From positions 1 to 57,410 of the forward strand of contig JBAZWW010000007.1 of NCBI GenBank assembly GCA_041660165.1: 57,410 nt of DNA, given 5' to 3'. Both the position numbers and the translations under genes were made by a program. This document shows, one piece after another, positions 1 to 57,410 of the stretch (positions within the stretch are counted from its first letter, which is position 1; each line of letters starts with the position of its first letter). A model generated the notes under the pieces. The model did no database searches. It saw only the letters and a program-made list of their open reading frames with translations, and was not told where the DNA came from. Origin of the DNA: Patescibacteria group bacterium (GTDB lineage: Bacteria; Patescibacteriota; Patescibacteriia; UBA9934).

Positions 1-137
1 AACAGAGTTATCGAAAGCTCTCTCAACGTTACGAGATGTTACAAGAAACACACATGGGTTTCCGTTATCTCGCTTACTCAATGATCAACCTGAGACAGTT
101 CGTATGAAACTCGCTATGGGTTCATATTGATACAAAG

Positions 138-168
138 TAGCATAACAAAACAACCCCGCGAAGGATTG
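138..168. repeat. 31-nt direct repeat, copy 1 (TAGCATAACAAAACAACCCCGCGAAGGATTG)
   Basis: 29/31 identical, in the same orientation, to 609..639. Lies immediately 3' of minus-strand ORF 174..572. It is a degenerate version of the 616..645 hairpin. Confidence 0.8.
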
Positions 169-173
169 CTGGT

Positions 174-572
174 TCACACCATTGCGACATTTGGAGTCGC
201 GAACGCCGTGGCGGGACGCACGGATTCCGAACCTGCGCCATTCTTTGTTGAGTCTGCGTTTAGAAATGGTAGATAATGAGATATATAACTAACAATAATG
301 GAGGTAAGGATTGCGGTACAAACAGAAAGTATAAACGGTTTCCAGTTGCCATTGGGGACCCATGATGACCCGTTCTGTTCCTCGCTCTCCATTCGGATGC
401 GGGCCATGTTTATTTCTGCGGTAAATTTTTCATGCAGCTCCTTCTCCTGTCGATTCCGAATACCAGAGTACGCAAGACCGCGGTCGGCAAGATCCCTCTG
501 AAGAGCTTCGAGTTCGACGACTTCAATTTCCCGTTGTCTTTTTTCCCAAATCAAGAATTCTTTCCTATCCAT
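174..572 (-). CDS. hypothetical membrane-anchored protein (132 aa)
   Basis: Only long ORF here. Has a charged helical N-terminus (EKRQREIEVVELEALQRDL) followed by one hydrophobic helix (FILSVCTAILTSIIVSYISHYL). No family recognised. Confidence 0.45.
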   Translation of the reverse strand: MDRKEFLIWEKRQREIEVVELEALQRDLADRGLAYSGIRNRQEKELHEKFTAEINMARIRMESEEQNGSSWVPNGNWKPFILSVCTAILTSIIVSYISHYLPFLNADSTKNGAGSESVRPATAFATPNVAMV

Positions 573-608
573 ATTAATTTTAGTGAGTCGATGCGTATCA
601 GCTCACTC

Positions 609-639
609 TAGCACAACAAAACAACCCCGCGAAGGGTTG
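609..639. repeat. 31-nt direct repeat, copy 2 (TAGCACAACAAAACAACCCCGCGAAGGGTTG)
   Basis: Pairs with 138..168. The two copies bracket ORF 174..572. Confidence 0.8.
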
Positions 640-645
640 TTTTGT
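616..645 (-). terminator. perfect 12-bp hairpin ACAAAACAACCC-CGCGAA-GGGTTGTTTTGT
   Basis: Read directly. The arms are T/A-rich, so it can act in either direction. Sits at the 3' end of the GC-rich block 646..872 if that block is transcribed on the minus strand. Confidence 0.55.
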
Positions 646-872
646 ATCGATAAGGCCCTATCGGACGCCACGCCCGCCCTAAGGCGCATGGGTCTACCGA
701 TAATAAGACATTTTCGTGGCGAACCGGACGGGACTCGGCCTCGCCTCTCGGTTCGCCGTCGCTCACCTCGGGCTAGCCACTGCCTCGCCATGCAGTCTGG
801 TGACTGCATATGCTCTGGCGTTCTCGTCCCGACGCAGGCCAAACTGTTGGCCTGCTTCCGGCCCGCACAAAG
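646..872 (-). ncRNA. candidate structured RNA of unknown class (GC-rich, hairpin-dense); strand uncertain
   Basis: Bounded by two terminator-like hairpins (616..645 and 873..900). Visibly more GC-rich than the flanks. Contains several local stems: CAGGCCAA-ACTG-TTGGCCTG, ATGCAGTC-TGGTG-ACTGCAT and GGCGAACCG...CGGTTCGCC. ORFs here give Arg/Cys/Pro-rich nonsense. Confidence 0.25.
717..737 (-). repeat. duplicated tRNA-Asp 3'-end segment (TGGCGAACCGGACGGGACTCG on + strand)
   Basis: 19/21 identical, in the same orientation, to the 3' end of the tRNA-Asp gene at 902..922 (TGGCGGGCCGGACGGGACTCG). The GG>AA change is compensated by TT in a local stem (718..726 with 749..757). Confidence 0.7.
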
Positions 873-900
873 AAAAAACACCAGTTGCCTGGTGTTTTTT
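873..900 (-). terminator. bidirectional intrinsic terminator AAAAAA-CACCAG-TTGC-CTGGTG-TTTTTT
   Basis: 6-bp GC-containing stem flanked by an A6 and a T6 run. Lies 1 nt downstream of the tRNA-Asp 3' end. Confidence 0.75.
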
Positions 901-901
901 C

Positions 902-978
902 TGGCGGGCCGGACGGGACTCGAACCCGCAACCTCTGCCGTGACAGGGAAGCGCTCTAACCAATTGAGCTACCGGCCC
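902..978 (-). tRNA. tRNA-Asp (anticodon GTC), CCA encoded
   Basis: Hand-folded cloverleaf. Acceptor GGGCCGG/CCGGCCC, D arm GCTC..GAGC, anticodon loop CTGTCAC, T arm GCGGG-TTCGAGT-CCCGT, discriminator G followed by CCA. Confidence 0.95.
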
Positions 979-1141
979 AATACATTTTCGAACGGGGGGA
1001 TTGTAACAGGCAGGGAAAAACCTGACAAGAGAGGCCGATACATCAAAAAAGCACCACCCATAGGAGAGGAATAGATACGTCTTGGGCGCGTAATTAAGGC
1101 TTCAAAGACGAAAAAGTCAAAACGTGAGAAAATGCTCGCAT

Positions 1142-1768
1142 ATGGCCAAAACCATCATCTTTGACTTTGACGGGACCATGGCGAATACGCTGGAGGCTAT
1201 GATAGGCATCTATAACACGCTGGCCCCGCGCTATGGGTGCAAAGTGGTGGATGTGGCTGACCTGGAACGCCTGCGCGGGAGCAAGCCAAAGGATCTCATG
1301 CGTGAGTTTAACGTCAGTGCCTGGAAACTCCCGTTTCTTGTTTCAGCTGTTAGGCGAGGACTGAAAACCCGCATGGCCATCATGCCTGCGCAACCTGGAG
1401 TATGCGAAGCTATTAGAGAGCTTCATGGGAAGGGAGTGACGCTTGGCATCCTCACCTCAAACTCGCAAGAAAATGTTGAAACCTTTCTCCGAACAAACAA
1501 CTTGGAGAATATCTTTTCGTTTATTTCTTCCTCCCGTCATCTCTTTGGCAAACACCGGGCCTTACGTAATATCATGAAGACGCGACATCTCCTGACCTCT
1601 GAAGTGTCATATGTTGGCGATGAAATCCGCGACGTAGAGTCCGCCAAAAAAGCTGGCGTCACCAGCGTAGGCGTAACCTGGGGTTTCCAAACTAAGGGCG
1701 CTATTGAATCCGCTCGACCAAATATTCTGATCAATATCCCGTCAGAACTACTGGAACTTTCAAAATGA
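1142..1768 (+). CDS. HAD-superfamily hydrolase (phosphoglycolate-phosphatase-like)
   Basis: Motif I IIFDFDGTMANT, motif II GILTSN, motif IV VGDEIRDVESAKKAG. ATG at 1142 is preferred over the GTG at 1124. Confidence 0.8.
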   Translation: MAKTIIFDFDGTMANTLEAMIGIYNTLAPRYGCKVVDVADLERLRGSKPKDLMREFNVSAWKLPFLVSAVRRGLKTRMAIMPAQPGVCEAIRELHGKGVTLGILTSNSQENVETFLRTNNLENIFSFISSSRHLFGKHRALRNIMKTRHLLTSEVSYVGDEIRDVESAKKAGVTSVGVTWGFQTKGAIESARPNILINIPSELLELSK

Positions 1769-1833
1769 TACCGTCGAACAATGCCTCCCCCGATGTTTCT
1801 GTGGCATAATGGTGCAAACTCTTTAAATCATCT

Positions 1834-2550
1834 ATGAAAAAAGGGACTTCGCAGCAGGGGCTGATCATAGGACTGGCAGTGGTCATTGCCGTCCTGGCCA
1901 TCACGCTTGTGTACTCGGCAAATAAGAACGCGGTGGGACAAAAAACAATCAGTAACGGAACGGCTGTTAACGCACAATCATTCGCCGTTGAAAACTGGAC
2001 GTTTGACTCGGCTGAACAGAAAAAGATTGAAAAAAATATTGCCTCGCTTGGCGCCGGACAAACGATTCAATCTCAATTCGTCATTGATCCGACAGATTCA
2101 AACACGGTCTACTTTTCAACTTCAACTTCGCTCCCCGCTGGCGAACCCATGAAAACAAGCTTGGCGAGCGTTTACAAATACAATCTCAAGACGCAACAGT
2201 TTGAACGCCTGTACAAAAAAGAATTCGCCCCTGGCAGTTTCCCCGGACTGACCAAAGCCAACGGCGTTGAGGACCAAGGCGTGAGCCACTTTGTTCTGCC
2301 AGTGGTGAGAGTGATTGGCTATGACAACGGAAGACTCGCCATGCTTGTCCAAGACACTGACGATTCTCCGGGCCCTTGCTCAACCTATTTAAGCATCGCC
2401 TCGCTTGGTTCCGCCTTCCCCCGTGCCGTGGTCAGCATGAACATTGCCAAACCGTATGACGGCTTCACGCCATACACGCTTCCAGTAGCAGTGAAGGCCC
2501 AGTCTGACAAAGACCTCCAAACCTGCATGAACGAAACCTTCCCGCAATAA
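1834..2550 (+). CDS. hypothetical secreted/membrane-anchored protein (238 aa)
   Basis: N-terminal hydrophobic anchor (GLIIGLAVVIAVLAITLVY). No recognisable family. Confidence 0.55.
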   Translation: MKKGTSQQGLIIGLAVVIAVLAITLVYSANKNAVGQKTISNGTAVNAQSFAVENWTFDSAEQKKIEKNIASLGAGQTIQSQFVIDPTDSNTVYFSTSTSLPAGEPMKTSLASVYKYNLKTQQFERLYKKEFAPGSFPGLTKANGVEDQGVSHFVLPVVRVIGYDNGRLAMLVQDTDDSPGPCSTYLSIASLGSAFPRAVVSMNIAKPYDGFTPYTLPVAVKAQSDKDLQTCMNETFPQ

Positions 2551-2568
2551 ACTGAACACTAAAAAACG

Positions 2569-3279
2569 CTACTCCGCATTCACAAATACCTCGTCCACAT
2601 CATCAAGCTCATCAAGGGCGCTTAAAAATGCTTCAAGCTCCTCAAGGTGCGAAACTATAACGGTGTCTTTTGGGATGAATTCCAGGACGGCCGAGGAAAC
2701 CTGTCCGCCAGCGTGTTCAACCGCTTCTGAAAGTTGGGCAAGGTGTTTTGGCGAGCCAATAACCCTGAGGGATTCGCCGTCTTCTTCCAAATCATCTGCG
2801 CCAGCATCAATCACTATCAGATCAAATTCTTCTCTTCTGCTCGGTGTCTCTGCAAGCGTGACCACAGCCTTGCGATCGAACAAAAAAGCAAATGTCCCCG
2901 GGCTGGCCATGGTTCCGCCGTACTTGGTTACGATATTTTTCACGTCCCCGGAAGTTCGGTTTCTATTATCCGTGGTGCAAACGATCATGGTGGCTACTCG
3001 CCCCGGCGCGTACGCCTCATAAATCACCTCGGCCAGCGCTCCGCCCTCGCCCGTACCAGTACCACGAGCGATTGCTCGATCAATATTATCCTTAGGAACG
3101 TTTACGGCCTTGGCCGCTTCAATAGCTACGCGCAATCGAACATTAAAATTCGGGTCGCCCCCGCCTTCTTTGGCTGAAATCGTAATCCCGCGGGTAAACC
3201 GGCCAAAAACCTTGGCTCGCTTCTTATCCGCTTTTCCTTTGGTTATTTGGATGTTGTGCCAATGACTGTGGCGGGCCAT
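2569..3279 (-). CDS. yebC: YebC/PmpR family DNA-binding regulator
   Basis: Typical N-terminus MARHSHWHNIQITKGKADKKRAKVFGR...EGGGDPNFNVRLRVAIEAAKAVNVPKDNIDRAI. Confidence 0.9.
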   Translation of the reverse strand: MARHSHWHNIQITKGKADKKRAKVFGRFTRGITISAKEGGGDPNFNVRLRVAIEAAKAVNVPKDNIDRAIARGTGTGEGGALAEVIYEAYAPGRVATMIVCTTDNRNRTSGDVKNIVTKYGGTMASPGTFAFLFDRKAVVTLAETPSRREEFDLIVIDAGADDLEEDGESLRVIGSPKHLAQLSEAVEHAGGQVSSAVLEFIPKDTVIVSHLEELEAFLSALDELDDVDEVFVNAE

Positions 3280-3301
3280 AAGAAAATCAGGTTACACCTG
3301 A

Positions 3302-3772
3302 TTACTCTACTATCAGTGTGCCCTCCATGCCAAGCGTCCGGTGGGCACCTACGGAACAGTAGTAGGCGTATCGGCCGGGAGTGCTTGGCGCGGTAATAGT
3401 CACAGATCCACCTTCAGAAATGGACTGGCTCACGCCAAGCTCGTCAATGGTAAACACGTGGTGGCCAGTGGAACCGGAAAAAACAATCGTTATCGATTCG
3501 CCGGGCTTGGCGGTCACTGTTTTAGGATCAAAAAAGAAATCGGCGACTGTCATTTGGACTATACGGGGAGAGGAAAGGATTATAGAGGGCTCGCCCGAGG
3601 GTGATGAAGGGTTAGAAAGGGTTTGATCCACCCCGACGATAGGAGGGGTAGTATTGGTTGCCTTAGCAGACATCGGCGCGCCAGTCGCCTTGTCATTCTG
3701 CGATTGAGTCAACGCACAGCCAGCGCCAACCAGCATGACGGCAAAAACTGGGATGAGCCAGGTGGTGCGCAT
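3302..3772 (-). CDS. cupredoxin-fold (type-1 blue copper-like) lipoprotein
   Basis: Signal peptide with a lipobox-like LVGAGC. C-terminal domain carries His...Cys-x4-His-x4-Met ligands (GHHVF ... YYCSVGAHRTLGM), as in cupredoxin_1-type proteins. Confidence 0.7.
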   Translation of the reverse strand: MRTTWLIPVFAVMLVGAGCALTQSQNDKATGAPMSAKATNTTPPIVGVDQTLSNPSSPSGEPSIILSSPRIVQMTVADFFFDPKTVTAKPGESITIVFSGSTGHHVFTIDELGVSQSISEGGSVTITAPSTPGRYAYYCSVGAHRTLGMEGTLIVE

Positions 3773-3773
3773 A

Positions 3774-5186
3774 CTAGAGCGCTATGAGACTAAGGGAAAC
3801 TCCCCCGCCCGTGTTAGTGATATACGCCACGCACTCGCCTGCGGGCAGGCGCAAACGGCTGTGGAGTACTGCATGCATTCTTGGGACAAACGTTCCGCCG
3901 TGATCATCCATGACCATGGGCGTGACGCCAATATGCAACAGCGCTTGCCGAGCAGACGCCTCATCAGGCACAACCACAATGACAGGAACCCGGGGCCTAA
4001 ACATGAGGAGCGAACCAACTGCTGGGCCGAAGGATGAGGCAATGACAATCCCCCGAATAATCTCGCGCCTACTCATAACGGCGAGTGTATGAGCCAGGGC
4101 TGAGGGCAAACAATTTACGAGCGAGTCATCTTCCGGTACATCGTCAAACCGCGATTTCTCCGCCTCGCGAATAACTGAGGCCATGGCCTGCACAGTAACC
4201 GCTGGATACTTGCCAGCAGCCGACTCGGCCGAAAGCATCACCGCATCAGCATGATCGAATACCGCGTTTGCGACATCAGAAAACTCCGCCCTCGTTGCCC
4301 GCGGATTTTCCCGCATGCTCTCAAGCATCTGCGTGGCTACAATGACCGCCTTGCCGGCAAATCGGCAACGCTCGACCACATCCTTCTGCACAATCGGCAC
4401 CTCTTCCGGCGGAATCTCCACACCCAGATCTCCCCGGCCGAGCATAATTGCGTCAGACGCCTCGATTATTTCATCGAGCCTCTCCAGTGCGGCCTTGCGC
4501 TCAACCTTAGCCATCAGTAATGGCGCTCGCACCCCAAATTCTTTAGCCGTCTTTTTGATGAGCGACCTCACTCCCTCGAGTACTTCAGGACCGGTGACAA
4601 ACGACAAACAAATCCAATCAACTTCATGCTGAACACCAAAAAGAAGATCCTCACGGTCCTTAGCCGTAAATGAACTTACCTGGAGCGTACTGTCTGGAAA
4701 ATTCGCCCCCTTATGAGATTTTAAAAGTCCCGTAATTTTTACCACCGCCGTCACTGTCATCCCCCTCGCCTTCAATACTTCAACCTCCAAATATCCGTCA
4801 TCAAGCAAAATTCGATGCCCCGGCTTCACGTCCTTTCCCAATCGCTCATATGACAAAGGAATAACGCCATCAGCCGTTTTAGCATTTTTCGCCGAGGAAA
4901 AAGTAACCGTCTCACCGGCATGAAGCATGACGCCGGCACCAAGATCCCCCACCCGAATCTTTGGTCCCTGGAGGTCCTGCAGAATCGCAATAGTCTTGCC
5001 AGCTTTTCTCCCCGCCAAGCGGACTGCCTTCATGAGCGCCGAATGTTCCGGATACGTTCCGTGAGAGAAATTTAAACGCGCCACGTCCATGCCAGCAGTC
5101 ATCATGCGGTTAAGCATGGTGACAGAAGCGCTGGCCGGTCCAATGGTGCACACAATTCGTGTTCGGGCATCCTCCATACCCCCCAA
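3774..5186 (-). CDS. pyk: pyruvate kinase
   Basis: RTRIVCTIGPAS, MDVARLNFSHG, ILQDLQGPKIRVG, MLGRGDLGVEIP, VATQMLESM. Confidence 0.92.
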   Translation of the reverse strand: MGGMEDARTRIVCTIGPASASVTMLNRMMTAGMDVARLNFSHGTYPEHSALMKAVRLAGRKAGKTIAILQDLQGPKIRVGDLGAGVMLHAGETVTFSSAKNAKTADGVIPLSYERLGKDVKPGHRILLDDGYLEVEVLKARGMTVTAVVKITGLLKSHKGANFPDSTLQVSSFTAKDREDLLFGVQHEVDWICLSFVTGPEVLEGVRSLIKKTAKEFGVRAPLLMAKVERKAALERLDEIIEASDAIMLGRGDLGVEIPPEEVPIVQKDVVERCRFAGKAVIVATQMLESMRENPRATRAEFSDVANAVFDHADAVMLSAESAAGKYPAVTVQAMASVIREAEKSRFDDVPEDDSLVNCLPSALAHTLAVMSRREIIRGIVIASSFGPAVGSLLMFRPRVPVIVVVPDEASARQALLHIGVTPMVMDDHGGTFVPRMHAVLHSRLRLPAGECVAYITNTGGGVSLSLIAL

Positions 5187-5193
5187 GTATACC

Positions 5194-5670
5194 TCACTCC
5201 TTTGGAATCTTCGGTGCTTTACCCAACTGTTTTAATTCTTTCTCAAAGGTTTCCACATCTTCAAATGAGCGGTAGACGGAGGCAAAACGAATGTAGGCAA
5301 CTTTATCAAAAAGGCGCAGGCGCTTCATCACAATCTCACCCACTTCCGTGCTGGTCAGTTCTCCTCCCCTGATTTTCTGAATATCGCGTTCTATTGAGTG
5401 AACAAGATGCTCAAGCTGAACATCCGTATAAGGCCTTTTTTCCAGTGCCTTCTTAAGCCCGCTGGTCAGCTTCTCCCTGGAGTACGCTTCGCGCTTGCCG
5501 TTGCGCTTAACCACCGTTACGTCGAGTAATTCAATTTCTTCAACCGTGGAAAACCGAAAACCACACTTTTCTTTTTCACACTCTCGCCGACGCCGAACGC
5601 CCATGCCGTCAGACAATAGGCGAGAATCTACGACTCGAGTCGCCTTAAAATTACAGACGGGACAGCGCAT
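5194..5670 (-). CDS. nrdR: transcriptional repressor NrdR
   Basis: Canonical start MRCPVCNFKATRVVDSR (zinc ribbon CxxC...C) plus an ATP-cone. The ORF track extends 11 codons upstream to 5703; the shorter start matches the family. Confidence 0.88.
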   Translation of the reverse strand: MRCPVCNFKATRVVDSRLLSDGMGVRRRRECEKEKCGFRFSTVEEIELLDVTVVKRNGKREAYSREKLTSGLKKALEKRPYTDVQLEHLVHSIERDIQKIRGGELTSTEVGEIVMKRLRLFDKVAYIRFASVYRSFEDVETFEKELKQLGKAPKIPKE

Positions 5671-5791
5671 ACATGATTGACCATCAGGTTTCAGTTTCTC
5701 CATCCCGAGCTATGCGAGGGATCCGACTTTCCCCTGTGATAGTGGAGAGGGTCGGACCCTTCGCTCTCGCTCAGGGTGGGATCCATACTCT

Positions 5792-7126
5792 CTACATCAT
5801 CTTCCTGCGAATAAAAGCGGGAATGCCAAACTCTCCGTCATCTTCCTTTGGCGCAGGAGCGTTTGGCGTACGCGTAACAGGAGACTGGCTAATGCTTCCC
5901 GGGGCAGGATGCGGATTATAGGTCGGGATGGAGGTATCCGGAGCAGGTTCAGAAGCGGTAAATTGAGAAACCGGACGGCGTCCAAAGGGAGAAAAAGGTT
6001 CCTGCGCGGGTTGAGGCACAGACGCAGGCACAGGTGCGGGCGAGGGGGATGGGGATGCCGTAAAGGGATTTGTTGAGCGTCGCATCGGCTCTTGCTCAAC
6101 GGCCTGCGGACGCCAGCCGGACTTTGGCGCAATGCCAATCTCTCCGCCAAGTGAAGGAGCGCGCCGATGATCCTTGGAATCAAAACCCGTAGCGACAACC
6201 GTGATTCGTACCTCGTCTCCAAGCGTATCATCCTGGATAAGGCCGAAAATGACCTTAGCGTCATCATCAGCGGCCCCGGTAATCACCTTGGCAGCTTCTT
6301 GAACCTCAAACATTGAAACCTCGGAATTGCCGGCCACAGTGAACAAAATGCCTTTGGCACCGTCTATCGAGATCTCGAGTAGTGGGCTAGCGATTGCCTG
6401 CTTAGCGGCTTCGACAGCCCTCGATTCTCCAGAGGCTCGGCCGATGCCCATGAGCGCACTACCGGCATTCTGCATGATAGCTTTCACGTCAGCAAAGTCT
6501 ACGTTGATTTGTCCCGGCACGGTGATCATCTCGGCAATCCCCTGGACACCCTGTCGGAGCACGTCATCAATTATTCTAAAAGATTCCGTCCATGAGGTCT
6601 TCTTGTCTATCACTTGCAGTACTCGATCATTAGGAATGGTGATAATGGTATCCACGTGCTGGGCAAGTTCATGATGCGCGTCCTCAGCAATCCTTCTGCG
6701 CTGGGCACCCTCAAACGCGAACGGCTTAGTTACAACGGCAACAGTGAGCGCACCCACTTCCCTGGCGATCTTAGCAATCTCCGGCACGGCTCCGCTTCCG
6801 GTTCCTCCGCCAAGTCCGGCCGTTAAGAAAACCATATCCGCACCAGCCAGGGCGTTGCGAATCTCAGTCGCGTTTTCTTCAACTGCTCGCCGGCCCATCT
6901 CTGGGTTCATACCAGCGCCAAGCCCGCGAGTAACGGCCTTGCCAATAGAAATTTTCACGCTAGCCATTGAGCCATGCAAAGCCTGCGCATCAGTATTGAC
7001 CGCCAAAAACTCAATACCCCGGATTTTCTCCAGGATCATGCGGTTAATGGCAGAGCCTCCCCCGCCTCCTACGCCGATAACCTTGATTTTGGCACACGTT
7101 TCAATTTCTGGCTTAAACTCCGCCAT
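5792..7126 (-). CDS. ftsZ: cell division protein FtsZ
   Basis: KIKVIGVGGGGGSAINRM, GLGGGTGSGAVP, NVDFADV. Has a long Pro/Ser-rich linker and a C-terminal DDGEFGIPAFIRRK peptide. Confidence 0.97.
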   Translation of the reverse strand: MAEFKPEIETCAKIKVIGVGGGGGSAINRMILEKIRGIEFLAVNTDAQALHGSMASVKISIGKAVTRGLGAGMNPEMGRRAVEENATEIRNALAGADMVFLTAGLGGGTGSGAVPEIAKIAREVGALTVAVVTKPFAFEGAQRRRIAEDAHHELAQHVDTIITIPNDRVLQVIDKKTSWTESFRIIDDVLRQGVQGIAEMITVPGQINVDFADVKAIMQNAGSALMGIGRASGESRAVEAAKQAIASPLLEISIDGAKGILFTVAGNSEVSMFEVQEAAKVITGAADDDAKVIFGLIQDDTLGDEVRITVVATGFDSKDHRRAPSLGGEIGIAPKSGWRPQAVEQEPMRRSTNPFTASPSPSPAPVPASVPQPAQEPFSPFGRRPVSQFTASEPAPDTSIPTYNPHPAPGSISQSPVTRTPNAPAPKEDDGEFGIPAFIRRKMM

Positions 7127-7210
7127 AGCGCAGTGGTTGATTGAACACCAAGTGTGTTCAAGGTTCTCCTAGGGTGAGTACGTTTCGTATTCTACCCTAT
7201 AGTACCACTT

Positions 7211-8470
7211 CTAGGGAATCAAGGATTTCATCCACTTCCTAAGTTGCTCGGCTACTTTGTCTACACTTTTCAAAGGCAGGAGTTTTCCAAAACTGAAGGT
7301 TGAGCCTGAAACCTGCTTGATTCCGTACCCCCAGGCTGCCAAACCTATGGCGGTAGCAAAGGCCGGATCCTTTGCTTCATCAATCACGCTCATGACACCC
7401 GTAGGCGCACCAAGAGCGCATGGCAACCGTAACACTCGCTTAGCCACATCAATCGCTCCCGGCAGTTTCATAGCTCCTCCCGTAAAGATAACGCCCACTG
7501 GCAACATGCCTGACCGGTCAATCTTTCTCAACTCGTTATCAATCGCTTCAAACATCTCCTCCATTCTTGCTTCCGCTATCTCAGCGACAAACCTGGTCTT
7601 CACTTCATCATCAGACTCAGCGCCGAAATCCCGTAAAATAAATTGTTCTTTCTTATCAACATTATCAGGAATCGCATTGCCGTAGGCCAGCTTCACCTGC
7701 TCGGCTACTTCAATCGACGTTCGCAAACCGATCGCAATATCATTAGTCACGTGATCTCCGCCAATCGGCAAGACGGCAGTATGCAACAGGTCGCCTTCCT
7801 CAAAAACGGCCAGCGACGTGGTAGCTGAGCCGATCGTCACCAAGCAGACGCCGAGTTCTTTCTGCCGTTGCGAAATCACAGACTCGGCAGTAGCCAGCGG
7901 GGCGTAAACCAAGTCATCAATGTCTAGACCGGTGCGATAGACGCACTTGGTCAAGTTCTTCATGTGCGAGTTCAGAGCCTCAATGATGACCGCATCAACC
8001 TCTAACCGAATACCACTCATGCCCACTGGATCTTTAATGCCTCGCTGGCCATCTACGGCGAAGCCTTTTGGTATCACATGCAAAATCTCATAGTTCGAGG
8101 GGACCGCCACCGTTCGCGCCGCCTCCATGGAACGCTCAACATCGCCTTCCGAGATCTCGGCGTCAGGCCTAGAGACAGCAATTGCCCCTCGGCTTTCCTG
8201 CACCAAAATGCTCTGGCCGGCAATCGCCACCCAGGCATGGTTCAAACCGATGCCGGTCATTCGTTCGGCCTTCTCAAGGGCCTTAGAAACCGCAGAAACG
8301 GCGTCTTCCATGCTTGAAACTGCCCCCCGGTGCATACCGGCGGACGGGCTTGAGATGGCGCCAATGACATGAAGCGTATTTTTTCCATCTTCCCCCGGCG
8401 CAACCTTACAAACAGCAACCCGGATGGTTGAGGTGCCAATGTCCAAGCCCGAGATGATTTCGTCAGCCAT
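7211..8470 (-). CDS. ftsA: cell division protein FtsA
   Basis: Actin-like ATPase, LDIGTSTIRVAV...GGDHVTNDIA...IFTGGAMKLPG. Directly upstream of ftsZ. Confidence 0.93.
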   Translation of the reverse strand: MADEIISGLDIGTSTIRVAVCKVAPGEDGKNTLHVIGAISSPSAGMHRGAVSSMEDAVSAVSKALEKAERMTGIGLNHAWVAIAGQSILVQESRGAIAVSRPDAEISEGDVERSMEAARTVAVPSNYEILHVIPKGFAVDGQRGIKDPVGMSGIRLEVDAVIIEALNSHMKNLTKCVYRTGLDIDDLVYAPLATAESVISQRQKELGVCLVTIGSATTSLAVFEEGDLLHTAVLPIGGDHVTNDIAIGLRTSIEVAEQVKLAYGNAIPDNVDKKEQFILRDFGAESDDEVKTRFVAEIAEARMEEMFEAIDNELRKIDRSGMLPVGVIFTGGAMKLPGAIDVAKRVLRLPCALGAPTGVMSVIDEAKDPAFATAIGLAAWGYGIKQVSGSTFSFGKLLPLKSVDKVAEQLRKWMKSLIP

Positions 8471-8486
8471 ACCTCAAGAATGAAGC

Positions 8487-8882
8487 CTACAGGGGCTTAC
8501 ATGTCTGAATTATAGCACAGGCGAATTCCATGACCGGATGGTAAAAAATGGCGATCCCGACCCCCACCGCACACAGCGCACACAACAAAACCGCACCTGC
8601 CATCATATCCTTCACATCTCGCACCATCGGACTCAATCGAGGCTGAACCGCATCAGCTACTCGCTCAATAATGCTATTGATAATCTCCAAAATAAGCACC
8701 GCTGAACACAAAAGAACAAGCAAAATTCTCTGCCACGCCTCAAGACGAAAGACGAACATGAAGGCAAGAACGGCAATGGTGGCGAGTACCTGAATGCGGA
8801 AACTTTGCTCGGCAGAAAAGAGCTCGGCCAGGCCTCTGAGCGCATGCTTGATTGAGCGAAAAAATGTACGGATGACAATCAT
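8487..8882 (-). CDS. dgkA: diacylglycerol/undecaprenol kinase (prokaryotic DagK family)
   Basis: Three-TM small kinase with LEIINSIIERVADAV and VRDVKDMMAGAVLL. Conserved ybeY-dgkA order. Confidence 0.8.
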   Translation of the reverse strand: MIVIRTFFRSIKHALRGLAELFSAEQSFRIQVLATIAVLAFMFVFRLEAWQRILLVLLCSAVLILEIINSIIERVADAVQPRLSPMVRDVKDMMAGAVLLCALCAVGVGIAIFYHPVMEFACAIIQTCKPL

Positions 8883-9304
8883 AGGGATGAAGCTACAATG
8901 GCGTCTTGCAAAGGGAACATCACTTCCGCATCTTCTGCCTGTTCATGGTCATAGCCTAACACGTGGAGGATGCCGTGGACGAGGAGATCAGTCAGTTCGA
9001 GTTCAAGGTCTCCGTCTTCAGCTTGGCGCACGGCTTGCTCGAAAGAAATAACGACGTCTCCCAGATACCCACTCATATCCGCTTGAGGTGAAGCAAAGGA
9101 CAGCACATCCGTCACCTTGTCCTTCTGCCGATACATCCTATTTAATCGCCTAATCTCCTCATCCGTCACCGCGCTCAAGGAAACAACGCCCTCTGGCGCC
9201 GTTTTCAGCTGCTTCTCAAAGGCGTGGGCGATCTTTTTCAACCTCGCGCTTGAAAAACGGTGCTTGGCAGGAATTAGCTCTTGAGCAAGGTCAAAGGTGA
9301 TCAT
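8879..9304 (-). CDS. ybeY: rRNA maturation endoribonuclease YbeY
   Basis: Zinc motif HGILHVLGYDH. 4-nt overlaps with both neighbours. Confidence 0.9.
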   Translation of the reverse strand: MITFDLAQELIPAKHRFSSARLKKIAHAFEKQLKTAPEGVVSLSAVTDEEIRRLNRMYRQKDKVTDVLSFASPQADMSGYLGDVVISFEQAVRQAEDGDLELELTDLLVHGILHVLGYDHEQAEDAEVMFPLQDAIVASSL

Positions 9305-10299
9305 GGGAGCAGAGTTAAGCTGTTCAGCATCATCTGGAAAGTGGTCAAGTACTCGATAGTCGTTTCCTCACCGAGCGAGTACGTCAAAGTAAACACCTTG
9401 CTCCCACCGTCTATATACGCAATGCGCTCATCCCGCTTGCTTAGGGCGAGCAAGCCCTGTGACGTATACGAAGGCTCAAGTGGCTGAGAATTTTCACTCG
9501 GCACGGTCTGCTGATACCACACCTCAAGATTTTCCGTTGGGTCTTTGGCAATCGTCGCGATCACAATAGAGGCAGTGCTGGGCGAGCGAAAAGTAACGAA
9601 GCCCGTTGTTGCGTCAACCACCGGCGTCCAAGTGGACGGATAGTAAATAGTAAATGGTGCTTCGGGACTTTGGAAAATTCGTACAGCTCCTGTGTCGAGC
9701 AAAGTCTGTGGCGCACTACCGTTAGGATGATAGCGATGAAAAACTTCATTGCCGTCAAGGAACGTATCGCCGTCCGTATCAGGATTTCGGTAATCAGTAC
9801 CGTAAAGGAGTTCCTCCACGTCCGTCAATCCGTCAGAATCCGTATCCTTGCCCGGAACTGGCACGGTTGCCACAGGAACTGGCTCCGGCACGGGTACGGG
9901 CGTTGGTTCAGGCGGAGGCGCTGTAATAACAACAGGAACTGGCATGAGGAAATAATAGTAATACGCGCCTACGCCACCCCCGGCAATCAGCAAAAGAAGC
10001 AAAAACAGGAAGATGACCACGCCAAATTTTCTTCGTGGGGCAGGCGGCTGAACCACCGGAGGCTTTGGACCAGGCGCAATGATCGGCGCCTGAGCAACGG
10101 GCGGAGGCACTGGCGTCGGAATAGGAGCCACGGCCGGAACAACAGCCGGCACGGAAACCGGAACAGGAGCGGACAACGGCTGAGCCGGCCTGCCCAAAAA
10201 CTCCCTCGGCATAACATGAAGAATCATGTCGTCCGTTTTTACGGCCGATGTCTGAGGAGCTTGGCTAGCTGATTGTGGCGCAGTCTTGTTACCGAACAT
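9301..10299 (-). CDS. membrane-anchored surface protein with TSP3-type Ca-binding repeats (paralog 1, 332 aa)
   Basis: Pro-rich N-terminus, one TM helix (VVIFLFLLLLLIAGGGVGAYYYYFLM), a PEPTPVPVPEP linker, DTDSDGLTDVEELLYGTDYRNPDTDGDTFLDGNEV, then a 170-aa unknown domain. Confidence 0.75.
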   Translation of the reverse strand: MFGNKTAPQSASQAPQTSAVKTDDMILHVMPREFLGRPAQPLSAPVPVSVPAVVPAVAPIPTPVPPPVAQAPIIAPGPKPPVVQPPAPRRKFGVVIFLFLLLLLIAGGGVGAYYYYFLMPVPVVITAPPPEPTPVPVPEPVPVATVPVPGKDTDSDGLTDVEELLYGTDYRNPDTDGDTFLDGNEVFHRYHPNGSAPQTLLDTGAVRIFQSPEAPFTIYYPSTWTPVVDATTGFVTFRSPSTASIVIATIAKDPTENLEVWYQQTVPSENSQPLEPSYTSQGLLALSKRDERIAYIDGGSKVFTLTYSLGEETTIEYLTTFQMMLNSLTLLP

Positions 10300-10318
10300 A
10301 GATGGAGCCGAGACTAGG

Positions 10319-10972
10319 CTATGGTGTTACCGGTATCTGCAAAAGCTTTCCGGGACCGTTCGGATTGAATCCCGCCGTCACCTCAGCGCCGTCTAGGAAG
10401 CCGTCACCGTCAGTATCGGTGCGGAGAGGATCCGTTCCGTAGACTTGCACCTCTTCCTTGTCCCCCAGACCGTCGCCATCCGTATCGGGATTGGTTGAGG
10501 ACGTACCAGCTTCAAGCTCTTGCGCATTTGTCAGTCCATCGCCATCACTGTCAAGAAACGTGCTTTGCCCGATCGTAGCGGTAGGCGGGGTGGCAACGTC
10601 TGGCAAAGTTGGCGCTGGCTCCGTTGGAACGGCGTTCGCATCAACAGTGCTCGCCGGCACCAGGGGCGCTCCCACCGCCGGCGTCTCAGTCTGCGGAACA
10701 ATCATCGTACTCTGAACAGGCTTCATGATGAGCGCGTATGCAAGGTAGGCAGAGCCGGCAATAACGACGAGTGCAACGAGCAGGATGATGATCGTTTTCA
10801 ACGTACCGCCCTTTGAAAGGGCGGGGTTTGAAACCCCGCCTTCTTGCGGGGCAGGCATCACCGGCGCCGGCGCGGACGATGGCGTGATTGGTGCTGGTGC
10901 TTGGGCGGGGTTTGAAACCCCGCCTTTATCTGTTCCTGCAAAAATATCTTGTGGTTCTTTGGAATCGAACAT
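10319..10972 (-). CDS. membrane-anchored surface protein with TSP3-type Ca-binding repeats (paralog 2, 217 aa)
   Basis: One TM helix (TIIILLVALVVIAGSAYLAYALI). C-terminal DSDGDGLTNAQELEAGTSSTNPDTDGDGLGDKEEVQVYGTDPLRTDTDGDGFLDGAEV. Confidence 0.75.
   Translation of the reverse strand: MFDSKEPQDIFAGTDKGGVSNPAQAPAPITPSSAPAPVMPAPQEGGVSNPALSKGGTLKTIIILLVALVVIAGSAYLAYALIMKPVQSTMIVPQTETPAVGAPLVPASTVDANAVPTEPAPTLPDVATPPTATIGQSTFLDSDGDGLTNAQELEAGTSSTNPDTDGDGLGDKEEVQVYGTDPLRTDTDGDGFLDGAEVTAGFNPNGPGKLLQIPVTP
10820..10840. repeat. intragenic palindromic 21-mer GGCGGGGTTTGAAACCCCGCC (copy 1)
   Basis: Part of an identical 24-mer (GGGCGGGGTTTGAAACCCCGCCTT) that recurs 84 nt away. Each copy encodes GGVSNPA in gene 10319..10972. 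Confidence 0.9.
10904..10924. repeat. intragenic palindromic 21-mer GGCGGGGTTTGAAACCCCGCC (copy 2)
   Basis: See 10820..10840. Confidence 0.9.
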
Positions 10973-10976
10973 ATTT

Positions 10977-11801
10977 TTATTTTTTCAGTGGATCATGTCC
11001 TGACGCTACCTCCGCCCCATCAGTATACCCGTCTCCATCGGTATCCGGGTTTTTTGGGTCAGTAAAGTATTTGGTCAGCTCTTCACCATCAGATAATCCG
11101 TCTGCATCCGTATCCACAGAGTTGAATCCATCAAGACAGCCAGCGCGCGTTTCAATCGGAACCGCGTCGCAAGCCTTGATATCCCCAGATGCTACAGCAA
11201 CAGCCGTTGCGGTGGACCGGCATTCGCTCTCCGGCACTCCAAAACCACTACAATCATTCGCTAAACGCGCCTTATCAGTGACCATAACTTCACAACCAGC
11301 CCGCACAGCCAAATCAACCACTGTCTCGCATAACGAATATTTCTTGTCTAAAACGGCTTTTGTTGAAGTGGCCACATCTGTACAAGAAATTTTTTCAGCT
11401 CCCTCAAGCGAAGCACAGGCCTCAGCCGATCCCGAATCAATCGCAATAAGAGACAAGCAGTCGGCAAAAGCTGGTCCCGTCAAGCCGTTGCACCCGTCCG
11501 CAAATCCGACAGCTCTGGCGGCATCGGATTGCGGTACGCCACTATTAACCATGTCCGCCACGGCTGTTTTCTTTTCTGCCACTACCGCCTTGGCCTGCCT
11601 GTTAGCTTGAATCATGTTCGCCGTAAAGGCAATAATGAATCCGCCGACAATCATGGCCACTACTACTGCGCCCACGATCATGCCAAAATGACGCTTTTTA
11701 TAAAGCGGGACCGGTACGGCTTCAGGTTCCGGCGTCAGCGAGTAGAAAACCTGCTGAGGCTGGGACTGAGGTGGCGATGGTGGTTGGAGTACGTCCGGCA
11801 T
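10977..11801 (-). CDS. membrane-anchored surface protein with TSP3-type Ca-binding repeats (paralog 3, 274 aa)
   Basis: One TM helix (IVGAVVVAMIVGGFIIAFTANMI), a Cys-containing middle domain, and C-terminal DTDADGLSDGEELTKYFTDPKNPDTDGDGYTDGAEV. Confidence 0.75.
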   Translation of the reverse strand: MPDVLQPPSPPQSQPQQVFYSLTPEPEAVPVPLYKKRHFGMIVGAVVVAMIVGGFIIAFTANMIQANRQAKAVVAEKKTAVADMVNSGVPQSDAARAVGFADGCNGLTGPAFADCLSLIAIDSGSAEACASLEGAEKISCTDVATSTKAVLDKKYSLCETVVDLAVRAGCEVMVTDKARLANDCSGFGVPESECRSTATAVAVASGDIKACDAVPIETRAGCLDGFNSVDTDADGLSDGEELTKYFTDPKNPDTDGDGYTDGAEVASGHDPLKK

Positions 11802-11804
11802 ACG

Positions 11805-14800
11805 TTAAGGAGCGCAGTAATTAAGACGGACATCGGAAATCGTAATCTGGCCCGTTCCGCCAAAGGAAACGTGAATCGGCACCTGCTGTTCATGCACGCC
11901 GTCGCACTTCAGAAACTCTGGCCACGGAAGAACCTGCCCCGCGCCCTCATGCAAAACTACGGATGAAGCCACAACCGTGTTATTGGCGTCCGCGCTGAGG
12001 AGAGAAACCGTTATTCCCGTAATAGATTTAATGATCCCATCATAGGCGCTGGCCAGTTCAGTTGGCGTATGAGCGTCATAGGCGTAATCCACTCCATTGC
12101 TGGTATTTGTTTCAAGCGGACCGGTCCTCAGAGAGAAAGAGTTGCTTGACCATTTCTTCATGTTCTCAATGAGCGAGTACGTGTCGGTTAAGGCCACGGT
12201 ATAAATCTCATAATCTCTTTGTGATGCCTTAATACTATCGGCTGCGTCGTTAGTAACGGATAGCGCGTCTGCAGTTCCTTCCGGTTGTCCGTCAGAAAGA
12301 AGAATGATGATGTTGCGAGTATTGCTGGCGTTCGGCAGAGCATCAAGCAGGCCCTTGGCTGAAAGCAAGCCAAGCCCGGTCTGCGTGCCATTCTGCGCCT
12401 TGGCATCATAGGCATTGATACGGGAAGTGAGCGTGGTCTTTGCGTCCTTACCGCAGAAACCAAAAGTACAAACAGTCTGACTCTGCATCTTTGCCGTACA
12501 AATGCCTCCAGCCCCACACTCGCCATCTACAACGCCATCACAACTCTGGTTGTATAGATCATTGTGTGGTCTTGGATTTGTGCACATACCCGTCCCAGCG
12601 ATACCTGAGAAGCCAACCAAACTAATGTGCGCATGCTCGCCAAAAGCAGTAAAGACGGAGTTCACGGCAGTGGCCAAGGATGCCTTAACCGCATTGATGC
12701 GCGATGGATCAACGTAGTTTTGATTGATAGTAACCCCGTCAGCCTTGTAAAGACTCCTCCCTGCAAAATCCCAATCCATGGAACCGGATCTATCAGTAAC
12801 GAACACAATATTCACTTCCGGAGGAGTCACATTGTTCATGGAAACCGTCCCCGTGAGCTGGCCCACCAATGTACAGGCCGGAATGGTCAGAGTGGCCGCG
12901 TTCGGCAAAAGCGAAGTTGATGAGGAGCTGTAACTGTTCAACTCCACGCTTGAGGAGGCCCTGGATCCTGGAAGATTCGGCAGTAAGAGCGTGGGGTTGG
13001 TTGAGAAGGAAAATGGACAAGCACTGGCACAGCTATTGGAGCATTTTGGTTTTACACAAGCGATGCCGGTGCCACAAACCGTCATGTCGTACGGAATAGA
13101 AGAAATCGTTGTGTTAGTGCAATACTCGCCATTGCGGGGACCGCCATTGCAAATCCCAAGGTCAGCACAGTGATAAAGATCCTGGCCAACAGTTGTAAAA
13201 CCGGTTGGCGTAGAACATGAACCGGCAGTCTTGCCCGTCCCGGCATCATAATATGTCAGCTGAACATCAGAACCGTCGCAAAACTCAGTACCATTTCTTA
13301 CGCCGTCTCCGCAGAAAGCACCTGATGAAACCACATTTCTACAAGACACGGAGCACGCCGTACAGGTAGATCCGTAAGTTGAGGAACAGGACTGGCCGTT
13401 CTGCACGCCAAGATCACATTCTTCAACGCCTACATAATAGGCACCATCGCCACACACATTCGTCTTGCAGGAATTCGTACAACTATCAGAAGAATCCGTG
13501 TTGCCATCATCACACTCCTCACTCCCTTCTTTCTTGCCATTACCACAGGCAGAGAGAGCGGTGCACTTAATAAACCGGTAATTTGGAGTTACCCACTGAC
13601 AGGCCGTTCCATTACTGCCGTTGCCACAGGCCCGGATGCGAGAAGTCTGATAAGTCTGAGCCGAACATATGCCATCTGTTCCGCAACTGGAGTTTTGCGC
13701 ACAAATATGTCCAAGCTTGGCAGGATCTCCCGCCGTACAAACGGTAGAAAGAGGGCAAGCATCCGCCCACGCATACGGCCCAAGCGCAGTCATACCGCAT
13801 GTCCCGCCGGATCCGCAATCCGCATCCGTAGTACAAGGAGCACCGGTTTTTGTAGCCCCCGGAGTACACAGCTTGCCCTGATATGAATCGGTATTGCCAT
13901 CACAAACCTCGCCATTCCCCGCGTCCACTTTTGTGTCCCCGCAATAGGACGCAGGGCCAGAACAATCCCACGCGCAAGAAGAAGTTGCAGACGATTGATA
14001 AACGCCGTTCAATCCTCCGCAGATGCCTCCGCCAAATGCTCTGCGCCCAATGAGAGGAGGGGTACTTCCGCAATCACATTTCTCGCTACCAGCAAGCGAG
14101 CCATCTCCGCAGGAGAAACCGCTAGCCCTGGTACAATCAAATCCGCAAAAACCGTATTTACCGTTTTGCGCGCCGTCATCACATTCCTCCGCACCTTCTT
14201 TTAAGCCGTTGCCACAAGCATTGCTGACGCAGGCAGATCCCGAATCCGGAACAAAGGCTGTACACGAGGCATTACAAACTTGCGAGCGGAAACCGTCATT
14301 CACGCCGTCATTATTGCCATCGCAGGCCACCACCAGACCACCATGCTGGCCAAGCTCACACGTTTCGCCCCCGCCAATAACGCCATCTCCACAGGAAGCG
14401 GAGGTGCCATATGTCACACCCACGCAATATGACGCAGGGATGAAGCCATTACCCGTGTTCGCCGCTCCGCCAATCAAAACATCCACCCGGTCAGCTGGGC
14501 CATCCGTATCAATCGGACTGCCCCACTGCGCAGAGTATTCCAAGTCTGCAGTAATGCGCGCCGAACGGTTGCCCGTGGCAATGTAGTGATACACGTGCGA
14601 ATTGACCGGACAAACATATGCGCCCTTTGACTGGTCTACGCATGTAGCCGAATCAAATGAGACAAACGGACCGCCAGCGTTCCCGCAAGAATTCTTTGAA
14701 AAGACGTTCAAAGGGTCCTGTGCAATATCTTTCATCTCAAGCGCCCCGCCAAGGATATCGCTCCAAGACGGCCACGGACTGACGGCGATACTGCGCACAA

Positions 14801-17800
14801 AAGTTCCTGCGGACAGTTCCGGAACAATCGGAATGCATGATTCCGTTCCAGGGCACTCCCCGCCTGTACTACAAAGCTGAGCACCTGTCCCGCTACAAAC
14901 ACCGTTTTGTGTCCCGTACTTCTTAATTTCCGTACGCAAATCAGTCATGTCAGAAAGTCTTCTGATATCTCGGCGAACCTTCGCTTTCACGGAAGAACAC
15001 GCACGTGGAGAAATAGGACTAAGAGGACAGTCGCTATCGGCCGAGCAAGACGCGCTTGTCACCGCGCCGTTTACCGTACAGAGCGTCACGTCATTCATGT
15101 TAGAAGCAAACGCGAATGAAGACAGCAAAGCATCAGCAATTTTCTTCGTGGTGTCGCTCGCTCCATCATTATACGAAATGACGTAAATATTATCGTACAA
15201 CACGTTTGCCCCCAGATTCGGCGCGGCCACATAGGTTGACCGGCCGTCCTTCACCGCCAAAAAGCCATCAATCGTTGTCTCCTGCGGGGTTCCCTTAAAA
15301 TTCTGTGCCGTGTACCACGCGCGCGGAGAAAGGTAATCCGGGTTACTAAGAACCCGAACGCCAATGGCATCGCCTGATCCGTCCGCAGTTTCAAACAAAT
15401 ATTCCTTAATCACCCCTCCCGCCTGTGAGACAGGGGGCCTCACCACCGTCATACCCGGCAAATCGTCTGACACGCCGGCTATACCCGCGTCACGGCAGTA
15501 ATACGTAGAGAAATTCATCCAGCCGTTAGCCCCTTGCGACGCCAAGCCGTTCGCCCCGCCCCTGGCCGTATCTTCCCAAGGAAACTTGGATAATTCCGGC
15601 CACGGATTTTCACAAAGGAACGCAATAAGTGGCGCGGTACCAGAAACCACTTTCTCCCTTGGCGTGCCCGTGGTGGAGCCAAGAGCATCCGTAGTAATGG
15701 TTGCCTCAGCCAAAAGCGTGCTTCGGCCGTTCTTGCCCTTCACCGCCACATCCGCCAAATCATGCTGGGTGGCGCTCCTGGTGGCGGTAAACAAATCAGC
15801 ATTTGCCGGGGCCCACGCGGTGTAATCCCAAGCGTATGTGCCAGGGAGCGATTCAATCTCGCGCGTGGCGTTGCCTACGTATGAAAGCGCGCTTGTTTTG
15901 AACGTATGCACATCATCTCCGCGCGTAAACGCATTCGGGCTCTTCTTGTTTGTGTCGAGTACCTGAACGGCATCAAGCGAACACAGGCTCGGACCCGTCA
16001 TAAACACGGAAGAGACGGTTCCGCTCATGCCAACGCCTGTGGCCGAACGCACGCCGTCAGTAACCGCGTCTGAGATATCTTCATCTCCCTTCACAACAAG
16101 CATGTATGTAGTATTTGGCACAAGCGGTTTTGAGTAGCGCAGGTACACCCTATACGTTCCATCCGCTTGAGGAACCTGGTCAAAACCGTCAATCGGAAGA
16201 ACGCAGGCAACACCCGTATTTGGCGCCGCCTCAGCAGACGCGCCGGTCAAAAATCTCACAAAAGCATTTCTTGCCTGCGCAAAAATATTCTTTGGATCAT
16301 GCGCCAAATACGTGTAACCGGACGGACACGCGCCTGCAGTTAAGGAGTGGAATGAAAGATACATTCGATATTTCTCCGTAGTGATGGCCCCCGCCGTTTC
16401 TTTAAACGTAAAACTCGACGTGTCCATCTTTTGATTGAAGACGGCGTACAGCGATTGGTTCAAGCACACGGAGGTGCCGGAAGACGGATACGGAACCGCG
16501 GTTGGGCGAAGCGAACAGCAATTGTTTGTTCCCGCACCGTTTAGCCGTGGGTCACGGCAGTCCCGGTCTGAAGATGCCGAACAGGCAAGCGAGAGGCTGG
16601 CGGTAGTTGAAAGCCCCGAAGAAGATTCCTTAACCTCAATTGATGCGTTAGCCATTCTTGTTACGGCATCCACTTCAAATACCGCATCATCACGAACAAC
16701 CGCCGTTTGCGTAGGATCAATTCTACCGTCGCCACCGGCACTGACCTCACAGGAATAATTTTCCCCAGCGCCCAAATTCCCATCACCGCAATACGATGGA
16801 ACAAGGTACTGCGCGCTTGAACCCTCAAGGAGACAAGTGCTTGAACAGCCATCGCCGGAAATCCTGTTCCCATCTTCACACTCCTCACCCGTTCCCGGAA
16901 TAATATCCCCGCAGACTGATGGTGCCGTATAACGCGATGAAGAACCCTCAAGCAAGCATGAGGAAGAACAACCGTCGCCATTCACAATATTCCCATCATC
17001 ACAATTTTCTGCTGGTTTGTCCGTCCGGTCATCACCGCAAACTGCTCCGCCAATGGAAGCAAGCGTTGGCGTCCCCTCATTCAAACACTGAGAAGAACAG
17101 CCGTCGCCATTTTTTGCGTTGCCGTCATCACATTCCTCGCCAGCCTTAGTGGTTGTATCCGCGGCAATGTCATGGTTCCCGCACGTGGCGCCAACAAAAC
17201 GCGAACCCTCCGCCAGACAGAGTGAAGAACACCCGTCTCCGTCTGCTTTGTTCCCGTCATCGCAATCCTCACCCGCTCCAGAAGATGAACGTTCTACTCG
17301 GCCATTCCCGCACGTCGTGCCGGCGGTCGAGTTCCCTTCTCGTAAGCAGGAGGAAGAACAGCCGTCGCCGTTCGCTACGTTGCCGTCTTCACATTCCTCG
17401 CCCGCCAGTGCGTCTGCCGTGCCGTCCCCGCAAATAGCGGAATACGCCACGCTTCCTTTTGACGTACATGAAGCGGTACATGACGTTGAGACAGATGACG
17501 GAGAAGTGTCAACCATTGTTCCGCCCAGCCACTCAGCTACCCTGGTAGAAGAGTCATTATCAATATTTTGGTCTTTGATTGGATCCGTCCAGGCCCAGCT
17601 ATAAGAGAACCCCGTCAAGCGCTGGCCAGATGCGGAACAGCTATCCGCCGCGCCAAATGCTGAGGAAGAAAATGAGGCGCGATCCCCCGTTGAGCGGAGC
17701 GTGATAGCAGAAGGGGCGAGCGCTACGCGGTCAACCGCACACGCAGAGCCGTCTTCCCTGGCCCGGAACGTCCAAGAATAATCTCCGCCATCATTTGTTT

Positions 17801-20800
17801 GAATAAGACGAACTCCACTTTCGCTTGTGACACTGCCGGAAATAACCGCCCTGTAGAACGTGCCGGGTGTCAGAGCCAGATTGCCCAGTGTGAAGCCGGT
17901 GCACAGCCCCTGCGCGCCCGTCACAGTCACACAAGATGCCCGGACTCCGCCGATTTCCGTCACACTCGTACAAAGCTCATACGCGCAAGAGAAAAGTTTT
18001 ACAGCACCAACACGTTCAACACTGGATGAATTCATGGGGATATTAAACGTTCCGCCCACCTGCGCGTTTGGACAAGCTGAATCACAGGCCGGCCACGTAC
18101 CAGTCACATAAGGATCAAGGAAATTGATGGCCAGGTTTCCAGCTGATTTGATATCGCTACCCGTCTCTGAAGCCGTCACCGGGGTTTCTCCCTCAGCCAG
18201 CGCCTCAACCGTAGTACAGGCAGAGGCTCCGCCAACGCAGGCCGGATTCGCCGCGCTGTTGAAACGCGTAATAGAGGGACTAGCATCCCAGCTCCAGGAA
18301 TAACTAGCTGAATCCACAGGGACACAACCCGCAGTGGGAACCGCGCTAAATGATTTCGTTCCGCCAAGAAGAGTAATGACGCCCTTGGCCGGAGTGACGC
18401 GCACGCTGTCAATGGTGCAGGGCGCGCTTGTTGCCTGTGTCACGAAGGTCCAGGAAACATCGCGAGCGAGCCCGGCCCCGCCCGTGGAGACCGCCACCGT
18501 GGTCACCGTTACTCTGTACGTTGAGCTGACCGCCAGCGAAGCGCCTGGAATAAAAGTGAAGGATGTTGGCGTCGTTCGGAGAGTTCCTGAAGCAGAGATA
18601 ACGGCTGAACACGGGTTTGTACCCTGGCCGGTACAGCGGTCCACTTTCACGGCGTCATTCAGCGTTCCCTCATTCATAGCCTCCGTAAATTCTGCGTACA
18701 CCACCGCATTCGTACACACCAAATCCGTAAATTTGTTATTTGGCACGGCACTCACCCGATCCGCTGAACATTCAGTCACCAGCTGTGGTACATGAGGGAT
18801 GGCACCCGTAGAAAAACTCCAAGCATAGCCAGCGGTTGATCCCGCGCCGGCGGATACACCGCTCGTTACCTCAAAAAAGGTATCGTTCCCCTTTGTACCC
18901 GTGCTCGAAACCAATTTTACAGCTCCCGTTTTTGCCGCGGAAGGAACAGGAACTTTAATTTCCGTTGGCGACCAGGAAGCAATATTCGTCTGTGCTCCAT
19001 CCGCAAACGTAACGGTCCCCGTTGCCGTTCCGAATTGATTGCCAACCAGAGACACCGTGTCTCCTACGGCGCCAGTGCCAGGAATGACTCCGCAAACATT
19101 CGGCGCGCTATCATCAGCTGTAACTGTAAACGGCACCGTATTTGATGATTGACTGCTTGATGTTGTTACAGACACGTCATAGACGCCAACAGCCAGCGCC
19201 ACAGCAGAAGTATATTTTGCGGGAACAATGAAGCGGATCTGGTTGTTCGTCCATGGATTGATGGCGGAGCACGCCGTAGGGAAATCAATACTGCCAATTG
19301 CGGAATCTCCCGTAGCGCGGTTCACAAACTTCACTGTCCCCTTTGACGCGCCAAAGTTCGCTCCGTCAAGCGTGACATATCTGCCGATTCCGCCAGTTGC
19401 CGGAGAAAGCGTTGCTATAGATGGCAGGGTCCCTGTAGTTGAGACAGTTGAGGCCACGCGCAAAGAAAGCGCATTCGAAGAAATGCCATTCACGGAAACA
19501 GAAACAGGGAACGTACCGTTTGGCATCTGAGGCACTGTTGTCATGATTGAAGAGTTCGTCCATGCTGAATAGCTTCCCGCGCTCCCCTGCGTGCCAAAAT
19601 TCACCGTAGATGTTCCGCGGTTCGCGCCAAAATTATCACCAATTAGCCCAAGGGAATTTGTAGGAGAGACACTGTTTTTGTCGAGCGAACAAAGATTCGG
19701 ATGGATAACCGTATTCACGGCAAAGTTTGGAAGCACCGGTCCGTGATCATTAGCGGTGTCATCTTTCCTTGTCCCCCCGCTTGCAGTAACCGTAATTAGT
19801 CCGGAGACTGTAGTTGCTGGAACAATGACAATGATTTCTCTATCCGTCCAAGCACCTCCGCATGGCGCAACCACCGCCTCAACAGGACCATTCGCTCCCG
19901 TAAAGGAAACCTTCCCGGCAGAAGAACCAAAACCCGTACCGGCAATGGTTACATATGTTCCTGGCGCTCCAGAATCCGGCGATACCGCATTGATCACCGG
20001 GTTTTCAACACATCGTCCGGCCTCGCACAGACCGCTTCCGCAATCGGCATTTGCCGTACACGCGCCCCCGCTACACGCCCCGCAAAAATTCGGGCTGAGC
20101 GCGTCACCCCCGCAATCAATACCCGTTTCGCCACTTCCCGTATCAAGAATCCCGTTAAAGCAAGAGGCAGGTTTCACCCTCACCGTCACCGCATCAGTAT
20201 CCGTGTTGCCGGCCAGATCAGAAACCTGGGCAGAAACGCGATAGGATTTTCCGTTCTCTAGTCCGGCAGTATCCCAAAGGTCATCAATCGTCACGCTCTT
20301 CAAATCAGCGCCCGTAGCTGTCACCTCATCAAACAGGACATCACCAACTAAGAAACCGGCGGAAGCCACGCCCGCATCATCCGTAGCCTGAACCTGTACA
20401 GGTTGAGTGCTATCAGCAGGAACCGTTTGGTTATTGTCTGGCAAGGTCATGTGCGCTACCGGATTCTTCGTATCAACCACGGCCCCGCTCGTGAACCCGC
20501 CGGTACACGGCTTGGCAGTTGAACAGGTGAGCGTCAGGCCAGCTGTGCTCTTGAGCGTTGGTAAAACAGAAATTGAATAGGCGGTGGACGCGTCAAAACA
20601 GAAACGAGTCTCATTCGGCGTAGCGCATGGCGCGTCAGGATGGAAAGTGATCGTATTGCCGGCCACGGAAGAAACGCCAGGAACTTCAACATTGGTGGTT
20701 GAGTTCACAATCTTCAACTGGCCGTTCATGCTGGCCGGATCAATGGATTTGCTGAACGTCACGCGAACCAGGGCGTTCTGAATAGTGATCGTTCCGGCTG

Positions 20801-21290
20801 GCGAAATACCCGTCACTAATAGCTCTGAAGCTCCCCCCGTCCCGCCTATTCCCCCGCCCCCTCCACCCGCACCACCTCCGCCCCCTCCCGCACCACCAGC
20901 GCCCGTAGCACTCAAAAGTGCGGACAAGATAAAACTGACAATTGACCAAGAAAGCAGAATGATAACCAGCCCGATAGCTCCGCCAATCAAGATCTTCTTA
21001 GCTCTGCCCACTTTTTTCTCATCACCCGCAGCGGTCATCCACACAAATCCGCCGTAAAGCACAATGACCACCGCCACCACGCCAAGGAAAGAAATGGCCG
21101 TCCGGATAATCCGCGCAACAATAATCTTTGGATCAGTATTCCCAAGCCCGGTAGCATCGCCCACCGTGGTTAACCCGGTCTGGACATCACTAGTCTGCGC
21201 AAACGCCGGGACCGCAAATGCCAAGGAAGACACGGCGCTCAAAGCGACGAGTGACCCAAGCGCAAGTTGTTTAAGGCGTTTTATGTTCAC
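11805..21290 (-). CDS. giant multidomain surface protein (3161 aa): pilin-like membrane hairpin, poly-Gly linker, Ig-like and IPT/TIG repeats, Cys-rich repeats, C-terminal vWA
   Basis: Single uninterrupted 9486-nt ORF. Domain calls rest on motifs listed in the sub-features below. Antisense ORFs in the track are shadows. Confidence 0.9.
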   Translation of the reverse strand: MNIKRLKQLALGSLVALSAVSSLAFAVPAFAQTSDVQTGLTTVGDATGLGNTDPKIIVARIIRTAISFLGVVAVVIVLYGGFVWMTAAGDEKKVGRAKKILIGGAIGLVIILLSWSIVSFILSALLSATGAGGAGGGGGGAGGGGGGIGGTGGASELLVTGISPAGTITIQNALVRVTFSKSIDPASMNGQLKIVNSTTNVEVPGVSSVAGNTITFHPDAPCATPNETRFCFDASTAYSISVLPTLKSTAGLTLTCSTAKPCTGGFTSGAVVDTKNPVAHMTLPDNNQTVPADSTQPVQVQATDDAGVASAGFLVGDVLFDEVTATGADLKSVTIDDLWDTAGLENGKSYRVSAQVSDLAGNTDTDAVTVRVKPASCFNGILDTGSGETGIDCGGDALSPNFCGACSGGACTANADCGSGLCEAGRCVENPVINAVSPDSGAPGTYVTIAGTGFGSSAGKVSFTGANGPVEAVVAPCGGAWTDREIIVIVPATTVSGLITVTASGGTRKDDTANDHGPVLPNFAVNTVIHPNLCSLDKNSVSPTNSLGLIGDNFGANRGTSTVNFGTQGSAGSYSAWTNSSIMTTVPQMPNGTFPVSVSVNGISSNALSLRVASTVSTTGTLPSIATLSPATGGIGRYVTLDGANFGASKGTVKFVNRATGDSAIGSIDFPTACSAINPWTNNQIRFIVPAKYTSAVALAVGVYDVSVTTSSSQSSNTVPFTVTADDSAPNVCGVIPGTGAVGDTVSLVGNQFGTATGTVTFADGAQTNIASWSPTEIKVPVPSAAKTGAVKLVSSTGTKGNDTFFEVTSGVSAGAGSTAGYAWSFSTGAIPHVPQLVTECSADRVSAVPNNKFTDLVCTNAVVYAEFTEAMNEGTLNDAVKVDRCTGQGTNPCSAVISASGTLRTTPTSFTFIPGASLAVSSTYRVTVTTVAVSTGGAGLARDVSWTFVTQATSAPCTIDSVRVTPAKGVITLLGGTKSFSAVPTAGCVPVDSASYSWSWDASPSITRFNSAANPACVGGASACTTVEALAEGETPVTASETGSDIKSAGNLAINFLDPYVTGTWPACDSACPNAQVGGTFNIPMNSSSVERVGAVKLFSCAYELCTSVTEIGGVRASCVTVTGAQGLCTGFTLGNLALTPGTFYRAVISGSVTSESGVRLIQTNDGGDYSWTFRAREDGSACAVDRVALAPSAITLRSTGDRASFSSSAFGAADSCSASGQRLTGFSYSWAWTDPIKDQNIDNDSSTRVAEWLGGTMVDTSPSSVSTSCTASCTSKGSVAYSAICGDGTADALAGEECEDGNVANGDGCSSSCLREGNSTAGTTCGNGRVERSSSGAGEDCDDGNKADGDGCSSLCLAEGSRFVGATCGNHDIAADTTTKAGEECDDGNAKNGDGCSSQCLNEGTPTLASIGGAVCGDDRTDKPAENCDDGNIVNGDGCSSSCLLEGSSSRYTAPSVCGDIIPGTGEECEDGNRISGDGCSSTCLLEGSSAQYLVPSYCGDGNLGAGENYSCEVSAGGDGRIDPTQTAVVRDDAVFEVDAVTRMANASIEVKESSSGLSTTASLSLACSASSDRDCRDPRLNGAGTNNCCSLRPTAVPYPSSGTSVCLNQSLYAVFNQKMDTSSFTFKETAGAITTEKYRMYLSFHSLTAGACPSGYTYLAHDPKNIFAQARNAFVRFLTGASAEAAPNTGVACVLPIDGFDQVPQADGTYRVYLRYSKPLVPNTTYMLVVKGDEDISDAVTDGVRSATGVGMSGTVSSVFMTGPSLCSLDAVQVLDTNKKSPNAFTRGDDVHTFKTSALSYVGNATREIESLPGTYAWDYTAWAPANADLFTATRSATQHDLADVAVKGKNGRSTLLAEATITTDALGSTTGTPREKVVSGTAPLIAFLCENPWPELSKFPWEDTARGGANGLASQGANGWMNFSTYYCRDAGIAGVSDDLPGMTVVRPPVSQAGGVIKEYLFETADGSGDAIGVRVLSNPDYLSPRAWYTAQNFKGTPQETTIDGFLAVKDGRSTYVAAPNLGANVLYDNIYVISYNDGASDTTKKIADALLSSFAFASNMNDVTLCTVNGAVTSASCSADSDCPLSPISPRACSSVKAKVRRDIRRLSDMTDLRTEIKKYGTQNGVCSGTGAQLCSTGGECPGTESCIPIVPELSAGTFVRSIAVSPWPSWSDILGGALEMKDIAQDPLNVFSKNSCGNAGGPFVSFDSATCVDQSKGAYVCPVNSHVYHYIATGNRSARITADLEYSAQWGSPIDTDGPADRVDVLIGGAANTGNGFIPASYCVGVTYGTSASCGDGVIGGGETCELGQHGGLVVACDGNNDGVNDGFRSQVCNASCTAFVPDSGSACVSNACGNGLKEGAEECDDGAQNGKYGFCGFDCTRASGFSCGDGSLAGSEKCDCGSTPPLIGRRAFGGGICGGLNGVYQSSATSSCAWDCSGPASYCGDTKVDAGNGEVCDGNTDSYQGKLCTPGATKTGAPCTTDADCGSGGTCGMTALGPYAWADACPLSTVCTAGDPAKLGHICAQNSSCGTDGICSAQTYQTSRIRACGNGSNGTACQWVTPNYRFIKCTALSACGNGKKEGSEECDDGNTDSSDSCTNSCKTNVCGDGAYYVGVEECDLGVQNGQSCSSTYGSTCTACSVSCRNVVSSGAFCGDGVRNGTEFCDGSDVQLTYYDAGTGKTAGSCSTPTGFTTVGQDLYHCADLGICNGGPRNGEYCTNTTISSIPYDMTVCGTGIACVKPKCSNSCASACPFSFSTNPTLLLPNLPGSRASSSVELNSYSSSSTSLLPNAATLTIPACTLVGQLTGTVSMNNVTPPEVNIVFVTDRSGSMDWDFAGRSLYKADGVTINQNYVDPSRINAVKASLATAVNSVFTAFGEHAHISLVGFSGIAGTGMCTNPRPHNDLYNQSCDGVVDGECGAGGICTAKMQSQTVCTFGFCGKDAKTTLTSRINAYDAKAQNGTQTGLGLLSAKGLLDALPNASNTRNIIILLSDGQPEGTADALSVTNDAADSIKASQRDYEIYTVALTDTYSLIENMKKWSSNSFSLRTGPLETNTSNGVDYAYDAHTPTELASAYDGIIKSITGITVSLLSADANNTVVASSVVLHEGAGQVLPWPEFLKCDGVHEQQVPIHVSFGGTGQITISDVRLNYCAP
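12140..12821 (-). other. von Willebrand factor A (vWA) domain with MIDAS motif, interrupted by a Cys-rich insert
   Basis: VNIVFVTDRSGSMDW (the DxSxS MIDAS motif; Asp codon at 12792..12794), later NIIILLSDGQP and YTVAL. Confidence 0.7.
13010..14400 (-). repeat. Cys-rich repeat region, block 2 (degenerate CGDG/CGNG...ECD...C units)
   Basis: SCGDGVIGGGETCELG, ACGNGLKEGAEECDDGAQNGKYGFCGFDC, ACGNGKKEGSEECDDGNTDSSDSCTNSC, VCGDGAYYVGVEECDLG, FCGDGVRNGTEFCDG. Boundaries are approximate. Confidence 0.6.
16790..17445 (-). repeat. tandem Cys-rich repeats, block 1 (about 6 units; CG(D/N)G..EECDDGN..GDGCSSxC)
   Basis: CGDGTADALAGEECEDGNVANGDGCSSSC, CGNGRVE..GEDCDDGNKADGDGCSSLC, CGNHDI..GEECDDGNAKNGDGCSSQC and further units. 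Matches the myxococcal cysteine-rich repeat / DUF4215 pattern. Boundaries are approximate. Confidence 0.7.
18850..20000 (-). repeat. IPT/TIG-like Ig repeats (about 4-5 units) within the giant protein
   Basis: Recurring P-x-I-x-x-(V/L)-SP-x-x-G-x-x-G-x-x-V-T-(I/L)-x-G-x-x-FG units: PVINAVSPDSGAPGTYVTIAGTGFG, LPSIATLSPATGGIGRYVTLDGANFG, CGVIPGTGAVGDTVSLVGNQFG. Boundaries are approximate. Confidence 0.6.
20913..21152 (-). other. TrbC/VirB2-like (T4SS-pilin-like) two-helix membrane module of the giant protein, followed by a poly-Gly linker (20829..20906)
   Basis: GLGNTDPKIIVARIIRTAISFLGVVAVVIVLYGGFVWMTAAGDEKKVGRAKKILIGGAIGLVIILLSWSIVSFIL, then GAGGAGGGGGGAGGGGGGIGGTGG. Alignable with the N-terminus of the next gene. 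Confidence 0.6.
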
Positions 21291-21299
21291 AAAATTTCT

Positions 21300-23060
21300 T
21301 TAGAAGAGCGAACACGCGGTTGCTGAGGCCGTACCATTGCAACAATAGGGTTGGGATGCGGACACTCCGCATGTTCCGCCAGAAGCATCAGGGCCCACGG
21401 CGGGGACATAACAATTCTGGTACTCGTTGCGCAAATCCTGCGTTGCCTCTGTCCCGTAGACGTAGGATTTTCCATCCGTGGATTCAAGGAAAGTGCCGTG
21501 CGCAATGGTCACCACCGTTTGCGCAGGAACCTGGGAAGATGAAGCAACCACGTCGCCGTTTGCCGTCAAATACGAAAGTCTTGTCGAGTACCACATCTCA
21601 TGCGAAGTACCGCCTATCAGCTCCTTATTCGTCAACAGAATGCTATCTGATGATACTGAGGAACTCTGGAGAACGCCGTCAAACGTAGCCGTCACCGCCT
21701 GATCAAGCGGAACACTTTCTTCAGCAATGTTCGGGGCCACGGACAGGATCTTGGGGCCAGTGAGCGCAATGTCGCCCGTAGTTGAGAAGCTCCACGCATA
21801 CGCGTCCCCCGCCGAGCCATCACCGTTTCCATCAAGTGAATTTCCGGCCATATCCACCACGCCATTGTACGGGAAATTATCAGCCTGTGGCGGGGCTGTG
21901 GTGGTGGTTGCGGATTTTATGGAGACTGAGAGACTTGAACTGCCCGGCAAACACATGATGGTCTGACCGCAAGAATTTGTTCCGCAGGGATTTGCGGGAA
22001 CAAACGTCAGCGCTGTGTAGCCGTTGGAAATTTCATAGGTTCCCGGGGTAGTAGTTCCGCCCGCGCCAACCGTAATATTATCGAATCCGCTTGTGTCGCC
22101 CCTTGTACCGGTAGCTGAAGTGGGATCAATGGGCTCAGAAAATGTAGCCTGCACCGAAATATTCCTCGAATATGTGCCAGAATTCCCCGGAGTAACCGTC
22201 ACGATCGAAGGAGGCGTCAGATCGAGAACGGTGCCCGTTTCAAATGACCACTGGTATCCGCCGGAAAAACTCCCGCTAAAAATCTTGGCCCCGCCAACAT
22301 TCTTAATATCTGCGGTCAAGGCCACGGTGTACTGCACTTTGGCGCTGGCTGAACCAAGCGGATCCGCCAGCTTCAAAACAAACGTCTTGCCGTCAGCCGT
22401 GCCGTTCACCGTAATAGCACTTGCAGGCAAGGACGCCGTTGCCCCCTGCGCAGTTGGATAGATCTTCACTGAAGACGCAGTAACTGAAGCTGGATCAAGC
22501 GCATCCTTAAACGTAATCATGATCTTTGTATTCCTCGGAACACCGGTTTGATTTCTTGCCGGGAAGTGGTCGCGAATCGGTCCACTGCCGAGTGCTCCCG
22601 ACAATCGCTCAACAGACACCCCTCCGTTGTTAGCTCCCCCGCCTCCGGCCCCGCCAAAGCCCGTAGCCCCGCCAAGCGCGTTCACAATAAAGGTGGTGAT
22701 GCCGTACGCGCCAAGCGTGATCACGATACCAATCGTAGCGTTAATCAAGATGCTCTTCGCCTTCTCCACCTTCTTATGATCGCCTCCCGCTGTCATCCAA
22801 ACAAAACCGGCGTACATGAAGAGAATGAGAAAAACAACGCCCAGGATGCCAAGGAAAACACTAATAATCCGGCCTACCAGCGAAGGGAGGTCGGAATTTC
22901 CCAGCCCTGCCGTTTGCGCTACTTGATCCGTATTTGAAAGCGCCTCAGTCTGAGCAAACACCACCGGCGCGGAAACGAAAAAGCCCCCCGTCAGGACAAG
23001 GATTGTGAAAATAACATTCTTAGCCCAACGGCGTAGCATAGCTCCCGCACATTTTACCAC
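21300..23060 (-). CDS. surface protein (586 aa) with the same pilin-like N-terminal module plus Ig-like (SbsA/Big-type) repeats
   Basis: GLGNSDLPSLVGRIISVFLGILGVVFLILFMYAGFVWMTAGGDHKKVEKAKSILINATIGIVITLGAYGITTFIVNAL + GGATGFGGAGGGGANNGG (module about 22674..22910). The start could instead be Met8 at 23039. Confidence 0.85.
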   Translation of the reverse strand: MVKCAGAMLRRWAKNVIFTILVLTGGFFVSAPVVFAQTEALSNTDQVAQTAGLGNSDLPSLVGRIISVFLGILGVVFLILFMYAGFVWMTAGGDHKKVEKAKSILINATIGIVITLGAYGITTFIVNALGGATGFGGAGGGGANNGGVSVERLSGALGSGPIRDHFPARNQTGVPRNTKIMITFKDALDPASVTASSVKIYPTAQGATASLPASAITVNGTADGKTFVLKLADPLGSASAKVQYTVALTADIKNVGGAKIFSGSFSGGYQWSFETGTVLDLTPPSIVTVTPGNSGTYSRNISVQATFSEPIDPTSATGTRGDTSGFDNITVGAGGTTTPGTYEISNGYTALTFVPANPCGTNSCGQTIMCLPGSSSLSVSIKSATTTTAPPQADNFPYNGVVDMAGNSLDGNGDGSAGDAYAWSFSTTGDIALTGPKILSVAPNIAEESVPLDQAVTATFDGVLQSSSVSSDSILLTNKELIGGTSHEMWYSTRLSYLTANGDVVASSSQVPAQTVVTIAHGTFLESTDGKSYVYGTEATQDLRNEYQNCYVPAVGPDASGGTCGVSASQPYCCNGTASATACSLF

Positions 23061-23063
23061 GAA

Positions 23064-24182
23064 CTACCGGAGCATGACCGCAATCTTTTCCTTAAGTGTG
23101 GGTAGTCCATCTTTCGTGATGGCAGAAACGCAAATGCCATCTGTCATCCCGAGCGGAGCGAGGGATCCGATTGGGCGAGTCTTTGATCGCTTTGGCAACA
23201 AATCGCACTTGTTATAAACCAAAATAGTCGAGCGATCCTTGAGACCAAGTGAGGCGAGGATTTCCTCAACTACCGCCCGTTTAAGGTCGAGTTTCGGATC
23301 AGACGCATCAATTACGTGCAAGATGAGGTCAGCGTGGACGGCCTCAGACAGTGTTGATTGAAAAGCCTTAATGAGCGAGGGTGGCAGATCGCGAATGAAG
23401 CCGATCGTATCAGATAGCAGTGCCGAGCCACCGAGGTCCGGCAAATACATCTCGCCTACTCGAGTATCCAAAGTAGCAAACAATTTATCAGCCGAAAGTT
23501 CTTTTCGCTTAGTTAACGCATTCAGAAGCGCGGTCTTGCCGGCATTCGTGTAACCAACAAGCGCGACCGTTTTCAGACCAGCGCGAACCCGGCTCTTTCT
23601 GTGCTCCGCTCGCCCACTCTCATACATTTCGAGTTTCTTGACGATGGTTCTCTCACGCTCCTTCAAGTGGCGTTTCATCTTCTCGGTGTTCCCTTCTCCG
23701 GCGCCACCGCGAGTTCCCGTTCCACCTCTCTGCCGGCCAAGCTGTGCGCCCATGTTGTAAATACGCGGACCGATATGACGTAATCGAGCGAGTTCGATCT
23801 CGAGCTTGGCTTCCGCACTCGTGGCATGCCGATCAAAAATATGGAGAATCAAATCAACCCTATCCCATACCTTCATCTTATAAGGTTCGAGCGCTTCCTC
23901 AAGCCTAAAAAGCTGGCCCGGTTTCAGCAGGTCATTGATGATGAGCACATTAGCCCCGGTGGTTTTTGCGGACTCGATGATTTCTTCAAGCTTCCCGCTC
24001 CCAACAAACGTTACATAGTCCGGCTTCTCCCGGCGCTGAATTGTTTTCACCACCGCAATTCCGCCGTACGTTTTCGTCAAAGCCTCAAGCTCGGCCATCC
24101 GTTCCAGCGCTTCCGCTTTGGGGACCGTAAAATGCACCACGTCAGCCAAGATGGCCTTGTATCCGCCCGCTAAATTATCCAT
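23064..24182 (-). CDS. hflX: GTPase HflX
   Basis: HflX N-domain with GGTGTRGGAGEG. G1 motif LVGYTNAGKTALLNALT, G3 LSDTIGFI, G4 VYNKCD. Confidence 0.92.
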   Translation of the reverse strand: MDNLAGGYKAILADVVHFTVPKAEALERMAELEALTKTYGGIAVVKTIQRREKPDYVTFVGSGKLEEIIESAKTTGANVLIINDLLKPGQLFRLEEALEPYKMKVWDRVDLILHIFDRHATSAEAKLEIELARLRHIGPRIYNMGAQLGRQRGGTGTRGGAGEGNTEKMKRHLKERERTIVKKLEMYESGRAEHRKSRVRAGLKTVALVGYTNAGKTALLNALTKRKELSADKLFATLDTRVGEMYLPDLGGSALLSDTIGFIRDLPPSLIKAFQSTLSEAVHADLILHVIDASDPKLDLKRAVVEEILASLGLKDRSTILVYNKCDLLPKRSKTRPIGSLAPLGMTDGICVSAITKDGLPTLKEKIAVMLR

Positions 24183-24621
24183 TCAAAAATTTCTCAACTT
24201 TTTCTTTAATGCGTGCGCCATCTACCAGTCCGCGCAGTTCTTTGGCGAGTGCTCCGACAACTTTTCCAGCTTCGTTCGACGCCTTCGCACCAAGCTCCTC
24301 AATCTTGGCCTTCACCTTTGCTTCAAGCTCCGCATCAGGCATCTGCTCTGGCAGATACTTTTCGAGTATGGCAATTTCTTTTCTAGCTTCGACCGCAAGA
24401 TCTTCGCGGGCACTGGCCACAAACATTTCAAGGGCATCCTTAATCTTCTTTGCATCAGCCTTGATCACTGCAATCACTTCCGCATCTTCGAGTTCTTTAT
24501 TGAGCTCAATCGCCTTATTGCGGATCGAGGAGATGACTAGACGAAGCACCTCAAGCGTCTTTGCCTCCTTCCCCTTCATAGCCGTCTTCATGTCCTCTGC
24601 CAATTTGTCTTGTAATTTCAT
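24175..24621 (-). CDS. yqeY: GatB/YqeY domain protein
   Basis: MKLQDKLAEDMKTAMKGKEAKTLEVLRLVISSIRNKAIE...EKYLPEQM. 8-nt overlap with hflX. Confidence 0.85.
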   Translation of the reverse strand: MKLQDKLAEDMKTAMKGKEAKTLEVLRLVISSIRNKAIELNKELEDAEVIAVIKADAKKIKDALEMFVASAREDLAVEARKEIAILEKYLPEQMPDAELEAKVKAKIEELGAKASNEAGKVVGALAKELRGLVDGARIKEKVEKFLNG

Positions 24622-24681
24622 ATGTGAGAAAGAGTACCCCGTAACAACTTTTCTTTCAATTTATGAGCCATTGTATCAAAG

Positions 24682-24867
24682 AAAAAACGCACCCGGTAAA
24701 ACCAGAGCGCGATTCCGAAGGATGTGATCACGGTCATCAGCCGTGCCCAAGGGCCAGAAACCAAAGGGACAAAGTGCCTACCGAACCGCCTCGACGCGGA
24801 CGTCCGATCAGTCCAGTGTCGCCGACGATGACTCGCCAGCCATCCCTAGCGATCACGACGTGACAAC
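24682..24867 (-). ncRNA. candidate small RNA (about 185 nt, class unknown) with its own promoter and intrinsic terminator
   Basis: Lies between the fic terminator and yqeY. Upstream TTGACA-N16-TAAGAT. 3' end is an imperfect hairpin (CGCGC-T-CTGG/CCGGGTGCG) plus T6 (24682..24711). Nested long-range pairings are possible: CGTGATCG with TGATCACG, and GTCATC with GATGAC. The only ORF (66 aa, + strand) is Arg/Pro-rich nonsense. Confidence 0.35.
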
Positions 24868-24873
24868 GCACTA

Positions 24874-24901
24874 ATCTTAGCAAAAAGTGGGGTTTTGTCA
24901 A
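24874..24901 (-). promoter_or_regulatory. sigma70-like promoter: -35 TTGACA (24896..24901), 16-nt spacer, -10 TAAGAT (24874..24879)
   Basis: Read on the minus strand. Perfect -35, 4/6 match at -10. Confidence 0.4.
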
Positions 24902-24904
24902 GCA

Positions 24905-24928
24905 AAAACAGCCCTTTCGGGCTGTTTT
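24905..24928 (-). terminator. intrinsic terminator AAAACAGCCC-TTTC-GGGCTGTTTT
   Basis: Perfect 10-bp stem with a flanking T-run on the minus strand, 21 nt after the fic stop. Confidence 0.85.
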
Positions 24929-24949
24929 GTGCTTAATACTTGGAGGCTG

Positions 24950-25873
24950 TCATTCCCGCTCCACAATGGAATATCCGTCCAGAATGGCATCGCAAACAAA
25001 GTCCTCTAAAAGACTCGTGTCTGCAGTCATTTGAGCTTTATTGAGATAGGCCATGTAAAGGCCCTTATTGCCTGAACGGATAACCACAGGGGCCAGATTT
25101 GACCGGAGCGCCATAGCGATCATCATGAGCCGGCCTACTCGACCATTACCGTCCCCAAAGGGGTGGATCTTTTCAAAACGGGCATGGATTCCGGTCATCT
25201 GAGCCATGACATCTTTCCCCTCGCGCTTAAAGTCACGGCCAAGCTCTTTCATGAGGTCTGGAATCTTCAAGTAGTTGGCCGTAGGGACGTAAGTGCCAAG
25301 AATACGAACTGCGTGATAACGATACTGTCCAGCGTCCTCACGGATGGCGTTTATGAGAATGGAGTGCAACTTCAAAATCAGCTCTTCGTTTAATGGCTGT
25401 TCGTCCTGCAGATACGCGAAGAGATATTGAAGCGCGGCCTGGTGATTCTTCGCTTCCAGTTGTTCAATGAGCGTTCTATTCGGTAAGGATGCGTTTCTAA
25501 AGAGCACCGCCGCCGTATCCCCCTCACTCATGGTACTGCCTTCAATTTTGTTCGAGTGAAATGTGAGCGACAAATACAACTGGTCCCGGACGTCGGGATT
25601 GGCCAGGATTTCTTTAAGAATATTCCTATGCGCTTTTTGCTTGCCAAAAATGTGCGCTTTCTTAGCCTCAAGCACCGTCTCAGGAATGAACTTCTCGCCA
25701 GAGTATTCTTTGTACAGTTCATCAATCTTGGCCAGCGCACCGGCTCGCGGTACAGCTCTGTCATTCATCCAACGGTTAAGCGTAACAAAAGAAACGCCAA
25801 AACGCAGACCCATCTCTTCCTGAGATAGCCCTGACATTTTCTGAATAAGCTGGAGTTTTTGCGAAATGGTCAT
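24950..25873 (-). CDS. Fic-family protein with N-terminal XRE-type HTH
   Basis: Fic motif HPFGDGNGRVGRLMM. Upstream inhibitory-helix-like SNKIEG, matching (S/T)xxxE(G/N). N-terminal HTH LSQEEMGLRFGVSFVTLNRWMND. Confidence 0.88.
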   Translation of the reverse strand: MTISQKLQLIQKMSGLSQEEMGLRFGVSFVTLNRWMNDRAVPRAGALAKIDELYKEYSGEKFIPETVLEAKKAHIFGKQKAHRNILKEILANPDVRDQLYLSLTFHSNKIEGSTMSEGDTAAVLFRNASLPNRTLIEQLEAKNHQAALQYLFAYLQDEQPLNEELILKLHSILINAIREDAGQYRYHAVRILGTYVPTANYLKIPDLMKELGRDFKREGKDVMAQMTGIHARFEKIHPFGDGNGRVGRLMMIAMALRSNLAPVVIRSGNKGLYMAYLNKAQMTADTSLLEDFVCDAILDGYSIVERE

Positions 25874-25879
25874 AATCTA

Positions 25880-25928
25880 AAACTTTATAACGTTTCATCA
25901 CTTTAGCACATTTTATAAAGTTTGTAAA
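25880..25928 (-). promoter_or_regulatory. fic promoter overlapped by an 11-bp inverted repeat (AAACTTTATAA-N22-TTATAAAGTTT), a putative operator
   Basis: Inverted-repeat arms at 25880..25890 and 25913..25923. On the minus strand: -35 TTTACA (25923..25928), 17-nt spacer, -10 TAAAGT (25900..25905). The adjacent gene encodes an HTH. Confidence 0.45.
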
Positions 25929-25990
25929 TACGGCCTAAAACACAAATCCCCCGTCGCTTTCGCTTCGGAGGACTTGATGCTGATCTGAGA

Positions 25991-26248
25991 TTACCGACCG
26001 CCAGTGCGCTTCGGCTTGAGATCTTCTTCCTTGAGCTTGCCTGTTTTAAGCAGGAACTCCCTACGCTCGCCTTTGACTAGGCTTCTGAGGGCGCTGTCAT
26101 GGACTTTGTTCTTAGCCGGAGACTTGGCAAAGAAACGGTGTCCGCGAACTTCCAGCACTTTACCGCTCTGTTGGAGACGGCGGGAAAAACGGCGGAAGAC
26201 CGCCTCAAAACTCTCCCCCTTCTTTCGTTTGACTTCGATTGATGCCAC
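25991..26248 (-). CDS. rpsU: 30S ribosomal protein S21
   Basis: ESFEAVFRRFSRRLQQSGKVLEVRGHRFFAKSPAKNK. Small, basic, typical bS21. Confidence 0.85.
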   Translation of the reverse strand: MASIEVKRKKGESFEAVFRRFSRRLQQSGKVLEVRGHRFFAKSPAKNKVHDSALRSLVKGERREFLLKTGKLKEEDLKPKRTGGR

Positions 26249-26299
26249 AATATTTTTTAAACCTTCCTTTCAAGGTTGGCAGGAGCTTAACACAGGCCA

Positions 26300-26542
26300 T
26301 CACGCGTGTAAAGTCCGCACACGGTTCCCGTCAATCTGGTCGCCAGTCGCAGAAATAACCTCATCTTTCGCAAAATCTATCTTGGCCATCATCCGCTTCT
26401 CTGAGGCTCTGTCCTCCTGGATGAGCAGGTCTTTCGTGTTGTCGAGTTTATCCAAAAGTTCATTCTTTGTAAGATCAAGCTTGCGATCAAGAAAAATGAC
26501 TCGCTTGTCGAGAGTGCCGAATTTCTTGTTGAGGCTTCCCAA
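26300..26542 (-). CDS. hypothetical small coiled-coil protein (80 aa)
   Basis: ORF lies 16 nt downstream of the AbiEii gene. Heptad-like KLDLTKNELLDKLDNTKDLLIQ. No family recognised. Confidence 0.35.
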   Translation of the reverse strand: MGSLNKKFGTLDKRVIFLDRKLDLTKNELLDKLDNTKDLLIQEDRASEKRMMAKIDFAKDEVISATGDQIDGNRVRTLHA

Positions 26543-26558
26543 TCCCTTCTCTTCCCTG

Positions 26559-27212
26559 TTATAAAAGAACGGATGGAGCCAGTTCTCTTGCGCGTTCAGA
26601 AAAGAATCGCTTGAGTTCAGGAACGGTTAATGGCTTCAGCATTTTTGGGAGAGCCTCCACCCGACTCACTTTTGCCAACTCGCCTCCAAGAAACACCTCG
26701 CTAATTTTTACAGCGAATTTCTTTTGAGCGTCAGCACGCACATCGTCCAACTTTCGTTCTTGAAGCAAGAAGTACATGTCCACAAAATCCTTTGGATCAA
26801 ACCGGTCAAGCATAGCCATGAGCTTATTCGCGGCAATGTCGCGCAGGCTATCTATCACCATGCCGTTCTGCGGAGCTGATGGATCGAGCCGTGGAAAAGG
26901 ATAGCGGGTAAATTCAAGCTTCAGTTCATAGCCGTCTGCAAACGTCAAAAAATATAAATTCCGATCATACAAGTGTTCAAAGCGCACATCTTGAGCGTTG
27001 AGTTCTCCCCGCAGTTTCTGAACAAAAGACAGAAGAAACTGTTTGTCCGGCGGGTTGACGGTAAAAAAATCAAGGTCATCGGAAATCCGATGCTGGAAGT
27101 GATAGGCAGAAAGAGCCGTCCCCCCACTCAAATAATATTCGGCTAATCCAGGCTCATGCGAAACCGCCAAAAGAACAGCCCGTTGCCGATCCGTTAAAAG
27201 GGTTTGTTCCAT
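26559..27212 (-). CDS. AbiEii/DUF1814-type nucleotidyltransferase (type IV toxin-like)
   Basis: Signature YLSGGTALSAYHFQHRISDDLDFF, plus DSLRDIAANKLMAMLDRFDPKDFVDMYFLL. Confidence 0.8.
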   Translation of the reverse strand: MEQTLLTDRQRAVLLAVSHEPGLAEYYLSGGTALSAYHFQHRISDDLDFFTVNPPDKQFLLSFVQKLRGELNAQDVRFEHLYDRNLYFLTFADGYELKLEFTRYPFPRLDPSAPQNGMVIDSLRDIAANKLMAMLDRFDPKDFVDMYFLLQERKLDDVRADAQKKFAVKISEVFLGGELAKVSRVEALPKMLKPLTVPELKRFFSERARELAPSVLL

Positions 27213-27400
27213 AACAAGAGTTCCAAAAAAGCCCGGCGATTTTCCGGAATACGAAGCTTAGGAAGATATTGTGCCAGAAGCAGTCGATCCATCTTTTCTT
27301 CTCCATCCCCAAACAAAATCTGACGCTCTAATTTCCATGCTGGATCTTGAGCTGCCTGTTTATCTTCCGCTTGTTTATCGTAATCCCACGTCATACGCAA
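27194..27400 (-). CDS. small ORF (68 aa) overlapping the AbiEii start by 19 nt; candidate cognate partner/antitoxin
   Basis: Position and overlap only. Sequence WDYDKQ...ERQILFGDGEEKMDRLLLAQYLPKLRIPENRRAFLELLLW. Not a canonical AbiEi. Confidence 0.4.
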   Translation of the reverse strand: MRMTWDYDKQAEDKQAAQDPAWKLERQILFGDGEEKMDRLLLAQYLPKLRIPENRRAFLELLLWNKPF

Positions 27401-27423
27401 TCATCATAGCAACATCAGACAAT

Positions 27424-28848
27424 TCAGGCCATCTTGGCTGCTTTTTCCTCACGGCGCACGTTTTGTTCCTGCAGGCGCTTTGAAGCGAGGGCGACCACTT
27501 TTTCCACGTCCACGATCTCTTGCGCACCGGATTCCATGTCGCGGATAATGATCGTACCATCAAGCACTTCTTTCTGGCCAAGGATGACGGCAATAGGAAC
27601 CTTGAGCTTATCAGCTACTTCAAGCTGGGCTTTCAGATTGCTCTTTGAGAAAGCCTCAGCCACATCAATACCAGCCTCGCGGAACTTCTCATAAATTTTC
27701 AGGCCCTTGCGTCTGGCAGCCTCGCCCAGCTGGCAGAAGAAGACCTGTGCCCGGCGCTTGGAGTCAGGCATCTTCCCCGCGGCCCGAACCGCCATAAGAA
27801 TGCGCTCAAGTCCAAGGGCGGCACCAACCGCACTTGTCCCCTCACGCCCGCCAAAGAGCGGGATCAAACCGTCATAACGCCCTCCCCCGCCAAGCGCGCT
27901 CTGAGCACCTTCTTCACCAGTGGGGTTTGTGAGCATGACCTCAAACACGGTCTTAGTGTAATAGTCGAGGCCTCTCACCAGGTACGGATTCAAAGCGTAC
28001 GGCACTTCGGCCTCATCAAGGTACTCGAGTACTTTCATGAAGTGCTGTTTGGATTCGTCGTCTAGGTAATCAATCATCTGCGGAGCATCAGCCTTCAACT
28101 CTTCCATGCCCGGTTCTTTCGAATCAAGGAGGCGAAGCGGGTTCTTCACCAGACGCTTCTGATCAGTCTCGGACAATTTCTTTTTGTTGGCCTTGAAGTA
28201 TTTCACCAGCTCGGCCACATACGCTCGGCGGGACACCGGCGTGCCAAGCGAGTTCACATGAACAGTGACATCAAGCCCCATGTCTTTGCAGAAACGCTCG
28301 CACATAAGAATCACCTGCGCGTCGAGCACAGGATCATCTGAGCCGATAGATTCCAAACCAAACTGCCAAAACTGGCGGTACCGGCCAGCCTGCGGACGCT
28401 CGTGACGGAAAAATTGTTCAACGTACCACAGCTTCACCGGTTGTGGCTGGTTCAACATGCCGTGTTCAATGTATGCGCGGGCGATTGAGGCAGTTCCCTC
28501 GGGACGCAACGTCATACGAACACCGCCCTGGTCAGTAAAGGTAAACATCTCTTTTTCAACAACATCCGTGTCCTTCCCTACCCCTCGTTCAAAAAGCGCT
28601 GTCTGCTCAAGAGCTGGCAAACGAATACGGCCAAAGCCGTACGCGCGGGTAAGCGAGCGCATGACCTCATCCATCTTGTCCCACACAGCTTGCTCATCTG
28701 GCAAAATGTCCCTGAACCCGCGCAGTGTTTCTGGTACTTTGGACTTCTTGGCAACGGGCTTTCCAGAGGCGCCGGATTCCGCAACTTTTTCCACGGGCTT
28801 CGCAACCTCAGGCTTCGGGACAGGAACAGGAGCTGTTTTGGAAGGCAT
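27424..28848 (-). CDS. hisS: histidyl-tRNA synthetase with a Lys/Pro-rich N-terminal extension of about 40 aa
   Basis: LRGFRDILPDE, class II motifs (FRHERPQAGRYRQFWQ, GGGGRYDGL), and a C-terminal anticodon-binding domain. Confidence 0.93.
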   Translation of the reverse strand: MPSKTAPVPVPKPEVAKPVEKVAESGASGKPVAKKSKVPETLRGFRDILPDEQAVWDKMDEVMRSLTRAYGFGRIRLPALEQTALFERGVGKDTDVVEKEMFTFTDQGGVRMTLRPEGTASIARAYIEHGMLNQPQPVKLWYVEQFFRHERPQAGRYRQFWQFGLESIGSDDPVLDAQVILMCERFCKDMGLDVTVHVNSLGTPVSRRAYVAELVKYFKANKKKLSETDQKRLVKNPLRLLDSKEPGMEELKADAPQMIDYLDDESKQHFMKVLEYLDEAEVPYALNPYLVRGLDYYTKTVFEVMLTNPTGEEGAQSALGGGGRYDGLIPLFGGREGTSAVGAALGLERILMAVRAAGKMPDSKRRAQVFFCQLGEAARRKGLKIYEKFREAGIDVAEAFSKSNLKAQLEVADKLKVPIAVILGQKEVLDGTIIIRDMESGAQEIVDVEKVVALASKRLQEQNVRREEKAAKMA

Positions 28849-28868
28849 AGAGAGATGCGCAGAATTTT

Positions 28869-29486
28869 TTAATACGGATACTGGGGAACCATGAACGTGC
28901 CTGCCTTATCAAGAGGGAGTCCGCGAATCCAGACGCGCCCTACAATGTTCCCCCTAGGTACAGCACCGAACACACGGGAGTCAAGGCTGTGGTCTCTATT
29001 GTCACCCATGACAAAGTACTGATTGGCACCCAGCGTCAGCTCATCCGGCTGGCCAATGGTTGGCTGTGTTAAGTATTCTTCAGGAAGCGGGACGCCGTTT
29101 GGAAACTCTTTATTTGAAATGGTCACTCTGCCTCCGCCCACATTTACTTTCTCTCCGGGAAGACCAATAACGCGCTTGATGTAATACTGTTTTTCATTTC
29201 CGGGCGGATGGAACACGATAATTTCTCCACGCTCAGGATCTCTCAAGCGGAACGTCACCTCGTCCACTATCAAATATTCGTTATCGTGAAAATTCGGCTC
29301 CATGGAAGCGCCCTTCACAATGAACGGAAGGATGAGGAAATGCCTAGTGATAACAATAATGACCAGGGCAAGCACAGCGATCTGGACAATTTCAAGAAAG
29401 AAACTCGCCACAGCTCCCAAGGTGGGGCCGAGCATCCGCTCAAGCGCGGAAATCGTCGTAGCGGGCGTGCGTCGTCTAAAAATCAT
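28869..29486 (-). CDS. lepB: signal peptidase I
   Basis: GASMEPNF (catalytic Ser), RVIGLPGEKV, GDNRDHSLDSR. Confidence 0.92.
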   Translation of the reverse strand: MIFRRRTPATTISALERMLGPTLGAVASFFLEIVQIAVLALVIIVITRHFLILPFIVKGASMEPNFHDNEYLIVDEVTFRLRDPERGEIIVFHPPGNEKQYYIKRVIGLPGEKVNVGGGRVTISNKEFPNGVPLPEEYLTQPTIGQPDELTLGANQYFVMGDNRDHSLDSRVFGAVPRGNIVGRVWIRGLPLDKAGTFMVPQYPY

Positions 29487-29528
29487 AATGGTGTGATGAT
29501 AGCACGGGAAAGTTTGGGAAAGAAAACC

Positions 29529-29605
29529 TGGTGGATGTTGCAGGGCTCGAACCTGCGACCTCTGCAGTGTGAGTACAGCGCTCTAACCAGCTGAGCTAAA
29601 CATCC
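29529..29605 (-). tRNA. tRNA-Val (anticodon CAC), CCA encoded
   Basis: Hand-folded. Acceptor GGATGTT/AACATCC, D arm GCTC..GAGC, anticodon stem CTGTA/TGCAG with loop CTCACAC, T arm GCAGG-TTCGAGC-CCTGC. Confidence 0.92.
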
Positions 29606-29709
29606 GCGCAAAGAGCAGTTTAAAGTATTTTTACGCTCGTGTCGAGAGCCCCATCAGACGCTCTTTCCAGCAAGCGATAAACACGCTATACTCTGGCCTC
29701 TCTCTCCCT

Positions 29710-31212
29710 ATGATTGATCATAAATCCGTGAACCTGCTAGAACCGCGTACGGAAACCCCAACACCGGTTGCAAAAGAATCCCCAACCAGACGCCGTCGAA
29801 TCTCTCCGGGAGCTAAACTTCTTTTCTTTGGCACCAGCATTCTTCTGGTTGGCGGATTTGTGCTTTCGGCCGGCCTAGCAAAAAGCTCCCCCTATGAAGA
29901 CGGAGCTCCGCTTTCTATTCTCACAACGCTAGCAAATCTCGTCCGCTCAGGAGAAAAACCCGTCATCGGAGAGGAACAAGACCGCGTCAATGTCCTCTTT
30001 CTTGGCGTTGGCGGTACCGGCCATGACGGCGCTCAGCTGACGGATACCATGATCTTCGGCAGTTACCGCCCGAGTACAAAAGAGCTCGGCCTTATTTCTA
30101 TTCCGAGAGACTTGAATGTCTTTGTCCCCGGCTACGGCTACAGAAAAATCAATGCAGTCAACGCGCTGGCAGAACAAGCAAAAGCCGGAAGCGGAAGAGA
30201 CGCATCAGCCAAAACAGCTTCAACCATTCTTGGCCAACCAGTGCCCTACACCGTCAAAATTGATTTCGGCGGATTTGCAGACGTCCTTGATGCGCTTGGC
30301 GGAATAGACGTGTACGTTGATCGCAGTTTTGGAGACAGCACATATCCTGTAGACGACGAGCTCGGCAGTGTCAAAACTATCTCATTTGAAAAAGGCTGGA
30401 TGCACATGGACGGAAAAACCGCGCTTGAATTTGCCCGCTCGCGCCACGGCAATAACGGAGAAGGGTCAGACTTCGCCCGGGCTGCCCGCCAGCAAAAAAT
30501 CCTCCTTGGCCTCAAAGACCGCGCACTCTCCATGGATGTCATCTTGAATCCGGGCAAGCTGACAAGAATTTTGTCGATCATTCAAAAAAACGTCCAGACC
30601 AACATGACCCCGTTTGAGATGATCAAGTTTGCCAAATTCGTGCCGGATATCTCAACTGACCGCATCGCGCTTCACGTGCTGGACACTGTGAGCGGACTTT
30701 TGTATGAGACGTATATTAACGACGCGTACGTTATCCTGCCGTATGAAGAAAATTGGAGCGATCTCCACGCGCTCGCCCTAAACATTTTTGCCCGGAATGC
30801 TCCCGGAGCAAAGACGCCTGTGGCCATTGGTGCGCCCGGTGATACGCAAAATGCACTCACCGTAGAAATTCAAAACGGGACGCTCAAAACCGGACTCGCT
30901 GGTGATACGGCTGAGCTTCTTCAAAGTTCCGGCTTCACCGTGGCGCTTGTCACAAACGCTGATACCCGGAACATTCCAAACACCACCGTGTATGACTTTA
31001 CGAACGGTGCAAAAGATGACGAACTGAAAGCCCTCAAAGATTACCTTCACGCGCAGGTAGCCATGACCAAGAAGGGTTCGCTCCAAAGCCATGCCGTCAT
31101 TGCAGATTCCGTCATTGCAGACAAGGATTTGGCGTCCATGAAAAAAAGCGCTGGAACCATTGACTTTTTGATCGTTCTGGGTGAAGATTCGTCAACTATT
31201 GTGCTCAGATAA
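29710..31212 (+). CDS. LytR-CpsA-Psr (LCP) family cell-envelope phosphotransferase
   Basis: N-terminal TM helix. NVLFLGVGGTGHDGAQLTDTMIFGSY...ISIPRDL...RSRHG. C-terminal LytR_C-like region. Confidence 0.85.
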   Translation: MIDHKSVNLLEPRTETPTPVAKESPTRRRRISPGAKLLFFGTSILLVGGFVLSAGLAKSSPYEDGAPLSILTTLANLVRSGEKPVIGEEQDRVNVLFLGVGGTGHDGAQLTDTMIFGSYRPSTKELGLISIPRDLNVFVPGYGYRKINAVNALAEQAKAGSGRDASAKTASTILGQPVPYTVKIDFGGFADVLDALGGIDVYVDRSFGDSTYPVDDELGSVKTISFEKGWMHMDGKTALEFARSRHGNNGEGSDFARAARQQKILLGLKDRALSMDVILNPGKLTRILSIIQKNVQTNMTPFEMIKFAKFVPDISTDRIALHVLDTVSGLLYETYINDAYVILPYEENWSDLHALALNIFARNAPGAKTPVAIGAPGDTQNALTVEIQNGTLKTGLAGDTAELLQSSGFTVALVTNADTRNIPNTTVYDFTNGAKDDELKALKDYLHAQVAMTKKGSLQSHAVIADSVIADKDLASMKKSAGTIDFLIVLGEDSSTIVLR

Positions 31213-31220
31213 CCGTTTTT

Positions 31221-32591
31221 ATGGTAATCGCCCCCAAAGCAGCCCTTATCGGCAGAACAAATGTCGGCAAGTCCAGCCTTTTTAATAAAATGGTTGAGGA
31301 ATTGAAGTCCCTAGTCTCAGAAATTCCGGGCACTACCCGGGACCGTTTTGAGGCAGATTGTTTGTGGCGAGCTAAGGTGATCCGCATCGTGGATACCGGC
31401 GGGCTTGATGTTAACAAAGCGGATGAGATTGAAAAAAACGTCATCATGCAAACGGAGAAAGCCATGAAGGCCGCGCAGGTCATCTTGTTCGTGGTTGACC
31501 TCACCGTTGGCCCGACCGTTGATGACTACCGCATTGCCAAAGAGCTTCTTCATCAAAAGACACCGGTGATCGTAGTTGGCAACAAGGCAGACTCCGCGCA
31601 GGTGCGGGCCAAAGCTGATTCCGCGGAATGGGCCAACTGGCCCCTCATGAAACCCCTGCCCATTTCCGCCAAACAAGGCGTAGGCGTGGGCGACTTGCTT
31701 GACATGATGACAGAGATACTCGAAAAAGCAGGAACTCCACCCGTAGATATCACTGAAATCATGCCGATGCGCGTGGCTGTTTTGGGCGAGCCGAACGTGG
31801 GCAAGTCCACGCTTCTTAACTCGATCTTGGGCGAAGAACGTTTCATCACGGCCAACGTCCCGCACACCACGCGTGAGCCGAATGATGCAATGATTGAACA
31901 TGAGGGCAAGACATACATCTTCGTTGATACCGCCGGCATCCGCAAGCACGCAGCCATGATGCGCACGGGCAACAAACTTGAAGAGGCTGGCGTAGAACGC
32001 ACGCTTGAATTTTTGAAACGGGCGCAGGTCGCGCTCTTCGTCATGGACGTAACGCGAGGAATTACCGCGCAAGACCGCCACCTCGCTGGTGTGTTAGCCG
32101 AGTCCGGCGTGAGCACCGTCATCGTGGTCAACAAGTGGGATCTCGTCGAGAATAAAACGCCAACCAGCGTCAACAAGATGGAAGCAGAAGTCCGGGGCTG
32201 GCTTCCTCAGCTCAAGTACGCGCCAGTTATTTTCACTTCTGCACTTACTGGTCAGCGCGCTAAGAAACTCTTCCCGCTCATTGACCTGGTCTTCTCGCAC
32301 CGCTTCACTCGACTGTCTGATGACGAGGCTCATCAATTCATGTCGCAAGCTATTGTTCGCCACAAGCCAGTCAAAGGTAAAGGCGTAAAGTCGCCTAAGG
32401 TCGAGTCCTTCACCCAACGCGGAGTCAACCCCCCGCGATTCGTACTCGAAGTTGATCTCCCCCGCAAGGACTCGCTCGACGTATCGTATGTGCGCTTCCT
32501 GGAAAATTTATTGCGCGAGCATTACGAGTTCGGCGGAACCCCTATCAGGATCCGCATCCAAGCCGGCAAGAAATCACACACCACCTATTAG
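31221..32591 (+). CDS. der: ribosome-associated GTPase Der/EngA
   Basis: Two G domains (GRTNVGKSSLFN..DTGG..NKAD; GEPNVGKSTLLN..DTAG..NKWD) plus a KH-like C-terminus. Confidence 0.93.
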   Translation: MVIAPKAALIGRTNVGKSSLFNKMVEELKSLVSEIPGTTRDRFEADCLWRAKVIRIVDTGGLDVNKADEIEKNVIMQTEKAMKAAQVILFVVDLTVGPTVDDYRIAKELLHQKTPVIVVGNKADSAQVRAKADSAEWANWPLMKPLPISAKQGVGVGDLLDMMTEILEKAGTPPVDITEIMPMRVAVLGEPNVGKSTLLNSILGEERFITANVPHTTREPNDAMIEHEGKTYIFVDTAGIRKHAAMMRTGNKLEEAGVERTLEFLKRAQVALFVMDVTRGITAQDRHLAGVLAESGVSTVIVVNKWDLVENKTPTSVNKMEAEVRGWLPQLKYAPVIFTSALTGQRAKKLFPLIDLVFSHRFTRLSDDEAHQFMSQAIVRHKPVKGKGVKSPKVESFTQRGVNPPRFVLEVDLPRKDSLDVSYVRFLENLLREHYEFGGTPIRIRIQAGKKSHTTY

Positions 32592-32599
32592 CAAGCAGA

Positions 32600-32635
32600 A
32601 GACCCGCGGAGAGCGCAAGCTCCATCCGCGGGTCT
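32600..32635 (+). terminator. 11-bp hairpin AGACCCGCGGA-N14-TCCGCGGGTCT after der
   Basis: Read directly. The T-tract is weak (GTTCG). Followed by an extended -10-like TGGTAGAAT upstream of pth. Confidence 0.5.
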
Positions 32636-32676
32636 GTTCGTATGGAGCGCGTAAATGGTAGAATAAACGGCGAAAT

Positions 32677-33240
32677 ATGACCTTCATTCTAGTTGGGCTT
32701 GGAAATCCGGGAAATGAATATGAGCGAACCCGGCATAATACGGGGTATCTTGTGCTTGAGGCGCTCGCCAAGAAACTCAACGCCTCATTTAAAGGCAGGG
32801 ATGAGTTTCAGGCGGAAGTGGCTGAGGCAAACATTGGCGAGCATAAAGCCATCCTCGCTAAGCCCTGGACGTACATGAATGCGTCAGGACGCAGCGTTCA
32901 AGCACTCGCCCATTTCTACAAAGTGAAACCAGATCACGTGATTGTCATCTCAGATGATGTCTCCCTCCCGCTTGGCACACTCCGAGTGCGGACCGAGGGA
33001 TCAGCCGGCGGACACAATGGACTGAAATCAATTATCGTAAATTTAGGAACCGACGCCTTCCCGCGCGTGAAAATCGGCGTTGACGCCCAACCGGAAAATG
33101 TCCCGCTTGAAGCGTGGGTGCTGTCCCGGTTCTCAAAAGATGAAATGAAAATCCTGAACGAAGTGATTGAACAAGCGGTCGAAGTGCTTCAAGGCATGAT
33201 CAAACATGGCATCAAAGTGACAACCGTCAAAGAGCTATGA
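32677..33240 (+). CDS. pth: peptidyl-tRNA hydrolase
   Basis: LVGLGNPGNEYERTRHNTGY, GGHNGLKS. Confidence 0.93.
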   Translation: MTFILVGLGNPGNEYERTRHNTGYLVLEALAKKLNASFKGRDEFQAEVAEANIGEHKAILAKPWTYMNASGRSVQALAHFYKVKPDHVIVISDDVSLPLGTLRVRTEGSAGGHNGLKSIIVNLGTDAFPRVKIGVDAQPENVPLEAWVLSRFSKDEMKILNEVIEQAVEVLQGMIKHGIKVTTVKEL

Positions 33241-34337
33241 CGGATCATTTTTTGGTTGCACTGGCAAACTGCCCGGCCATTGGCGCCAAGTCAGTTGAAA
33301 GGCTTCTTGCACATTTCCTGACCGCGGAAGCCGCTTGGCACGGGGATGAAGACGAAATAAAAACACTCGGCATTGGCGAAGAACGAGCGAACGGATTCCT
33401 TACGTTTCGGCGAAACACCGAGCCATCAGGATTCGTAGACATACTCGAAAAAAATGAGATACGGATGATCACGCAAGCAGATGCTGAGTATCCGTCGCTT
33501 CTCAAAACTATTTCCGATGCACCGTTTTTTCTTTTCCTGCAAGGCGCCCCGCTCAAAGAACCGTGCATTTCTATAGTTGGCTCACGAGACTTTTCTCCCT
33601 ACGGAAAAAAGTGCGCTCAAACCTTTGCCAAAACACTTGCCGCGAATGGGATATCCATCATTTCCGGCCTGGCCACTGGCATTGACACTATTTCTCATCA
33701 GTCAGCCATGGAAGCGGGCGGGCATACCGTAGCCGTTCTTGGCGGAGGACTACTGGCCTATAACGGCATGGACAGAGAAAACACTGCTGGAAAAATGCGC
33801 TCATCTGGCAGCACGTTGCTGACCGAGTTCGGCCTTCACTCCCCCTTTGCCAAACATCACTTCCCCATGCGCAATCGCATCATTGCGGGTATGAGCAAAA
33901 TCACGCTCGTAGTTGAAGCAGCGCTCCCTTCAGGATCACTCCTCACTGCGGATCATGCCCTGGCATCCGGCCGAGAAGTATTTGCCGTTCCAGGACCAAT
34001 TGATTCAAAAACCTCAGCCGGAACAAATCGCCTCATAAAGGACGGGGCCATGGTAGCCACCAGTCCGGACGATATTCTGCTCTCACTCGGCATTTCCAAA
34101 CGCATCTACGGAGATAGCATCGCCAGTGAACCTAAACCGCCGATGGTAGTAAAGCCTCCTCCAGAACTTTCTGGATCCTTGGTTCTTTATGCCTGTCTGG
34201 CTGAGGGGTCGCTCTTTGCAGACGAGTTATCACTAAAAACAAAGCTAACGCCGTCAGAAGTCTCGCAGACACTGTTCGAGCTTGAGGTCATGGGTCATGT
34301 ACGCAATCTTGGCGGAACAAGATATGAACGCGTCTGA
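33237..34337 (+). CDS. dprA: DNA-processing protein DprA
   Basis: SGLATGIDTISHQSAMEAGGHTVAVLGGGL, FPMRNRIIAG, plus a C-terminal winged-helix-like tail. Conserved dprA-topA order. Confidence 0.9.
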   Translation: MTDHFLVALANCPAIGAKSVERLLAHFLTAEAAWHGDEDEIKTLGIGEERANGFLTFRRNTEPSGFVDILEKNEIRMITQADAEYPSLLKTISDAPFFLFLQGAPLKEPCISIVGSRDFSPYGKKCAQTFAKTLAANGISIISGLATGIDTISHQSAMEAGGHTVAVLGGGLLAYNGMDRENTAGKMRSSGSTLLTEFGLHSPFAKHHFPMRNRIIAGMSKITLVVEAALPSGSLLTADHALASGREVFAVPGPIDSKTSAGTNRLIKDGAMVATSPDDILLSLGISKRIYGDSIASEPKPPMVVKPPPELSGSLVLYACLAEGSLFADELSLKTKLTPSEVSQTLFELEVMGHVRNLGGTRYERV

Positions 34338-34339
34338 TC

Positions 34340-34425
34340 GCCGGTAAGATATTCACATGTAAAAATTGTGGTCGGCGCACAAGGCGGGCCTCCCAACAAT
34401 TTTTACATGTGAATATCTTACCGGC
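34340..34425 (-). repeat. core-hairpin element A (86 nt): perfect 30-bp outer stem, core in minus orientation
   Basis: GCCGGTAAGATATTCACATGTAAAAATTGT (34340..34369) pairs perfectly with 34396..34425. The interior reads, on the minus strand, AAAAATTGTTGGGAGG-CCCGCCTTGTGCG-CCGACCACAATTTTT. Starts 3 nt after the dprA stop. Confidence 0.9.
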
Positions 34426-34432
34426 TTAGTGA

Positions 34433-34508
34433 GGCGGACAACAGGTTTTCCAAAAATTTGTTGGGAGGTACTCCGACCACAAATTTTCTGGGAAACCTGT
34501 TGTCCGCC
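34433..34508 (+). repeat. core-hairpin element B (76 nt): unrelated outer stem, 36-nt core at 34452..34487
   Basis: GGCGGACAACAGGTTTTCC-AAAAATTTGTTGGGAGGTACTCCGACCACAAATTTT-CTGGGAAACCTGTTGTCCGCC. One bulge in the outer stem. Confidence 0.9.
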
Positions 34509-34572
34509 GAACGCTCCGCTTGACTATCATGTATCATTCGGGCTAACAATTCGGCTTCCTCACCTATTTTCT

Positions 34573-36843
34573 ATGTCCACCCTCCTCATTGTTGAGTCTC
34601 CTACCAAGGCCAAAACCATTAACAAATTCTTGGGATCAAAATACAAAGTGATCTCCTCCTTTGGCCACATCAGAGATCTGCCGGAACGCGAAATGGGCGT
34701 AGACGTTAGCCATAATTTCAAACCAACATACATTGTTCCTGATGACAAAAAGGATAAAGTAAAAGCGCTCAAGGACGCAGCCAAGGACGCCACAGAAATC
34801 TACTTGGCAACTGACGAAGACCGCGAGGGAGAAGCCATCGCCTGGCACATTGCGGAAGTCCTCAAGATGAATGAGAAGACCGCCAAGCGGATAACTTTTC
34901 ATGAAATCACCAAGTCCGCCATTGAGCACGCTCTTGAACAATCCCGCCATTTGGACATGAACATGGTGGACGCTCAGCAGGCGCGCCGAATTCTGGATCG
35001 CCTTGTGGGGTATGAGCTGTCACCGCTTCTATGGAAAAAGGTTCGCAGGGGACTGTCCGCCGGCCGGGTGCAGTCCGTAGCAGTGAAACTCGTCGTAGAG
35101 CGCGAACGAGAACGCCTAGCTTTCAAAACGGACGAGTACTGGTCTATTGAGGCCGACTTTGAAAAAGGCGGGCATCTTTTCCCAAGCAAACTCATTGGTA
35201 TTGGCGAGCGAAAAATCGACAAACTCGACATCAAGAATGAGGCTGAAGCCAAAAAGATTGTTGAGGACGTGACCGGTGCCAACTTCATCGTAACCTCCGT
35301 TGAGGAAAAGGACGCGGCCAAGAAACCGCCCACGCCTCTCACCACTTCCACTCTTCAACAAGAGGCCTACAACCGCCACGGCATGAGCGCTAAGCAGACC
35401 ATGACCATTGCGCAAAAACTGTATGAGACCGGCCTCATCTCTTACATGCGTACAGACTCGCTCAATTTGAGCACGCAGTTCTTAGAGGCGGCCCAATCCT
35501 ACATTAAGAAGGAGTTCGGAAACGAGTACGCGCTTGGTTCCGTGGCGTATCACACCAACAAAAAAGGCGCCCAAGAGGCCCACGAAGCTATCCGCCCAAC
35601 GGACGTAAATACCTCGCCAGACACCGTGACTGAGAAGCTCGACCCCGGGATGGCGAAGTTGTATGACCTCATTTGGCGCCGAACCGTTGCCTCACAGATG
35701 CCGTCAGCCAAGATCCGCAGAACCGCCATTGATCTCACGGGCAATGAACACACCTTCCGCGCCAACGGATCCACAGTGGTGTTTGACGGCTACATGAAGG
35801 TTTGGCAGGCCTCAGAGGACAAACTCCTCCCCACGCTCGCCAAGGGCGATGACATTGGCAAGGCAAAGGAAATCAAGCCCGAACAGCATTTTACAGAACC
35901 GCCAGCCCGCTATTCTGACGCCTCGCTCATCAAAATTCTCGAAGAACACGGCATCGGCCGTCCATCCACGTACGCGCCTACGCTCGCCACCATTGAAAGC
36001 CGGGAATACGTGTTGCGTGATGACAACAAGCGTCTCTATCCATCAGACATCGCCATGATCGTCACAGATTTGCTGGCCGAGCATTTCCCGCAAATAGTTG
36101 ATTACGAATTCACGGCCAAGATGGAAAAACAGTTTGATGATATTTCCGAAGGCCAAGAATCCTGGACAAAAGCCATTGGCGATTTCTATACCCCGTTCCA
36201 TAAATTAATCGAGGAAAAAACCGCAGATCTCTCGCGCTCGGACGTGATGAAAGAGCGCTCGCTCGGCACTGATCCGGTAAGCGGTCTTGAGGTCATTGCC
36301 CGGAACGGTCGCTTTGGCCCGTTCGTCCAGCTTGGACCCGTGACAGATGATGTAAAGCCTAAGCGGGCATCTCTTGAAAGGCATCAGGCGCTTGAAACCA
36401 TCACCCTGGCTGATGCCATGAAGCTCTTTGTCCTCCCCCGCTCCCTTGGCCAGCATCCTTCGGGCTATGAAATCATTGCCAACACCGGACGTTTTGGCCA
36501 CTACCTCAAATGCGGAGAAATGAACATCTCGCTCCCCATGGGCTTTGACCCCAAGACCATCACCCTTGAACAGGCCATTGAACTCTGCACCACGGGCGTA
36601 GCCAAAAAGACGCAGATGATGACACCCATCGCAGAACTCGGCGAAGACCCGGCCACAAAAAGCAAAATCCTGGTCAAAGACGGGCGCTACGGACCATACA
36701 TCACGGACGGCAAAACAAACGTCACCGTGCCAAAAGACATGGATCCAAAAACGGTTACCAGGGAGCTGGCGATTACGATGCTCGAAAAGAAAAGAAAAGC
36801 GCCAAAGCGCAAATGGGGCAAGAAAAAACAAACCGAGGATTAA
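34573..36843 (+). CDS. topA: DNA topoisomerase I (zinc-ribbon-free, GRxGP(Y/F)-repeat C-terminus)
   Basis: Start MSTLLIVESPTKAKTINKFLG (Toprim). Active-site region YMRTDS. C-terminal repeats GRFGPFVQLG, GRFGHYLKCG, GRYGPYITDG, with no CxxC pairs. The ORF-track start at 34366 runs through hairpins A/B and is rejected. Confidence 0.93.
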   Translation: MSTLLIVESPTKAKTINKFLGSKYKVISSFGHIRDLPEREMGVDVSHNFKPTYIVPDDKKDKVKALKDAAKDATEIYLATDEDREGEAIAWHIAEVLKMNEKTAKRITFHEITKSAIEHALEQSRHLDMNMVDAQQARRILDRLVGYELSPLLWKKVRRGLSAGRVQSVAVKLVVERERERLAFKTDEYWSIEADFEKGGHLFPSKLIGIGERKIDKLDIKNEAEAKKIVEDVTGANFIVTSVEEKDAAKKPPTPLTTSTLQQEAYNRHGMSAKQTMTIAQKLYETGLISYMRTDSLNLSTQFLEAAQSYIKKEFGNEYALGSVAYHTNKKGAQEAHEAIRPTDVNTSPDTVTEKLDPGMAKLYDLIWRRTVASQMPSAKIRRTAIDLTGNEHTFRANGSTVVFDGYMKVWQASEDKLLPTLAKGDDIGKAKEIKPEQHFTEPPARYSDASLIKILEEHGIGRPSTYAPTLATIESREYVLRDDNKRLYPSDIAMIVTDLLAEHFPQIVDYEFTAKMEKQFDDISEGQESWTKAIGDFYTPFHKLIEEKTADLSRSDVMKERSLGTDPVSGLEVIARNGRFGPFVQLGPVTDDVKPKRASLERHQALETITLADAMKLFVLPRSLGQHPSGYEIIANTGRFGHYLKCGEMNISLPMGFDPKTITLEQAIELCTTGVAKKTQMMTPIAELGEDPATKSKILVKDGRYGPYITDGKTNVTVPKDMDPKTVTRELAITMLEKKRKAPKRKWGKKKQTED

Positions 36844-36855
36844 ATCCTCGGTTTT
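36833..36855. terminator. bidirectional hairpin CCGAGGAT-TAA-ATCCTCGG + TTTT containing both convergent stop codons
   Basis: The topA TAA (36841..36843) forms the loop. The stop of the convergent gene (36840..36842) overlaps it in the palindrome TTAA. Confidence 0.6.
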
Positions 36856-37850
36856 GCTTTTGTGTATGACTTGAGCGCCTTGCTGGAAATTTCCTCCTGC
36901 GTGTGTGCGTCAAGGAACAAGAGATGGAAGCCGTCACTCTTCCGCACAGGAATTACCGCCAGCTTGCCAACAGCTCCCTCCGTAAACCACAGGCGGAGCA
37001 AGCCATCATTCTGCACCGCCTCCTGGGCCAAGCGACGGGCAAAGAGATCAATAGAAAGTTCGTCATCCACGCCGTGATAGCCGTACAGCCGTGGATTATC
37101 CACAATAATTCTTGCCAGCGTCTGGGTAATCCCATCCCCCGGCTTCACGATCGCCTTTTCAAAGTGCTCGGGAATTAAGACCGAATGATCGCCTGTCTCC
37201 GTATTGGTCATCCTGCGCGCTAACGAGGAATCTGATTGCACGCGATCACTCTTAGAAATCTCCTTCAGCTCATGCACGGCATCATCCGCAGAAAACGCCG
37301 AAAGCGCATCATCAATCCGCAATCGGAGATCAGTAATTGTCAGCGTATCCATGGTTGGCATCGCATCCCAGAGAGCTAGCGTGGCATACGCATATGCTCG
37401 GGCGCGCAAAATTTCACCAAGCGCCAGAAGCCCGTTATACGCACGCTCCTTTTTGTTTGCGCCAACGGGAAAAACAAGCTTGCCCGCGCGCTGAGCAAAC
37501 GCCGTTGCCACCGCCTCTCGGGCTCGATCAGGGGAAACGGCGCTAGAAACAATGACCGTTTGGGCATGCAAAGCGTGGCGCCCGGCTGTCTGGCGCAATT
37601 TCGCAAAGGCCGGATTGCTCGCCCCGCCCTTCACGGCATTCTCAAGAATCTTGGCCATAGCCCGCCCGCAGTCATCGTCCGCTTTCACCCTCTGCTCCTC
37701 CGCCTCAACCCAAAGTTTTTGCAGACTTGCCATGATCCGGCTCCTGTTCGCAGGCTCCAAAGAACGCAAAGCTTCTACGCGCTCCGCCATCCGCTTTGAC
37801 CGCTCATGGAGAGCGTCGTATTCAATCGCGTGATTGTTGAGCTTCGTCAT
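36840..37850 (-). CDS. hypothetical protein (336 aa), third gene of the orphan operon
   Basis: ATG at 37850..37848 overlaps the upstream TGA (ATGA coupling). The ORF-track start at 37892 is less likely. No TM helix or signal peptide. No recognised family, apart from a weak LysM-like stretch IVKPGDGITQTLARII. Confidence 0.6.
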   Translation of the reverse strand: MTKLNNHAIEYDALHERSKRMAERVEALRSLEPANRSRIMASLQKLWVEAEEQRVKADDDCGRAMAKILENAVKGGASNPAFAKLRQTAGRHALHAQTVIVSSAVSPDRAREAVATAFAQRAGKLVFPVGANKKERAYNGLLALGEILRARAYAYATLALWDAMPTMDTLTITDLRLRIDDALSAFSADDAVHELKEISKSDRVQSDSSLARRMTNTETGDHSVLIPEHFEKAIVKPGDGITQTLARIIVDNPRLYGYHGVDDELSIDLFARRLAQEAVQNDGLLRLWFTEGAVGKLAVIPVRKSDGFHLLFLDAHTQEEISSKALKSYTKAKPRI

Positions 37851-40237
37851 ACTTTCTTTTTTGATTGAACCCAAGTACGGAGCGCACTGCATTCTTTTTC
37901 GGACAAGGTATTTGATAAATGGTTTATGATCTCCGCAGGAATTTCTATTCCTGAGGTATCCGCCGCCGCCAACAGCGCGCCGATTTCTTCAGCTTCAGTG
38001 CCAAGATCGTCGGGCTCTAACAAATCTGGTTCCCAAATAGAACTCGGCTCTCCGCGCTTCAACACATATGTCCACGCGCGCGACAACGATTCGCGCAATG
38101 ATGACCCAAGCGGAGGAGCTTTAGGATGAGGCTGGCTGATCTTCTCAAGATTCGGCGGTACCTCGCCTCCAAGCATCCCCTCAGAAGGTTCTTTGAGGTA
38201 ATGGTCGGGAACAGCATTTGGCGTCTTCCTTCCTTCTTGCTCTGCTATAAATTCATCAACATCGCCTTCAATTTCCGCTTCAACTGCAGGCCTCTCAGTG
38301 GGCATCTCCTCTACAGCCCCCTCAATCATGTCCTCACTCACAATCTCAAACAAATTATTCGCCGTTCGTACTAGCTCATTCCCCTGGCTCAAAAGAGCCT
38401 GCACGGCGGTCTCTCCCGCTGATTCTTCATACTTCTTTTTCGCCTGAGCAAGTTCCGTCAAACAATCCACAAGTGCTCCTGCAATTTTCTCATTATCAGG
38501 CTTGGGCTGATCCGCATCATCAAAAAGAGCAAAGATTCGTGTATCAAGCTGTTTCAGCTCTTCCTGATACACCTCATACGGCGTTGCCTCAGCTTCAGGA
38601 TTTTCTTCATAATCTGCATCAATGCGCGCATCCTCCAAAACCTCAATCGCCTTGATTTTCTTTTCAACTGTATCAAGCCTAACCGCAAGAGCATCCGGAT
38701 CCTTATACTTATCGGTGTTCGAGTCTTCAGCAAACTCTTCATCAAACAGCGCAATATCATCACGCAAGCGCTTGAGAAGATTCACCACTTCTCGCCTGGC
38801 CTCTGGACCATCATTAGCCATCTGCGCATAGATCCGCGCCCGCTCCTCAAAACCGCGCAGATCGTTATTCGCTTCAACGTCCGCATCAGTCGCCTCTTCA
38901 GCCTCCTCCCCAGCTTCTTCCCCTGCAATCGGCGCCATTCTTTCACTCGAGTCGTCAACAGGGGAGCGTGCCTCCGTCCGAGGTGTGGAAGCCGTCCCTA
39001 TCCGCCGTGCATACTCTCTCTCAAGAGCAGTCTGACGAGCCTCCAATTGCGCCAGCTCCGCCAGCAATGAAACAGCGTCAGCAAAATCTGCTATCCGGTA
39101 ATGGATCTCTTCGCCTTGATGACGCAATTCAGATAAACTGCGGGAAAAATCCTTATCGCGCCAGAAATCCTCCAAATCCCCGCCCTCAAGGTCTTCAATC
39201 TTTCTGCGGAGCTGTGCAATACGATTCTTGGCCTCCCGCTCAACTGCCGTTCCCTCCAAACGATTACTCGGACGTTCTTTAGGCTTCTCCTCTGTCGGTG
39301 ATTCTTTCTTCGGCTCCGGTTGTTTCTCCGTCGGCGCAGGCTTCTCTTGTTTTGGCTTCTTCTCTCTGGGCTCAGCAGGAAGGCTATCCTTCAATGCACC
39401 AAGTCCAGAAAACGGAGAATTGATAGCTGGCGCTTTCTTTTCCTTTCCTTTCGGCTGTTCTGATGGCTCAGGTTCCACGGGCGCCACCCGCTCTCTTGCT
39501 TCCGCCTCCGCAGCTCGTTGCGATCTCTCTGAATCGGCCTTGGCATTCTCACTATTTTGTCGCTCCGTCTCCCTCTGAATTCTTGCCTGATCTAATCGAG
39601 CAAAAAATCTCGGAACAGCGTTTTTACTTTTTCTCCAAATCATTTCAGCCAGAGTCTCTTTCACGCGAGTAAAATCCGCCGAATCAATCGGCGAGCGATA
39701 ATATTCATCAATTAAACTCTTCAAATTTGCCAAAACTTCCTCCGGCGTTGCCCCCAGCTCCTCCATGGCCGTTTTCTTAAAAAGCTTCGCTCTCTCTGCT
39801 GGATCAGAAATCACATCCAGCATGTCCGTGATGACCCGGACGTTCTCCTGCACCGTTGCTTCCGCAGGTAATACTGGCGTTCTGACCGGCTCAGGCTGAG
39901 GCTCTTCAGCGGGTTTCAACCGTTCTTGGAGGGCCACAGTTCCCTCCCTAAATACCTCAATTGTTTCAACAATCTCCACCGTCCGCTCGTCAGAAAAATA
40001 CTTATGATTTTCTGCAAACCAATCATCAAGCTTAGCTAAATCAATCAACAGCCGATCAGCCATTGCTAGAGCGTTCTCTGCCGAGTTCTTTGACTGAGAT
40101 AAATGAATCACCGCTTCATATCGCTCATCAATAGCCACCAGCCGGTCTTCAAATCCCCGCACAATCTTCTCACGCTCAATCACAAATTCTTCCTCTGATG
40201 GAAAAATAACGTCTTTTTTTCCCTTGTTCTTTGCCAT
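37847..40237 (-). CDS. hypothetical large acidic helical protein (796 aa) with a Pro/Glu/Lys-rich linker
   Basis: Long clean ORF, Glu/Asp-rich with predicted helical repeats. Low-complexity EPSEQPKGKEKK...KQEKPAPTEKQPEPKKESPTEEKPKERP segment (about 39230..39480). No Walker motif, TM helix or signal peptide seen. Confidence 0.65.
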   Translation of the reverse strand: MAKNKGKKDVIFPSEEEFVIEREKIVRGFEDRLVAIDERYEAVIHLSQSKNSAENALAMADRLLIDLAKLDDWFAENHKYFSDERTVEIVETIEVFREGTVALQERLKPAEEPQPEPVRTPVLPAEATVQENVRVITDMLDVISDPAERAKLFKKTAMEELGATPEEVLANLKSLIDEYYRSPIDSADFTRVKETLAEMIWRKSKNAVPRFFARLDQARIQRETERQNSENAKADSERSQRAAEAEARERVAPVEPEPSEQPKGKEKKAPAINSPFSGLGALKDSLPAEPREKKPKQEKPAPTEKQPEPKKESPTEEKPKERPSNRLEGTAVEREAKNRIAQLRRKIEDLEGGDLEDFWRDKDFSRSLSELRHQGEEIHYRIADFADAVSLLAELAQLEARQTALEREYARRIGTASTPRTEARSPVDDSSERMAPIAGEEAGEEAEEATDADVEANNDLRGFEERARIYAQMANDGPEARREVVNLLKRLRDDIALFDEEFAEDSNTDKYKDPDALAVRLDTVEKKIKAIEVLEDARIDADYEENPEAEATPYEVYQEELKQLDTRIFALFDDADQPKPDNEKIAGALVDCLTELAQAKKKYEESAGETAVQALLSQGNELVRTANNLFEIVSEDMIEGAVEEMPTERPAVEAEIEGDVDEFIAEQEGRKTPNAVPDHYLKEPSEGMLGGEVPPNLEKISQPHPKAPPLGSSLRESLSRAWTYVLKRGEPSSIWEPDLLEPDDLGTEAEEIGALLAAADTSGIEIPAEIINHLSNTLSEKECSALRTWVQSKKKV

Positions 40238-40239
40238 AC

Positions 40240-40563
40240 TTATTCTTTGGCGCCTTCAAGCTTATCAATCTCCCGCTCAATTGCATCCATAGCGTGGCTG
40301 GCTGAGGTTTGGTTGTGCGAGTGCGCAAATTGTTTGCGGAGATCTTCAGCCTTCAAGGCCAAAATAACATCCTCAGCCTCATCAAATACTTCACGGCTCA
40401 TGTGAGAAAGCAACATGTCCCGAAAACGCGCCAGCTCCTCAAGCGTCATATAAGGCACCAGCTCTGCCCAAGCACACTTCTCTTCATCCGGTAACGGGCA
40501 ATCAGAAACCAGGCGCGACAATTCCACGCCAAAATCTTTTGCCGTCTGCAGAGCATCCACCAT
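40240..40563 (-). CDS. hypothetical small helical protein (107 aa), first gene of the orphan operon
   Basis: Its stop lies 2 nt before the next start. No family recognised. Confidence 0.5.
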   Translation of the reverse strand: MVDALQTAKDFGVELSRLVSDCPLPDEEKCAWAELVPYMTLEELARFRDMLLSHMSREVFDEAEDVILALKAEDLRKQFAHSHNQTSASHAMDAIEREIDKLEGAKE

Positions 40564-40645
40564 AGCTCTCGCATTATACCGCAGAATCTCTCCCCCGCCG
40601 GGGCTTTACGGGAACAACTCCGGGCAGTATGGTAAATTTGCTCGT

Positions 40646-42124
40646 ATGAAAGAAATTACGTTTGCGGAACTGAGAGACACGCTTGATGCCCGGTATACGG
40701 CCGAAGACGTTCGTTTGATCGAACGGGCTTTTGCGTATGCCAAAATGGCGCATGAAGGCCAAACTCGCCACACGGGCGAGCCGTACTTTGTCCACTGCGC
40801 CACCGTTGGCAAAAAACTCGCCGCCTTGAAACTGCCAAGCGAAGTCATCGCCGCTGGTCTATTGCATGACGTACCGGAAGACACCACAAAAACCCTTGCA
40901 GACCTGGAAGCCGAGTTCGGCAAAGACATTGCCGGCATGGTTGGTGCCATTACCAAACTCGGCAAAGTAAAATACAGGGGCGAAGAACGCTACGCAGAAA
41001 ATTTGCGCAAAATGTTCGTGGCCATGGCGGAAGACGTGCGCGTTATTTTCATCAAGTTCGCTGACCGCATGCACAATCTGGAAACGCTCTACGCGCTTCC
41101 GGAAAGCAAGCGTCAGCGCATTGCCAAAGAGGTCATGGAAATCTACGCGCCGATTGCCAACCGGCTTGGCATGGGTGAATACCGCGGAGGTTTTGAGGAT
41201 TATGCCTTCAAATATTTAGAGCCAAAAGAATACAGCTGGACTCAGCATTTGCTTGAAGAACGCGTGAAGAAATTCGGTCCCGCGCTTGAGCGCTCGCTCC
41301 ACGATGTTGATGTCGAGCTAAAAAAACACGGCGTAGTAGACGCTGACGTTCATGGCCGGGTAAAACACTCGTACAGCCTCCACAAAAAACTCGGGCGCTA
41401 CAAAAATGACATTGGTAAGGTCCATGACATTGTGGCCCTTCGAGTAGTTGTAAAGGACATTCCAGAATGCTACGCCGTACTTGGCGTGCTTCACGGTATG
41501 TACACGCCGTTGCCTGGCCGGATCAAAGACTACATTGCCCAACCAAAGCCCAACGGCTATCAGTCGCTCCACACAACCGTCTTCGACAACGAAGGCTCTA
41601 TTCTGGAGTTTCAAATCCGCACGATTCAGATGCATGAGGAAAATGAATACGGCGTGGCCGCCCACTGGCGCTACAAGGAGCACCCCGATGCCAAGTCCCG
41701 GCAGGTCGAATGGATGGAAGAGCTCGCCGCCATTCAAAAGGAACTATCGACCAGCGACTTCATGCAACATTTGAACGAGCTCAAACTCGACATGTTTCAT
41801 GACCGCATTTTCGTTTTTACTCCTCGTGGTGACGTAATCGATCTTCCCGAAGAATCAACCTCGATTGATCTCGCGTATGCCATTCACTCGGAAATCGGCA
41901 ACAAGGCCGTACAAGCCCGCGTGAACGGCGAAATCACATCTCTTTCAACGCCTCTCAAATCCGGCGATCTGTGCGAAATCATCACAGATAAAAATCGAAA
42001 GTATCCAAATGAAGACTGGTTGAAGTTTGTAAAAACAAGACATGCTCGAGAGAAGATAAAAGACGCTTTGAAGGACTCCAAGACGGGTATTATTTCGAGT
42101 TTGATTAAGAAGTATAGGGGGTAA
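40646..42124 (+). CDS. rel: bifunctional RelA/SpoT-family (p)ppGpp synthetase/hydrolase, short form (HD + synthetase + TGS only)
   Basis: HD motif HDVPEDT. Synthetase region DIVALRVVV...YIAQPKPNGYQSLHTTV...EFQIRT. TGS region IFVFTPRGDVIDLPEESTSIDLAYAIHSEIG. The protein ends about 60 aa after TGS. Confidence 0.9.
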   Translation: MKEITFAELRDTLDARYTAEDVRLIERAFAYAKMAHEGQTRHTGEPYFVHCATVGKKLAALKLPSEVIAAGLLHDVPEDTTKTLADLEAEFGKDIAGMVGAITKLGKVKYRGEERYAENLRKMFVAMAEDVRVIFIKFADRMHNLETLYALPESKRQRIAKEVMEIYAPIANRLGMGEYRGGFEDYAFKYLEPKEYSWTQHLLEERVKKFGPALERSLHDVDVELKKHGVVDADVHGRVKHSYSLHKKLGRYKNDIGKVHDIVALRVVVKDIPECYAVLGVLHGMYTPLPGRIKDYIAQPKPNGYQSLHTTVFDNEGSILEFQIRTIQMHEENEYGVAAHWRYKEHPDAKSRQVEWMEELAAIQKELSTSDFMQHLNELKLDMFHDRIFVFTPRGDVIDLPEESTSIDLAYAIHSEIGNKAVQARVNGEITSLSTPLKSGDLCEIITDKNRKYPNEDWLKFVKTRHAREKIKDALKDSKTGIISSLIKKYRG

Positions 42125-42135
42125 ACAGCCATCAC

Positions 42136-42161
42136 AAAACCGCCTTATGAGGGGCGGTTTT
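42136..42161 (+). terminator. intrinsic terminator AAAACCGCC-TTATGAGG-GGCGGTTTT after rel
   Basis: 9-bp stem plus a T-run, 12 nt after the stop. Confidence 0.8.
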
Positions 42162-42206
42162 GGAGGACCCGGCCAATGGATCAGGAGTCTGTTGGCCGGG
42201 ACATAA

Positions 42207-42259
42207 ACAATAAGCTCCCCAACAGCTCCATCACTGGAGATATTGGGGAGTTTTATTGT
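42207..42259. repeat. nested long hairpin (ACAATAAGCTCCCCAA ... TTGGGGAGTTTTATTGT, inner CTCCA-TCAC-TGGAG)
   Basis: Read directly. One of several stems in the 340-nt convergent rel/parB spacer. Others are CCCGGCCAA..TTGGCCGGG (42168..42200), ACACCCGGGTGT (42286..42297) and CCCCCTCTT-TCC-AAGAGGGGG (42426..42446). Confidence 0.6.
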
Positions 42260-42465
42260 GACACCAGAAGGATTTGGCTTTCGCCACACCCGGGTGTTTC
42301 CATTACAACATGAGATTTTTATGGTGCCAAAAACTATCCACAAGCCGCCCAGTTATTCCACCTCTAGATCCTTCGCCTACGCTCAGGATCGAATGCGCGA
42401 ACCGTCCGGATCAGGATGGTGCGCTCCCCCTCTTTCCAAGAGGGGGCTACGGGGGAGTCGATGGC

Positions 42466-43389
42466 TCAGTCCCGCGCCAGTCTTTCAACAAGCGACTTCA
42501 AATCCTCCTTCGCATAAAAGTAGATCGAAACCTTCCCTCCCCCGTTTTGCATGTCGATCGTAACTTTCGTCCCGAACTTCTCGCGCAGTTCTGCTTCGAG
42601 TGCCCCCACGTTCGGGTCCTTCGCAAATCTCGCGCGCTGACGAGCTGATCCTGCTCTGGCTTCGACTTCACGAACCGTGATCCCGCCCTTCAGCAAGTCT
42701 TGAAAAAGCGCCTGTCGGCGAGAAAGCACCGGCTCAGCGAGCAAGGTGCGGGCATGGCTCTTCATGATTCGGCCGTCGATCAATGCCTGAAGCATTTCTT
42801 CGTCGAGCTCGAGTAATCGTAAAGCGTTCGCTACGGCCGGCCGGCTTTTTCCAACACGCTTAGCCACGTCTTCCTGGCGCAAATCAAAATCCTCAATCAA
42901 TGCTTTATAGGCCTGTGCTTCTTCAACCGCATTCAGGTCTGCGCGTTGAATATTTTCGATGAGTGCAAGCTCAAGCTTTGTGCGATCATCTTCCATTGGA
43001 CGGATCACGACAGGAATTTCTTTGAGACCAAGTCCTCTTGAGGCTCGCAAACGGCGCTCGCCAGCAATCAACTCATACTTCCCCGGCGAAAGTTCGGACA
43101 CGATCAACGGCTGAAGAATTCCGTGCTCGGCAATACTCGCCTCAAGTTCAGCCAGTTCCTCTGGTGCAAAATGCCGGCGCGGCTGGCGAGGGTTCTCGAC
43201 AATATCAGCAGGCGAGACCTGTTTGATGCGCAATTCCCCCTCCGTAGCGATGTCGATGGGTTCGGGAATGAATGCGGACGGTGCCGGCGCCGTAGGGGTC
43301 GATCCATGTATCGACCCCGCAGGAGTCGCGGACGGCATACTCAACAACGACCCCAGGCCTCTTCCCAATCCTCCTTTTGATTTGTTCAT
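42466..43389 (-). CDS. parB: chromosome partitioning protein ParB
   Basis: GLGRGLGSLL N-terminus, GERRLRASRGLG box, HTH region. Confidence 0.93.
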   Translation of the reverse strand: MNKSKGGLGRGLGSLLSMPSATPAGSIHGSTPTAPAPSAFIPEPIDIATEGELRIKQVSPADIVENPRQPRRHFAPEELAELEASIAEHGILQPLIVSELSPGKYELIAGERRLRASRGLGLKEIPVVIRPMEDDRTKLELALIENIQRADLNAVEEAQAYKALIEDFDLRQEDVAKRVGKSRPAVANALRLLELDEEMLQALIDGRIMKSHARTLLAEPVLSRRQALFQDLLKGGITVREVEARAGSARQRARFAKDPNVGALEAELREKFGTKVTIDMQNGGGKVSIYFYAKEDLKSLVERLARD

Positions 43390-43430
43390 ATATTCTGAGA
43401 AAGCGGGGTTTAAAACCTCGCTTTTGCGAG

Positions 43431-44198
43431 CTACTCGGTTTTCTCTCGTTCCAGAAACTCCCTGGCCAATCTCTCATATGCCTTGGCTGCCTTGCTGAGG
43501 GGGTCGTAATGGATGATGGACTTGCCGTAGCTCGGCGCTTCTGCCAGACGGATACTCCGAGGGATGACCGAGCGGAAGATCTTTCCAGGGAAATGCTTGT
43601 ACAACTCTTGTAAAACTTGGTTCGCCAAGTTTGTTCGAGGGTCAAACATCGTAATGACAGCGCCCATAACCGCCAGTTCCGGCTTGATGTTGGTTTTGAC
43701 GAGCTCTACGGTTTGCAACAACTGGCCAAGTCCCTCCAGGGCATAATACTCCGCCTGCACAGGCACAAGCACGCTGTCGCTAGCTACAAGTCCGTTGATC
43801 GTTAATAGGCCGAGTGACGGCGGGTTATCAATCAAGACGTAATCATAGTCCTCTTTCAAAGGTTCAATGGCATTCTGGAGTTTTCGTTCGCGGTTAAACT
43901 CATTGACGAGCTCTACCTGGCTTCCGGCGAGATCTGGATTGCCCGGCAAGAGAAACAAGCGCTCATGCGCCGTAGGAATAATCACCTCACGAATCGGTTT
44001 CTCTCCGGCAAGCACCTCATACGTTCCTGAAAGTTCAGCAGGAGAGAAGCCAAGCCCGCTAGTGGCGTTCCCCTGCGGATCAAGATCAATAAGCAAAACG
44101 CGCTTGCCGAAGTCAGCCAAAAACGCCGCCAGGTTCATGCTGGTGGTGGTTTTTCCCACTCCCCCTTTCTGGTTTACAACGGATACAACGTGCATCAT
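43431..44198 (-). CDS. parA: chromosome partitioning ATPase ParA/Soj
   Basis: Start MMHVVSVVNQKGGVGKTTT (deviant Walker A). The ORF-track extension to 44525 crosses two tRNA genes and is rejected. Confidence 0.92.
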   Translation of the reverse strand: MMHVVSVVNQKGGVGKTTTSMNLAAFLADFGKRVLLIDLDPQGNATSGLGFSPAELSGTYEVLAGEKPIREVIIPTAHERLFLLPGNPDLAGSQVELVNEFNRERKLQNAIEPLKEDYDYVLIDNPPSLGLLTINGLVASDSVLVPVQAEYYALEGLGQLLQTVELVKTNIKPELAVMGAVITMFDPRTNLANQVLQELYKHFPGKIFRSVIPRSIRLAEAPSYGKSIIHYDPLSKAAKAYERLAREFLEREKTE

Positions 44199-44220
44199 AG
44201 TCGGGAGTAGTCTATCACAA

Positions 44221-44244
44221 AAGGACCCCCCGAAGGGAGTCCTT
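44221..44244 (-). terminator. hairpin AAGGACCCC-CCGAA-GGGAGTCCTT + T-run downstream of tRNA-Leu
   Basis: Read directly. Lies only 22 nt upstream of the parA start. Confidence 0.6.
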
Positions 44245-44245
44245 T

Positions 44246-44331
44246 TGGTACCACAGGAGGGACTCGAACCCTCAATCCCGTGAAGGAAACGGATTTTGAG
44301 TCCGTCGCGTATACCATTCCGCCACTGTGGC
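44246..44331 (-). tRNA. tRNA-Leu (anticodon CAA), class II with long variable arm, CCA encoded
   Basis: Anticodon stem ACGGA/TCCGT with loop CTCAAAA. T arm GAGGG-TTCGAGT-CCCTC. Acceptor GCCACAG/CTGTGGT (G1.U72). Confidence 0.88.
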
Positions 44332-44383
44332 CCAATTACCAAGCCGAACGATTCTAACAAAAACTTAACGGGTTCGCAAGGAC

Positions 44384-44415
44384 AAAAAATATTCGTCCAA
44401 GGACGAATATTTTTT
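44384..44415 (-). terminator. 15-bp A/T-flanked hairpin AAAAAATATTCGTCC-AA-GGACGAATATTTTTT abutting the tRNA-fMet 3' end
   Basis: Perfect inverted repeat. Its last T is shared with the encoded CCA. Confidence 0.75.
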
Positions 44416-44491
44416 GGTTGCGGGGGTCGGATTTGAACCGACGACCTCCGGGTTATGAGCCCGACGAGCTGCCTGGCTGCTCTACCCCGCG
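44415..44491 (-). tRNA. initiator tRNA-fMet (anticodon CAT), CCA encoded
   Basis: C1-A72 mismatch, and three G-C pairs closing the anticodon stem (CGGGCTCATAACCCG). Near-identical in pattern to E. coli tRNA-fMet. Confidence 0.93.
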
Positions 44492-44496
44492 GCGAA

Positions 44497-44525
44497 ATAG
44501 TACCTGGAAGTAATGAGAATTGCAA
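44497..44525 (-). promoter_or_regulatory. promoter for tRNA-fMet: -35 TTGCAA (44520..44525), 17-nt spacer, -10 TACTAT (44497..44502)
   Basis: Read on the minus strand. The -10 ends 5 nt before the mature 5' end. Confidence 0.5.
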
Positions 44526-44545
44526 GCCGGAAACTCGATGTTAAG

Positions 44546-44667
44546 AAAAACGCCATAAAATGTGTCCTGGCTAGAAGACGACGAGCACCGGCCGAGCCGT
44601 ACTTACTGGTACGGTGAGGACGGAGCGCAGAAGTCGACAACGCCAGGGCGCATTTTATGGGGTTTTT
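44546..44667. repeat. 122-nt long imperfect hairpin between two tRNA genes (possible relative of the core-hairpin family)
   Basis: 26-nt arms AAAAACGCCATAAAATGTGTCCTGGC / GCCAGGGCGCATTTTATGGGGTTTTT (3 mismatches). Apical CCGTAC-TTACTG-GTACGG. A CCGAGCC/GGTGAGG segment gives tandem G.A mismatches flanked by GC pairs. T-runs on both sides. Confidence 0.75.
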
Positions 44668-44669
44668 CC

Positions 44670-44746
44670 TGGTGGCCGGGGCCAGGATCGAACTGGCGAC
44701 CTAGGGCTTATGAGTCCCTCGCTCTAACCAACTGAGCTACCCGGCC
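44670..44746 (-). tRNA. tRNA with CAT anticodon (elongator Met or lysidine-dependent Ile2; not distinguishable by eye), CCA encoded
   Basis: Acceptor GGCCGGG/CCCGGCC, D arm GCTC..GAGC, anticodon loop CTCATAA, T arm GCCAG-TTCGATC-CTGGC. Confidence 0.85.
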
Positions 44747-44821
44747 ATGGGAATCGCAACCGGCAGTACTATAACAGTAAACTCGCCAAAATGACAAGAA
44801 TATGCTATCATTTGTCCTGAT

Positions 44822-45289
44822 ATGACGCTTACAACCCATGTAGCTATTGGGGCCTTTATCGGCGCTGTGGTTGGCGAACCCGCCCTTGGTTTTGTGCTTG
44901 GCATCGCTTCTCACTTCCTTGTTGATATGATCCCGCACGGGGACACTATCCTCGCGGACCGGTTTCATATTGAGAAACAATTAAAAGTTCCCGTAGCCTA
45001 CGCCGCTACGGACGGCGCCGCCTCCATCCTCCTTCTCATGTTCATCGTGGCTAACCGCACGGATAGCTCAAGCAACATGGCTTTTGCCGCCGCCGTAACC
45101 GGGAGCGTGCTTCCGGACCTTGTCCTTGGGGTAGCTGAACTCATGAGAAAAAATGAAATCATGAAAGCGTACTACCGCTTCCACTTTTTCTTTCACGATT
45201 ACTTTTCCCGAAGATACGGTGATGTGAAGCTCCGCTACGCGCTCGTTGCCCAAACCATCTTCATCCTAATCATTCTCAAGTTCGTCTAG
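44822..45289 (+). CDS. membrane protein, YdjM/DUF457-like metal-dependent hydrolase family (tentative)
   Basis: MTLTTHVAIGAFIGAVVG...GIASHFLVDMIPHGD pattern and four hydrophobic helices. Confidence 0.4.
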   Translation: MTLTTHVAIGAFIGAVVGEPALGFVLGIASHFLVDMIPHGDTILADRFHIEKQLKVPVAYAATDGAASILLLMFIVANRTDSSSNMAFAAAVTGSVLPDLVLGVAELMRKNEIMKAYYRFHFFFHDYFSRRYGDVKLRYALVAQTIFILIILKFV

Positions 45290-45780
45290 ATAACGGACAT
45301 AGTGCTCAGAAGAACAATCAGTTGGCCAAGTAAGGCGCCGGACAAAATTGCTATAGCCGAGGTCTTGAAAGGAATTTTGAAAATAACCGCCGCCGCCGTG
45401 GCTGACCAAACGCCAGTGAGCGGGATGGGCAGGGCAGCGAACACAAACAACACCACTGCGCCATACTGCGCGTAGTGGTGTTTTGTTTTACGTTCAACAT
45501 GCTCAAGAAAAATATCAAGCGGGCGAACAAGTGTTGGCGAAACCTTAGCCAGGAATTTTCGCACAGCTTCAAGTCCGAAGAACAACGGCAGAAAGACGCA
45601 GACGCTTCCGAGCGTTGCGGATAGGTATACGACAATCGGCGAAAGATGAAAACGCGTCAGGCCAAGAATGATGGCTAGCTTGTACTCGGTCACTGGCGCG
45701 AGCGATAATACAAACACCTTCACCGCATCCGGCACGGCACCAAGAAAACGGATGATCGCTTCAGCTATTGCTTGGGCCAT
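45286..45780 (-). CDS. small multi-TM membrane protein (COG2426 / small multidrug export-like, tentative)
   Basis: Four or five hydrophobic helices. APVTEYKLAIILGL-type N-terminal motif. Confidence 0.4.
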   Translation of the reverse strand: MAQAIAEAIIRFLGAVPDAVKVFVLSLAPVTEYKLAIILGLTRFHLSPIVVYLSATLGSVCVFLPLFFGLEAVRKFLAKVSPTLVRPLDIFLEHVERKTKHHYAQYGAVVLFVFAALPIPLTGVWSATAAAVIFKIPFKTSAIAILSGALLGQLIVLLSTMSVI

Positions 45781-46736
45781 ACGAAGGTTTTAAACGTCCA
45801 TACGGCCAGGTTGCGCGCGTCAGTAAAACGGTCATCAATTTGTTTCGCACCGAGTACAACAATCGCCACGCTACTTCCATCATGTTTCACTACGGTTGCC
45901 AAGCAGTAACCAGCCTGGGGAATGTAACCAGTTTTCCCGGCCGTAATTTCATATTCATCCCGATTCATGGCAGAGGTTAGCAACAGATTTGTACTTGGAA
46001 TGACAGCCACAAAACCACTCCCCTGTCTGATGGACAGCGTAGACTTCTGCATCAGTTCCTTAATCGACGGATATGACTGAGCGGCGAGTAGTAGCGTTGA
46101 GAGATCGCGCGCGGTTGAAACGTTCTCTGACGAAATTCCACTCGGATCCACAAAGATGCTCTGCGCCATCCGGAGCTCAACTGCTTTCTCATTCATCTTT
46201 TTGACGAATGCTTCTTCGTCGAGCCCGGAAAATCTTGCCAGTGCATGAGCCGAAGTGTTATCTGACCCCACCATGGCTGACCCGAGTACGTCGTCAAGTT
46301 TTGTCGGATCATCAAAATGTAAATAGGTAATTCCCCCGCCAATATAGTCAGCCTTCTTGATCGTGATCGAGCTGTTCAAATCCGGCTTAGTATCCAAAAA
46401 AACCATGGCGGTCATGAGCTTCGTAATACTGCCCATCGGCCGAACGTCGTCAGGATTCTCTGCGTACAACGTTGCCCCGCTTGCAGTGTCTACAACAATC
46501 GCGCTATCCGCGCTGGTCAGCACGCCAAAACTATTGCTAACGATTTTCTTTGGCGGCAAGACCTCGCGCACAGCATTTTCCGGCAAATGTGCCGTGCCGT
46601 TCGACAAGAAAAAATGCACGGCAGAAAGTCCCGCTGGATCAGCACTCACGCGCGCCTCAAGAAGTGACGCATCAAGAGGCGCTACTTGAAAGAGCGAGAT
46701 CGCAAACAAAAATTGGGCTAGAGCGCGAGCGATCAT
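45765..46736 (-). CDS. D-alanyl-D-alanine carboxypeptidase (S11, PBP5/6-like)
   Basis: SxxK (GSITKLM), SxN (GSDNTS), KTG (GKTGY). N-terminal signal/anchor. Confidence 0.88.
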   Translation of the reverse strand: MIARALAQFLFAISLFQVAPLDASLLEARVSADPAGLSAVHFFLSNGTAHLPENAVREVLPPKKIVSNSFGVLTSADSAIVVDTASGATLYAENPDDVRPMGSITKLMTAMVFLDTKPDLNSSITIKKADYIGGGITYLHFDDPTKLDDVLGSAMVGSDNTSAHALARFSGLDEEAFVKKMNEKAVELRMAQSIFVDPSGISSENVSTARDLSTLLLAAQSYPSIKELMQKSTLSIRQGSGFVAVIPSTNLLLTSAMNRDEYEITAGKTGYIPQAGYCLATVVKHDGSSVAIVVLGAKQIDDRFTDARNLAVWTFKTFVWPKQ

Positions 46737-47296
46737 ATGGATTCCGGCATACCCACCGTTAATGACGCCAGGAGCTTGTCGATTTTGGCGTTTGCGTGGA
46801 GTTCGCCGTACGCCGGAAGTTCGGATGCATCGTGCAGGCCAAGGTAGCGCATCGCCTCCGTGCTCATGACATAGCCCAGCTCGCCCTTAAACTTGTCCTC
46901 GCGCTCAATGATCAAGCCCCGCATCAAAAGATTGCGCAAAATGAGCGTGCAGTTCACTCCTCTGATCGCCTCAATTTCAGGCTTCGTGACGGGTCCTCGA
47001 TAAGCAATAATCGTCAGGGCCTCAAGTGATGGGCGGGTTAACTCCCCCGCCTCATCCTTAACGAGCGCTTGGGCAACATCAGCACACGAAGGATTAGTCG
47101 CTGTCTGCCATTCATCGCCGGTGTGAATAATGTGGATCCCCGAATCTTCTGTATTCATTCTTTCAGCAAGCGTCAAAAGTTCGGCCTCAGCATCGCTTTG
47201 CTTCACGTTCAGCGAAGAAGCGATGGATTTTACCGAAAGCGGTTTGGTTGAAAGGAATAACAGCGCGGAAATTTGGGCCTCAAGGGGAGCTGGCAT
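46733..47296 (-). CDS. scpB: segregation and condensation protein B
   Basis: ISALLFLSTKPLSVKSIAS...LTRPSLEALTIIAYRGPVTKPEIEAIRGV. Confidence 0.9.
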   Translation of the reverse strand: MPAPLEAQISALLFLSTKPLSVKSIASSLNVKQSDAEAELLTLAERMNTEDSGIHIIHTGDEWQTATNPSCADVAQALVKDEAGELTRPSLEALTIIAYRGPVTKPEIEAIRGVNCTLILRNLLMRGLIIEREDKFKGELGYVMSTEAMRYLGLHDASELPAYGELHANAKIDKLLASLTVGMPESI

Positions 47297-47298
47297 AA

Positions 47299-48015
47299 TT
47301 ATACGTTTGATCGAGTAAGCTCAATATCCCCGAAGGCCTCGCTCTGGGACACGGTGATGGTCTGTCTGCGCAATAGTTCGAGTAGCGCCAAAAAGCTTAC
47401 CACAATCTCCATTTTACTCCTGGCCCCACGCACAACATCCGAGAATGCAATCTTGGCACGCGACTCAAGGGCGCTCTTCAGTTCCTCAATCCTCTCCTCA
47501 ATGGACTTCACACGTTCCATGGAGGATTCTTGGAGAGCAAAGAAAGGTTCGAGTCTCTTCAGCACCGTGCGGAAAACTTCCTCGATCATCCCGGATGTCA
47601 GAGCCGGCGGAGGCGCGAACACGGGCTCGGTCGATCGTATCCGAACAAACGGCCTCGGCGCCATTATCGCCTGGCCAAAGCGCTCTTCGAGTTTCTTTGA
47701 GGCCTCGACAAATTCTTTATACAAACGGAGCTGTTCTTCGAGCGTATCAATTCCCTCTTCCGCCTCTTCATCTCTCATCAAGTACGGCATCAATTCCCGG
47801 CTCTTAATGTAAATCAGACGCGAGGCTACCAGCAGAAAATCCGCCAGTTCCTCAATCGGCACTTTCTCAGCCTCCATCCGCTTCACGTATTCATCCGTCA
47901 CTTGGGCGAGCGAAACCTTGGAAATCAAAAGCTCCTTGCTTTCGATCAATTCCAAGAGGAGCCCAAGCGGACCCGTAAACGCCTCCTGCTGTACAGCAAA
48001 TTCCATACCCTGCAT
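47299..48015 (-). CDS. scpA: segregation and condensation protein A
   Basis: FTGPLGLLLELIESKELLISKVSLAQVTDEY. Directly upstream of scpB. Confidence 0.88.
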   Translation of the reverse strand: MQGMEFAVQQEAFTGPLGLLLELIESKELLISKVSLAQVTDEYVKRMEAEKVPIEELADFLLVASRLIYIKSRELMPYLMRDEEAEEGIDTLEEQLRLYKEFVEASKKLEERFGQAIMAPRPFVRIRSTEPVFAPPPALTSGMIEEVFRTVLKRLEPFFALQESSMERVKSIEERIEELKSALESRAKIAFSDVVRGARSKMEIVVSFLALLELLRRQTITVSQSEAFGDIELTRSNV

Positions 48016-48082
48016 TCTACCCGAAAACCCCCCGGATTGACTACCTCGACAGAGCTAATAAATCGGCCTATCGTATTCCCGC

Positions 48083-48877
48083 ATGAGAAAATATCTCACC
48101 ATCATTAAGGCTTCCTGGCAAAGATCGCTAACCTACCGATTTTCCGTCATCACCTATAGAATAGGCGAGGTAGGAGAAATGTTGGGGCTGATTTTGATGT
48201 GGACAGCGGTCTACGGAGGCCAAACGGTCATCAGCGGGCTGACGCTCCCCCAGATGGTTACCTATATTCTGGTCGGCAACTTTTTCAATGCCATCATCAG
48301 AAACTTTCTACCGGGCATCATCGCCAGAGACATCAAAGAAGGCCGGCTCTCCATGTTCCTTGTGAAGCCTATGGGCTATTTTGGCTACACCCTGGCCCAA
48401 GAAATTGGGCGCATATCTCTGGCCACTATGCTCTCCGTTGTTACTGCCTCAATCGTGATTCTTTTCTTCAGAAACGTCTTTTTCTGGAACACTGACCCTG
48501 CCTATCTTTTCGTTATTTCCGCCACGGTCATTCTTGCGTTTATCACGGAATTGCTCCTGGCCTATCTCATCGGCCTCATTGCCTTTTGGACTGATGAAGT
48601 GGACGGCATATACATGTCCATTGACCGCATCAAAAAATTCTTTTCCGGAGGCTATTTCCCACTAAACCTCCTTCCTGTCCCCTTTGTCCAGCTGAGTTTC
48701 GCGCTCCCCTTCGCCTACTCGTTCTTTGTCCCCGCTCAGCTGTACCTCAGGAAGATTGATCTTTCAACGGGATTACGGGGCATCTGTGTCCAGCTCATTT
48801 GGATCATTGTGCTCTATGGGATCATTGCCGTAGTCTGGAAACGCGGTCTCAAGAGATATGAAGGTGTTGGCATGTAG
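48083..48877 (+). CDS. ABC-2-type transporter permease (COG4587/COG3694-like)
   Basis: Six hydrophobic segments. Immediately upstream of the matching ATPase. Confidence 0.65.
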   Translation: MRKYLTIIKASWQRSLTYRFSVITYRIGEVGEMLGLILMWTAVYGGQTVISGLTLPQMVTYILVGNFFNAIIRNFLPGIIARDIKEGRLSMFLVKPMGYFGYTLAQEIGRISLATMLSVVTASIVILFFRNVFFWNTDPAYLFVISATVILAFITELLLAYLIGLIAFWTDEVDGIYMSIDRIKKFFSGGYFPLNLLPVPFVQLSFALPFAYSFFVPAQLYLRKIDLSTGLRGICVQLIWIIVLYGIIAVVWKRGLKRYEGVGM

Positions 48878-48880
48878 CCT

Positions 48881-49858
48881 ATGGCTGATATCGAAGTAAA
48901 AAATCTCTCAAGGACGTACGAATATTACCGGAAGCAACCGGGTCTTTTGGGCTCTATAAAATCATTGTTCTATAGAGAAAAACTCTTCGCACAGGCAGTA
49001 AAAAACATTAGCTTCTCCATTGAACCCGGCGAGCTTGTAGGCTTTCTCGGCCTAAACGGAGCCGGTAAAACCACCACGCTTAAAATGCTCTCAGGGATTC
49101 TTCACCCCACGAACGGAGAAATCCGCGTGCTTGGCCATGTTCCGTCACAAAGAGAAAAAACTCTTCAAAAGCAGTTCGCCATTGTCATGGGACAAAAGAA
49201 TCAGCTGATTACGGATCTTCCCGCCATAGAAACCTTTCTCATCAATAAAGAAGTGTACGGCATATCCGACCGTGTTTTTCAGGAGCATCTGGATGAACTC
49301 GTCCAGCTTTTTGGCATCAAAGATATCCTGGACATCCAAGTAAGAAAGTTATCCCTCGGCCAGCGGATGAAATGCGAACTAGTCGCCGCGCTCTTACACG
49401 AACCAAAGATCCTGCTCCTTGACGAGCCAACCATCGGGCTTGATGTGGTGGCCCAAAAGAACATCAGAGACTTCATCAAAAAATACAATCAGCAAAAAAA
49501 GACCACCATTATTCTCACCTCGCATTACATGGAGGACATTCGGGAACTGTGTGAGCGCGTGATCATTTTGAACTTGGGCGAGATTGTGTATGACGGAAAG
49601 CTTGTTGATCTTATCGAAAAGTACGCCCCGCATAAACTATTAAAAGTTATCTTCGATGGAACCGGCGTTGAACGGACCGCTGTAGAGAAATTCGGCGAAC
49701 TTTTAGAGTTCGCCCCCTTCGCCTGCACTTTCAAAACGCACAGGAACGCGGTCAAACAACTGGCCATTGCCCTCCTCTCATCAAACCTGCCCGTTGATGA
49801 CATTTTGATTGAAGAAGTAGCCATTGATGATGTGGTGCGAAAGATGTTTCACTCCTAG
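48881..49858 (+). CDS. ABC transporter ATP-binding protein (COG4586-like)
   Basis: Walker A GLNGAGKTTTLK, signature LSLGQRM, Walker B ILLLDEPT. Confidence 0.9.
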   Translation: MADIEVKNLSRTYEYYRKQPGLLGSIKSLFYREKLFAQAVKNISFSIEPGELVGFLGLNGAGKTTTLKMLSGILHPTNGEIRVLGHVPSQREKTLQKQFAIVMGQKNQLITDLPAIETFLINKEVYGISDRVFQEHLDELVQLFGIKDILDIQVRKLSLGQRMKCELVAALLHEPKILLLDEPTIGLDVVAQKNIRDFIKKYNQQKKTTIILTSHYMEDIRELCERVIILNLGEIVYDGKLVDLIEKYAPHKLLKVIFDGTGVERTAVEKFGELLEFAPFACTFKTHRNAVKQLAIALLSSNLPVDDILIEEVAIDDVVRKMFHS

Positions 49859-49925
49859 GCGAGATCATTGACCATCATTGGGCATTCTGCTAAAGTCCGG
49901 GGTCTTCGAAACCCCCGGAGTGCCA

Positions 49926-50408
49926 ATGAATACGAACCTTCGAGACGCGATGTATTGTATTATCTCTGCCTTCGGCTTCAGCATTTGGCCGGTGCTGTCC
50001 CGCTATGCAACAACGCATTACGGTAGCGCTAGCTCGGCATGGACAGCACTCATCGTGCTCGGCGGGGCAGCCGTCATGAACATCGCCTTCAACTCGTCGG
50101 GATTCTCAGAGATCCCCGATCGGCGGGTGCTGATGATCCTCGGCGTCGCCTTCGTTCTTGATGCAACAGCCATCGTGCTTTACACGGCGTTGCTCGGAGG
50201 AAAGAGCAGTTTCACCGGCCTCATGACGGCCAATATCATCCTCCAAGTGGTATTCACCGCGCTCAGCGGAACGCTCATCTTGGGCGAGCCCATGACCAAA
50301 CGCAAGCTCATCGGCTACGCCTTCGGGGCAATCGCCTCCTGGCTCCTCCTCGGCGAGCCAGTGAAGGAGACGCCCTTAACGTCTACCGAGCTAGAAACAA
50401 CCCAGTGA
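49926..50408 (+). CDS. small EamA/DMT-like membrane protein
   Basis: Five hydrophobic helices. ATG at 49926 is preferred over the TTG at 49878. Confidence 0.45.
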   Translation: MNTNLRDAMYCIISAFGFSIWPVLSRYATTHYGSASSAWTALIVLGGAAVMNIAFNSSGFSEIPDRRVLMILGVAFVLDATAIVLYTALLGGKSSFTGLMTANIILQVVFTALSGTLILGEPMTKRKLIGYAFGAIASWLLLGEPVKETPLTSTELETTQ

Positions 50409-50456
50409 CACAATTTCGTCACCCATACGCTCGGGCCTCCCCGGGCGTTCGCGTTT

Positions 50457-50894
50457 TTACGCAATGTTCTTCAAGTCGCCATGCAGGCAAATGGGGTCCA
50501 TGGATTCAATCTCGTCAATGTAGGAAGCCTCAACGGGGAGATCATTTAACAAAAAGATTTTTTTGTTATTGACATACGCCTGGCCCATCTCAATCAAGAC
50601 ATTTCCGCCAATGTAATTTTTCACGCCCCGCTTCTCTAAATTAACGATCAAAATTGCATCACTTTCTAGAATGTGTGCATAGTGCACCTTAAGATAATCA
50701 TTCTCCCTTTTTATCGCGGCCCGCTCGCCCCTTGCACCGTTAAACCATCTATCAAGATGCTCTGGTCGTTCGCCCCTGACAAGCGCCTCGTAGTGGGGAT
50801 GAATCCAACCATCAAACCCCAGAGCGCACAGCTTATCTTTGCTCTCCACCATCTCCTTCATGAAATAATTACTGCCAAGGACGTAGATTCTCAT
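50457..50894 (-). CDS. nucleoside 2-deoxyribosyltransferase-like (NDT/Rcl superfamily) protein, copy 2 (146 aa)
   Basis: MRIYVLGS...DAILIVN...GGNVLIEMGQAYVNNKKIFLL (Rossmann-like, with a conserved Glu-x-Gly-x-Ala). Start at 50894, 1 nt after the NUDIX stop. The ORF-track extension to 51059 overlaps NUDIX and is rejected. Confidence 0.55.
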   Translation of the reverse strand: MRIYVLGSNYFMKEMVESKDKLCALGFDGWIHPHYEALVRGERPEHLDRWFNGARGERAAIKRENDYLKVHYAHILESDAILIVNLEKRGVKNYIGGNVLIEMGQAYVNNKKIFLLNDLPVEASYIDEIESMDPICLHGDLKNIA

Positions 50895-50895
50895 A

Positions 50896-51363
50896 TTAGA
50901 TAATTGCCATTTCTTTAAGCCACTCGCGCCATACCGGTTCAAGGCCAGGGGATTGTTCCCACGCATCCTGTGCGATCTCGCCTCGAAGATACTCGTCGGC
51001 TCTTTCAGCGAGCAAACGAAGTTGATCAACGGAATAAAAATCCGCACTTTTCGTCTCATCCTCGCTCCGCGTCACCTCACCCGTGGCTTCAACTTTGTAT
51101 ATCTTCCAGTAGTGCCAGCTCCCGCCTGCTCGACGACAGGGATTCTCTTTCCGGCCCTCGATTACTAGCTCGATAGTCTTCGCATTCAATCCGACTTCTT
51201 CTTCGAGCTCTCGCTTTGCGGTCTCTTCAAAAGGATCGCCTTCTTCAACATGTCCTGCCGGCGGAGCAAAGCCAAGGGTTCCCCGCTTCCTCTCAATTAG
51301 CAATAATTTACCGTTTCTCCAGACGAGCATGCCAACACATTTATTGTCGCATTTCTTAAGCAC
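50896..51363 (-). CDS. NUDIX hydrolase
   Basis: NUDIX box GHVEEGDPFEETAKRELEEEVGL. Confidence 0.88.
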   Translation of the reverse strand: MLKKCDNKCVGMLVWRNGKLLLIERKRGTLGFAPPAGHVEEGDPFEETAKRELEEEVGLNAKTIELVIEGRKENPCRRAGGSWHYWKIYKVEATGEVTRSEDETKSADFYSVDQLRLLAERADEYLRGEIAQDAWEQSPGLEPVWREWLKEMAII

Positions 51364-51364
51364 A

Positions 51365-51754
51365 TTATTTCAATCTCTTCACTAACTCAGCTGGGGTAGA
51401 AATAATTTCCCTGAAGAGCACGTGCCGGCACAGTTCCTGGTCATCCCCGCTTAATGCGTAGATGGGTTTGCCGGAGGCCACGGCGTAGCCAAGTTCTAGC
51501 GTAGTACTGTTGCCCGCATAGCCGTCCTTATTGAAGACAAAAACCACGTCCGCCATCTGGATCTTGTAGAAATGATCATGGGTTAGCCCAAGCGCAATAA
51601 ATCTCTGGTAATCGCCAGATATCTTTTCCCATTCATCCTGCCCAGAATGCAGATACGGCTCATAGACCACAACGCCAAGCTTCTTTAAGCGTTTAGCAAA
51701 GTCTCTAATCCCTGGCTTGAAGCGCCTGCTTCCGCAGAGGACAACGGTTTTCAT
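51365..51754 (-). CDS. nucleoside 2-deoxyribosyltransferase-like (NDT/Rcl superfamily) protein, copy 1 (129 aa)
   Basis: MKTVVLCGS...ADVVFVFNKDGYAGNSTTLELGYAVASGKPIYAL. Confidence 0.55.
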   Translation of the reverse strand: MKTVVLCGSRRFKPGIRDFAKRLKKLGVVVYEPYLHSGQDEWEKISGDYQRFIALGLTHDHFYKIQMADVVFVFNKDGYAGNSTTLELGYAVASGKPIYALSGDDQELCRHVLFREIISTPAELVKRLK

Positions 51755-51760
51755 AAGAGG

Positions 51761-53155
51761 CTACGCTAGCTTAATATTGGCTTCCTTTAGCGCTTTTTCT
51801 GAGACAAGTGACGGGGCGCCAAGCATCAGATCACGAGCATTGCCGTCCTTAGGGAAAGCAATAACTTCGCGGATGTTCGGTTCATTCGCCAAGATCATCA
51901 CAATGCGGTCAATGCCCGGGGCAATGCCTCCGTGAGGCGGAGCACCGAACTCAAAAGCCTCAAGCATGTGGCCAAATCGGCGCTGAATGTTTTCCTCATC
52001 CATGCCCATGATTTCAAGCACTTTTCTCAGCGCCTCTGCCTTATGGTTGCGGATACTGCCTCCGCCGGCTTCATACCCGTTCAGTACAATGTCATACTGC
52101 GTCGTCAAAATCTCGGCAATATTCTCTTTCTTCATGAGGGACTCCATGAACTCCGGCTTTGGCGCAGAGAATGGGTTGTGAGTAAACGTCCACCCGCCGT
52201 CTTCCGTCCTCTCAAAGAATGGGAAGTCGAGCACCCAACAGAACGCAAGCAGGTTCGGATCATTCTTGTCCTCGCGCAAATCCGGCTTATCAACTCCATA
52301 CTTCTCCATTGCCTCTTTGTAGGATAGTCGAGGAAAAGGAATCTGCTGAATGCGCTTTTCTGGCGTGCATGTCTTCACCATGTCGATCATCAATCCCTCA
52401 ATGAGCTGAAGGATGTCCTCGCGCTCAACAAATGACGCTTCAAGGTCAAGTTGCGTGAAGTCCGGCTGGCGGTCTCCGCGCTGGTCTTCATCGCGGAAAC
52501 AGCGCGCAATCTGAAAGTAGCGTTCCACGCCGGCCACCATGAGTAATTGCTTGAACTGTTGCGGGGATTGCGGAAGCGCGTAAAACGTTCCCGGATGCAA
52601 ACGCGAAGGCACAATAAATTCACGCGCGCCCGTCTCACCGGTGCTCTTGGTCAGCATCGGCGTCTCTACTTCAACGAACCCTTTGTCATGCAAATATCCG
52701 CGGAAAAAGTTCGTTACCTTATCGCGCAAACGCATGTTCTTCTGCATGCGTTCACTCCGAAGATCGAGATATCGATAGCGTAGTCTGGTTTCTTCGCCCA
52801 CCGGACTAGTGTCCGTGTTGATCTCAAACGGCGGAGTCTTGGCTTCATTGAGTACCTTAACTGACTTCGCTAAGAGCTCAACCGTGCCGGTTTTCAGCTT
52901 ATCGTTTATCTGTTTGGCGCCACGGGCCTGCACCACGCCTTCAATCTCAATCACCCACTCTGGCCGAACCTTATTCGCAAGTTCAGCGGATTCGCCAACC
53001 TCAGAAGGAACGACAACGATTTGGAGCAAGCCATCCTTATCCCGCAGGTCAAAAAACGCCACTTTGCCCATATCTCGTCTGGCGTGAACCCAACCAGCCA
53101 CCTTCACTGTCTCCCCCACCTTCCCGACCGTTTCTGACGTAAATATTCTTTGCAT
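51761..53155 (-). CDS. aspS: aspartyl-tRNA synthetase, bacterial-type core lacking the GAD insertion domain (464 aa)
   Basis: OB fold [74 protein letters not shown]. Only about 13 aa separate DKPDLR from WVLDFP. Confidence 0.9.
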
Positions 53156-53190
53156 ATATTGAACCGTTAATGTGTCTGGACGGGGCCATC

Positions 53191-53305
53191 GGAATGTTGC
53201 TGGCGACAGCTCGGAATCGCAATTTTTGGGAGGTCGATTTCCATCGTATTTTCAGAAATAGTTCGACCGACCGAAATTGCCCGAGCCAAGCCAGCAACAT
53301 CCCGC
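53191..53305 (+). repeat. core-hairpin element D (115 nt) inside the aspS 5' leader
   Basis: Outer arms CGGAATGTTGCTGGC / GCCAGCAACATCCCG, then GCTCGG/CCGAGC, GCAATTT/AAATTGC, then TT-GGGAGG-TCGA...TCGA-CCGACC-G. This is the same GGGAGG/CCGACC helix as elements A-C. Confidence 0.75.
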
Positions 53306-53321
53306 TGGCCTATAAAAACGA

Positions 53322-53456
53322 AATAAAAACTCGCCCTCACATCACAATCCACTTAAGAATTATGTGCTAAGGGCGAATTTCTCCGCGGTGCCACCTTGCT
53401 TTGTACTTTTATCTTCAGTTTTTGCACAACGCGGTTGTCAGGCGCGTCCAACTACC
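53322..53456 (-). promoter_or_regulatory. T-box riboswitch leader (Asp specifier) with terminator/antiterminator
   Basis: On the minus strand: T-box sequence AGCAAGGUGGCACCGCGG (53384..53396 core). Antiterminator AAGG[UGGCACC]GCG-loop-CGC-CCUU. Competing terminator UCGCCCU...AGGGCGA + UUUUUAUUU (53322..53377). Short hairpin ACGCG-CCUGACAAC-CGCGU presents GAC followed by A (codon at 53438..53440). Confidence 0.8.
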
Positions 53457-53462
53457 CAAAGA

Positions 53463-53490
53463 CCATAGCGCAACCAGAAAAGTTGTCAAG
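53463..53490 (-). promoter_or_regulatory. candidate aspS leader promoter: -35 TTGACA (53485..53490), 16-nt spacer, -10 TATGGT (53463..53468)
   Basis: Read on the minus strand. Confidence 0.4.
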
Positions 53491-53563
53491 GTGGATAAAC
53501 CCTATTGCTTCCGCGGGGATGCGTGATATTTTAAAATGGTCCCCCAGACACAGGAGTTAGACC

Positions 53564-53920
53564 TTGTCAGACCTCTCCCCTCAACAGGCCTCCCCGGCCA
53601 CCGCCACCGTCGCCAACCCCGAAAACGTCGGAGGGTACACAGAGGAAGAGCTCGGTCAGATCGAGAAGCTGAAGGGAATCGTGGAGATCGCCCTCGCGGC
53701 CGGCCGGGCAATCATCCTCGGATCAAGCGACGAAAAGGATCAGCTCGCGCTCAAAACGCTCACGGACAAAGGGGTCTTGAACGGCCTCATGTCAAATGAC
53801 GAAAAACGGCGCGTGCTGGACAAAATCCGCCGGATCGCTCAAGGCGTCCTGAACGGAGTCGCCATCAAACGCCGAAAGGACTTTGAGCTCCTCTACCGCG
53901 CCCTGCGCGAAACAACGTAG
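53564..53920 (+). CDS. hypothetical protein (118 aa)
   Basis: Lone plus-strand ORF in a GC-rich patch. Helical, no family recognised. Confidence 0.4.
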   Translation: MSDLSPQQASPATATVANPENVGGYTEEELGQIEKLKGIVEIALAAGRAIILGSSDEKDQLALKTLTDKGVLNGLMSNDEKRRVLDKIRRIAQGVLNGVAIKRRKDFELLYRALRETT

Positions 53921-53971
53921 CCAGTCCCCGGGCGCCAAGCCATCCGTGGCACAGCGCGCGGGTCCTGCCGT

Positions 53972-54006
53972 AAACCGCTCTCTCCGCGCACGGGGACGAG
54001 CGGTTT
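53972..54006. terminator. hairpin AAACCGCTC-N17-GAGCGGTTT between convergent genes
   Basis: 9-bp stem read directly. Weak T-tract. Confidence 0.4.
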
Positions 54007-54012
54007 CGTCAT

Positions 54013-54813
54013 TTAGGACGCAGAAACCGCACCGGGCACGCTCGGCAACAAATGCCAATAACAAACCTCTTCGCCATAGCCAGGAACATGATGGCGCATC
54101 AAATCATTCACGCACATGGCAAATGCTCCCACGTGGTCTGATCTAAGCGCTGGCCGTAAATAATCCGCGTATGAAGCATCACGAGCAAAGCGCATAAGCG
54201 TAATAATTTCTTCTTCAAGCGCCCGCGCCGCCACCCACTCGCTCGGCGTGGCCAGCACACAGTTTGTACACACCAGCCCTCCATGCCCGTCATGCCAGCG
54301 GAATGACAACGGCAGAATATCGCCCTTGCAGGCAAGACACCTGGAAAGTTCGATCTCATAACCCAACATTGAAAGCAACCGGAGCAGAAATCCACCGAGC
54401 ACAAAGGTGGTCCGCGCCGGGGTGAGGGTGGAGGTGTCATTTAAAAATTGAAGGAGCAGCCGATACTCGGTGTAAAGTTCAAAATCTTCTAGCTCTGGTC
54501 GAACGATCTTGTCGAGTAAGGCCGAGGCCGCACCGGCCAAAATACGGTGGTCGAAAGACTCAGACAGTTCGCGAAAAGCATGCTTGCGTTCAGCACCAAT
54601 GACCGTCATTCCGCGCGCGCCTTTAATAATCTCAAGATCAATAATCGCGAACGGGTCAAGATGCGGACCCACTTTCGCTTTTCCCTTCCTGGCGCCTCGG
54701 CCAATGAACTCAATCTTCCCAAGGGCGGGCGTCAGCGCTGAATACCGACGGTCGGCCTCCCTGAAATGGCCGACTGAGAGAATGATGCCTTCGGTTTTAA
54801 GCGAGGACCACAT
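54013..54813 (-). CDS. recO: DNA repair protein RecO
   Basis: N-terminal OB LKTEGIILSVGHFREADRRYSALTPALGKIEFIGRGARK. Zinc motif CLAC...CTNC. Confidence 0.88.
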   Translation of the reverse strand: MWSSLKTEGIILSVGHFREADRRYSALTPALGKIEFIGRGARKGKAKVGPHLDPFAIIDLEIIKGARGMTVIGAERKHAFRELSESFDHRILAGAASALLDKIVRPELEDFELYTEYRLLLQFLNDTSTLTPARTTFVLGGFLLRLLSMLGYEIELSRCLACKGDILPLSFRWHDGHGGLVCTNCVLATPSEWVAARALEEEIITLMRFARDASYADYLRPALRSDHVGAFAMCVNDLMRHHVPGYGEEVCYWHLLPSVPGAVSAS

Positions 54814-54814
54814 A

Positions 54815-55207
54815 CTACGAGTTGATCATGGGACCTTCGTCAAAAAATGCCTGCAAAATAAGCATAGCAGCCAAGGCATCTTCTTTTGCCTCAGCGCCAG
54901 ATTCCCTTCTAACCTTCCCGGCCTCGGTAGATGAGAACTGCTCGTCAACTACTGAAACTTTAAGCCCTGAGCGTTCTCTAAGCGCTTGAATAAAAGCGCC
55001 TGTGCGCTCAAATTGTTTGTCGCTCTGGTGCGCCTCTGGAACCGGCAAGCCAACCACCAGCGCATCTATATTCTCATTCTTGATGATAGAGCAGACCTCA
55101 TCGAGCCCTCCGTAAACCACGCCGAATGGAACCGCTACACGCGCGCCGTCATCGCCGAGTGCCAGCCCGATCTTGCGCTGGCCAAAATCTACGCCAAGGT
55201 ACTTCAC
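54815..55207 (-). CDS. ruvX: Holliday-junction resolvase-like RuvX/YqgF
   Basis: MKYLGVDFGQRKIGLALGD, VVGLPV. Confidence 0.9.
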   Translation of the reverse strand: MKYLGVDFGQRKIGLALGDDGARVAVPFGVVYGGLDEVCSIIKNENIDALVVGLPVPEAHQSDKQFERTGAFIQALRERSGLKVSVVDEQFSSTEAGKVRRESGAEAKEDALAAMLILQAFFDEGPMINS

Positions 55208-55653
55208 AGGGGCGTGATGAAATGTGCTTTGATCGAGATTCCATTAGACATTACCGGCAAATCAATGCCGGGGTCATAGGCCTGGTTGCCGTCATCCTTA
55301 AAAATGAGGCCGAAGAATTGGTCGTTAGCCTGGAGTGGAGTGGCCAAGTGAATCACGAGATCATGGTAGTCTCCAGCCTGCAGATACTCCGACTGGCCAA
55401 CAATAGGGCCAGGTGCCTGGCCAATCGCCTCATGAAAAACAATGAAACCTGGGACCTTCAAACTCGCGTTCACATGAACCTCGCTGAGTTTTTCTTTATC
55501 GGTGATCGAGTCTACGGCGAGTGCACTGCCCGTCGCTTCAACTGGCCCGTAGGCAACCGGTCCGGCGCTTGGCGCAAAAAAGAAAAAGACAGCCACCACC
55601 ACAATGATTACCGCCAGAATAATCAGCCCGCCCCAGTCTTCTTTTTTAAGCAT
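55204..55653 (-). CDS. hypothetical membrane-anchored protein (149 aa)
   Basis: N-terminal TM helix (LIILAVIIVVVAVFFFF) followed by a beta-rich domain. 4-nt overlap with ruvX. Confidence 0.55.
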   Translation of the reverse strand: MLKKEDWGGLIILAVIIVVVAVFFFFAPSAGPVAYGPVEATGSALAVDSITDKEKLSEVHVNASLKVPGFIVFHEAIGQAPGPIVGQSEYLQAGDYHDLVIHLATPLQANDQFFGLIFKDDGNQAYDPGIDLPVMSNGISIKAHFITPL

Positions 55654-55852
55654 ACTTTTTCAACTGTTCGCGAATATACTCCGTATCTTCTTCATCAAGC
55701 GTTTCGTAATCTACAAAGAAGTCGAACGTCCCTACCCGCACCTCATACCCGCCATCGTAGGTGTTTTCTGTGACATAGACAACCTCCTTGATCCCCATGC
55801 CTTTCACTGTCTGACGAATAAACTCCTCGTGCGCTTGGGCATGCTCGTGCAT
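55646..55852 (-). CDS. hypothetical small acidic protein (68 aa)
   Basis: ORF tightly packed between map and the next gene. No family recognised. Confidence 0.45.
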   Translation of the reverse strand: MHEHAQAHEEFIRQTVKGMGIKEVVYVTENTYDGGYEVRVGTFDFFVDYETLDEEDTEYIREQLKKYA

Positions 55853-55853
55853 A

Positions 55854-56636
55854 CTAAATGTTGACCTTCGGCTCTGGCGTCAAAATCTCCGGACCGTCAG
55901 GCAAGAGCGCAACAGTCACCTCAAAATGCGCAGCCATAGATGAATCCTCGGTCACAATAGTCCAGCCGTCCTTAGCCGTCACCACCTCATCGGTCCCAAG
56001 AGTAACCATCGGTTCAATGGCGAGACACATGCCCTCCTTCAAATCCACCTTCCCAAAACTTTTATTCACGTAGTTCGGCACGTGCGGAGACTCATGCACC
56101 GCATGGCCAACGCCATGACCCACGAGCGCCTTCACAATGCCATACTTTTTCTGGTTCACGGCACCTTCGGTAGCCTCGCTAATGTCGCGCACAACACCGC
56201 CTACTTTGGCCGCCCGAACCCCGGCGCGCATAGCTTCCCTGGTAACCCGCATAAGCTCCATCAAGTCCGGCGAGACCTTACCCACAGGCACCGTCACCGC
56301 CATGTCTGTGCACAATTCCTTATACCAGCAACCAATATCGAGCCCGACAATATCGCCTTCGTTCAACACAATATCGCGCGAACCAACTCCATGAACCACC
56401 TCTTCATTCACCGAAATACAAACGGTCGAGGGAAAGGGAATCTTGTTCCCGCCCTTATAGCCCAAAAATGACGGCTTACCACCACCCTCTTCGATCACTG
56501 TTCTGGCAATATCATCGAGTACACGCATCGTCACTCCCGGCTTTATCGCGTCAACCGCCGCCTGAAGAGCTCTCGACAACAACGCTCCGCCTTCTCTCAT
56601 TGCTTGAATTTCCTCACTCGTCTTTATCAGGGCCAT
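55854..56636 (-). CDS. map: type I methionine aminopeptidase
   Basis: Start MALIKTSEEIQAMREG. Metal ligands in DIGCWY..., GHGVGHAVHE, EPM. The ORF-track GTG start at 56702 lies inside hairpin C and is rejected. Confidence 0.92.
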   Translation of the reverse strand: MALIKTSEEIQAMREGGALLSRALQAAVDAIKPGVTMRVLDDIARTVIEEGGGKPSFLGYKGGNKIPFPSTVCISVNEEVVHGVGSRDIVLNEGDIVGLDIGCWYKELCTDMAVTVPVGKVSPDLMELMRVTREAMRAGVRAAKVGGVVRDISEATEGAVNQKKYGIVKALVGHGVGHAVHESPHVPNYVNKSFGKVDLKEGMCLAIEPMVTLGTDEVVTAKDGWTIVTEDSSMAAHFEVTVALLPDGPEILTPEPKVNI

Positions 56637-56654
56637 AGTGTGTATTGATCTTGA

Positions 56655-56729
56655 GGCGCAAATGATGTATTTGAAAAATTTGTTGGGAGGTACTCCGACC
56701 ACAAATTTTGAGAATACATCATTTGCGCC
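56655..56729 (+). repeat. core-hairpin element C (75 nt): third unrelated outer stem, 36-nt core at 56674..56709 identical to element B
   Basis: GGCGCAAATGATGTATTTG-AAAAATTTGTTGGGAGGTACTCCGACCACAAATTTT-GAGAATACATCATTTGCGCC. Its last base is shared with the adk stop codon. Confidence 0.9.
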
Positions 56730-57280
56730 TATAACACGAACAGCTTCTGGATTCTCTCAGCCACCTCGTCAATGGTCCCCATCCCGTCTACCTCGCGCAC
56801 AATCCCTTGCTTCCGGTATTCTTCAATGATCGGCACTGTATCGGTAGAATAAATCGTCAATCTCTTCTCAATCACCTCCGGCGTGTCATCTGTTCGCCCC
56901 TCTAGAACGGCTCGCTTTTCTAGGCGAGCTCTGGACTCTCGCCTGGGGATATCAATCACGATGACTGCCGTCGGCTGTTCAAAGCCTGAAAAAGCCCGCA
57001 TCTGTTCAAAGTTCCGCGGGAACCCGTCCAAGATGTACCCGTCCGCAACGTCTGGCTGCATGAGGCGCTTTCTTAGCACTGCCTCAGCTATAACATCAGA
57101 CACCAGATTCCCCGTCTCAACAACGGAGCGAACCTGTTGCGCCAATTCCCCCTCCCCTTTTGCCTCTTCACGGAGCAAATGTCCCATGGACAGGTAGGGT
57201 ATCCCAAGAAACTCTGAGAGTTTGGCTGCCTGCGTCCCCTTCCCGCACCCCTGAGGCCCTAAAATAAGTATTCTATGCAT
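56729..57280 (-). CDS. adk: adenylate kinase (short-LID form, 183 aa)
   Basis: P-loop GPQGCGKGTQA, ILDGFPR. LID reduced to LEGRTDDTPEVIEKRL, with no Cys4 or long insert. Confidence 0.92.
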   Translation of the reverse strand: MHRILILGPQGCGKGTQAAKLSEFLGIPYLSMGHLLREEAKGEGELAQQVRSVVETGNLVSDVIAEAVLRKRLMQPDVADGYILDGFPRNFEQMRAFSGFEQPTAVIVIDIPRRESRARLEKRAVLEGRTDDTPEVIEKRLTIYSTDTVPIIEEYRKQGIVREVDGMGTIDEVAERIQKLFVL

Positions 57281-57410
57281 AAGTAGAATTCATCGTGGGT
57301 TACCCACGGAAACGTGCTAATATTAGTGTAATCGACAGACGGAAGTCTGACACTAATTTTTTCACATTTCTATGGACAATCAACTCGGATACGAGGAACG
57401 AGTTAAGAAA

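Follow-up and report, generated by a model that had tools for sequence, protein, structure and literature searches.

A lineage-wide Uhrbacteria locus predicted to join VirB2-like pilin modules to long extracellular stalks, with attachment as a probable role

Introduction

Patescibacteria carry small VirB2-like pilins, which have been surveyed (Quinonero-Coronel et al. 2025, PMC12102498), and a pilin array is essential in Southlakia epibionticum (Wang et al. 2023, PMC10633639). The described members of this family (T4SS_pilin, PF18895/PF04956) are ~110–180 aa long, often occur in arrays of 2–11 and often lie near virB4; the 2025 survey, which targeted small proteins, states that no adhesins were detected (PMC12102498). 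Fusion of a pilin module to a functional module is known from Streptococcus sanguinis PilB and PilC: PilB, a type IV pilin, has a class III signal peptide and a single N-terminal helix, and its functional module is a vWA domain with a MIDAS that mediates adhesion (PMC8179133). Myxococcus xanthus CglB is a MIDAS-bearing, cysteine-rich vWA adhesin, and adhesion by both CglB and integrins needs the MIDAS (PMC9946355). The M. xanthus proteins CglD and MtsD (NF033765, NF047639) are separate TSP3 calcium-binding envelope proteins, and these Myxococcus proteins, which serve gliding and cohesion, are diderm outer-membrane lipoproteins coupled to the Glt motor. Two further types of appendage are built on Ig-like domains. 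Pam pili, which are specific to CPR and have a presumed role in host contact, occur in Saccharimonadia and Microgenomatia; their pilins polymerise through donor-strand exchange with chaperones anchored in the membrane (Troman et al. 2026, 10.64898/2026.03.03.709456). Giant Gram-positive or T1SS adhesins (PrgB with LPXTG; SiiE/LapA type) have a long Ig-like stalk, depend on calcium and carry a binding module at their distal end.

Results

Layout of the locus

We analyzed a metagenome contig of Candidatus Uhrbacteria (CPR/Patescibacteria), hereafter the window, i.e., the whole stretch of 57,410 nt. The open reading frame listing bears out the five successive minus-strand genes between hflX and ybeY that an initial annotation had described (P5-G4-P3-P2-P1), and both flanks could be identified by profile (HflX, TIGR03156, 350 bits; YbeY, PF02130, 115 bits).

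24175–24621, minus strand: yqeY, upstream operon neighbour
23064–24182, minus strand: hflX, upstream operon neighbour
21300–23060, minus strand: P5, predicted 586-aa pilin-anchored Ig-like stalk protein (GTG start; Pfam)
11805–21290, minus strand: G4, predicted 3161-aa giant pilin-anchored surface protein (single open reading frame, in agreement with the public record)
10977–11801, minus strand: P3, 274-aa bitopic protein, TM aa 39–64 (TSP3_bac, 48.2 bits)
10319–10972, minus strand: P2, 217-aa bitopic protein, TM aa 60–82 (TSP3_bac, 67.5 bits, 3 stretches)
9301–10299, minus strand: P1, 332-aa bitopic protein, TM aa 92–118
8879–9304, minus strand: ybeY, downstream operon neighbour
8487–8882, minus strand: dagK, downstream operon neighbour
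7211–8470, minus strand: ftsA, downstream operon neighbour
5792–7126, minus strand: ftsZ, downstream operon neighbour

The five genes occupy 13,760 nt, or 24% of the window, matching the quarter estimated initially. The tight packing claimed in the same annotation (gaps of 3–19 nt and a 4-nt overlap with ybeY) also agrees with the coordinates: 3 nt separate hflX from the GTG start of P5 (24 nt with an ATG start), followed by spacings of 9 nt (P5/G4), 3 nt (G4/P3), 4 nt (P3/P2) and 19 nt (P2/P1), and by the 4 nt that P1 and ybeY share. The public gene call places the P5 start at the ATG at 23039, giving 579 aa. In a promoter scan, the top promoter-like site (24901–24874, upstream of yqeY) merely matched the consensus, and such sites were no more numerous than expected from shuffling. 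GC content (0.52–0.58) and GC3 (0.48–0.57) of the five genes match those of the neighbouring housekeeping genes. All five proteins are acidic (net charge −10 to −108), and hydropathy and charge support the proposed anchoring in the envelope, with most of each protein lying outside. Each domain call made initially was recovered with Pfam and NCBIfam, except that the TSP3 assignment of P1, which reaches no Pfam model in the Pfam search, was confirmed by motif.

Comparison with described systems

By their first 130 residues, G4 and P5 belong to the Patescibacteria T4SS_pilin family proper: these residues score above the Pfam cut-off and share with the free pilins a signal peptide, a TGLG..D motif, two helices and a K-rich loop. 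Unlike in the free pilins, however, the module makes up only the first 4% of the 3,161-aa G4 and the first 22% of the 586-aa P5; the surrounding operon is one of housekeeping genes, and no T4SS gene occurs anywhere in the 57 kb. Joining a pilin module to a functional one is a principle shared with PilB and PilC, but G4 and P5 carry a Sec signal peptide and a VirB2-type two-helix hairpin, the fused part reaches 3,000 aa, and incorporation into a filament is putative here. With the Myxococcus system, the locus shares a MIDAS-bearing vWA domain in a cysteine-rich protein, separate TSP3 proteins and cysteine-rich acidic repeats of the TIGR02232 “myxo” type, yet the NCBIfam matches that link the TSP3 parts to CglD and MtsD are weak and local (21–31 bits vs. 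family cut-offs of 400–800), and none of the Glt-coupled outer-membrane machinery is present here. The Pam pilus paper makes no mention of a VirB2-like module, TSP3 or vWA (10.64898/2026.03.03.709456), and the Uhrbacteria locus has no chaperone-like gene. Whereas giant adhesins are anchored C-terminally to the wall or by an outer-membrane plug, G4 and P5 would be anchored N-terminally via the pilin hairpin; both lack an LPXTG motif, and no sortase or T1SS genes were found nearby in the window. The initial annotation had not recognized the combination as a described system, and our literature search likewise found no description of such a pilin fusion or of this gene set. Most likely, the locus encodes a core attachment device, of a design for which we found no precedent in that search.

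A complete pilin module in P5 and G4

Hydropathy and charge indicate the same topology for G4 and P5, i.e., a signal peptide, two TM helices joined by a K/R-rich loop, and the remainder outside.

22950–23060, minus strand: P5 signal peptide, aa 1–37
22671–22949, minus strand: P5 VirB2-like pilin module, aa 38–130 (AF2, hydropathy, alignment)
21426–22586, minus strand: P5 ectodomain, three Ig-like beta-sandwich domains, aa 159–545 (pLDDT >90, Foldseek)
21303–21425, minus strand: P5 Cys-rich tail

In both proteins the module is a complete VirB2-like two-helix hairpin (PF18895), 50–61% identical to stand-alone CPR pilins of 110–180 aa, some of which also match PF04956 (TrbC/VirB2). The P5 module can be aligned end to end with free-standing pilins; in the AF2 model of P5 (mean pLDDT 82) its helices 58–90 and 95–130 form the hairpin, and hydropathy places TM segments at 65–83 and 104–126 around the loop GGDHKKVEKAK. 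Module and free pilins have the loop YGGFxWMTAAGD..KV..AKK in common, and loop residues Y83, W88, M89, G93 and A101 are (near-)invariant among 47 P5 orthologues. The conservation of this loop motif is exactly that seen in the free pilins, which suggests recognition by the same machinery that handles those pilins. The N-terminal family that the initial annotation envisaged for the locus thus stands for G4 and P5, which score above the PF18895 gathering threshold, but does not extend to P1–P3, whose N-terminal parts are ordinary signal-anchor helices belonging to no shared family.

At least 369 full-length P5 homologues exist, 550–640 aa long, and the T4SS_pilin plus Big_5 architecture (33.3 and 79.4 bits in P5, Pfam) recurs in all 120 homologues listed, two of them without a T4SS_pilin match. 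Foldseek matches of the P5 ectodomain are tandem Ig-like arrays, including the N-terminal domains of LdtMt2, the S-layer protein SbsC and titin; the TM-score to SbsC (~0.15) reflects generic tandem Ig-like similarity.

The giant protein G4

21195–21290, minus strand: G4 signal peptide
20913–21194, minus strand: G4 VirB2-like pilin module, aa 33–126 (PF18895, 37.6 bits, cut-off 26.6)
20796–20912, minus strand: G4 Gly-rich linker
18438–20816, minus strand: G4 proximal stalk (Pfam on segments)
16611–17483, minus strand: G4 cysteine-rich acidic repeats, aa ~1270–1560 (DUF4215 / TIGR02232)
14391–16493, minus strand: G4 central region, aa 1600–2300, no strong family match (Pfam on segments)
12921–14390, minus strand: G4 second cysteine-rich region, aa 2301–2790, scattered DUF4215 units
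12171–12818, minus strand: G4 distal vWA domain, aa ~2825–3040 (VWA 30.3 bits, VWA_2 27.1 bits)
11808–12170, minus strand: G4 C-terminal beta-rich end

Along its whole length, G4 is conserved as a protein in this reading frame; one orthologue (L085) is full-length at 3307 aa, and partial orthologues are collinear. Within the module, hydropathy identifies TM segments 65–83 and 108–126 around the loop AAGDEKKVGRAKK. The proximal stalk runs from Big_5 (aa 159–252) through Big_7 (277–326), a Cys-rich knot (377–430) and 3–4 IPT/TIG domains (431 to ~810) to a further Big_5 (847–951), and is collinear with that of a distant orthologue, P0446, at 32% identity. G4 contains 138 cysteines. Its best-conserved part, at 64–76% identity across orthologues, is the array of cysteine-rich acidic repeats (TIGR02232, 140.6 bits, 6 stretches; DUF4215, 72.6 bits, 5 stretches), with the unit CG(N/D)G...E(E/D)CDDGN..(N/D)GDGCSS.C; the second cysteine-rich region holds 8–11 Cys per 100 residues. 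About 700 residues lack a strong family match: segment searches of the central region returned a weak sub-threshold Big_5 match at ~1704–1745 (segment 1561–1913) and no Pfam match for aa 1873–2225, and the region had no sequence match in the PDB, although its block 1901–2000 is 62–70% identical across orthologues.

At the distal end, the MIDAS motif of the vWA domain is intact (D2833-x-S2835-x-S2837, i.e., DRSGS, with T2969 or T2971 and D3000). Most of 23 G4 orthologues (18 by count) retain the DxS start and a downstream (S/T)DG, and ~9/23 the full DxSxS. The motif is degenerate (TTRAAS) in the closest species (L002/L084), so that not every vWA head would bind in a metal-dependent way. In P0446, the distal module is replaced by Laminin_G_3 while the proximal 1,000 aa remain collinear.

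The small proteins P1–P3

P1, P2 and P3 each have one TM helix preceded by K/R residues, which places the N-terminus inside. P3 continues as a 10-Cys helical region and two TSP3 repeats (aa 228–273), its Cys positions and repeats being kept among 36 orthologues, and P2 as a Pro/Thr-rich spacer and three TSP3 repeats (aa 139–207). P1 and P2 each have a conserved, family-specific motif on the predicted cytoplasmic side: in P2, MF..P.DIF (also P.DIF..V(E/D)P) is kept together with the repeats among 43 orthologues; in P1, the motif is ILHVMPREFLG (aa 25–36; conserved form also given as VVIHVMPKEF). P1 has Pro-rich stretches on both sides of its helix, then TSP3-type repeats (150–190) with the invariant motif DTDSDGLTD...NPDTDGDTFLDGNE, and a putative protein-binding domain of PsbP/Mog1-like type (205–332; AF2 pLDDT >90) matched in Foldseek by BT_1490, CyanoP/PsbP, SciW and Tsi3. 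There are at least 401 P1 homologues of ~320 aa each, one of which NCBI names “thrombospondin type 3 repeat-containing protein”.

Conservation across relatives

The order G4-(P3)-P2-P1-ybeY-dagK-ftsA-ftsZ was found in 51/51 P1-anchored loci (GTDB species representatives with adequate flank), confirming that the genes co-occur in relatives, and in 29 of the 49 ftsZ-anchored loci. The remaining 20 belong to more distant CPR and lack the insertion; 16 of these have yqeY immediately upstream of (ybeY-dagK-)ftsA. The upstream stretch yqeY-hflX-P5-G4 is kept in four Uhrbacteria loci. Compared with the closest species, the surface proteins diverge faster (identities: P5, 66%; G4, 56% and 44% for two halves; P3, 44%; P1, 61%) than the flanking genes (hflX, 80%; ftsA, 86%; yqeY, 88%). 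As the order is kept throughout the P1-anchored loci and the locus is missing from distant CPR, we regard it as a core feature passed on vertically rather than as an island.

Discussion

The size of the locus, its surface proteins and its absence from the same site in other CPR classes could have raised the suspicion of an adhesion island gained by horizontal transfer, or of a giant open reading frame that is an artefact. Composition like that of the neighbours, the lack of integrase, transposase or tRNA borders and of DNA repeats, the identical gene order in all species-level relatives with divergence tracking the flanking genes, and the conservation of G4 as a protein over its entire length make this scarcely credible; synteny effectively refutes the island, and synteny and composition together uphold the initial view of the locus as no island. 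The same rigid conservation and tie to ftsA/ftsZ are, however, unusual for adhesins, which are normally variable, and so count against an attachment role, as do the S-layer protein among the P5 Foldseek matches, the degenerate MIDAS of the closest species and the ~700 residues of G4 that lack a strong family match; moreover, we infer adhesion only from domain types that are also present in non-adhesive envelope proteins. The locus might instead encode a structural, division-linked envelope scaffold (a fixed coat, spacer layer or trans-envelope connector), in which the cytoplasmic motifs of P1 and P2 would couple to a cytoplasmic partner, e.g., the FtsA/FtsZ machinery encoded just downstream. 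The invariant position directly upstream of ybeY-dagK-ftsA-ftsZ, the very tight conservation of P5 and P1 in length and sequence, the conserved motifs with Pro-rich spacers flanking the P1 helix, and the resemblance of the P5 ectodomain to SbsC fit such a scaffold. Yet other CPR classes have the yqeY-(ybeY-dagK)-ftsA-ftsZ string but not the locus, which is therefore dispensable for division and may be a neighbour by position alone. The distal head is moreover of adhesin type (vWA with MIDAS, or lectin) and swapped between lineages, the surface proteins evolve faster than their neighbours, and the SbsC match is generic. Overall, we judge a scaffold quite improbable.

Alternatively, G4 and P5 may be modular VirB2-type pilins, which a T4SS-like platform would extract from the membrane and build, as tip or minor subunits, into a pilus of small VirB2-like pilins displaying the Ig-like stalk and vWA head, i.e., a T4SS-pilus counterpart of the S. 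sanguinis modular type IV pilins. In line with this, the module is complete, its end, ahead of the Gly-rich hinge, coincides exactly with that of the free pilins (..SATG), and it conserves their loop motif. Free pilins are abundant in CPR (94,330 clusters at 50% identity), where arrays occur, and the class ABY1, to which we take Uhrbacteria to belong in GTDB, is reported to be well represented among T4SS-bearing CPR. CPR T4SSs are suspected of making pili (PMC12857230, PMC12102498), in solved T, N and F pilus structures the lumen is lined by positively charged residues of the loop, which also contact phospholipid (10.1101/2022.04.28.489814), and PilB offers a precedent for a bimodular pilin with vWA (PMC8179133). 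On the other hand, virB4, virB6, prgI and virD4 are absent from the 57-kb window, and a low-sensitivity search of 1.5 Mb of CPR loci with pCF10 PrgJ/PrgI/PcfC queries found none; the free-pilin arrays most similar to the module also have no virB4 within 10 kb, and the pilin profile could not be matched to any solved chain of VirB2, TraA or TraM. A 3,000-residue ectodomain per subunit cannot pack along a shaft, so that only rare or terminal incorporation is conceivable. We therefore hold pilus incorporation to be possible but unlikely.

Returning to attachment, this reading draws on the domain content and order, the topology, the complete pilin module, the MIDAS, the exchanged distal module in P0446, the faster divergence and acidity of the surface proteins, the strict co-occurrence in relatives together with absence from other CPR classes, the base composition and the weak matches to CglD and MtsD. 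All five proteins would be made from one long transcript running from yqeY/hflX through ybeY-dagK-ftsA-ftsZ and would assemble at the membrane. P5 and G4 are predicted to be exported via a Sec-type signal peptide, leaving both hairpin ends outside, with the pilin hairpin serving at least as a membrane anchor and a glycine-rich hinge leading from its C-terminus into the Ig-like domains. G4 would thereby project a stretch of ~3,000 residues made up of Ig-like and IPT/TIG domains and of acidic, disulfide-rich repeats, its vWA end farthest from the membrane, while P1–P3 would expose putative calcium-binding TSP3 repeats at the cell surface, carried on spacers rich in Pro or Cys. Once loaded with Ca2+, the TSP3 and the acidic Cys-rich repeats may stiffen the stalk or bridge its parts, and the distal head may bind the ligand, with a vWA domain in this locus and a lectin domain of ConA-like type in a different lineage. 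Taken together, this points, with a confidence that we would call modest, to a vertically inherited, lineage-wide Uhrbacteria surface complex whose job is most likely metal-ion-dependent attachment to a partner cell or surface.

Gene organization and genomic context

The five consecutive minus-strand genes between hflX and ybeY encode, in order of transcription, a 586-aa protein (P5), a 3161-aa giant surface protein (G4), and three small single-pass proteins (P3, P2, and P1). The tight packing described in the initial annotation, including a 4-nt overlap of the last gene with ybeY, was borne out by the ORF listing, in which 3–19 nt separate the five locus ORFs:

23064–24182, minus strand, hflX, upstream neighbor of P5
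21300–23060, minus strand, P5 ORF
11805–21290, minus strand, G4 ORF
10977–11801, minus strand, P3 ORF
10319–10972, minus strand, P2 ORF
9301–10299, minus strand, P1 ORF, overlapping ybeY by 4 nt
8879–9304, minus strand, ybeY, downstream neighbor of P1

Public gene calls agree with these ORFs, except that P5 starts 7 codons later, and the products are annotated as “hypothetical”, “Ig-like domain-containing protein”, or “pilin”. The gene string extends to yqeY upstream and to dagK, ftsA, and ftsZ downstream. Ahead of yqeY is the sole sizeable non-coding gap, which also holds the best sigma-70-like match. Since promoter- and terminator-like matches were no more numerous than expected from shuffled sequences, we infer the operon structure, i.e., co-transcription of the locus genes, from spacing only. 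No RNA families (Rfam) and no DNA tandem repeats were found in the locus. The contig, public as ENA ERZ27249449 k141_1617898, is assigned by NCBI to the Patescibacteria group, Parcubacteria group, Ca. Uhriibacteriota, and its FtsZ is 54–83% identical to that of metagenome-assembled genomes (MAGs) titled Candidatus Uhrbacteria, Patescibacteria group, or Parcubacteria.

Elsewhere in the window, an HTH_3+Fic protein (307 aa, 24950–25873) and an AbiEii nucleotidyltransferase (217 aa, 26559–27212) form a small toxin-antitoxin or defense-like islet that breaks the housekeeping string between yqeY and hisS, where the public gene call adds small ORFs of 80 and 85 aa. At 36840–40563, adjoining relA/spoT and topA, three successive minus-strand ORFs (107, 796, and 350 aa, the last being 297 aa in the public gene call) lack both Pfam matches and transmembrane (TM) segments, and the 796-aa product is highly charged and rich in Glu, Lys, and Pro. 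One tRNA-Leu(CAA) and two tRNA-Met(CAT) genes are clustered within 500 nt on the minus strand (44246–44746).

A pilin module fused to large ectodomains

Both G4 and P5 begin with a Sec signal peptide followed by two hydrophobic helices and a short positive loop, as seen from hydropathy and, for P5, from an AlphaFold2 hairpin (helices 58–90 and 95–130). The K/R-rich loop between the TM helices reads GDEKKVGRAKK in G4 and GGDHKKVEKAK in P5. With a cleaved signal peptide and two TM helices, the hairpin would have its two ends, and each protein its entire ectodomain, outside the cell. VirB2-type pilins have this same topology, a hairpin with both ends outside, and in solved T, N, and F pili the positive loop residues face the lumen.

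The module scored above the cut-off of Pfam family PF18895 T4SS_pilin (26.6 bits) in both proteins, with 34.0 bits for G4 (37.6 on a segment) and 33.3 bits for P5, and below that of the NCBIfam pilin-like family NF045849 (40 bits), with 33 and 20 bits, respectively. All 67 proteins of 104–210 aa retrieved with residues 1–135 of G4 carry the PF18895 annotation, and roughly one in five additionally PF04956 (TrbC/VirB2). They stem from Falkowbacteria, Buchananbacteria, Kerfeldbacteria, and unnamed Patescibacteria; most are ~40–61% identical to G4, and several are named “pilin” by NCBI. Aligned with 35 free (i.e., stand-alone) pilins, G4 and P5 match end to end, starting at the signal peptide and reaching the final ..SATG, where the free pilins stop and the fused proteins run on into glycines. 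Free and fused forms share the loop motif YGGFxWMTAAGD..KV..AKK, which is (near-)invariant in 47 P5 orthologues and whose retention would not be expected of a passive anchor. By sequence, then, the N-terminal module of G4 and P5 is a real pilin and not a mere hydrophobic anchor, and the concern that these modules might prove to be ordinary signal anchors of no shared family is answered by the PF18895 scores and the alignment with free pilins. Stand-alone pilins have precursors of about 100–180 aa, a size that the 3161-aa G4 and the 586-aa P5 exceed, their modules leading through a Gly-rich linker into large ectodomains.

No VirB4, VirB6, or VirB3/PrgI is encoded in the 57-kb window, and a low-sensitivity tblastn search with pCF10 PrgJ, PrgI, and PcfC gave no match in the window or in 1.5 Mb of CPR loci. 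Likewise, no virB4 lay within 10 kb of the pilins, free or fused, in five loci, some of them on contigs too short to span that distance. The pilin-module profile matched no solved pilin by sequence in the PDB, so that the link to solved VirB2, TraA, or TraM is through Pfam only.

In a library of 1.84 billion proteins, the same profile matched 94,330 clusters at 50% identity, in line with published work that ranks PF18895 among the most frequent domains in freshwater Patescibacteria; the top of this list is dominated by multi-pilin ORFs, and the count is thus no measure of how common ectodomain fusions are. These top matches (among P0308–P0455) are single ORFs with 2–17 pilin modules, e.g., P0316 (1775 aa) and P0308 (552 aa), which may represent either genuine polyproteins or arrays that appear joined because stop codons were read through with a wrong genetic code. 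In another of them, P0450 (587 aa, L097 2341–4104), two pilin modules are combined with an SLT (VirB1-like) lytic transglycosylase domain. As for the closest free pilins, these are encoded by single genes or in arrays of 6–12 genes. Three independent CPR contigs carry such T4SS_pilin arrays, comprising the closest relatives of the G4 module (L093 6759–13752, L095 7711–13943, and L096 7539–12207), each directly downstream of NTP_transferase and SBP_bac_1 solute-binding-protein genes and with no virB4 within 10 kb.

Domain architecture of the two pilin-anchored proteins

The elements proposed in the initial annotation, namely a pilin-like module, Ig/IPT domains, Cys-rich repeats, a vWA domain, and TSP3 repeats, were all recovered by Pfam and NCBIfam annotation. 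For G4, searches with the whole protein and with ten overlapping segments gave the following map:

aa 1–32, signal peptide
aa 63–121, T4SS_pilin (Pfam)
aa 127–165, Gly-rich linker
aa 159–252, Big_5 (Pfam)
aa 277–326, Big_7 (Pfam)
aa 377–430, Cys-rich knot
aa 431 to about 810, three to four IPT/TIG domains
aa 847–951, Big_5, then weaker Ig-like matches
aa about 1270–1560, six cysteine-rich acidic repeats (TIGR02232/DUF4215)
aa 1600–2300, region without a strong family match, with one sub-threshold Big_5 match
aa 2301–2790, second Cys-rich region
aa about 2825–3040, vWA domain
aa 3041–3161, short beta-rich end

The first 300 residues of P5 follow the G4 plan (signal peptide, pilin module, Gly linker, and Big_5) at ~30% identity. 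Structure modeling, also suggested at the outset, was run on P5 and P1 and yielded an Ig-like stalk with a hairpin for the former and a PsbP/Mog1-like domain for the latter. Specifically, the P5 model (47 sequences; mean pLDDT 82, pTM 0.69) places a disordered hinge after the helical hairpin, then three Ig-like sandwiches at pLDDT above 90 and a Cys-rich tail. Foldseek matched this model only to generic tandem Ig-like arrays, i.e., LdtMt2 N-terminal domains, S-layer SbsC, and titin, with no enzyme among the matches. Sequence and profile searches of the PDB with G4, the P5 alignment, and the pilin-module alignment gave nothing informative, the matches being limited to amylase/CGTase IPT-like domains, a pappalysin Cys-rich repeat, and spurious designed proteins.

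A variable distal head

The vWA domain occupies the end of G4 farthest from the membrane anchor and carries a Cys-rich insertion. On the segment aa 2809–3161, it scored 30.3 bits for VWA (cut-off 23.8) and 27.1 bits for VWA_2 (cut-off 27), while full-length G4 reached 22.8 bits for VWA, just under the cut-off. The MIDAS signature is complete in G4 (D2833-R-S-G-S2837, T2969 or T2971, and D3000). Of 23 orthologous C-termini, most (18 counted) retain the DxS start together with the downstream (S/T)DG, and about 9 the full DxSxS, the site being degenerate in the closest species (L002/L084; TTRAAS in the L084 orthologue). That L084 orthologue is also split into two overlapping frames at about 16791–16888, a frameshift or assembly error.

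Compared to the closest species, the surface proteins are 44–66% identical, versus 80–88% for hflX, ftsA, and yqeY. Within G4, conservation is highest in the Cys-rich repeats and the block 1901–2000 and lowest in the last 400 residues. A more distant orthologue in the same chromosomal place, P0446 (2,832 aa), is collinear with G4 over its first 1,000 residues at 32% identity and has a ConA-like Laminin_G_3 domain and no vWA. Conserved stalks with an exchangeable distal binding module are the usual logic of adhesins. The distant locus version at L098 8069–20315 has a 631-aa protein without Pfam match in the P5 position, a 2,832-aa giant with a Laminin_G_3 lectin domain in place of vWA, and only two TSP3 proteins, and lacks hflX; its wider synteny (DprA-Pth-Der-LytR-S26-HisS-yqeY) is that of the window.

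Small proteins with TSP3 calcium-binding-type repeats and conserved cytoplasmic motifs

All three small proteins are acidic and have a single TM helix preceded by K/R residues, which places the N-terminus inside (hydropathy and charge). TSP3 (PF18884, cut-off 25) was matched by P2 with 67.5 bits (three repeats, following a Pro/Thr-rich spacer) and by P3 with 48.2 bits (two repeats, following a 10-Cys helical region). P1 has no Pfam match; it has at least 401 family members, “hypothetical” proteins of about 320 aa, gives a local match to CglD (NCBIfam), and carries a DxDxDGxxDxxE-type motif that is invariant in 44 homologues, its invariant TSP3-type residues spanning D152 through E185. The C-terminal domain of P1, modeled at pLDDT above 90, matches the PsbP/Mog1/DUF1795 fold (BT_1490, CyanoP, SciW, and Tsi3), which in known cases is a protein-binding module. 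Its TM helix is flanked on both sides by Pro-rich spacers.

The cytoplasmic N-termini of P1 and P2 bear short, strongly conserved motifs, present even in the most distant locus versions (also L040, L041, L046, L050, and L067): VVIHVMPKEFxG in P1, with M30 and P31 (near-)invariant (window 10192–10227, aa 25–36), and MF...PxDIFxxV(E/D)P in P2 (window 10934–10972, aa 1–13). Such conservation suggests that these motifs may engage some intracellular binding partner.

Distribution and inheritance

With the C-terminal 431 aa of G4 as query, no relative could be confirmed in GTDB genomes. Because this distal part is too divergent for pattern-based retrieval, distribution was assessed through scans anchored on ftsZ, P5, and P1. 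The locus was present in 29 of 49 ftsZ-anchored loci with at least 8 kb upstream; all 29 encode P1 and P2, 27 a giant of the G4 type, and 22 P3. No insertion is seen in the remaining 20, whose titles include Doudna-, Saccharibacteria, Kazan, and Paceibacterota, and in 16 of them yqeY directly adjoins (ybeY-dagK-)ftsA. Across a 185,579-species GTDB collection, 112 loci encode a P1 relative; among the 80 of these that were listed, informative titles were Uhrbacteria, Patescibacteria, or Parcubacteria, and many others were uninformative or doubtful. Titles such as “uncultured Gammaproteobacteria”, “Kapaibacterium”, “Acidobacteriaceae”, or “Binatia” are attached to many GTDB-representative MAGs that carry the locus and whose gene content is clearly that of CPR (L003, L007, L010–L012, L043, L048, L074, and others), probably through mislabeled submissions or contaminated bins, and were treated as such.

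Co-occurrence of the genes in relatives, named beforehand as a test of the locus, was supported: the order G4-(P3)-P2-P1-ybeY-dagK-ftsA-ftsZ is kept in 51/51 P1-anchored loci with adequate flanks, and yqeY-hflX-P5-G4 in the four P5-anchored loci with upstream flank. Deeper branches have a simpler version, yqeY-[one or two pilin-anchored proteins of 600–1,800 aa]-P2-like-P1-like-ybeY, without hflX and P3. Taken together, the three scans indicate a system that is ancient in the lineage, vertically inherited, and fixed in place. The suggestion that this is not an island thus holds: GC and GC3 of the five genes resemble those of their neighbors, there are no mobility genes, and all 51 relatives share the position, so that a genomic island or mobile locus was rejected and we regard an island or artifact as extremely improbable.

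Comparison with known systems and interpretation

Published CPR T4SS work describes small VirB2-like pilins and arrays of them, unusual for monoderm systems, reports no adhesins, and does not mention ectodomain fusions of pilins (PMC12102498, PMC12857230, PMC10633639). The Pam pilus of CPR, known from Saccharimonadia and Microgenomatia, uses donor-strand-exchange pilins with PamC/D chaperones; its description mentions no VirB2, TSP3, or vWA parts, whereas the locus here has no chaperone-like gene. The Pam pilus is set apart by its description (other classes, donor-strand exchange). The vWA, TSP3, and “myxo” Cys-rich repeat combination recalls the Myxococcus adhesion proteins CglB, CglD, and MtsD, but the CglD and MtsD matches are local and far below family cut-offs, so that the resemblance is one of analogy rather than of family membership. 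PilB-like modular type IV pilins have a class III signal peptide, a single N-terminal helix, and prepilin peptidase processing, whereas in G4 and P5 two helices come after a Sec-type signal peptide that ends in AFAQ/VFAQ, and no type IV pilus Pfam family is matched. A sortase (LPXTG) adhesin or pilus was likewise rejected, with no LP.TG in either protein and C-termini ending ...RLNYCAP and ...TACSLF, as was a T1SS adhesin, which fails on the defining features. Overall, the domain families and the pilin family of the locus are all known, whereas their fusion and the gene set, a core trait across a phylum-level lineage, are undescribed, in line with the original impression of the combination.

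Domain content, topology, conservation, and synteny are read directly from the data, and from them we favor, with a little more confidence than doubt, an adhesive function. The five proteins would be co-expressed and form a membrane-anchored, calcium-stiffened surface structure, whose distal vWA/MIDAS head (or lectin head in other lineages) would bind a ligand on a partner cell or matrix. Within such a structure the pilin hairpin may do no more than hold the proteins in the membrane, which would fit the lack of neighboring T4SS genes. Conversely, the module is complete and motif-conserving, and modular type IV pilins such as PilB (PMC8179133) provide a precedent for the hairpin acting as a handle for a pilus platform, an alternative we consider rather unlikely. 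In its broadest form, which we hold to be similarly doubtful, the CPR VirB2-like hairpin would be an all-purpose “handle”, allowing a T4SS-type pilus platform to take up and display large functional ectodomains, the cargo in Uhrbacteria being a 3,000-residue integrin-like adhesin with three calcium-binding bitopic proteins, whose cytoplasmic motifs would couple it across the membrane to an intracellular partner, possibly FtsA/FtsZ, which the same transcript would encode. Adjacency to ftsA/ftsZ makes the divisome a candidate partner of the P1 and P2 motifs, as a matter of speculation; a non-adhesive envelope or division-coupled scaffold seems to us less probable still.

Implications for CPR surface biology

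What is known of how CPR/Patescibacteria hold partners or surfaces comes from a few cultured Saccharibacteria. Uhrbacteria presumably belong to GTDB class ABY1, and this class has been reported as T4SS-rich. A recent CPR T4SS survey, which reported no adhesins, catalogued small VirB2-like pilins by the thousand and assigned them no role. Here, a pilin module is fused to adhesin-type ectodomains across a phylum-level lineage, as a core, syntenic trait (112 loci with a P1 relative), which raises the question of whether every CPR “T4SS pilin” module is a subunit of a pilus or whether, in particular lineages, some do nothing but anchor proteins in the membrane. If the hairpin did act as a handle, these proteins would define modular T4SS pilins as a new class, and the locus would encode a trans-envelope device for adhesion in a tiny-genome monoderm. 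The locus also offers concrete targets in its MIDAS-bearing vWA head, its calcium-binding partner proteins, and its conserved cytoplasmic motifs, as well as a simple genomic marker for the surface apparatus of this lineage.

What the first reader, a model, noticed from the sequence alone, without database searches (positions are those of the whole stretch)
11805..21290. 3161-aa giant protein with an unusual domain chain ending in a Cys-insert vWA domain
One 9.5-kb ORF encodes the following chain:
- Signal-like segment.
- Two-TM pilin-like hairpin.
- 26-residue Gly run.
- Ig-like (SbsA/Big) units.
- 4-5 IPT/TIG units.
- More Ig-like units.
- Six tandem CGxG...EECDDGN...GDGCSSxC repeats.
- About 700 aa of unassigned sequence.
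- A second Cys-rich block.
- A vWA domain with an intact MIDAS motif (DRSGS), split by a Cys-rich insert.

vWA plus Ig/IPT arrays suggest ligand or host-surface binding.

The poly-Gly region is encoded by C/G-rich low-complexity DNA (about 20829..20906), which may be slippage-prone.
Basis: partly seen in the sequence, partly recalled or inferred. Interest (0 to 1): 0.6.

Follow-up and report, generated by a model that had tools for sequence, protein, structure and literature searches.

The report
Giant pilin-anchored vWA surface protein
A 3,161-residue surface protein of an ultrasmall groundwater bacterium is a small conjugation-type pilin fused to a long disulfide-rich stalk ending in an integrin-like binding head, and it is kept as a single-copy gene across its whole bacterial class, so it is a strong candidate for how these uncultured cells attach to hosts or surfaces.

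Summary
The ORF is real: 11805..21290(-), 3161 aa, no stops. Contigs of two groundwater runs show no indel in it.

HMMs confirm nearly every domain call, and two AlphaFold models (pLDDT about 86) fill the "unassigned" 700 aa.

- **A true pilin module.** The N-terminal hairpin is a VirB2/T4SS_pilin module. It is 58% identical to a stand-alone 136-aa pilin of the same genome, which ends exactly where the giant's Gly linker begins. The protein is pilin + hinge + 3,000-aa cargo.
- **A core gene, not an oddity.** The central module was found in 144 of 162 genomes of the order. It was found in all 23 sampled genomes of other orders of the class, and in 1 of about 375 elsewhere in the phylum.
- **Fixed synteny.** The order is pilin-Big_5 paralog, giant, TSP3 membrane proteins, ybeY, ftsA, ftsZ.
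- **A variable head.** The MIDAS residues are near-invariant, but the vWA loops, including the Cys-rich insert, are the most variable part.

Best reading (0.6): a membrane- or pilus-anchored, metal-dependent adhesin fibre. The slippage idea is not supported. I found no description in the literature searched. Novelty: a new variant of the modular-pilin and giant-adhesin kinds.

The parts
21198..21290 (-). Signal peptide, aa 1-31 (...AFA|QT)
   Evidence: Hydrophobic aa 8-32. A31 is invariant in 46 orthologs. Cleavage itself is inferred.
20910..21197 (-). VirB2/T4SS_pilin-like two-helix hairpin, aa 32-127, with a basic loop (DEKKVGRAKK)
   Evidence: PF18895 at 34.0-37.2 bits against a cut-off of 26.6. 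50/86 identical to a stand-alone 136-aa pilin of the same genome. Mean identity 0.56 over aa 51-100 in 114 homologs.
20832..20909 (-). Gly-rich hinge, aa 128-153 (19 Gly of 26)
   Evidence: Present in all 114 homologs, 27-47 aa long. No tandem DNA repeat found.
20166..20816 (-). Big_5 and Big_7 Ig-like domains, aa 159-375
   Evidence: Big_5 E 1.5e-7, Big_7 E 6.3e-6.
20010..20162 (-). Eight-Cys knot, aa 377-427, directly before the TIG array
   Evidence: Sequence. All 8 Cys are conserved in at least 80% of homologs. No Pfam family hit.
18855..20000 (-). IPT/TIG array, aa 431-812 (4 units by my reading)
   Evidence: PF01833 at 66.7-71.3 bits, 3 HMM stretches.
17436..18773 (-). Two Big_5 + Big_2-like Ig pairs, aa 840-1285
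   Evidence: Big_5 at aa 847-951 and about 1060-1176. The Big_2-like partners are inferred by analogy with the modelled third pair.
16746..17432 (-). DUF4215 / myxo_disulf_rpt repeats, aa 1287-1515 (5 full + 1 degenerate)
   Evidence: TIGR02232 at 140.6 bits with 6 stretches. PF13948. Regular-expression search.
15612..16508 (-). Third Ig pair: CopC/Big_5-like (aa 1595-1767) and Big_2-like (aa 1770-1893)
   Evidence: Model me1ee602c41c3. VIA: Z 10.4 to CopC and Z 9.5 to LigA/SbsC.
15093..15611 (-). PsbP/Mog1-like alpha/beta domain, aa 1894-2066; one of the more conserved stretches (mean identity 0.53 over aa 1951-2050)
   Evidence: Z 9.6 to BT_1490, 9.0 to LpqN, 8.1 to Mog1, 8.0 to PsbP. These are middling Z values. 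Identity 0.53 over aa 1951-2050.
14427..15092 (-). Long-helix + sheet, Cys-stapled domain, aa 2067-2288; fold not matched
   Evidence: pLDDT mostly above 85. Barely tested. ESM Atlas gave leads under 0.9 only.
13017..14426 (-). Second Cys-rich block, aa 2289-2758, with DUF4215-like units
   Evidence: Most Cys are conserved.
11808..13013 (-). C-terminal beta-sandwich with an inserted vWA/MIDAS head, aa 2760-3161
   Evidence: Model m23e75e02c320: pLDDT 86.5, pTM 0.88. Foldseek: PitA E 5.3e-12, PilB E 1.6e-10, SpaC E 2.6e-10. Family profile against PDB: E 1.4e-20. MIDAS conservation.
12405..12614 (-). Variable Cys-rich insert in the vWA, aa 2893-2962
   Evidence: pLDDT under 50 at aa 2904-2937. 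Length 20-140 aa in homologs; 54 of 114 have no Cys there.
21300..23060 (-). Upstream paralog 'pil586': same pilin hairpin + Gly hinge + Big_5 domains
   Evidence: PF18895 and Big_5. 48/100 identity to the giant's pilin module. Upstream in 59 of 65 assessable loci.
9301..11801 (-). Three single-pass membrane proteins with TSP3 Ca-binding repeats (274, 217 and 332 aa)
   Evidence: TSP3_bac E 9.5e-13 and 8.6e-19. The 332-aa protein has TSP3-like motifs by reading and a weak CglD-repeat hit. Downstream in 61/63 and 59/62 loci.

Best explanation
The gene encodes a giant 'modular VirB2-type pilin'.

**How I think it is built and works:**
1. A Sec signal peptide is removed.
2. A conjugation-type pilin hairpin (two helices with a basic cytoplasmic loop) holds the protein in the cytoplasmic membrane with both ends outside.
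3. A Gly-rich hinge follows.
4. About 3,000 residues of disulfide-rich modules form a long extracellular stalk: Ig-like and IPT/TIG domains, Cys-knot repeats and a PsbP/Mog1-like domain.
5. At the far end, a vWA domain set into a beta-sandwich presents a MIDAS metal site surrounded by lineage-variable loops.
6. I infer that this head binds an acidic group on a ligand through the metal ion. The ligand would be on a host cell, a neighbouring cell or a surface. That is how pilus-tip vWA adhesins and integrin I-domains work.

**Context:** the protein is a single-copy core gene of one Patescibacteria class. It is encoded with a shorter paralog carrying the same anchor and with Ca-binding TSP3 membrane proteins.

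**Shown:** the architecture, its conservation, the predicted folds and the synteny.

**Inferred:** the topology, the extended stalk, the disulfides, metal-dependent binding and the nature of the ligand.
For: **Architecture**
- HMM hits.

**Pilin module**
- PF18895 scores over its cut-off.
- It is 50/86 identical to a 136-aa stand-alone pilin that ends at '...TATTA', where the giant continues '...SATGAGG'.
- The hairpin is among the most conserved stretches: 0.56 identity over aa 51-100.

**Topology**
- Signal peptide plus two hydrophobic helices, with 5 basic residues in the loop. The reading uses the positive-inside rule, which is established knowledge.

**Extracytoplasmic oxidative folding**
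- 138 Cys, of which 120 are conserved in at least 80% of 114 homologs.
- A DsbA-like gene is present in the genome.

**Head**
- Model pLDDT 86.5.
- Top Foldseek matches are PitA, PilB, SpaC, ITIH1 and integrin beta3.
- The family profile hits collagen VI, SpaC, PilB, GBS104/RrgA-type chains, Mfa5 and the LapA vWFA.
- MIDAS conservation in 114 homologs: D 111, S 101 (+10 T), S 90 (+19 T), T 96, D 110.

**Conserved scaffold, variable tip**
- Identity to the query is 0.09-0.30 over aa 2851-3050, against about 0.4-0.6 elsewhere.
- Orthologs carry insertions at several different vWA loop positions, including whole DUF4215 repeats in L012 and L018.

**Retention**
- 144/162 genomes of the order; 121/129 of those at least 90% complete; 54/55 genera.
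- The gene takes 0.87% of a 1.09-Mb genome.
Against: - There is no experimental or expression evidence.
- A strictly single-copy gene that is conserved class-wide and tightly syntenic next to ftsA/ftsZ is not how host-specific adhesins usually behave. It fits a housekeeping envelope role as well.
- On the whole protein, Pfam's VWA score is just under its cut-off.
- One distant ortholog of three scanned (L058) gave no VWA hit.
- Three MIDAS positions vary (S/T) in some homologs.
- The lifestyle of this class is unknown, so 'host' is an assumption.
- The length and rigidity of the stalk are not modelled.
Confidence: 0.6

Rival explanations
1. The protein is a true pilus subunit. Its pilin module is extracted from the membrane and polymerised with the small VirB2-like pilins by the Patescibacteria type IV secretion system. 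The 3,000-aa cargo would then be displayed at the tip or side of a conjugation-type pilus. This would be the VirB2 counterpart of the type IV pilin PilB.
For: - The module is nearly interchangeable with six tandem small pilins of the same genome, with 22/60 to 50/86 identity.
- The hairpin sequence is far better conserved than a passive anchor needs to be.
- A VirB4-like ATPase is present in the genome (P-loop_TraG E 1.4e-27).
- PilB sets a precedent for bulky modules on pilins (PMC8179133, passages read).
- Recalled, not tested here: in solved F and T pili both pilin termini face outward.
Against: - The VirB4-like gene and the small-pilin array lie on other contigs, not near the giant.
- A 300-kDa cargo on every subunit is sterically implausible, so at most sparse or tip incorporation is possible.
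- No structure or assembly data exist.
Confidence: 0.2
2. The protein is a structural envelope component rather than an adhesin. Together with the pil586 paralog and the Ca-binding TSP3 membrane proteins, it would build a Ca-bridged surface coat or spacer layer needed for envelope integrity or division. The vWA head would bind a partner on the cell's own surface.
For: - Single-copy, class-wide conservation.
- Invariant gene order with gaps of 3-19 bp, running into ybeY, ftsA and ftsZ.
- Ig-array matches to the S-layer proteins SbsB, SbsC and Sap.
- TSP3 repeats in three co-encoded membrane proteins.
Against: - The Ig matches are generic.
- One membrane-anchored 3,161-aa chain is unlike known lattice-forming S-layer proteins.
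- The most variable part is the MIDAS face, which argues for a changing external ligand rather than a fixed partner on the same cell.
- In 1 of 5 genomes of other classes, a TSP3 protein sits before ybeY and ftsA without any giant. The TSP3/division linkage therefore does not need the giant.
Confidence: 0.15
3. The ORF is an assembly artefact or a decaying pseudogene.
For: - Logan contigs of both runs end inside the poly-Gly DNA.
- Three of 76 related loci show the gene in two large frames: L031, L053 and L069.
Against: - 48 of 76 loci from different species carry one frame of 2,900-3,700 aa.
- More than 100 full-length homologs align end to end.
- Contigs of two runs cover 11700-20901 with no indel. 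They may be the source data, so they are not independent.
- 120 of 138 Cys are conserved.
Confidence: 0.01

Closest known systems
PilB of Streptococcus sanguinis (bimodular type IV pilin with a vWA module; PDB 7b7p/7ba2; PMC8179133)
   Same: - A pilin module carries a grafted vWA/MIDAS adhesion module.
- Structural match to the C-terminal model: E 1.6e-10, TM 0.43, rmsd 4.1.
- Profile match: E 4.5e-14.
- Protruding 'arms' flank the MIDAS (paper passages).
   Different: - PilB's pilin is a type IV pilin with a class III signal peptide. Here the module is a VirB2/T4SS_pilin hairpin with a Sec-type signal.
- PilB has 426 residues and a short loop between its modules. Here about 2,600 residues of stalk separate them.
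vWA tip adhesins of sortase-assembled pili (SpaC, PitA, RrgA, GBS104)
   Same: - The vWA is inserted into a beta-sandwich, with variable arms around the MIDAS.
- These are the best Foldseek and profile matches.
   Different: - No LPXTG sorting signal is present.
- The anchor is at the N-terminus, in the membrane.
- The organism is a Patescibacterium.
Small VirB2-like pilins (PF18895) of the Patescibacteria T4SS (PMC12102498)
   Same: - The same family model applies.
- Up to 58% identity with a small pilin of the same genome.
- Pilin arrays as described in that paper are present here: six in tandem.
   Different: - Those pilins are about 110-200 aa with no cargo.
- The passages I read describe small pilins and state that no PrgB-like adhesins were detected.
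- That paper's supplementary tables could not be opened and may list long PF18895 proteins.
Giant repeat adhesins exported by type I secretion (LapA, SiiE)
   Same: - Very long Ig-repeat stalk.
- LapA also has a vWA domain (9no5, E 1.1e-7; 7.4e-10).
- Ca-binding elements lie nearby.
   Different: - No RTX GGxGxD repeats and no C-terminal T1SS signal.
- Sec signal plus a pilin hairpin.
- The stalk is a fixed series of different modules, not a variable tandem array.
- The organism is inferred to be a monoderm.
Myxococcus gliding and cohesion adhesins (CglB/CglD, MtsD)
   Same: - The same toolkit: vWA, TSP3 Ca-binding repeats and the 'myxo' Cys-rich repeat.
- Weak hits of the neighbours' TSP3 repeats to the CglD and MtsD models.
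   Different: - The hits are far under the cut-offs (31 against 400 bits) and cover the repeats only.
- The roles of CglB and CglD are recalled, not tested here.
- No sign of homology beyond shared repeats.

Membership tests
T4SS_pilin / VirB2-like pilins (PF18895) | Match to the family model above the curated cut-off | tested here: met
   34.0 bits on the whole protein and 37.2 bits on the tile, against a cut-off of 26.6, at aa 63-121. 39.7 bits in the genome scan.
T4SS_pilin / VirB2-like pilins (PF18895) | Signal peptide followed by two hydrophobic helices joined by a short basic loop | tested here: met
   Hydrophobic aa 8-32, 55-90 and 94-131. Loop DEKKVGRAKK.
T4SS_pilin / VirB2-like pilins (PF18895) | Encoded beside virB4 or other T4SS genes | tested here: not met
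   The VirB4-like gene is on contig C2, while the giant is on C7. Its neighbours are hflX, TSP3 proteins, ybeY and ftsA.
T4SS_pilin / VirB2-like pilins (PF18895) | Polymerises into a pilus | not testable with these tools
   Needs purification or cryo-EM.
vWA domain with MIDAS (PF00092) | Family model match | tested here: met
   22.8 bits on the whole protein, under the 23.8 cut-off. 29.8 bits on the C-terminal tile. Family profile against PDB vWA chains: E 1.4e-20. Orthologs without the insert match profile positions 1-150 at E 5.9e-15.
vWA domain with MIDAS (PF00092) | Rossmann-like alpha/beta fold | tested here: met
   Model pLDDT 86.5. At least 496 PDB matches at E<=0.001; the 50 best listed are almost all vWA-domain proteins.
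vWA domain with MIDAS (PF00092) | MIDAS residues DxSxS...T...D | tested here: met
   D2833, S2835, S2837, T2969 and D3000, conserved in 90-111 of 114 homologs.
vWA domain with MIDAS (PF00092) | Binds Mg/Mn and a ligand carboxylate | not testable with these tools
   Needs a biochemical assay.
Modular type IV pilins (PilB-like) | N-terminal class III signal peptide / N-methylation motif of type IV pilins | tested here: not met
   No N_methyl or T2SSG hit at E<=1 on the N-terminal tile. The module is PF18895. It works like a modular pilin but is not a member.
Sortase-pilus tip adhesins | C-terminal LPXTG sorting signal | tested here: not met
   No LPxTG or LPx[ST]G anywhere. The C-terminus is ...RLNYCAP.
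RTX / T1SS giant adhesins | RTX nonapeptide repeats and a C-terminal secretion signal | tested here: not met
   No GGxGxD motif. No RTX family in the Pfam scans.
IPT/TIG (PF01833) and DUF4215 / myxo_disulf_rpt (PF13948, TIGR02232) | Model matches above the cut-offs | tested here: met
   TIG 66.7 against 20.9 bits. DUF4215 65.3 against 27. TIGR02232 140.6 against 20.8.
PsbP/Mog1-like fold (aa 1894-2066) | Structural match covering the domain | tested here: inconclusive
   Z 8.0-9.6, with 110-129 residues aligned to BT_1490, LpqN, PA94, Mog1 and PsbP. The tool warns that Z of 7-8 is common by chance. The domain was not folded alone.
S-layer proteins (SbsB/SbsC/Sap) | Lattice-forming secreted protein with a cell-wall anchoring module (e.g. 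SLH) | tested here: inconclusive
   Only Ig-domain matches. No SLH hit in Pfam. Lattice formation is not testable here.

The most novel reading that the evidence does not exclude
The giant is the first 'modular conjugation-type pilin'. In a monoderm, ultrasmall bacterium, the T4SS machinery would assemble small VirB2-like pilins into a shaft and cap or decorate it with this protein. That would place an integrin-like, metal-dependent head with lineage-specific loops some 100 nm from the cell. With its shorter paralog and three Ca-binding TSP3 membrane proteins, it would form a class-defining attachment organelle. This would be the missing adhesin of the Patescibacteria T4SS and the determinant of host choice in a class that has no cultured member.
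Probability: 0.15. Interest if true: 0.85.

Novelty: new variant of a known kind. Interest (0 to 1): 0.6.

Why it matters
Patescibacteria make up a large share of bacterial diversity. How most of them attach to anything is unknown, and the class concerned here has no cultured representative as far as I recall.

- **Cost.** A 9.5-kb gene takes 0.87% of a 1.09-Mb streamlined genome. It is kept as a single copy in 54 of 55 genera of the order and in every sampled family of the class. That points to a central function.
- **A missing adhesin.** The N-terminus is a bona fide T4SS-type pilin module. This links the gene to the one secretion system known to be essential in a cultivated relative. The published survey of that system reported no adhesin.
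- **A testable specificity site.** A conserved scaffold with a variable MIDAS face gives a concrete determinant to test. It could guide host prediction, co-culture attempts and targeted cryo-ET.
- **A wider concept.** It would extend the 'modular pilin' idea from type IV pili to conjugation-type pilins.

Tried and rejected
**Alignments and inputs**
- Alignment A2 (the C-terminal fragment aligned against full-length homologs) scattered the fragment along the proteins. I discarded it and replaced it with A4, built from sub-regions of loci.
I repeated it with 62 sequences.
I built A3 from locus sub-regions instead.

**Complex prediction**
- Complex prediction with 3 copies of the small pilin plus the giant's pilin module returned 'no answer' (score 0.00, mark 0.32). 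The tool says this is no evidence either way.

**Expression**
- No RNA holder was listed for the gene. This is no evidence on expression.

**Searches that gave nothing usable**
- ESM Atlas on aa 2060-2300: the best score was 0.85, with some type-IV-pilin-like clusters at 0.80-0.82. All are under 0.9, so they are leads only.
- PDB sequence search with the central-module profile A5: best E 0.67.
- PDB sequence search with the pilin profile A7: best E 0.77. Neither gave a relative.
- BLASTP of the C-terminal part of the 332-aa neighbour against the giant's central module: no similarity, E>5.
- Promoter and terminator scan of 5500-25000: no more sites than in shuffles. One 10/12 promoter-like site lies at 24901..24874(-), upstream of hflX.

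**Motifs and ideas not borne out**
- The eight-Cys knot before the TIG array recalls the PSI-IPT order of plexins, but Pfam gave no PSI hit. I dropped the idea.
- No LPXTG and no RTX motif. One RGD at aa 1790 was not pursued.
- TRF found no tandem repeat in the poly-Gly DNA.
- In the VIA-wide search, model residues 568-800 were barely tested. I make no claim that this fold is new.

- The look-up of encoding contigs is marked closed and I did not call it.
- Supplementary files were not opened. Table S3 of PMC12102498 may list long PF18895 proteins and could bear on novelty.

**Literature searches for this family**
- Five searches found no description of it: (PF18895).
Full report
**Observation.** The window holds one open frame at 11805..21290 on the minus strand. 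It has 3161 codons from a GTG start. It lies 9 bp after the stop of the gene upstream and 3 bp before the start of the gene downstream. The window has about 52% G+C and belongs to a 1.087-Mb genome in 11 contigs, rated 100% complete.

**Domain map from HMMs.**
- Whole-protein Pfam scan:

| Family | Bits | Cut-off | Note |
|---|---|---|---|
| T4SS_pilin PF18895 | 34.0 | 26.6 | aa 63-121 |
| Big_5 | 67.4 | 23.6 | |
| Big_7 | 24.1 | 24.1 | |
| IPT/TIG | 66.7 | 20.9 | 3 stretches |
| DUF4215 | 65.3 | 27 | 5 stretches |
| VWA | 22.8 | 23.8 | just under the cut-off |

- NCBIfam gives the 'myxo' cysteine-rich acidic repeat TIGR02232 at 140.6 bits in 6 stretches.
- Ten overlapping 400-aa tiles place the domains as follows:
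  - Big_5 at aa 159-251 and Big_7 at aa 277-327;
  - TIG from aa 431;
  - Big_5 at aa 847-951 and about aa 1060-1176;
  - DUF4215 at aa 1287-1515, and again near aa 2350 and aa 2575-2609;
  - VWA at 29.8 bits over aa 2949-3037.
- The VWA match covers only profile positions 59-142. That is what a domain split by an insert should give.
- A regular-expression search finds five complete CG..E.C[DE]DGN..GDGCS..C units plus a degenerate sixth.
The 'Gly run' is 19 Gly in 26 residues, not a pure run.

**The 'unassigned' middle.**
- An AlphaFold model of aa 1500-2330, built on 49 orthologous sub-sequences, reached pLDDT 86.4 and pTM 0.80.
- Foldseek saw only Ig arrays, such as the S-layer proteins SbsB and SbsC and cadherins.
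- The VIA-align search of about 48,000 chains split the model as follows:

| Residues | Fold | Best matches |
|---|---|---|
| aa 1595-1767 | CopC/Big_5-like Ig | Z 10.4, rmsd 2.3, 95 aligned |
| aa 1770-1893 | Big_2-like Ig | Z 9.5 to LigA and SbsC |
| aa 1894-2066 | PsbP/Mog1-like alpha/beta | BT_1490 Z 9.6, LpqN 9.0, Mog1 8.1, PsbP 8.0 |

- The tool warns that such Z values are middling and that a long model hides single domains. I therefore call the PsbP/Mog1 assignment probable, not certain.
- aa 2067-2288 form a 28-residue helix packed on strands and stapled by conserved Cys. This part remained unmatched and was barely tested.
- The family profile of aa 1890-2300 has no relative among PDB sequences (best E 0.67).

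**The head.**
- The model of aa 2760-3161 (38 sequences) has pLDDT 86.5 and pTM 0.88. Only aa 2904-2937 fall below 50.
- Strands from both ends of the segment form a beta-sandwich, and the vWA fold is inserted into it.
- The best Foldseek matches are vWA adhesins of pili:
  - PitA, E 5.3e-12;
  - the type IV pilin PilB, E 1.6e-10, TM 0.43, rmsd 4.1;
  - SpaC, E 2.6e-10;
  - then ITIH1, integrin beta3, Mfa5 and the LapA vWFA.
- The family profile hits collagen VI (E 1.4e-20), SpaC, PilB, PitA, GBS104/RrgA-type chains and Mfa5.
- MIDAS conservation in 114 aligned homologs:

| Position | Conserved in |
|---|---|
| D2833 | 111 |
| S2835 | 101 (+10 T) |
| S2837 | 90 (+19 T) |
| T2969 | 96 |
| D3000 | 110 |

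- The Cys-rich insert is not a family trait. The segment is 20-140 aa long. 54 of 114 homologs have no Cys there and 35 have four or more.
- Orthologs carry other insertions at three further loop positions. L012 and L018 have whole DUF4215 repeats inside the vWA.
- This C-terminal region is the least conserved of the protein. Identity to the query is 0.09-0.30 over aa 2851-3050, against about 0.4-0.6 elsewhere.
- A conserved metal site inside variable loops is the pattern expected of a specificity-determining binding face.

**The anchor is a real pilin.**
- The genome has ten PF18895 matches:
  - six small pilin genes in tandem on contig C3;
  - two mid-size proteins on C2;
  - the giant and its upstream neighbour.
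- Aligned together, they share the motif YGGFxWMTAGGD.KKV..AK.IL.
- The giant's aa 31-130 are 50/86 identical to a 136-aa stand-alone pilin. They are 48/100 identical to the 586-aa neighbour.
- The small pilin ends '...TATTA'. At the same aligned place the giant reads '...SATGAGG...' and runs on into the Gly hinge.
- The protein is therefore a small pilin plus a hinge plus about 3,000 residues of cargo.
- The hairpin is one of the best conserved stretches (0.56 identity over aa 51-100). That is more than a passive anchor would need.
- The topology follows from the signal peptide, two hydrophobic helices and five basic residues in the loop. By the positive-inside rule, both ends lie outside.
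- The cargo has 138 Cys, and 120 of them are conserved in at least 80% of homologs. The genome encodes a DsbA-like protein. Both fit oxidative folding outside the cell.

**Family and distribution.**
- The word-indexed search gave 347 hits. The 120 listed are almost all 3,050-3,600 aa, 31-51% identical and about 100% covered. Where named, they are from Patescibacteria or Candidatus Uhrbacteria.
- A profile of the central module finds 1,634 cluster representatives at E<=0.001 and 1,329 at E<=1e-30. Nearly all lie at about aa 1,850-2,600 of proteins of 3,000-4,000 aa. The shorter ones look like fragments.
- In species-representative genomes the module occurs as follows:

| Set searched | With the module |
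|---|---|
| Genomes of the order | 144 of 162 |
| Of those, at least 90% complete | 121 of 129 |
| Genera of the order | 54 of 55 |
| Sampled genomes of other orders of the class | 23 of 23 |
| Genomes of other classes | 1 of about 375 |

- It is almost always one copy inside one long frame. The 18 genomes of the order without a match are mostly fragmented or incomplete.
- I take class membership from the tool's kinship labels and family numbering.
- Record titles name Uhrbacteria, Falkowbacteria and Magasanikbacteria. By recall these belong to GTDB class ABY1; I did not test that.
- Distant orthologs keep the plan with local swaps:
  - a Falkowbacteria protein has the full set, with an unsplit VWA (E 5.9e-15);
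  - a Magasanikbacteria one adds a Laminin_G_3 lectin-like domain;
  - one of the three scanned (L058) gave no VWA hit.

**Synteny.**
- In 76 related loci, 48 carry a single frame of 2,900-3,700 aa.
- Counting only loci with enough flank:

| Neighbour | Position | Loci |
|---|---|---|
| Pilin-Big_5 paralog | upstream | 59 of 65 |
| TSP3 protein | downstream | 61 of 63 |
| 332-aa protein | downstream | 59 of 62 |
| ybeY | downstream | 59 of 62 |
| ftsA | downstream | 55 of 55 |
| ftsZ | downstream | 47 of 48 |

- All lie on the same strand.
- In the window the gaps are 3, 9, 3, 4, 19 and -4 bp from hflX to ybeY.
- A small ORF between ybeY and ftsA reads like dgkA. That is my reading; no HMM was run.
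- The three downstream proteins are single-pass membrane proteins with thrombospondin-type-3 Ca-binding repeats.
- In five genomes of other classes, one has a TSP3 protein before ybeY and ftsA without a giant. Two have what looks like an ordinary division/cell-wall cluster, judged by ORF sizes only and not tested. The link of TSP3 proteins to ftsA is thus not dependent on the giant. This is a small sample.

**Assembly check.**
- Two groundwater metagenome runs from two studies hold 99% of the gene's sampled words. They may be the source of the window, so they are not independent.
- Their contigs cover 11700-20901 with no inserted or missing letters. There is one difference, A>T at 17981, which changes Tyr1104 to Asn, the family consensus.
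- In both runs the contigs end inside the poly-Gly DNA, at 20893-20901 and 20848-20850.
- That could reflect poor coverage of G-rich sequence or length heterogeneity. Contigs cannot tell which.
- TRF finds no tandem array there, and the Gly codons are mixed.
- The hinge is present in all 114 homologs at 27-47 aa, with varying sequence.

**Mechanism and rivals.**
- I commit to a surface adhesin fibre, with confidence 0.6. It would have a pilin-module anchor, a flexible hinge, a long disulfide-braced stalk and a distal metal-dependent vWA head with variable loops.
- Incorporation into a T4SS-type pilus is a live variant (0.2). The module is pilin-like enough, and a VirB4-like ATPase exists. However, that gene and the small-pilin array are on other contigs.
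- A housekeeping envelope role with the TSP3 proteins (0.15) is favoured by the class-wide single-copy conservation and the division-gene neighbourhood. The variable MIDAS face argues against it.
- An artefact or pseudogene is all but excluded.

**Literature.**
- The survey of the Patescibacteria T4SS used PF18895. It reports small VirB2-like pilins in 1,948 assemblies, with arrays of 2-11 genes, and states that no PrgB-like adhesins were detected (PMC12102498, passages read).
- The PilB paper defines 'modular pilins' for type IV pili and shows that the MIDAS binds Mg/Mn (PMC8179133, passages read).
- The Pam pili of Saccharimonadia are a different system, with Ig-fold pilins and donor-strand exchange (PMC13278184, abstract and outline).
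- A structure-universe preprint only notes that PF18895 dominates freshwater clusters (one passage).
- The giant-gene preprint concerns Omnitrophota (passages).
- Five full-text searches found no description of this family.
- Database names for its members are generic: 'IPT/TIG domain-containing', 'DUF4215 domain-containing' and 'cysteine-rich repeat protein'.

**Limits.**
- No expression data.
- No independent long reads.
- Two domains were not folded alone.
- The complex prediction gave no verdict.
- Supplementary tables could not be read.

Noticed in passing
window 17981: Contigs of both runs read T where the window has A. This changes Tyr1104 to Asn, which is the consensus residue of the family at that position. 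The window may carry a minor variant or an assembly error.
   Followed up: partly
window 20848-20901: Logan contigs of both runs X1 and X2 end inside the G-rich DNA that encodes the Gly hinge. The cause could be low coverage or length heterogeneity; this is not resolved.
   Followed up: partly
G000:C3:97131-99732 (L077:8868-11763): Six small VirB2-like pilin genes of 113-205 aa lie in tandem. They are flanked by a solute-binding protein and polysaccharide genes (Polysacc_synt, Wzy_C), not by T4SS genes.
   Followed up: partly
L078:3752-5236 and L079:3310-4872 (G000 contig C2): Two further PF18895 proteins (494 and 520 aa) have the pilin hairpin in the middle, after a Cys-rich N-terminal extension. 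One lies next to a DsbA-like gene. The other has a weak Peptidase_M15 hit (E 0.006).
   Followed up: no
L080:3728-5641 (G000 contig C2): A VirB4-like ATPase (P-loop_TraG E 1.4e-27) is flanked by proteins of 529, 231 and 185 aa with no Pfam family. These could be the other T4SS parts.
   Followed up: no
window 24950-25873 (-): A Fic/DOC protein with an N-terminal HTH domain lies just upstream of the hflX-to-ftsZ gene string. A 10/12 promoter-like site lies between them at 24901..24874.
   Followed up: no
L012:11291-12934 and L018:8172-9854: In these orthologs, whole DUF4215 Cys-rich repeats and about 200 further residues are inserted inside the vWA domain, after the last MIDAS Asp.
   Followed up: no
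L064:4931-14293: The Magasanikbacteria ortholog carries a Laminin_G_3 (concanavalin-like lectin) domain at aa 2377-2519. The window's protein has its second Cys-rich block at that place.
   Followed up: no
L031, L053, L069: In these three of 76 loci the gene appears as two large adjacent frames. This could be a frameshift, a real split or an assembly error.
   Followed up: no
L086:11588-12787 (G169): A genome of another class has a 399-aa TSP3-motif protein directly before ybeY, a small ORF and ftsA. It has no giant gene. The TSP3/ybeY/ftsA linkage may therefore be older than the giant.
   Followed up: partly
window 38001-40000: This stretch has the strongest negative GC skew (-0.237) and AT skew (-0.133) of the window. 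It lies over a 796-aa ORF at 37847..40237(-).
   Followed up: no
window 44246-44746 (-): A cluster of tRNA-Leu(CAA) and two tRNA-Met(CAT) genes. A 364-aa mechanical ORF (43431..44525) overlaps two of them and is probably not a gene.
   Followed up: no

Follow-up and report, generated by a model that had tools for sequence, protein, structure and literature searches.

Two adjacent surface-protein genes

The window, i.e., the whole 57-kb stretch of DNA that was analysed (57,410 nucleotides), carries two adjacent genes, here called S and G, that encode large proteins with the same type of N-terminal module (Table 1). G begins 9 nt past the stop codon of S. Both ORFs are present at the coordinates given in the first-pass annotation, on the minus strand, but its length of 586 aa for S is probably to be replaced by 579 aa: the likely start is the ATG at 23039, which is preceded by GGGAG, and 75 S orthologues align from this Met. 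Of the two ectodomain sizes it gave, about 3000 aa is retained for G, while 450 aa for S is corrected to about 440 aa.

Table 1. Coordinates of S, G and associated features within the window
Feature	Position	Strand	Description	Basis
Gene S	21300-23060	-	longest ORF 586 aa; pilin module and Ig-like surface protein	
S signal peptide	22953-23039	-	MLRRWAKNVIFTILVLTGGFFVSAPVVFA, predicted cut before Q; Sec type, AxA before the cut	sequence and hydropathy
S pilin hairpin	22674-22910	-	residues 51-129 of the 586-aa ORF	PF18895
S Gly-rich linker	22620-22673	-	GGATGFGGAGGGGANNGG	sequence
S ectodomain	21303-22619	-	Ig-like (Big_5) domain chain; Cys-rich C-terminus (C..CG..PYCCNG..AC)	
Gene G	11805-21290	-	3161-aa giant surface protein	ORF list, translation
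G signal peptide	21198-21290	-	VNIKRLKQLALGSLVALSAVSSLAFAVPAFA, predicted cut before Q	sequence and hydropathy
G pilin hairpin	20910-21152	-	residues 47-127; helix 1, loop AAGDEKKVGRAKK, helix 2	PF18895
G poly-Gly linker	20823-20909	-	SATGAGGAGGGGGGAGGGGGGIGGTGGAS	sequence
G VWA-like domain	12111-12815	-	C-terminal; MIDAS motif D2833-R-S-G-S2837	Pfam VWA, VWA_2
TSP3 (Ca-binding) repeat genes	10977-11801, 10319-10972, 9301-10299	-	three single-pass membrane proteins, tightly spaced after G	Pfam TSP3_bac (first two); DTDGD repeats in translation (third)
Signal peptidase I gene	28869-29486		within the conserved neighbourhood	

In S, the Ala at position -1 of the signal peptide is kept in at least 90% of the 75 orthologues. 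The hairpin that follows consists of helix 1, the basic loop GGDHKKVEKAK and helix 2, and the AF2 model (mean pLDDT 87.8) places the helices at residues 51-82 and 88-122 in the 579-aa numbering. The linker has a pLDDT below 50 at residues 128-139. The S ectodomain is all-beta at pLDDT above 90, matches Pfam Big_5 in three stretches (E 3.9e-22), and gave Foldseek matches to Ig-like domains of L,D-transpeptidases, the S-layer protein SbsC and cadherins; four of its cysteines (C543, C566, C567 and C576) are invariant in the 75 orthologues. The G module was likewise modelled as a helical hairpin with helices at pLDDT of about 90, and the Pfam domains of G comprise PF18895, Big_5, Big_7, four TIG and seven DUF4215 copies, along with an NCBIfam match to a cysteine-rich acidic repeat. 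The VWA model (PF00092) scores 22.8 bits in G, just under the cut-off of 23.8; VWA_2 also matches, and VWA is annotated in one G orthologue (locus L020). The inter-helix loops of the two modules have net charges of about +3 and +2, and the mature N-terminal segments are acidic.

Two other kinds of surface attachment were considered. A sortase/LPXTG anchor is ruled out from the sequence, as neither protein contains an LPxT[GAS] motif or a C-terminal hydrophobic segment, and a type IV pilin signal is ruled out by N-termini of the Sec type (AxA, then Q) that lead into two helices.

The shared module belongs to the T4SS_pilin family

BLASTP aligned residues 35-129 of S with residues 30-125 of G over 96 aa, 48% of the positions being identical and 65% positive (E 4e-22), a similarity well above that expected by chance. 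The shared N-terminal module proposed in the first-pass annotation is thereby upheld, and the motifs quoted there were all found, i.e., GLGN(S/T)D, (Y/M)(A/G)GFVWMTA(G/A)GD-x-KKV-x-(K/R)AK and a second hydrophobic helix followed by a Gly-rich run. The resemblance to Pfam T4SS_pilin noted there holds as well: against a curated gathering cut-off of 26.6 bits, PF18895 scored 33.3 bits for full-length S and 34.0 bits for full-length G, and 36.8 and 39.8 bits, respectively, for the N-terminal 147 aa. The TrbC/VirB2 family that it had named alongside (PF04956) was matched by neither protein directly (no match at E≤1). When 47 family members were scanned, all matched PF18895 and 13 also matched PF04956 (best E 2e-7); a relative with seven modules matches PF04956 at 1.4e-31, and some S orthologues carry a precomputed PF04956 match. 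The tie between the S/G modules and true VirB2, drawn here by profile comparison, is transitive only.

Alignment of the S and G modules with 45 free pilins was gapless across the core, with the family motifs GLG..D, YGGF.WMTA.GD..K...AKK and IGL.I common to all, and the identity of the G module with stand-alone pilins (110-150 aa) is 50-62%. In S and G the module is confined to the first 130 residues, or 4-20% of the protein length. An HMM built from the 47 family members detected no further carrier ORF in the window besides S and G. Searches outside the family returned little. Foldseek comparison of the modelled hairpin with the PDB yielded nothing at E≤0.001, only generic helical hairpins (best E 0.4) and no pilin among the top 50 matches; a two-helix hairpin is too simple a fold for this comparison. 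The module profile run with hmmsearch against PDB sequences gave nothing meaningful and no conjugative pilin, and among 72,556 plasmids tblastn detected no counterpart of the G module at E≤1.

The PF18895 family has 96,955 representatives at 50% identity in a library of 1.84 billion proteins, and its presence in Patescibacteria has been published (PMC12102498), in line with the abundance in candidate-phyla bacteria stated in the first-pass annotation. Single ORFs with 6-17 tandem modules occur among the relatives; such multi-module ORFs dominate the top 150 of the representative search, which is therefore unusable as a census of fusion frequency. Many other architectures include the module too; it occurs in LamG giants, in SLT fusions and in ORFs that carry several copies of it.

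Conservation of the fused architecture

The S search returned 207 homologues at E≤1e-3, the best 120 of which are all full length (552-638 aa, 39-93% identity), and a module-bearing giant ORF lies directly downstream of S in all 12 independent loci examined, which stem from different samples and assemblers. The description of the module as fused to large ectodomains, not a free pilin, thus stands. It is extremely improbable that the fusion is an artefact in which a frameshift or mis-call joined a small pilin gene to that of a downstream adhesin, or that a generic signal anchor was recently duplicated. This idea arises only from stand-alone pilins being the usual form; against it, the fused architecture extends across the 207 homologue clusters (the best 120 being full length) and the 12 loci, the S and G modules are mostly closer to their orthologues than to one another, and the Pfam match is significant. 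Both variants, gene-fusion artefact and recent duplication, are ruled out by conservation and synteny.

Mean module identity is 53% among S proteins, 54% among G proteins and 45% between S and G. Judged from sequence comparison, the S/G duplication is older than divergences at which the housekeeping protein YqeY is only 37-49% identical; S itself evolves about as slowly as YqeY. In the 75 orthologues, identity to the S protein of the window is 0.61 for helix 1, 0.75 for the loop, 0.60 for helix 2, 0.51 for the ectodomain, 0.34 for the linker and 0.23 for the signal peptide. The loop is hence the best conserved segment of S, and G78, W81 and M82 are invariant. That the hairpin, and the loop above all, outconserves the ectodomain and far outconserves the signal peptide argues against a generic anchor. 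The first-pass annotation had considered that the segment might match no pilin HMM and derive from recent duplication of such an anchor; this fails, since the PF18895 match is significant, the duplication is old and the hairpin is conserved far above the signal peptide.

For G, a homologue search with the first 900 aa gave few matches owing to candidate pre-selection. The G orthologues are collinear at 35-55% identity across about 3000 aa, with a Gly/Ser-rich low-complexity linker at the same position in 6 of 6 aligned sequences. The VWA region is the least conserved part of G (0.20-0.33 per 100 aa vs. 0.35-0.6 over most of the rest), and the MIDAS motif DxSxS/T is retained in four of the six orthologues. 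A tip that is the most variable part of G yet mostly keeps its MIDAS was counted, from sequence, toward ectodomains that are adhesin-like, along with the Big_5 and TIG domains, the VWA score close to the cut-off and the Foldseek matches to Ig-like chains of the S-layer and cadherin type.

Genomic context

No T4SS ATPase or channel gene was found among the ORFs of the 57-kb window, as had been stated in the first-pass annotation. Scanning 44 ORFs against Pfam revealed only housekeeping or unrelated genes; the other ORFs, which lie towards the right end of the window, were judged from their translations alone. In relatives, VirB4, VirB6 and other mating-pair-formation genes were absent within 10 kb of the pair. 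Pfam TSP3_bac matches the first two of the three genes downstream of G, and translations revealed transmembrane segments in all three products; a TSP3_bac gene also comes after G at loci L001, L006/L007 and L020. The four stand-alone pilins nearest to the G module (P0004, P0031, P0011 and P0028) had no VirB4 gene within 10 kb, and three of them belong to pilin arrays behind an SBP_bac_1 gene.

The S-G pair resides in an operon of housekeeping genes, and its loci come from Patescibacteria of class ABY1 (Uhrbacteria and relatives), including assemblies GCA_028710985, GCA_003694565 and GCA_964570945. These three assemblies are absent from the accessible part of the supplementary tables of PMC12102498, and the accessible text of that survey covers Uhrbacteria only in generic statements. 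Given the housekeeping operon context, the S-G pair probably belongs to the constitutive core envelope of ABY1 Patescibacteria rather than to mobile-element cargo.

Candidate roles of the hairpin

The first-pass annotation suggested that the pilin fold has been re-used as a membrane anchor or polymerisation base for adhesins. The anchoring topology predicted from the sequences of S and G is well supported; a role in polymerisation is hypothetical. After export, signal peptidase I would cleave each protein and leave the hairpin embedded in the cytoplasmic membrane, its two ends facing outward and its basic loop inward, which would correspond to the resting topology of conjugative pilins. The flexible Gly-rich linker would let the ectodomain project away from the cell, S as a short rod made of Ig-like domains and G as a fibre of about 3000 residues composed of Ig/TIG domains and Cys-rich repeats, at whose end the variable VWA/MIDAS domain may bind a ligand on a partner cell. 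The hairpin, in turn, may contact one of three partners: S or G itself, the free-pilin pool, or T4SS components encoded elsewhere in the genome.

We lean, with modest confidence, toward S and G being modular VirB2-like pilins, i.e., surface adhesins whose T4SS_pilin hairpin serves as a membrane base and keeps a pilin-type interaction. The hairpin probably retains such a contact and is more than a passive anchor, as suggested by the loop and its flank (G..WMTA.G....A), where S is conserved best and where it matches the motif of the free pilins. In the F pilus, the two pilin ends face outward and the lumen is lined by the basic loop (PMC5018250), and a C-terminal graft is therefore geometrically compatible with a pilus. 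On the other side, the window has no T4SS gene, the link to true VirB2 is transitive only, and the structure, PDB-sequence and plasmid searches brought up no conjugative pilin. To our knowledge, PF18895 proteins have not been seen to form a pilus in any organism, and a graft of 3000 residues cannot fit every subunit of a tightly packed filament. The occurrence of free-pilin arrays away from VirB4 in ABY1 and of ORFs with 6-17 modules casts doubt on the family always acting as a pilus subunit.

An exapted hairpin of the same N-out/C-out topology, in which contact with pilins or a T4SS has been lost and S and G are simply tethered adhesins or envelope proteins, is a serious but less probable explanation. 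It would fit a window without T4SS genes, the housekeeping operon here and in relatives, the recurrence of the module in LamG giants, SLT fusions and multi-module ORFs, the steric awkwardness of a giant ectodomain within a filament, and a rate of S evolution about as slow as that of YqeY, as expected of a structural envelope protein. However, a passive anchor would not need G78, W81 and M82 to be invariant in 75 orthologues, or a motif that is kept in free pilins; the conservation of the hairpin, the cytoplasmic loop especially, above the ectodomain and far above the signal peptide speaks against it as well, and the adjoining TSP3 proteins get by with ordinary single-pass anchors.

The junction between hairpin and ectodomain raises another alternative, which we consider improbable: S and G could be pro-proteins, cut at the Gly-rich linker so that the pilin is freed into the membrane pool and the ectodomain is shed as a secreted or S-layer-like protein. 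RP4 TrbC, which sheds a C-terminal extension before maturation, is a possible precedent. The disordered Gly/Ser linker sits exactly at the junction and is conserved in position across orthologues (all six aligned for G), the Foldseek matches of the S ectodomain include SbsC, and the conserved neighbourhood contains a signal peptidase I gene. Nevertheless, this lepB is probably the housekeeping copy of the cell, and the linker has no conserved cleavage motif and is the least conserved segment after the signal peptide.

A further step beyond the modular-pilin reading would place S and G, as minor or tip subunits, in a VirB2-type pilus, their hairpins being extracted by a T4SS encoded elsewhere together with free PF18895 pilins, so that the filament would display the Ig-like rod of S and the VWA-tipped fibre of 3000 residues of G. 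We regard this as rather unlikely.

Implications

Patescibacteria are obligate epibionts. A T4SS and VirB2-like pilins are essential in the sole genetically tractable species (PMC10633639; PMC12102498; PMC12857230). S and G are two large surface proteins that the core genome encodes throughout the class and that are built on the same pilin module as T4SS pilins; they are concrete candidates for attachment, could be the adhesins missing from the Patescibacteria T4SS apparatus, and connect envelope adhesins with the T4SS in a way that can be tested. We found no paper on the fusion of a pilin hairpin to large ectodomains. A PF18895 match cannot automatically be taken as a small pilin: according to the accessible part of PMC12102498, VirB2 was called there by the PF18895 profile, and proteins of the S/G type would thus score as VirB2 at any size. 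Should the hairpin be an anchor only, it would still show how giant surface proteins can be held by their N-termini in a phylum whose envelope biology is scarcely known. If instead S and G are pilus subunits, they would be the adhesins so far missing for host attachment by the Patescibacteria T4SS, and also the first natural conjugative-type pilins with grafted adhesion modules, convergent with modular type IV pilins.

Comparison with known systems

The closest counterparts of the module are the VirB2-like pilins of Patescibacteria, published as PF18895 proteins and, together with VirB4, described as widespread in the phylum, ABY1 included, in the accessible part of PMC12102498. In Ca. Southlakia epibionticum, a pilin array within the T4SS locus is essential (PMC10633639; PMC12102498; PMC12857230). 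S and G resemble these pilins in family (HMM and motifs), in the layout of signal peptide, hairpin and basic loop, in phylum and in having paralogous neighbours. In contrast, the known pilins are stand-alone proteins of about 110-150 aa, often in arrays of 2-11 genes, whereas S (579 aa) and G (3161 aa) carry Ig/TIG/VWA ectodomains and reside in a housekeeping operon. Of 1948 assemblies, 1135 have a pilin gene close to virB4, while the S-G pair has no T4SS gene in its 57-kb window.

With TrbC/VirB2/TraA (PF04956; PMC5018250), S and G share a Sec signal peptide, a two-helix hydrophobic hairpin and a basic inter-helix loop; their predicted topology places the N- and C-terminus on the outer side, like those of F pilin, and some PF18895 members are also recognised by the TrbC model. 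They differ in having no direct PF04956 match, no match found to a solved pilin structure and no linked VirB4 or VirB6, and the large C-terminal graft excludes head-to-tail cyclisation. Conjugative pilins polymerise together with phospholipid to form an extracellular filament.

Adhesins of the PrgB type, anchored by LPXTG/sortase, are also large multi-domain Ig-like surface proteins of monoderm bacteria that could mediate cell-cell contact. They are, however, anchored C-terminally by sortase, unlike S and G with their N-terminal pilin hairpin and no LPXTG, and Pfam reported no PrgB homology for either protein. The survey of 3,035 genomes found no adhesin tied to the T4SS; its accessible part states that "no adhesins such as PrgB were detected" (PMC12102498).

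The grafted architecture has a parallel in PilB of Streptococcus sanguinis, a modular type IV pilin with a von Willebrand A-like adhesion module (PMC8179133). In both cases an N-terminal pilin module bears a C-terminally grafted adhesion module, vWA included, in a monoderm bacterium. PilB nevertheless belongs to an entirely different pilin superfamily with another assembly machine. Type IV pilins begin with a class III signal peptide and a prepilin-peptidase site, after which comes one hydrophobic helix, in place of the Sec signal peptide and VirB2-type hairpin of S and G. The resemblance of S and G to modular type IV pilins is thus one of analogy, not homology.

Two adjacent genes share a pilin-type hairpin module

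Database searches of the window were focused on two adjacent minus-strand genes, encoding a smaller surface protein (S) and a giant protein (G), each beginning with a hairpin module. Nine nt separate the S stop codon from the G start. The ATG at 23039, which is preceded by GGGAG and encodes the Met from which 75 orthologues align, is the likely start of S, giving a predicted 579-aa product. The first-pass annotation had proposed, from the sequence, a shared N-terminal module of the T4SS_pilin type. BLASTP bore out the sharing (S 35-129 against G 30-125, 48% identity, E 4e-22), and all hairpin motifs quoted there were found in S and G. The HMM search agreed with the family assignment: Pfam T4SS_pilin (PF18895; VirB2-like pilins of Patescibacteria) scored 33-34 bits for both full-length proteins and 37-40 bits for their N-terminal fragments, above the cut-off of 26.6 bits, while NCBIfam NF045849 (ICE pilin-like) gave a weak match, under its cut-off. 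A search with the G module alone retrieved 74 proteins, nearly all stand-alone Patescibacteria pilins of 110-150 aa with at most 59% identity, and a 47-sequence alignment revealed family-wide motifs common to the S module, the G module and free pilins. PF18895 matches every one of the 47, and PF04956, the TrbC/VirB2 conjugative pilins, matches 13 of them (best E 2e-7); a seven-module relative, P0289, has a TrbC match of 1.4e-31. Since relatives match TrbC while the Pfam scan gave no PF04956 match for S or G themselves, their tie to classical conjugative pilins is, as judged from these profiles, real but transitive.

Coordinates of features in the window and in pilin-array loci of relatives
Feature	Sequence	Coordinates	Strand	Basis
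S, longest ORF 586 aa	window	21300-23060	-	ORF translation
G, 3161 aa	window	11805-21290	-	ORF translation
Signal peptidase I (S26) gene	window	28869-29486	-	
AbiEii-family nucleotidyltransferase toxin gene	window	26559-27212	-	
rpsU	window	25991-26248		
HTH-Fic gene	window	24950-25873	-	
Three consecutive ORFs (350, 796, 107 aa)	window	36840-40563	-	
Stand-alone pilin gene array	L008	6759-13752		
Stand-alone pilin gene array	L017	7458-11412		
Stand-alone pilin gene array	L019	7539-12207		

Protein architecture and membrane topology

Both proteins start with a hydrophobic signal peptide ending in AxA before Q (VFA-Q in S, AFA-Q in G), and the -1 Ala is nearly invariant among S orthologues. That S and G are pro-proteins cleaved at the linker behind the hairpin appears improbable. 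AF2 modelled residues 33-137 of G as a helical hairpin (pLDDT 78.7 overall, about 90 within the helices) and placed the helices of S at 51-82 and 88-122. The mature N-terminal segment is acidic in both proteins and the inter-helix loop is basic (AAGDEKKVGRAKK in G, AGGDHKKVEKAKS in S), which by the positive-inside rule would put the loop in the cytoplasm and both ends outside. The hairpin is followed by a disordered Gly-rich linker (pLDDT <50). The ectodomain of S was modelled with confidence as an all-beta chain (pLDDT >90), for which Foldseek matched Ig-like chains of L,D-transpeptidase N-terminal domains, the S-layer protein SbsC and cadherins. G contains Big_5, Big_7, four TIG and seven DUF4215/cysteine-rich acidic repeats, with 138 Cys residues, and terminates in a VWA-like domain with a MIDAS motif, D2833-R-S-G-S. 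Neither sequence has an LPXTG signal.

Based on this architecture, S and G would be exported via Sec and anchored by the hairpin, N-out/C-out in the membrane, as surface adhesins, a reading that we consider very probable. A fuller version, in which the anchor would also retain a pilin-type interaction, is favoured with more caution. The hairpin could instead be a passive anchor, which seems rather unlikely. Mean identity to the window S protein among 75 orthologues is 0.23 for the signal peptide, 0.61 for helix 1, 0.75 for the loop, 0.60 for helix 2, 0.34 for the linker and 0.51 for the ectodomain, and a generic hydrophobic anchor would be expected to vary like the signal peptide; the helices and loop are far better conserved. 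Furthermore, G78, W81 and M82 are invariant in these orthologues and conserved at the same positions in free pilins. We infer that the hairpin probably retains a specific contact of the pilin type. The F pilus has both pilin termini on the outer side of the filament and the basic loop along the lumen (PMC5018250), so a C-terminal graft via a flexible linker would fit the geometry needed for display on a VirB2-type filament. True incorporation of S and G into a T4SS pilus is nevertheless doubtful.

Genomic neighborhood

The window covers a part of the chromosome devoted to housekeeping, with genes that include topA, dprA, pth, der, lytR, lepB, hisS, rpsU, yqeY, hflX, ybeY, dgkA, ftsA, ftsZ, nrdR and pyk, with three TSP3-repeat membrane-protein genes after S and G. 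The intergenic spacing from hflX to ybeY, including S and G, is 0-20 nt, which makes co-transcription of S and G with core genes probable. Among the window genes, none for VirB4, VirB6, VirD4 or any other T4SS component was detected, as the first-pass annotation had noted for ATPase and channel genes, and an HMM built from the module family matched only S and G within the window.

The signal peptidase I gene, also present in the S-G neighborhood of L001, L004 and L006/L007, is probably the housekeeping LepB. TrbC pilins of RP4 are matured by S26-family TraF peptidases, and a link of this peptidase to the S-G pair is conceivable. The AbiEii and HTH-Fic genes lie on either side of rpsU. In L001, L004 and L006, hisS, a small ORF in the rpsU position (with a Ribosomal_S21 match only in L001, a weak one) and yqeY are contiguous, so the two genes look like lineage-specific insertions of the toxin-antitoxin or defence type. 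Between topA and a RelA/SpoT gene, three highly acidic ORFs, coiled-coil-like or low-complexity in appearance, gave no Pfam match; this segment has the strongest GC skew of the window (-0.24) and a negative AT skew.

Conservation and evolution of the gene pair

We identified 207 S homologues at E<=1e-3. The best 120 of them are all full-length (552-638 aa, 39-93% identity), and all but one contain PF18895 and Big_5. Where a source is named, it is Uhrbacteria, Parcubacteria or 'Patescibacteria group'; in addition, Magasanikbacteria have G-like proteins and Falkowbacteria S-like ones. Table S1 of PMC12102498 places these groups in GTDB class ABY1. Among the loci examined (L001, L002/L003, L004, L006/L007, L010-L014, L016, L020, L021), a module-bearing giant ORF directly follows S in every readable one, usually within the same lepB-hisS-yqeY neighborhood and usually with a TSP3 gene after the pair. 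G is collinear with five relatives over about 3000 residues (35-55% identity), the VWA tip being least conserved. An assembly or gene-call artefact, which would make the fusion spurious, is ruled out to a practically negligible probability by this conserved architecture and synteny.

Mean core-module identity is higher for S-S (53%) and G-G (54%) than for S-G (45%), which points to an S/G duplication older than the compared divergences, at which YqeY is 37-49% identical; the same values rule out that a generic anchor was duplicated recently. Identity between the S and G hairpins is 74% in L016 (5411-8686) and 69% in L004 (9989-21418), against 31-55% in the nine remaining loci, a pattern suggestive of occasional gene conversion within the pair. 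The S-type protein of L016 is unusually long (ORF of 959 aa).

Breadth of the module family

At E<=1e-3, the module family accounts for 96,955 of 1.84 billion cluster representatives. Many top-scoring PF18895 proteins (P0195, P0204, P0244 and P0289 among them) carry 2-17 tandem modules in one ORF; the 552-aa P0195 has six complete hairpins with Gly/Ser linkers between them, continuous and without stop codons. Such ORFs may represent polyproteins, membrane proteins of 12 to 34 helices or arrays that gene callers have merged. Other architectures include a G-like giant of 2832 aa with the module and a LamG domain (Laminin_G_3; P0343), a 612-aa protein combining two hairpins with a predicted SLT lytic transglycosylase of VirB1-like activity (P0309), and Cys-rich ectodomains with one module at either side (P0305). 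This variety supports the earlier general idea of pilin-fold re-use and indicates that the hairpin is a widely reused building block in the phylum, a warning that a PF18895 match does not automatically denote a pilus subunit.

Three distant ABY1 genomes each have 5-12 stand-alone pilin genes in an array that is directly preceded by an NTP_transferase and SBP_bac_1 pair (the latter ~470 aa, solute-binding-protein-like), with no VirB4 within 10 kb of the arrays. This SBP-plus-pilin-array unit is conserved in all three; no mention of it was found in the literature read.

Comparison with known systems

VirB2-like pilins of Patescibacteria are already published and are essential in Ca. Southlakia epibionticum (PMC12102498, PMC10633639, PMC12857230). 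The survey in PMC12102498 used PF18895 and related profiles and reports these pilins in 1948 assemblies, in arrays of 2-11 genes; it also states that adhesins such as PrgB were not detected. In its Table S3, one Uhrbacteria genome has adjacent VirB2 matches (genes 552 and 553) without VirB4, and another has VirB3, VirB4 and TrsD as genes 2-4 and a VirB2 match as gene 584. These matches are compatible with an S-G pair far from the T4SS, as S/G candidates only. No description of the module fused to large ectodomains was found in the literature searched; automated annotation has picked up the fusion, e.g., in JGI's 'Type IV secretion system pilin/Bacterial Ig-like domain'. In design, the nearest analogue is PilB of Streptococcus sanguinis, a modular type IV pilin onto which a vWA module is grafted, although its pilin superfamily is unrelated to the S/G hairpin family (PMC8179133).
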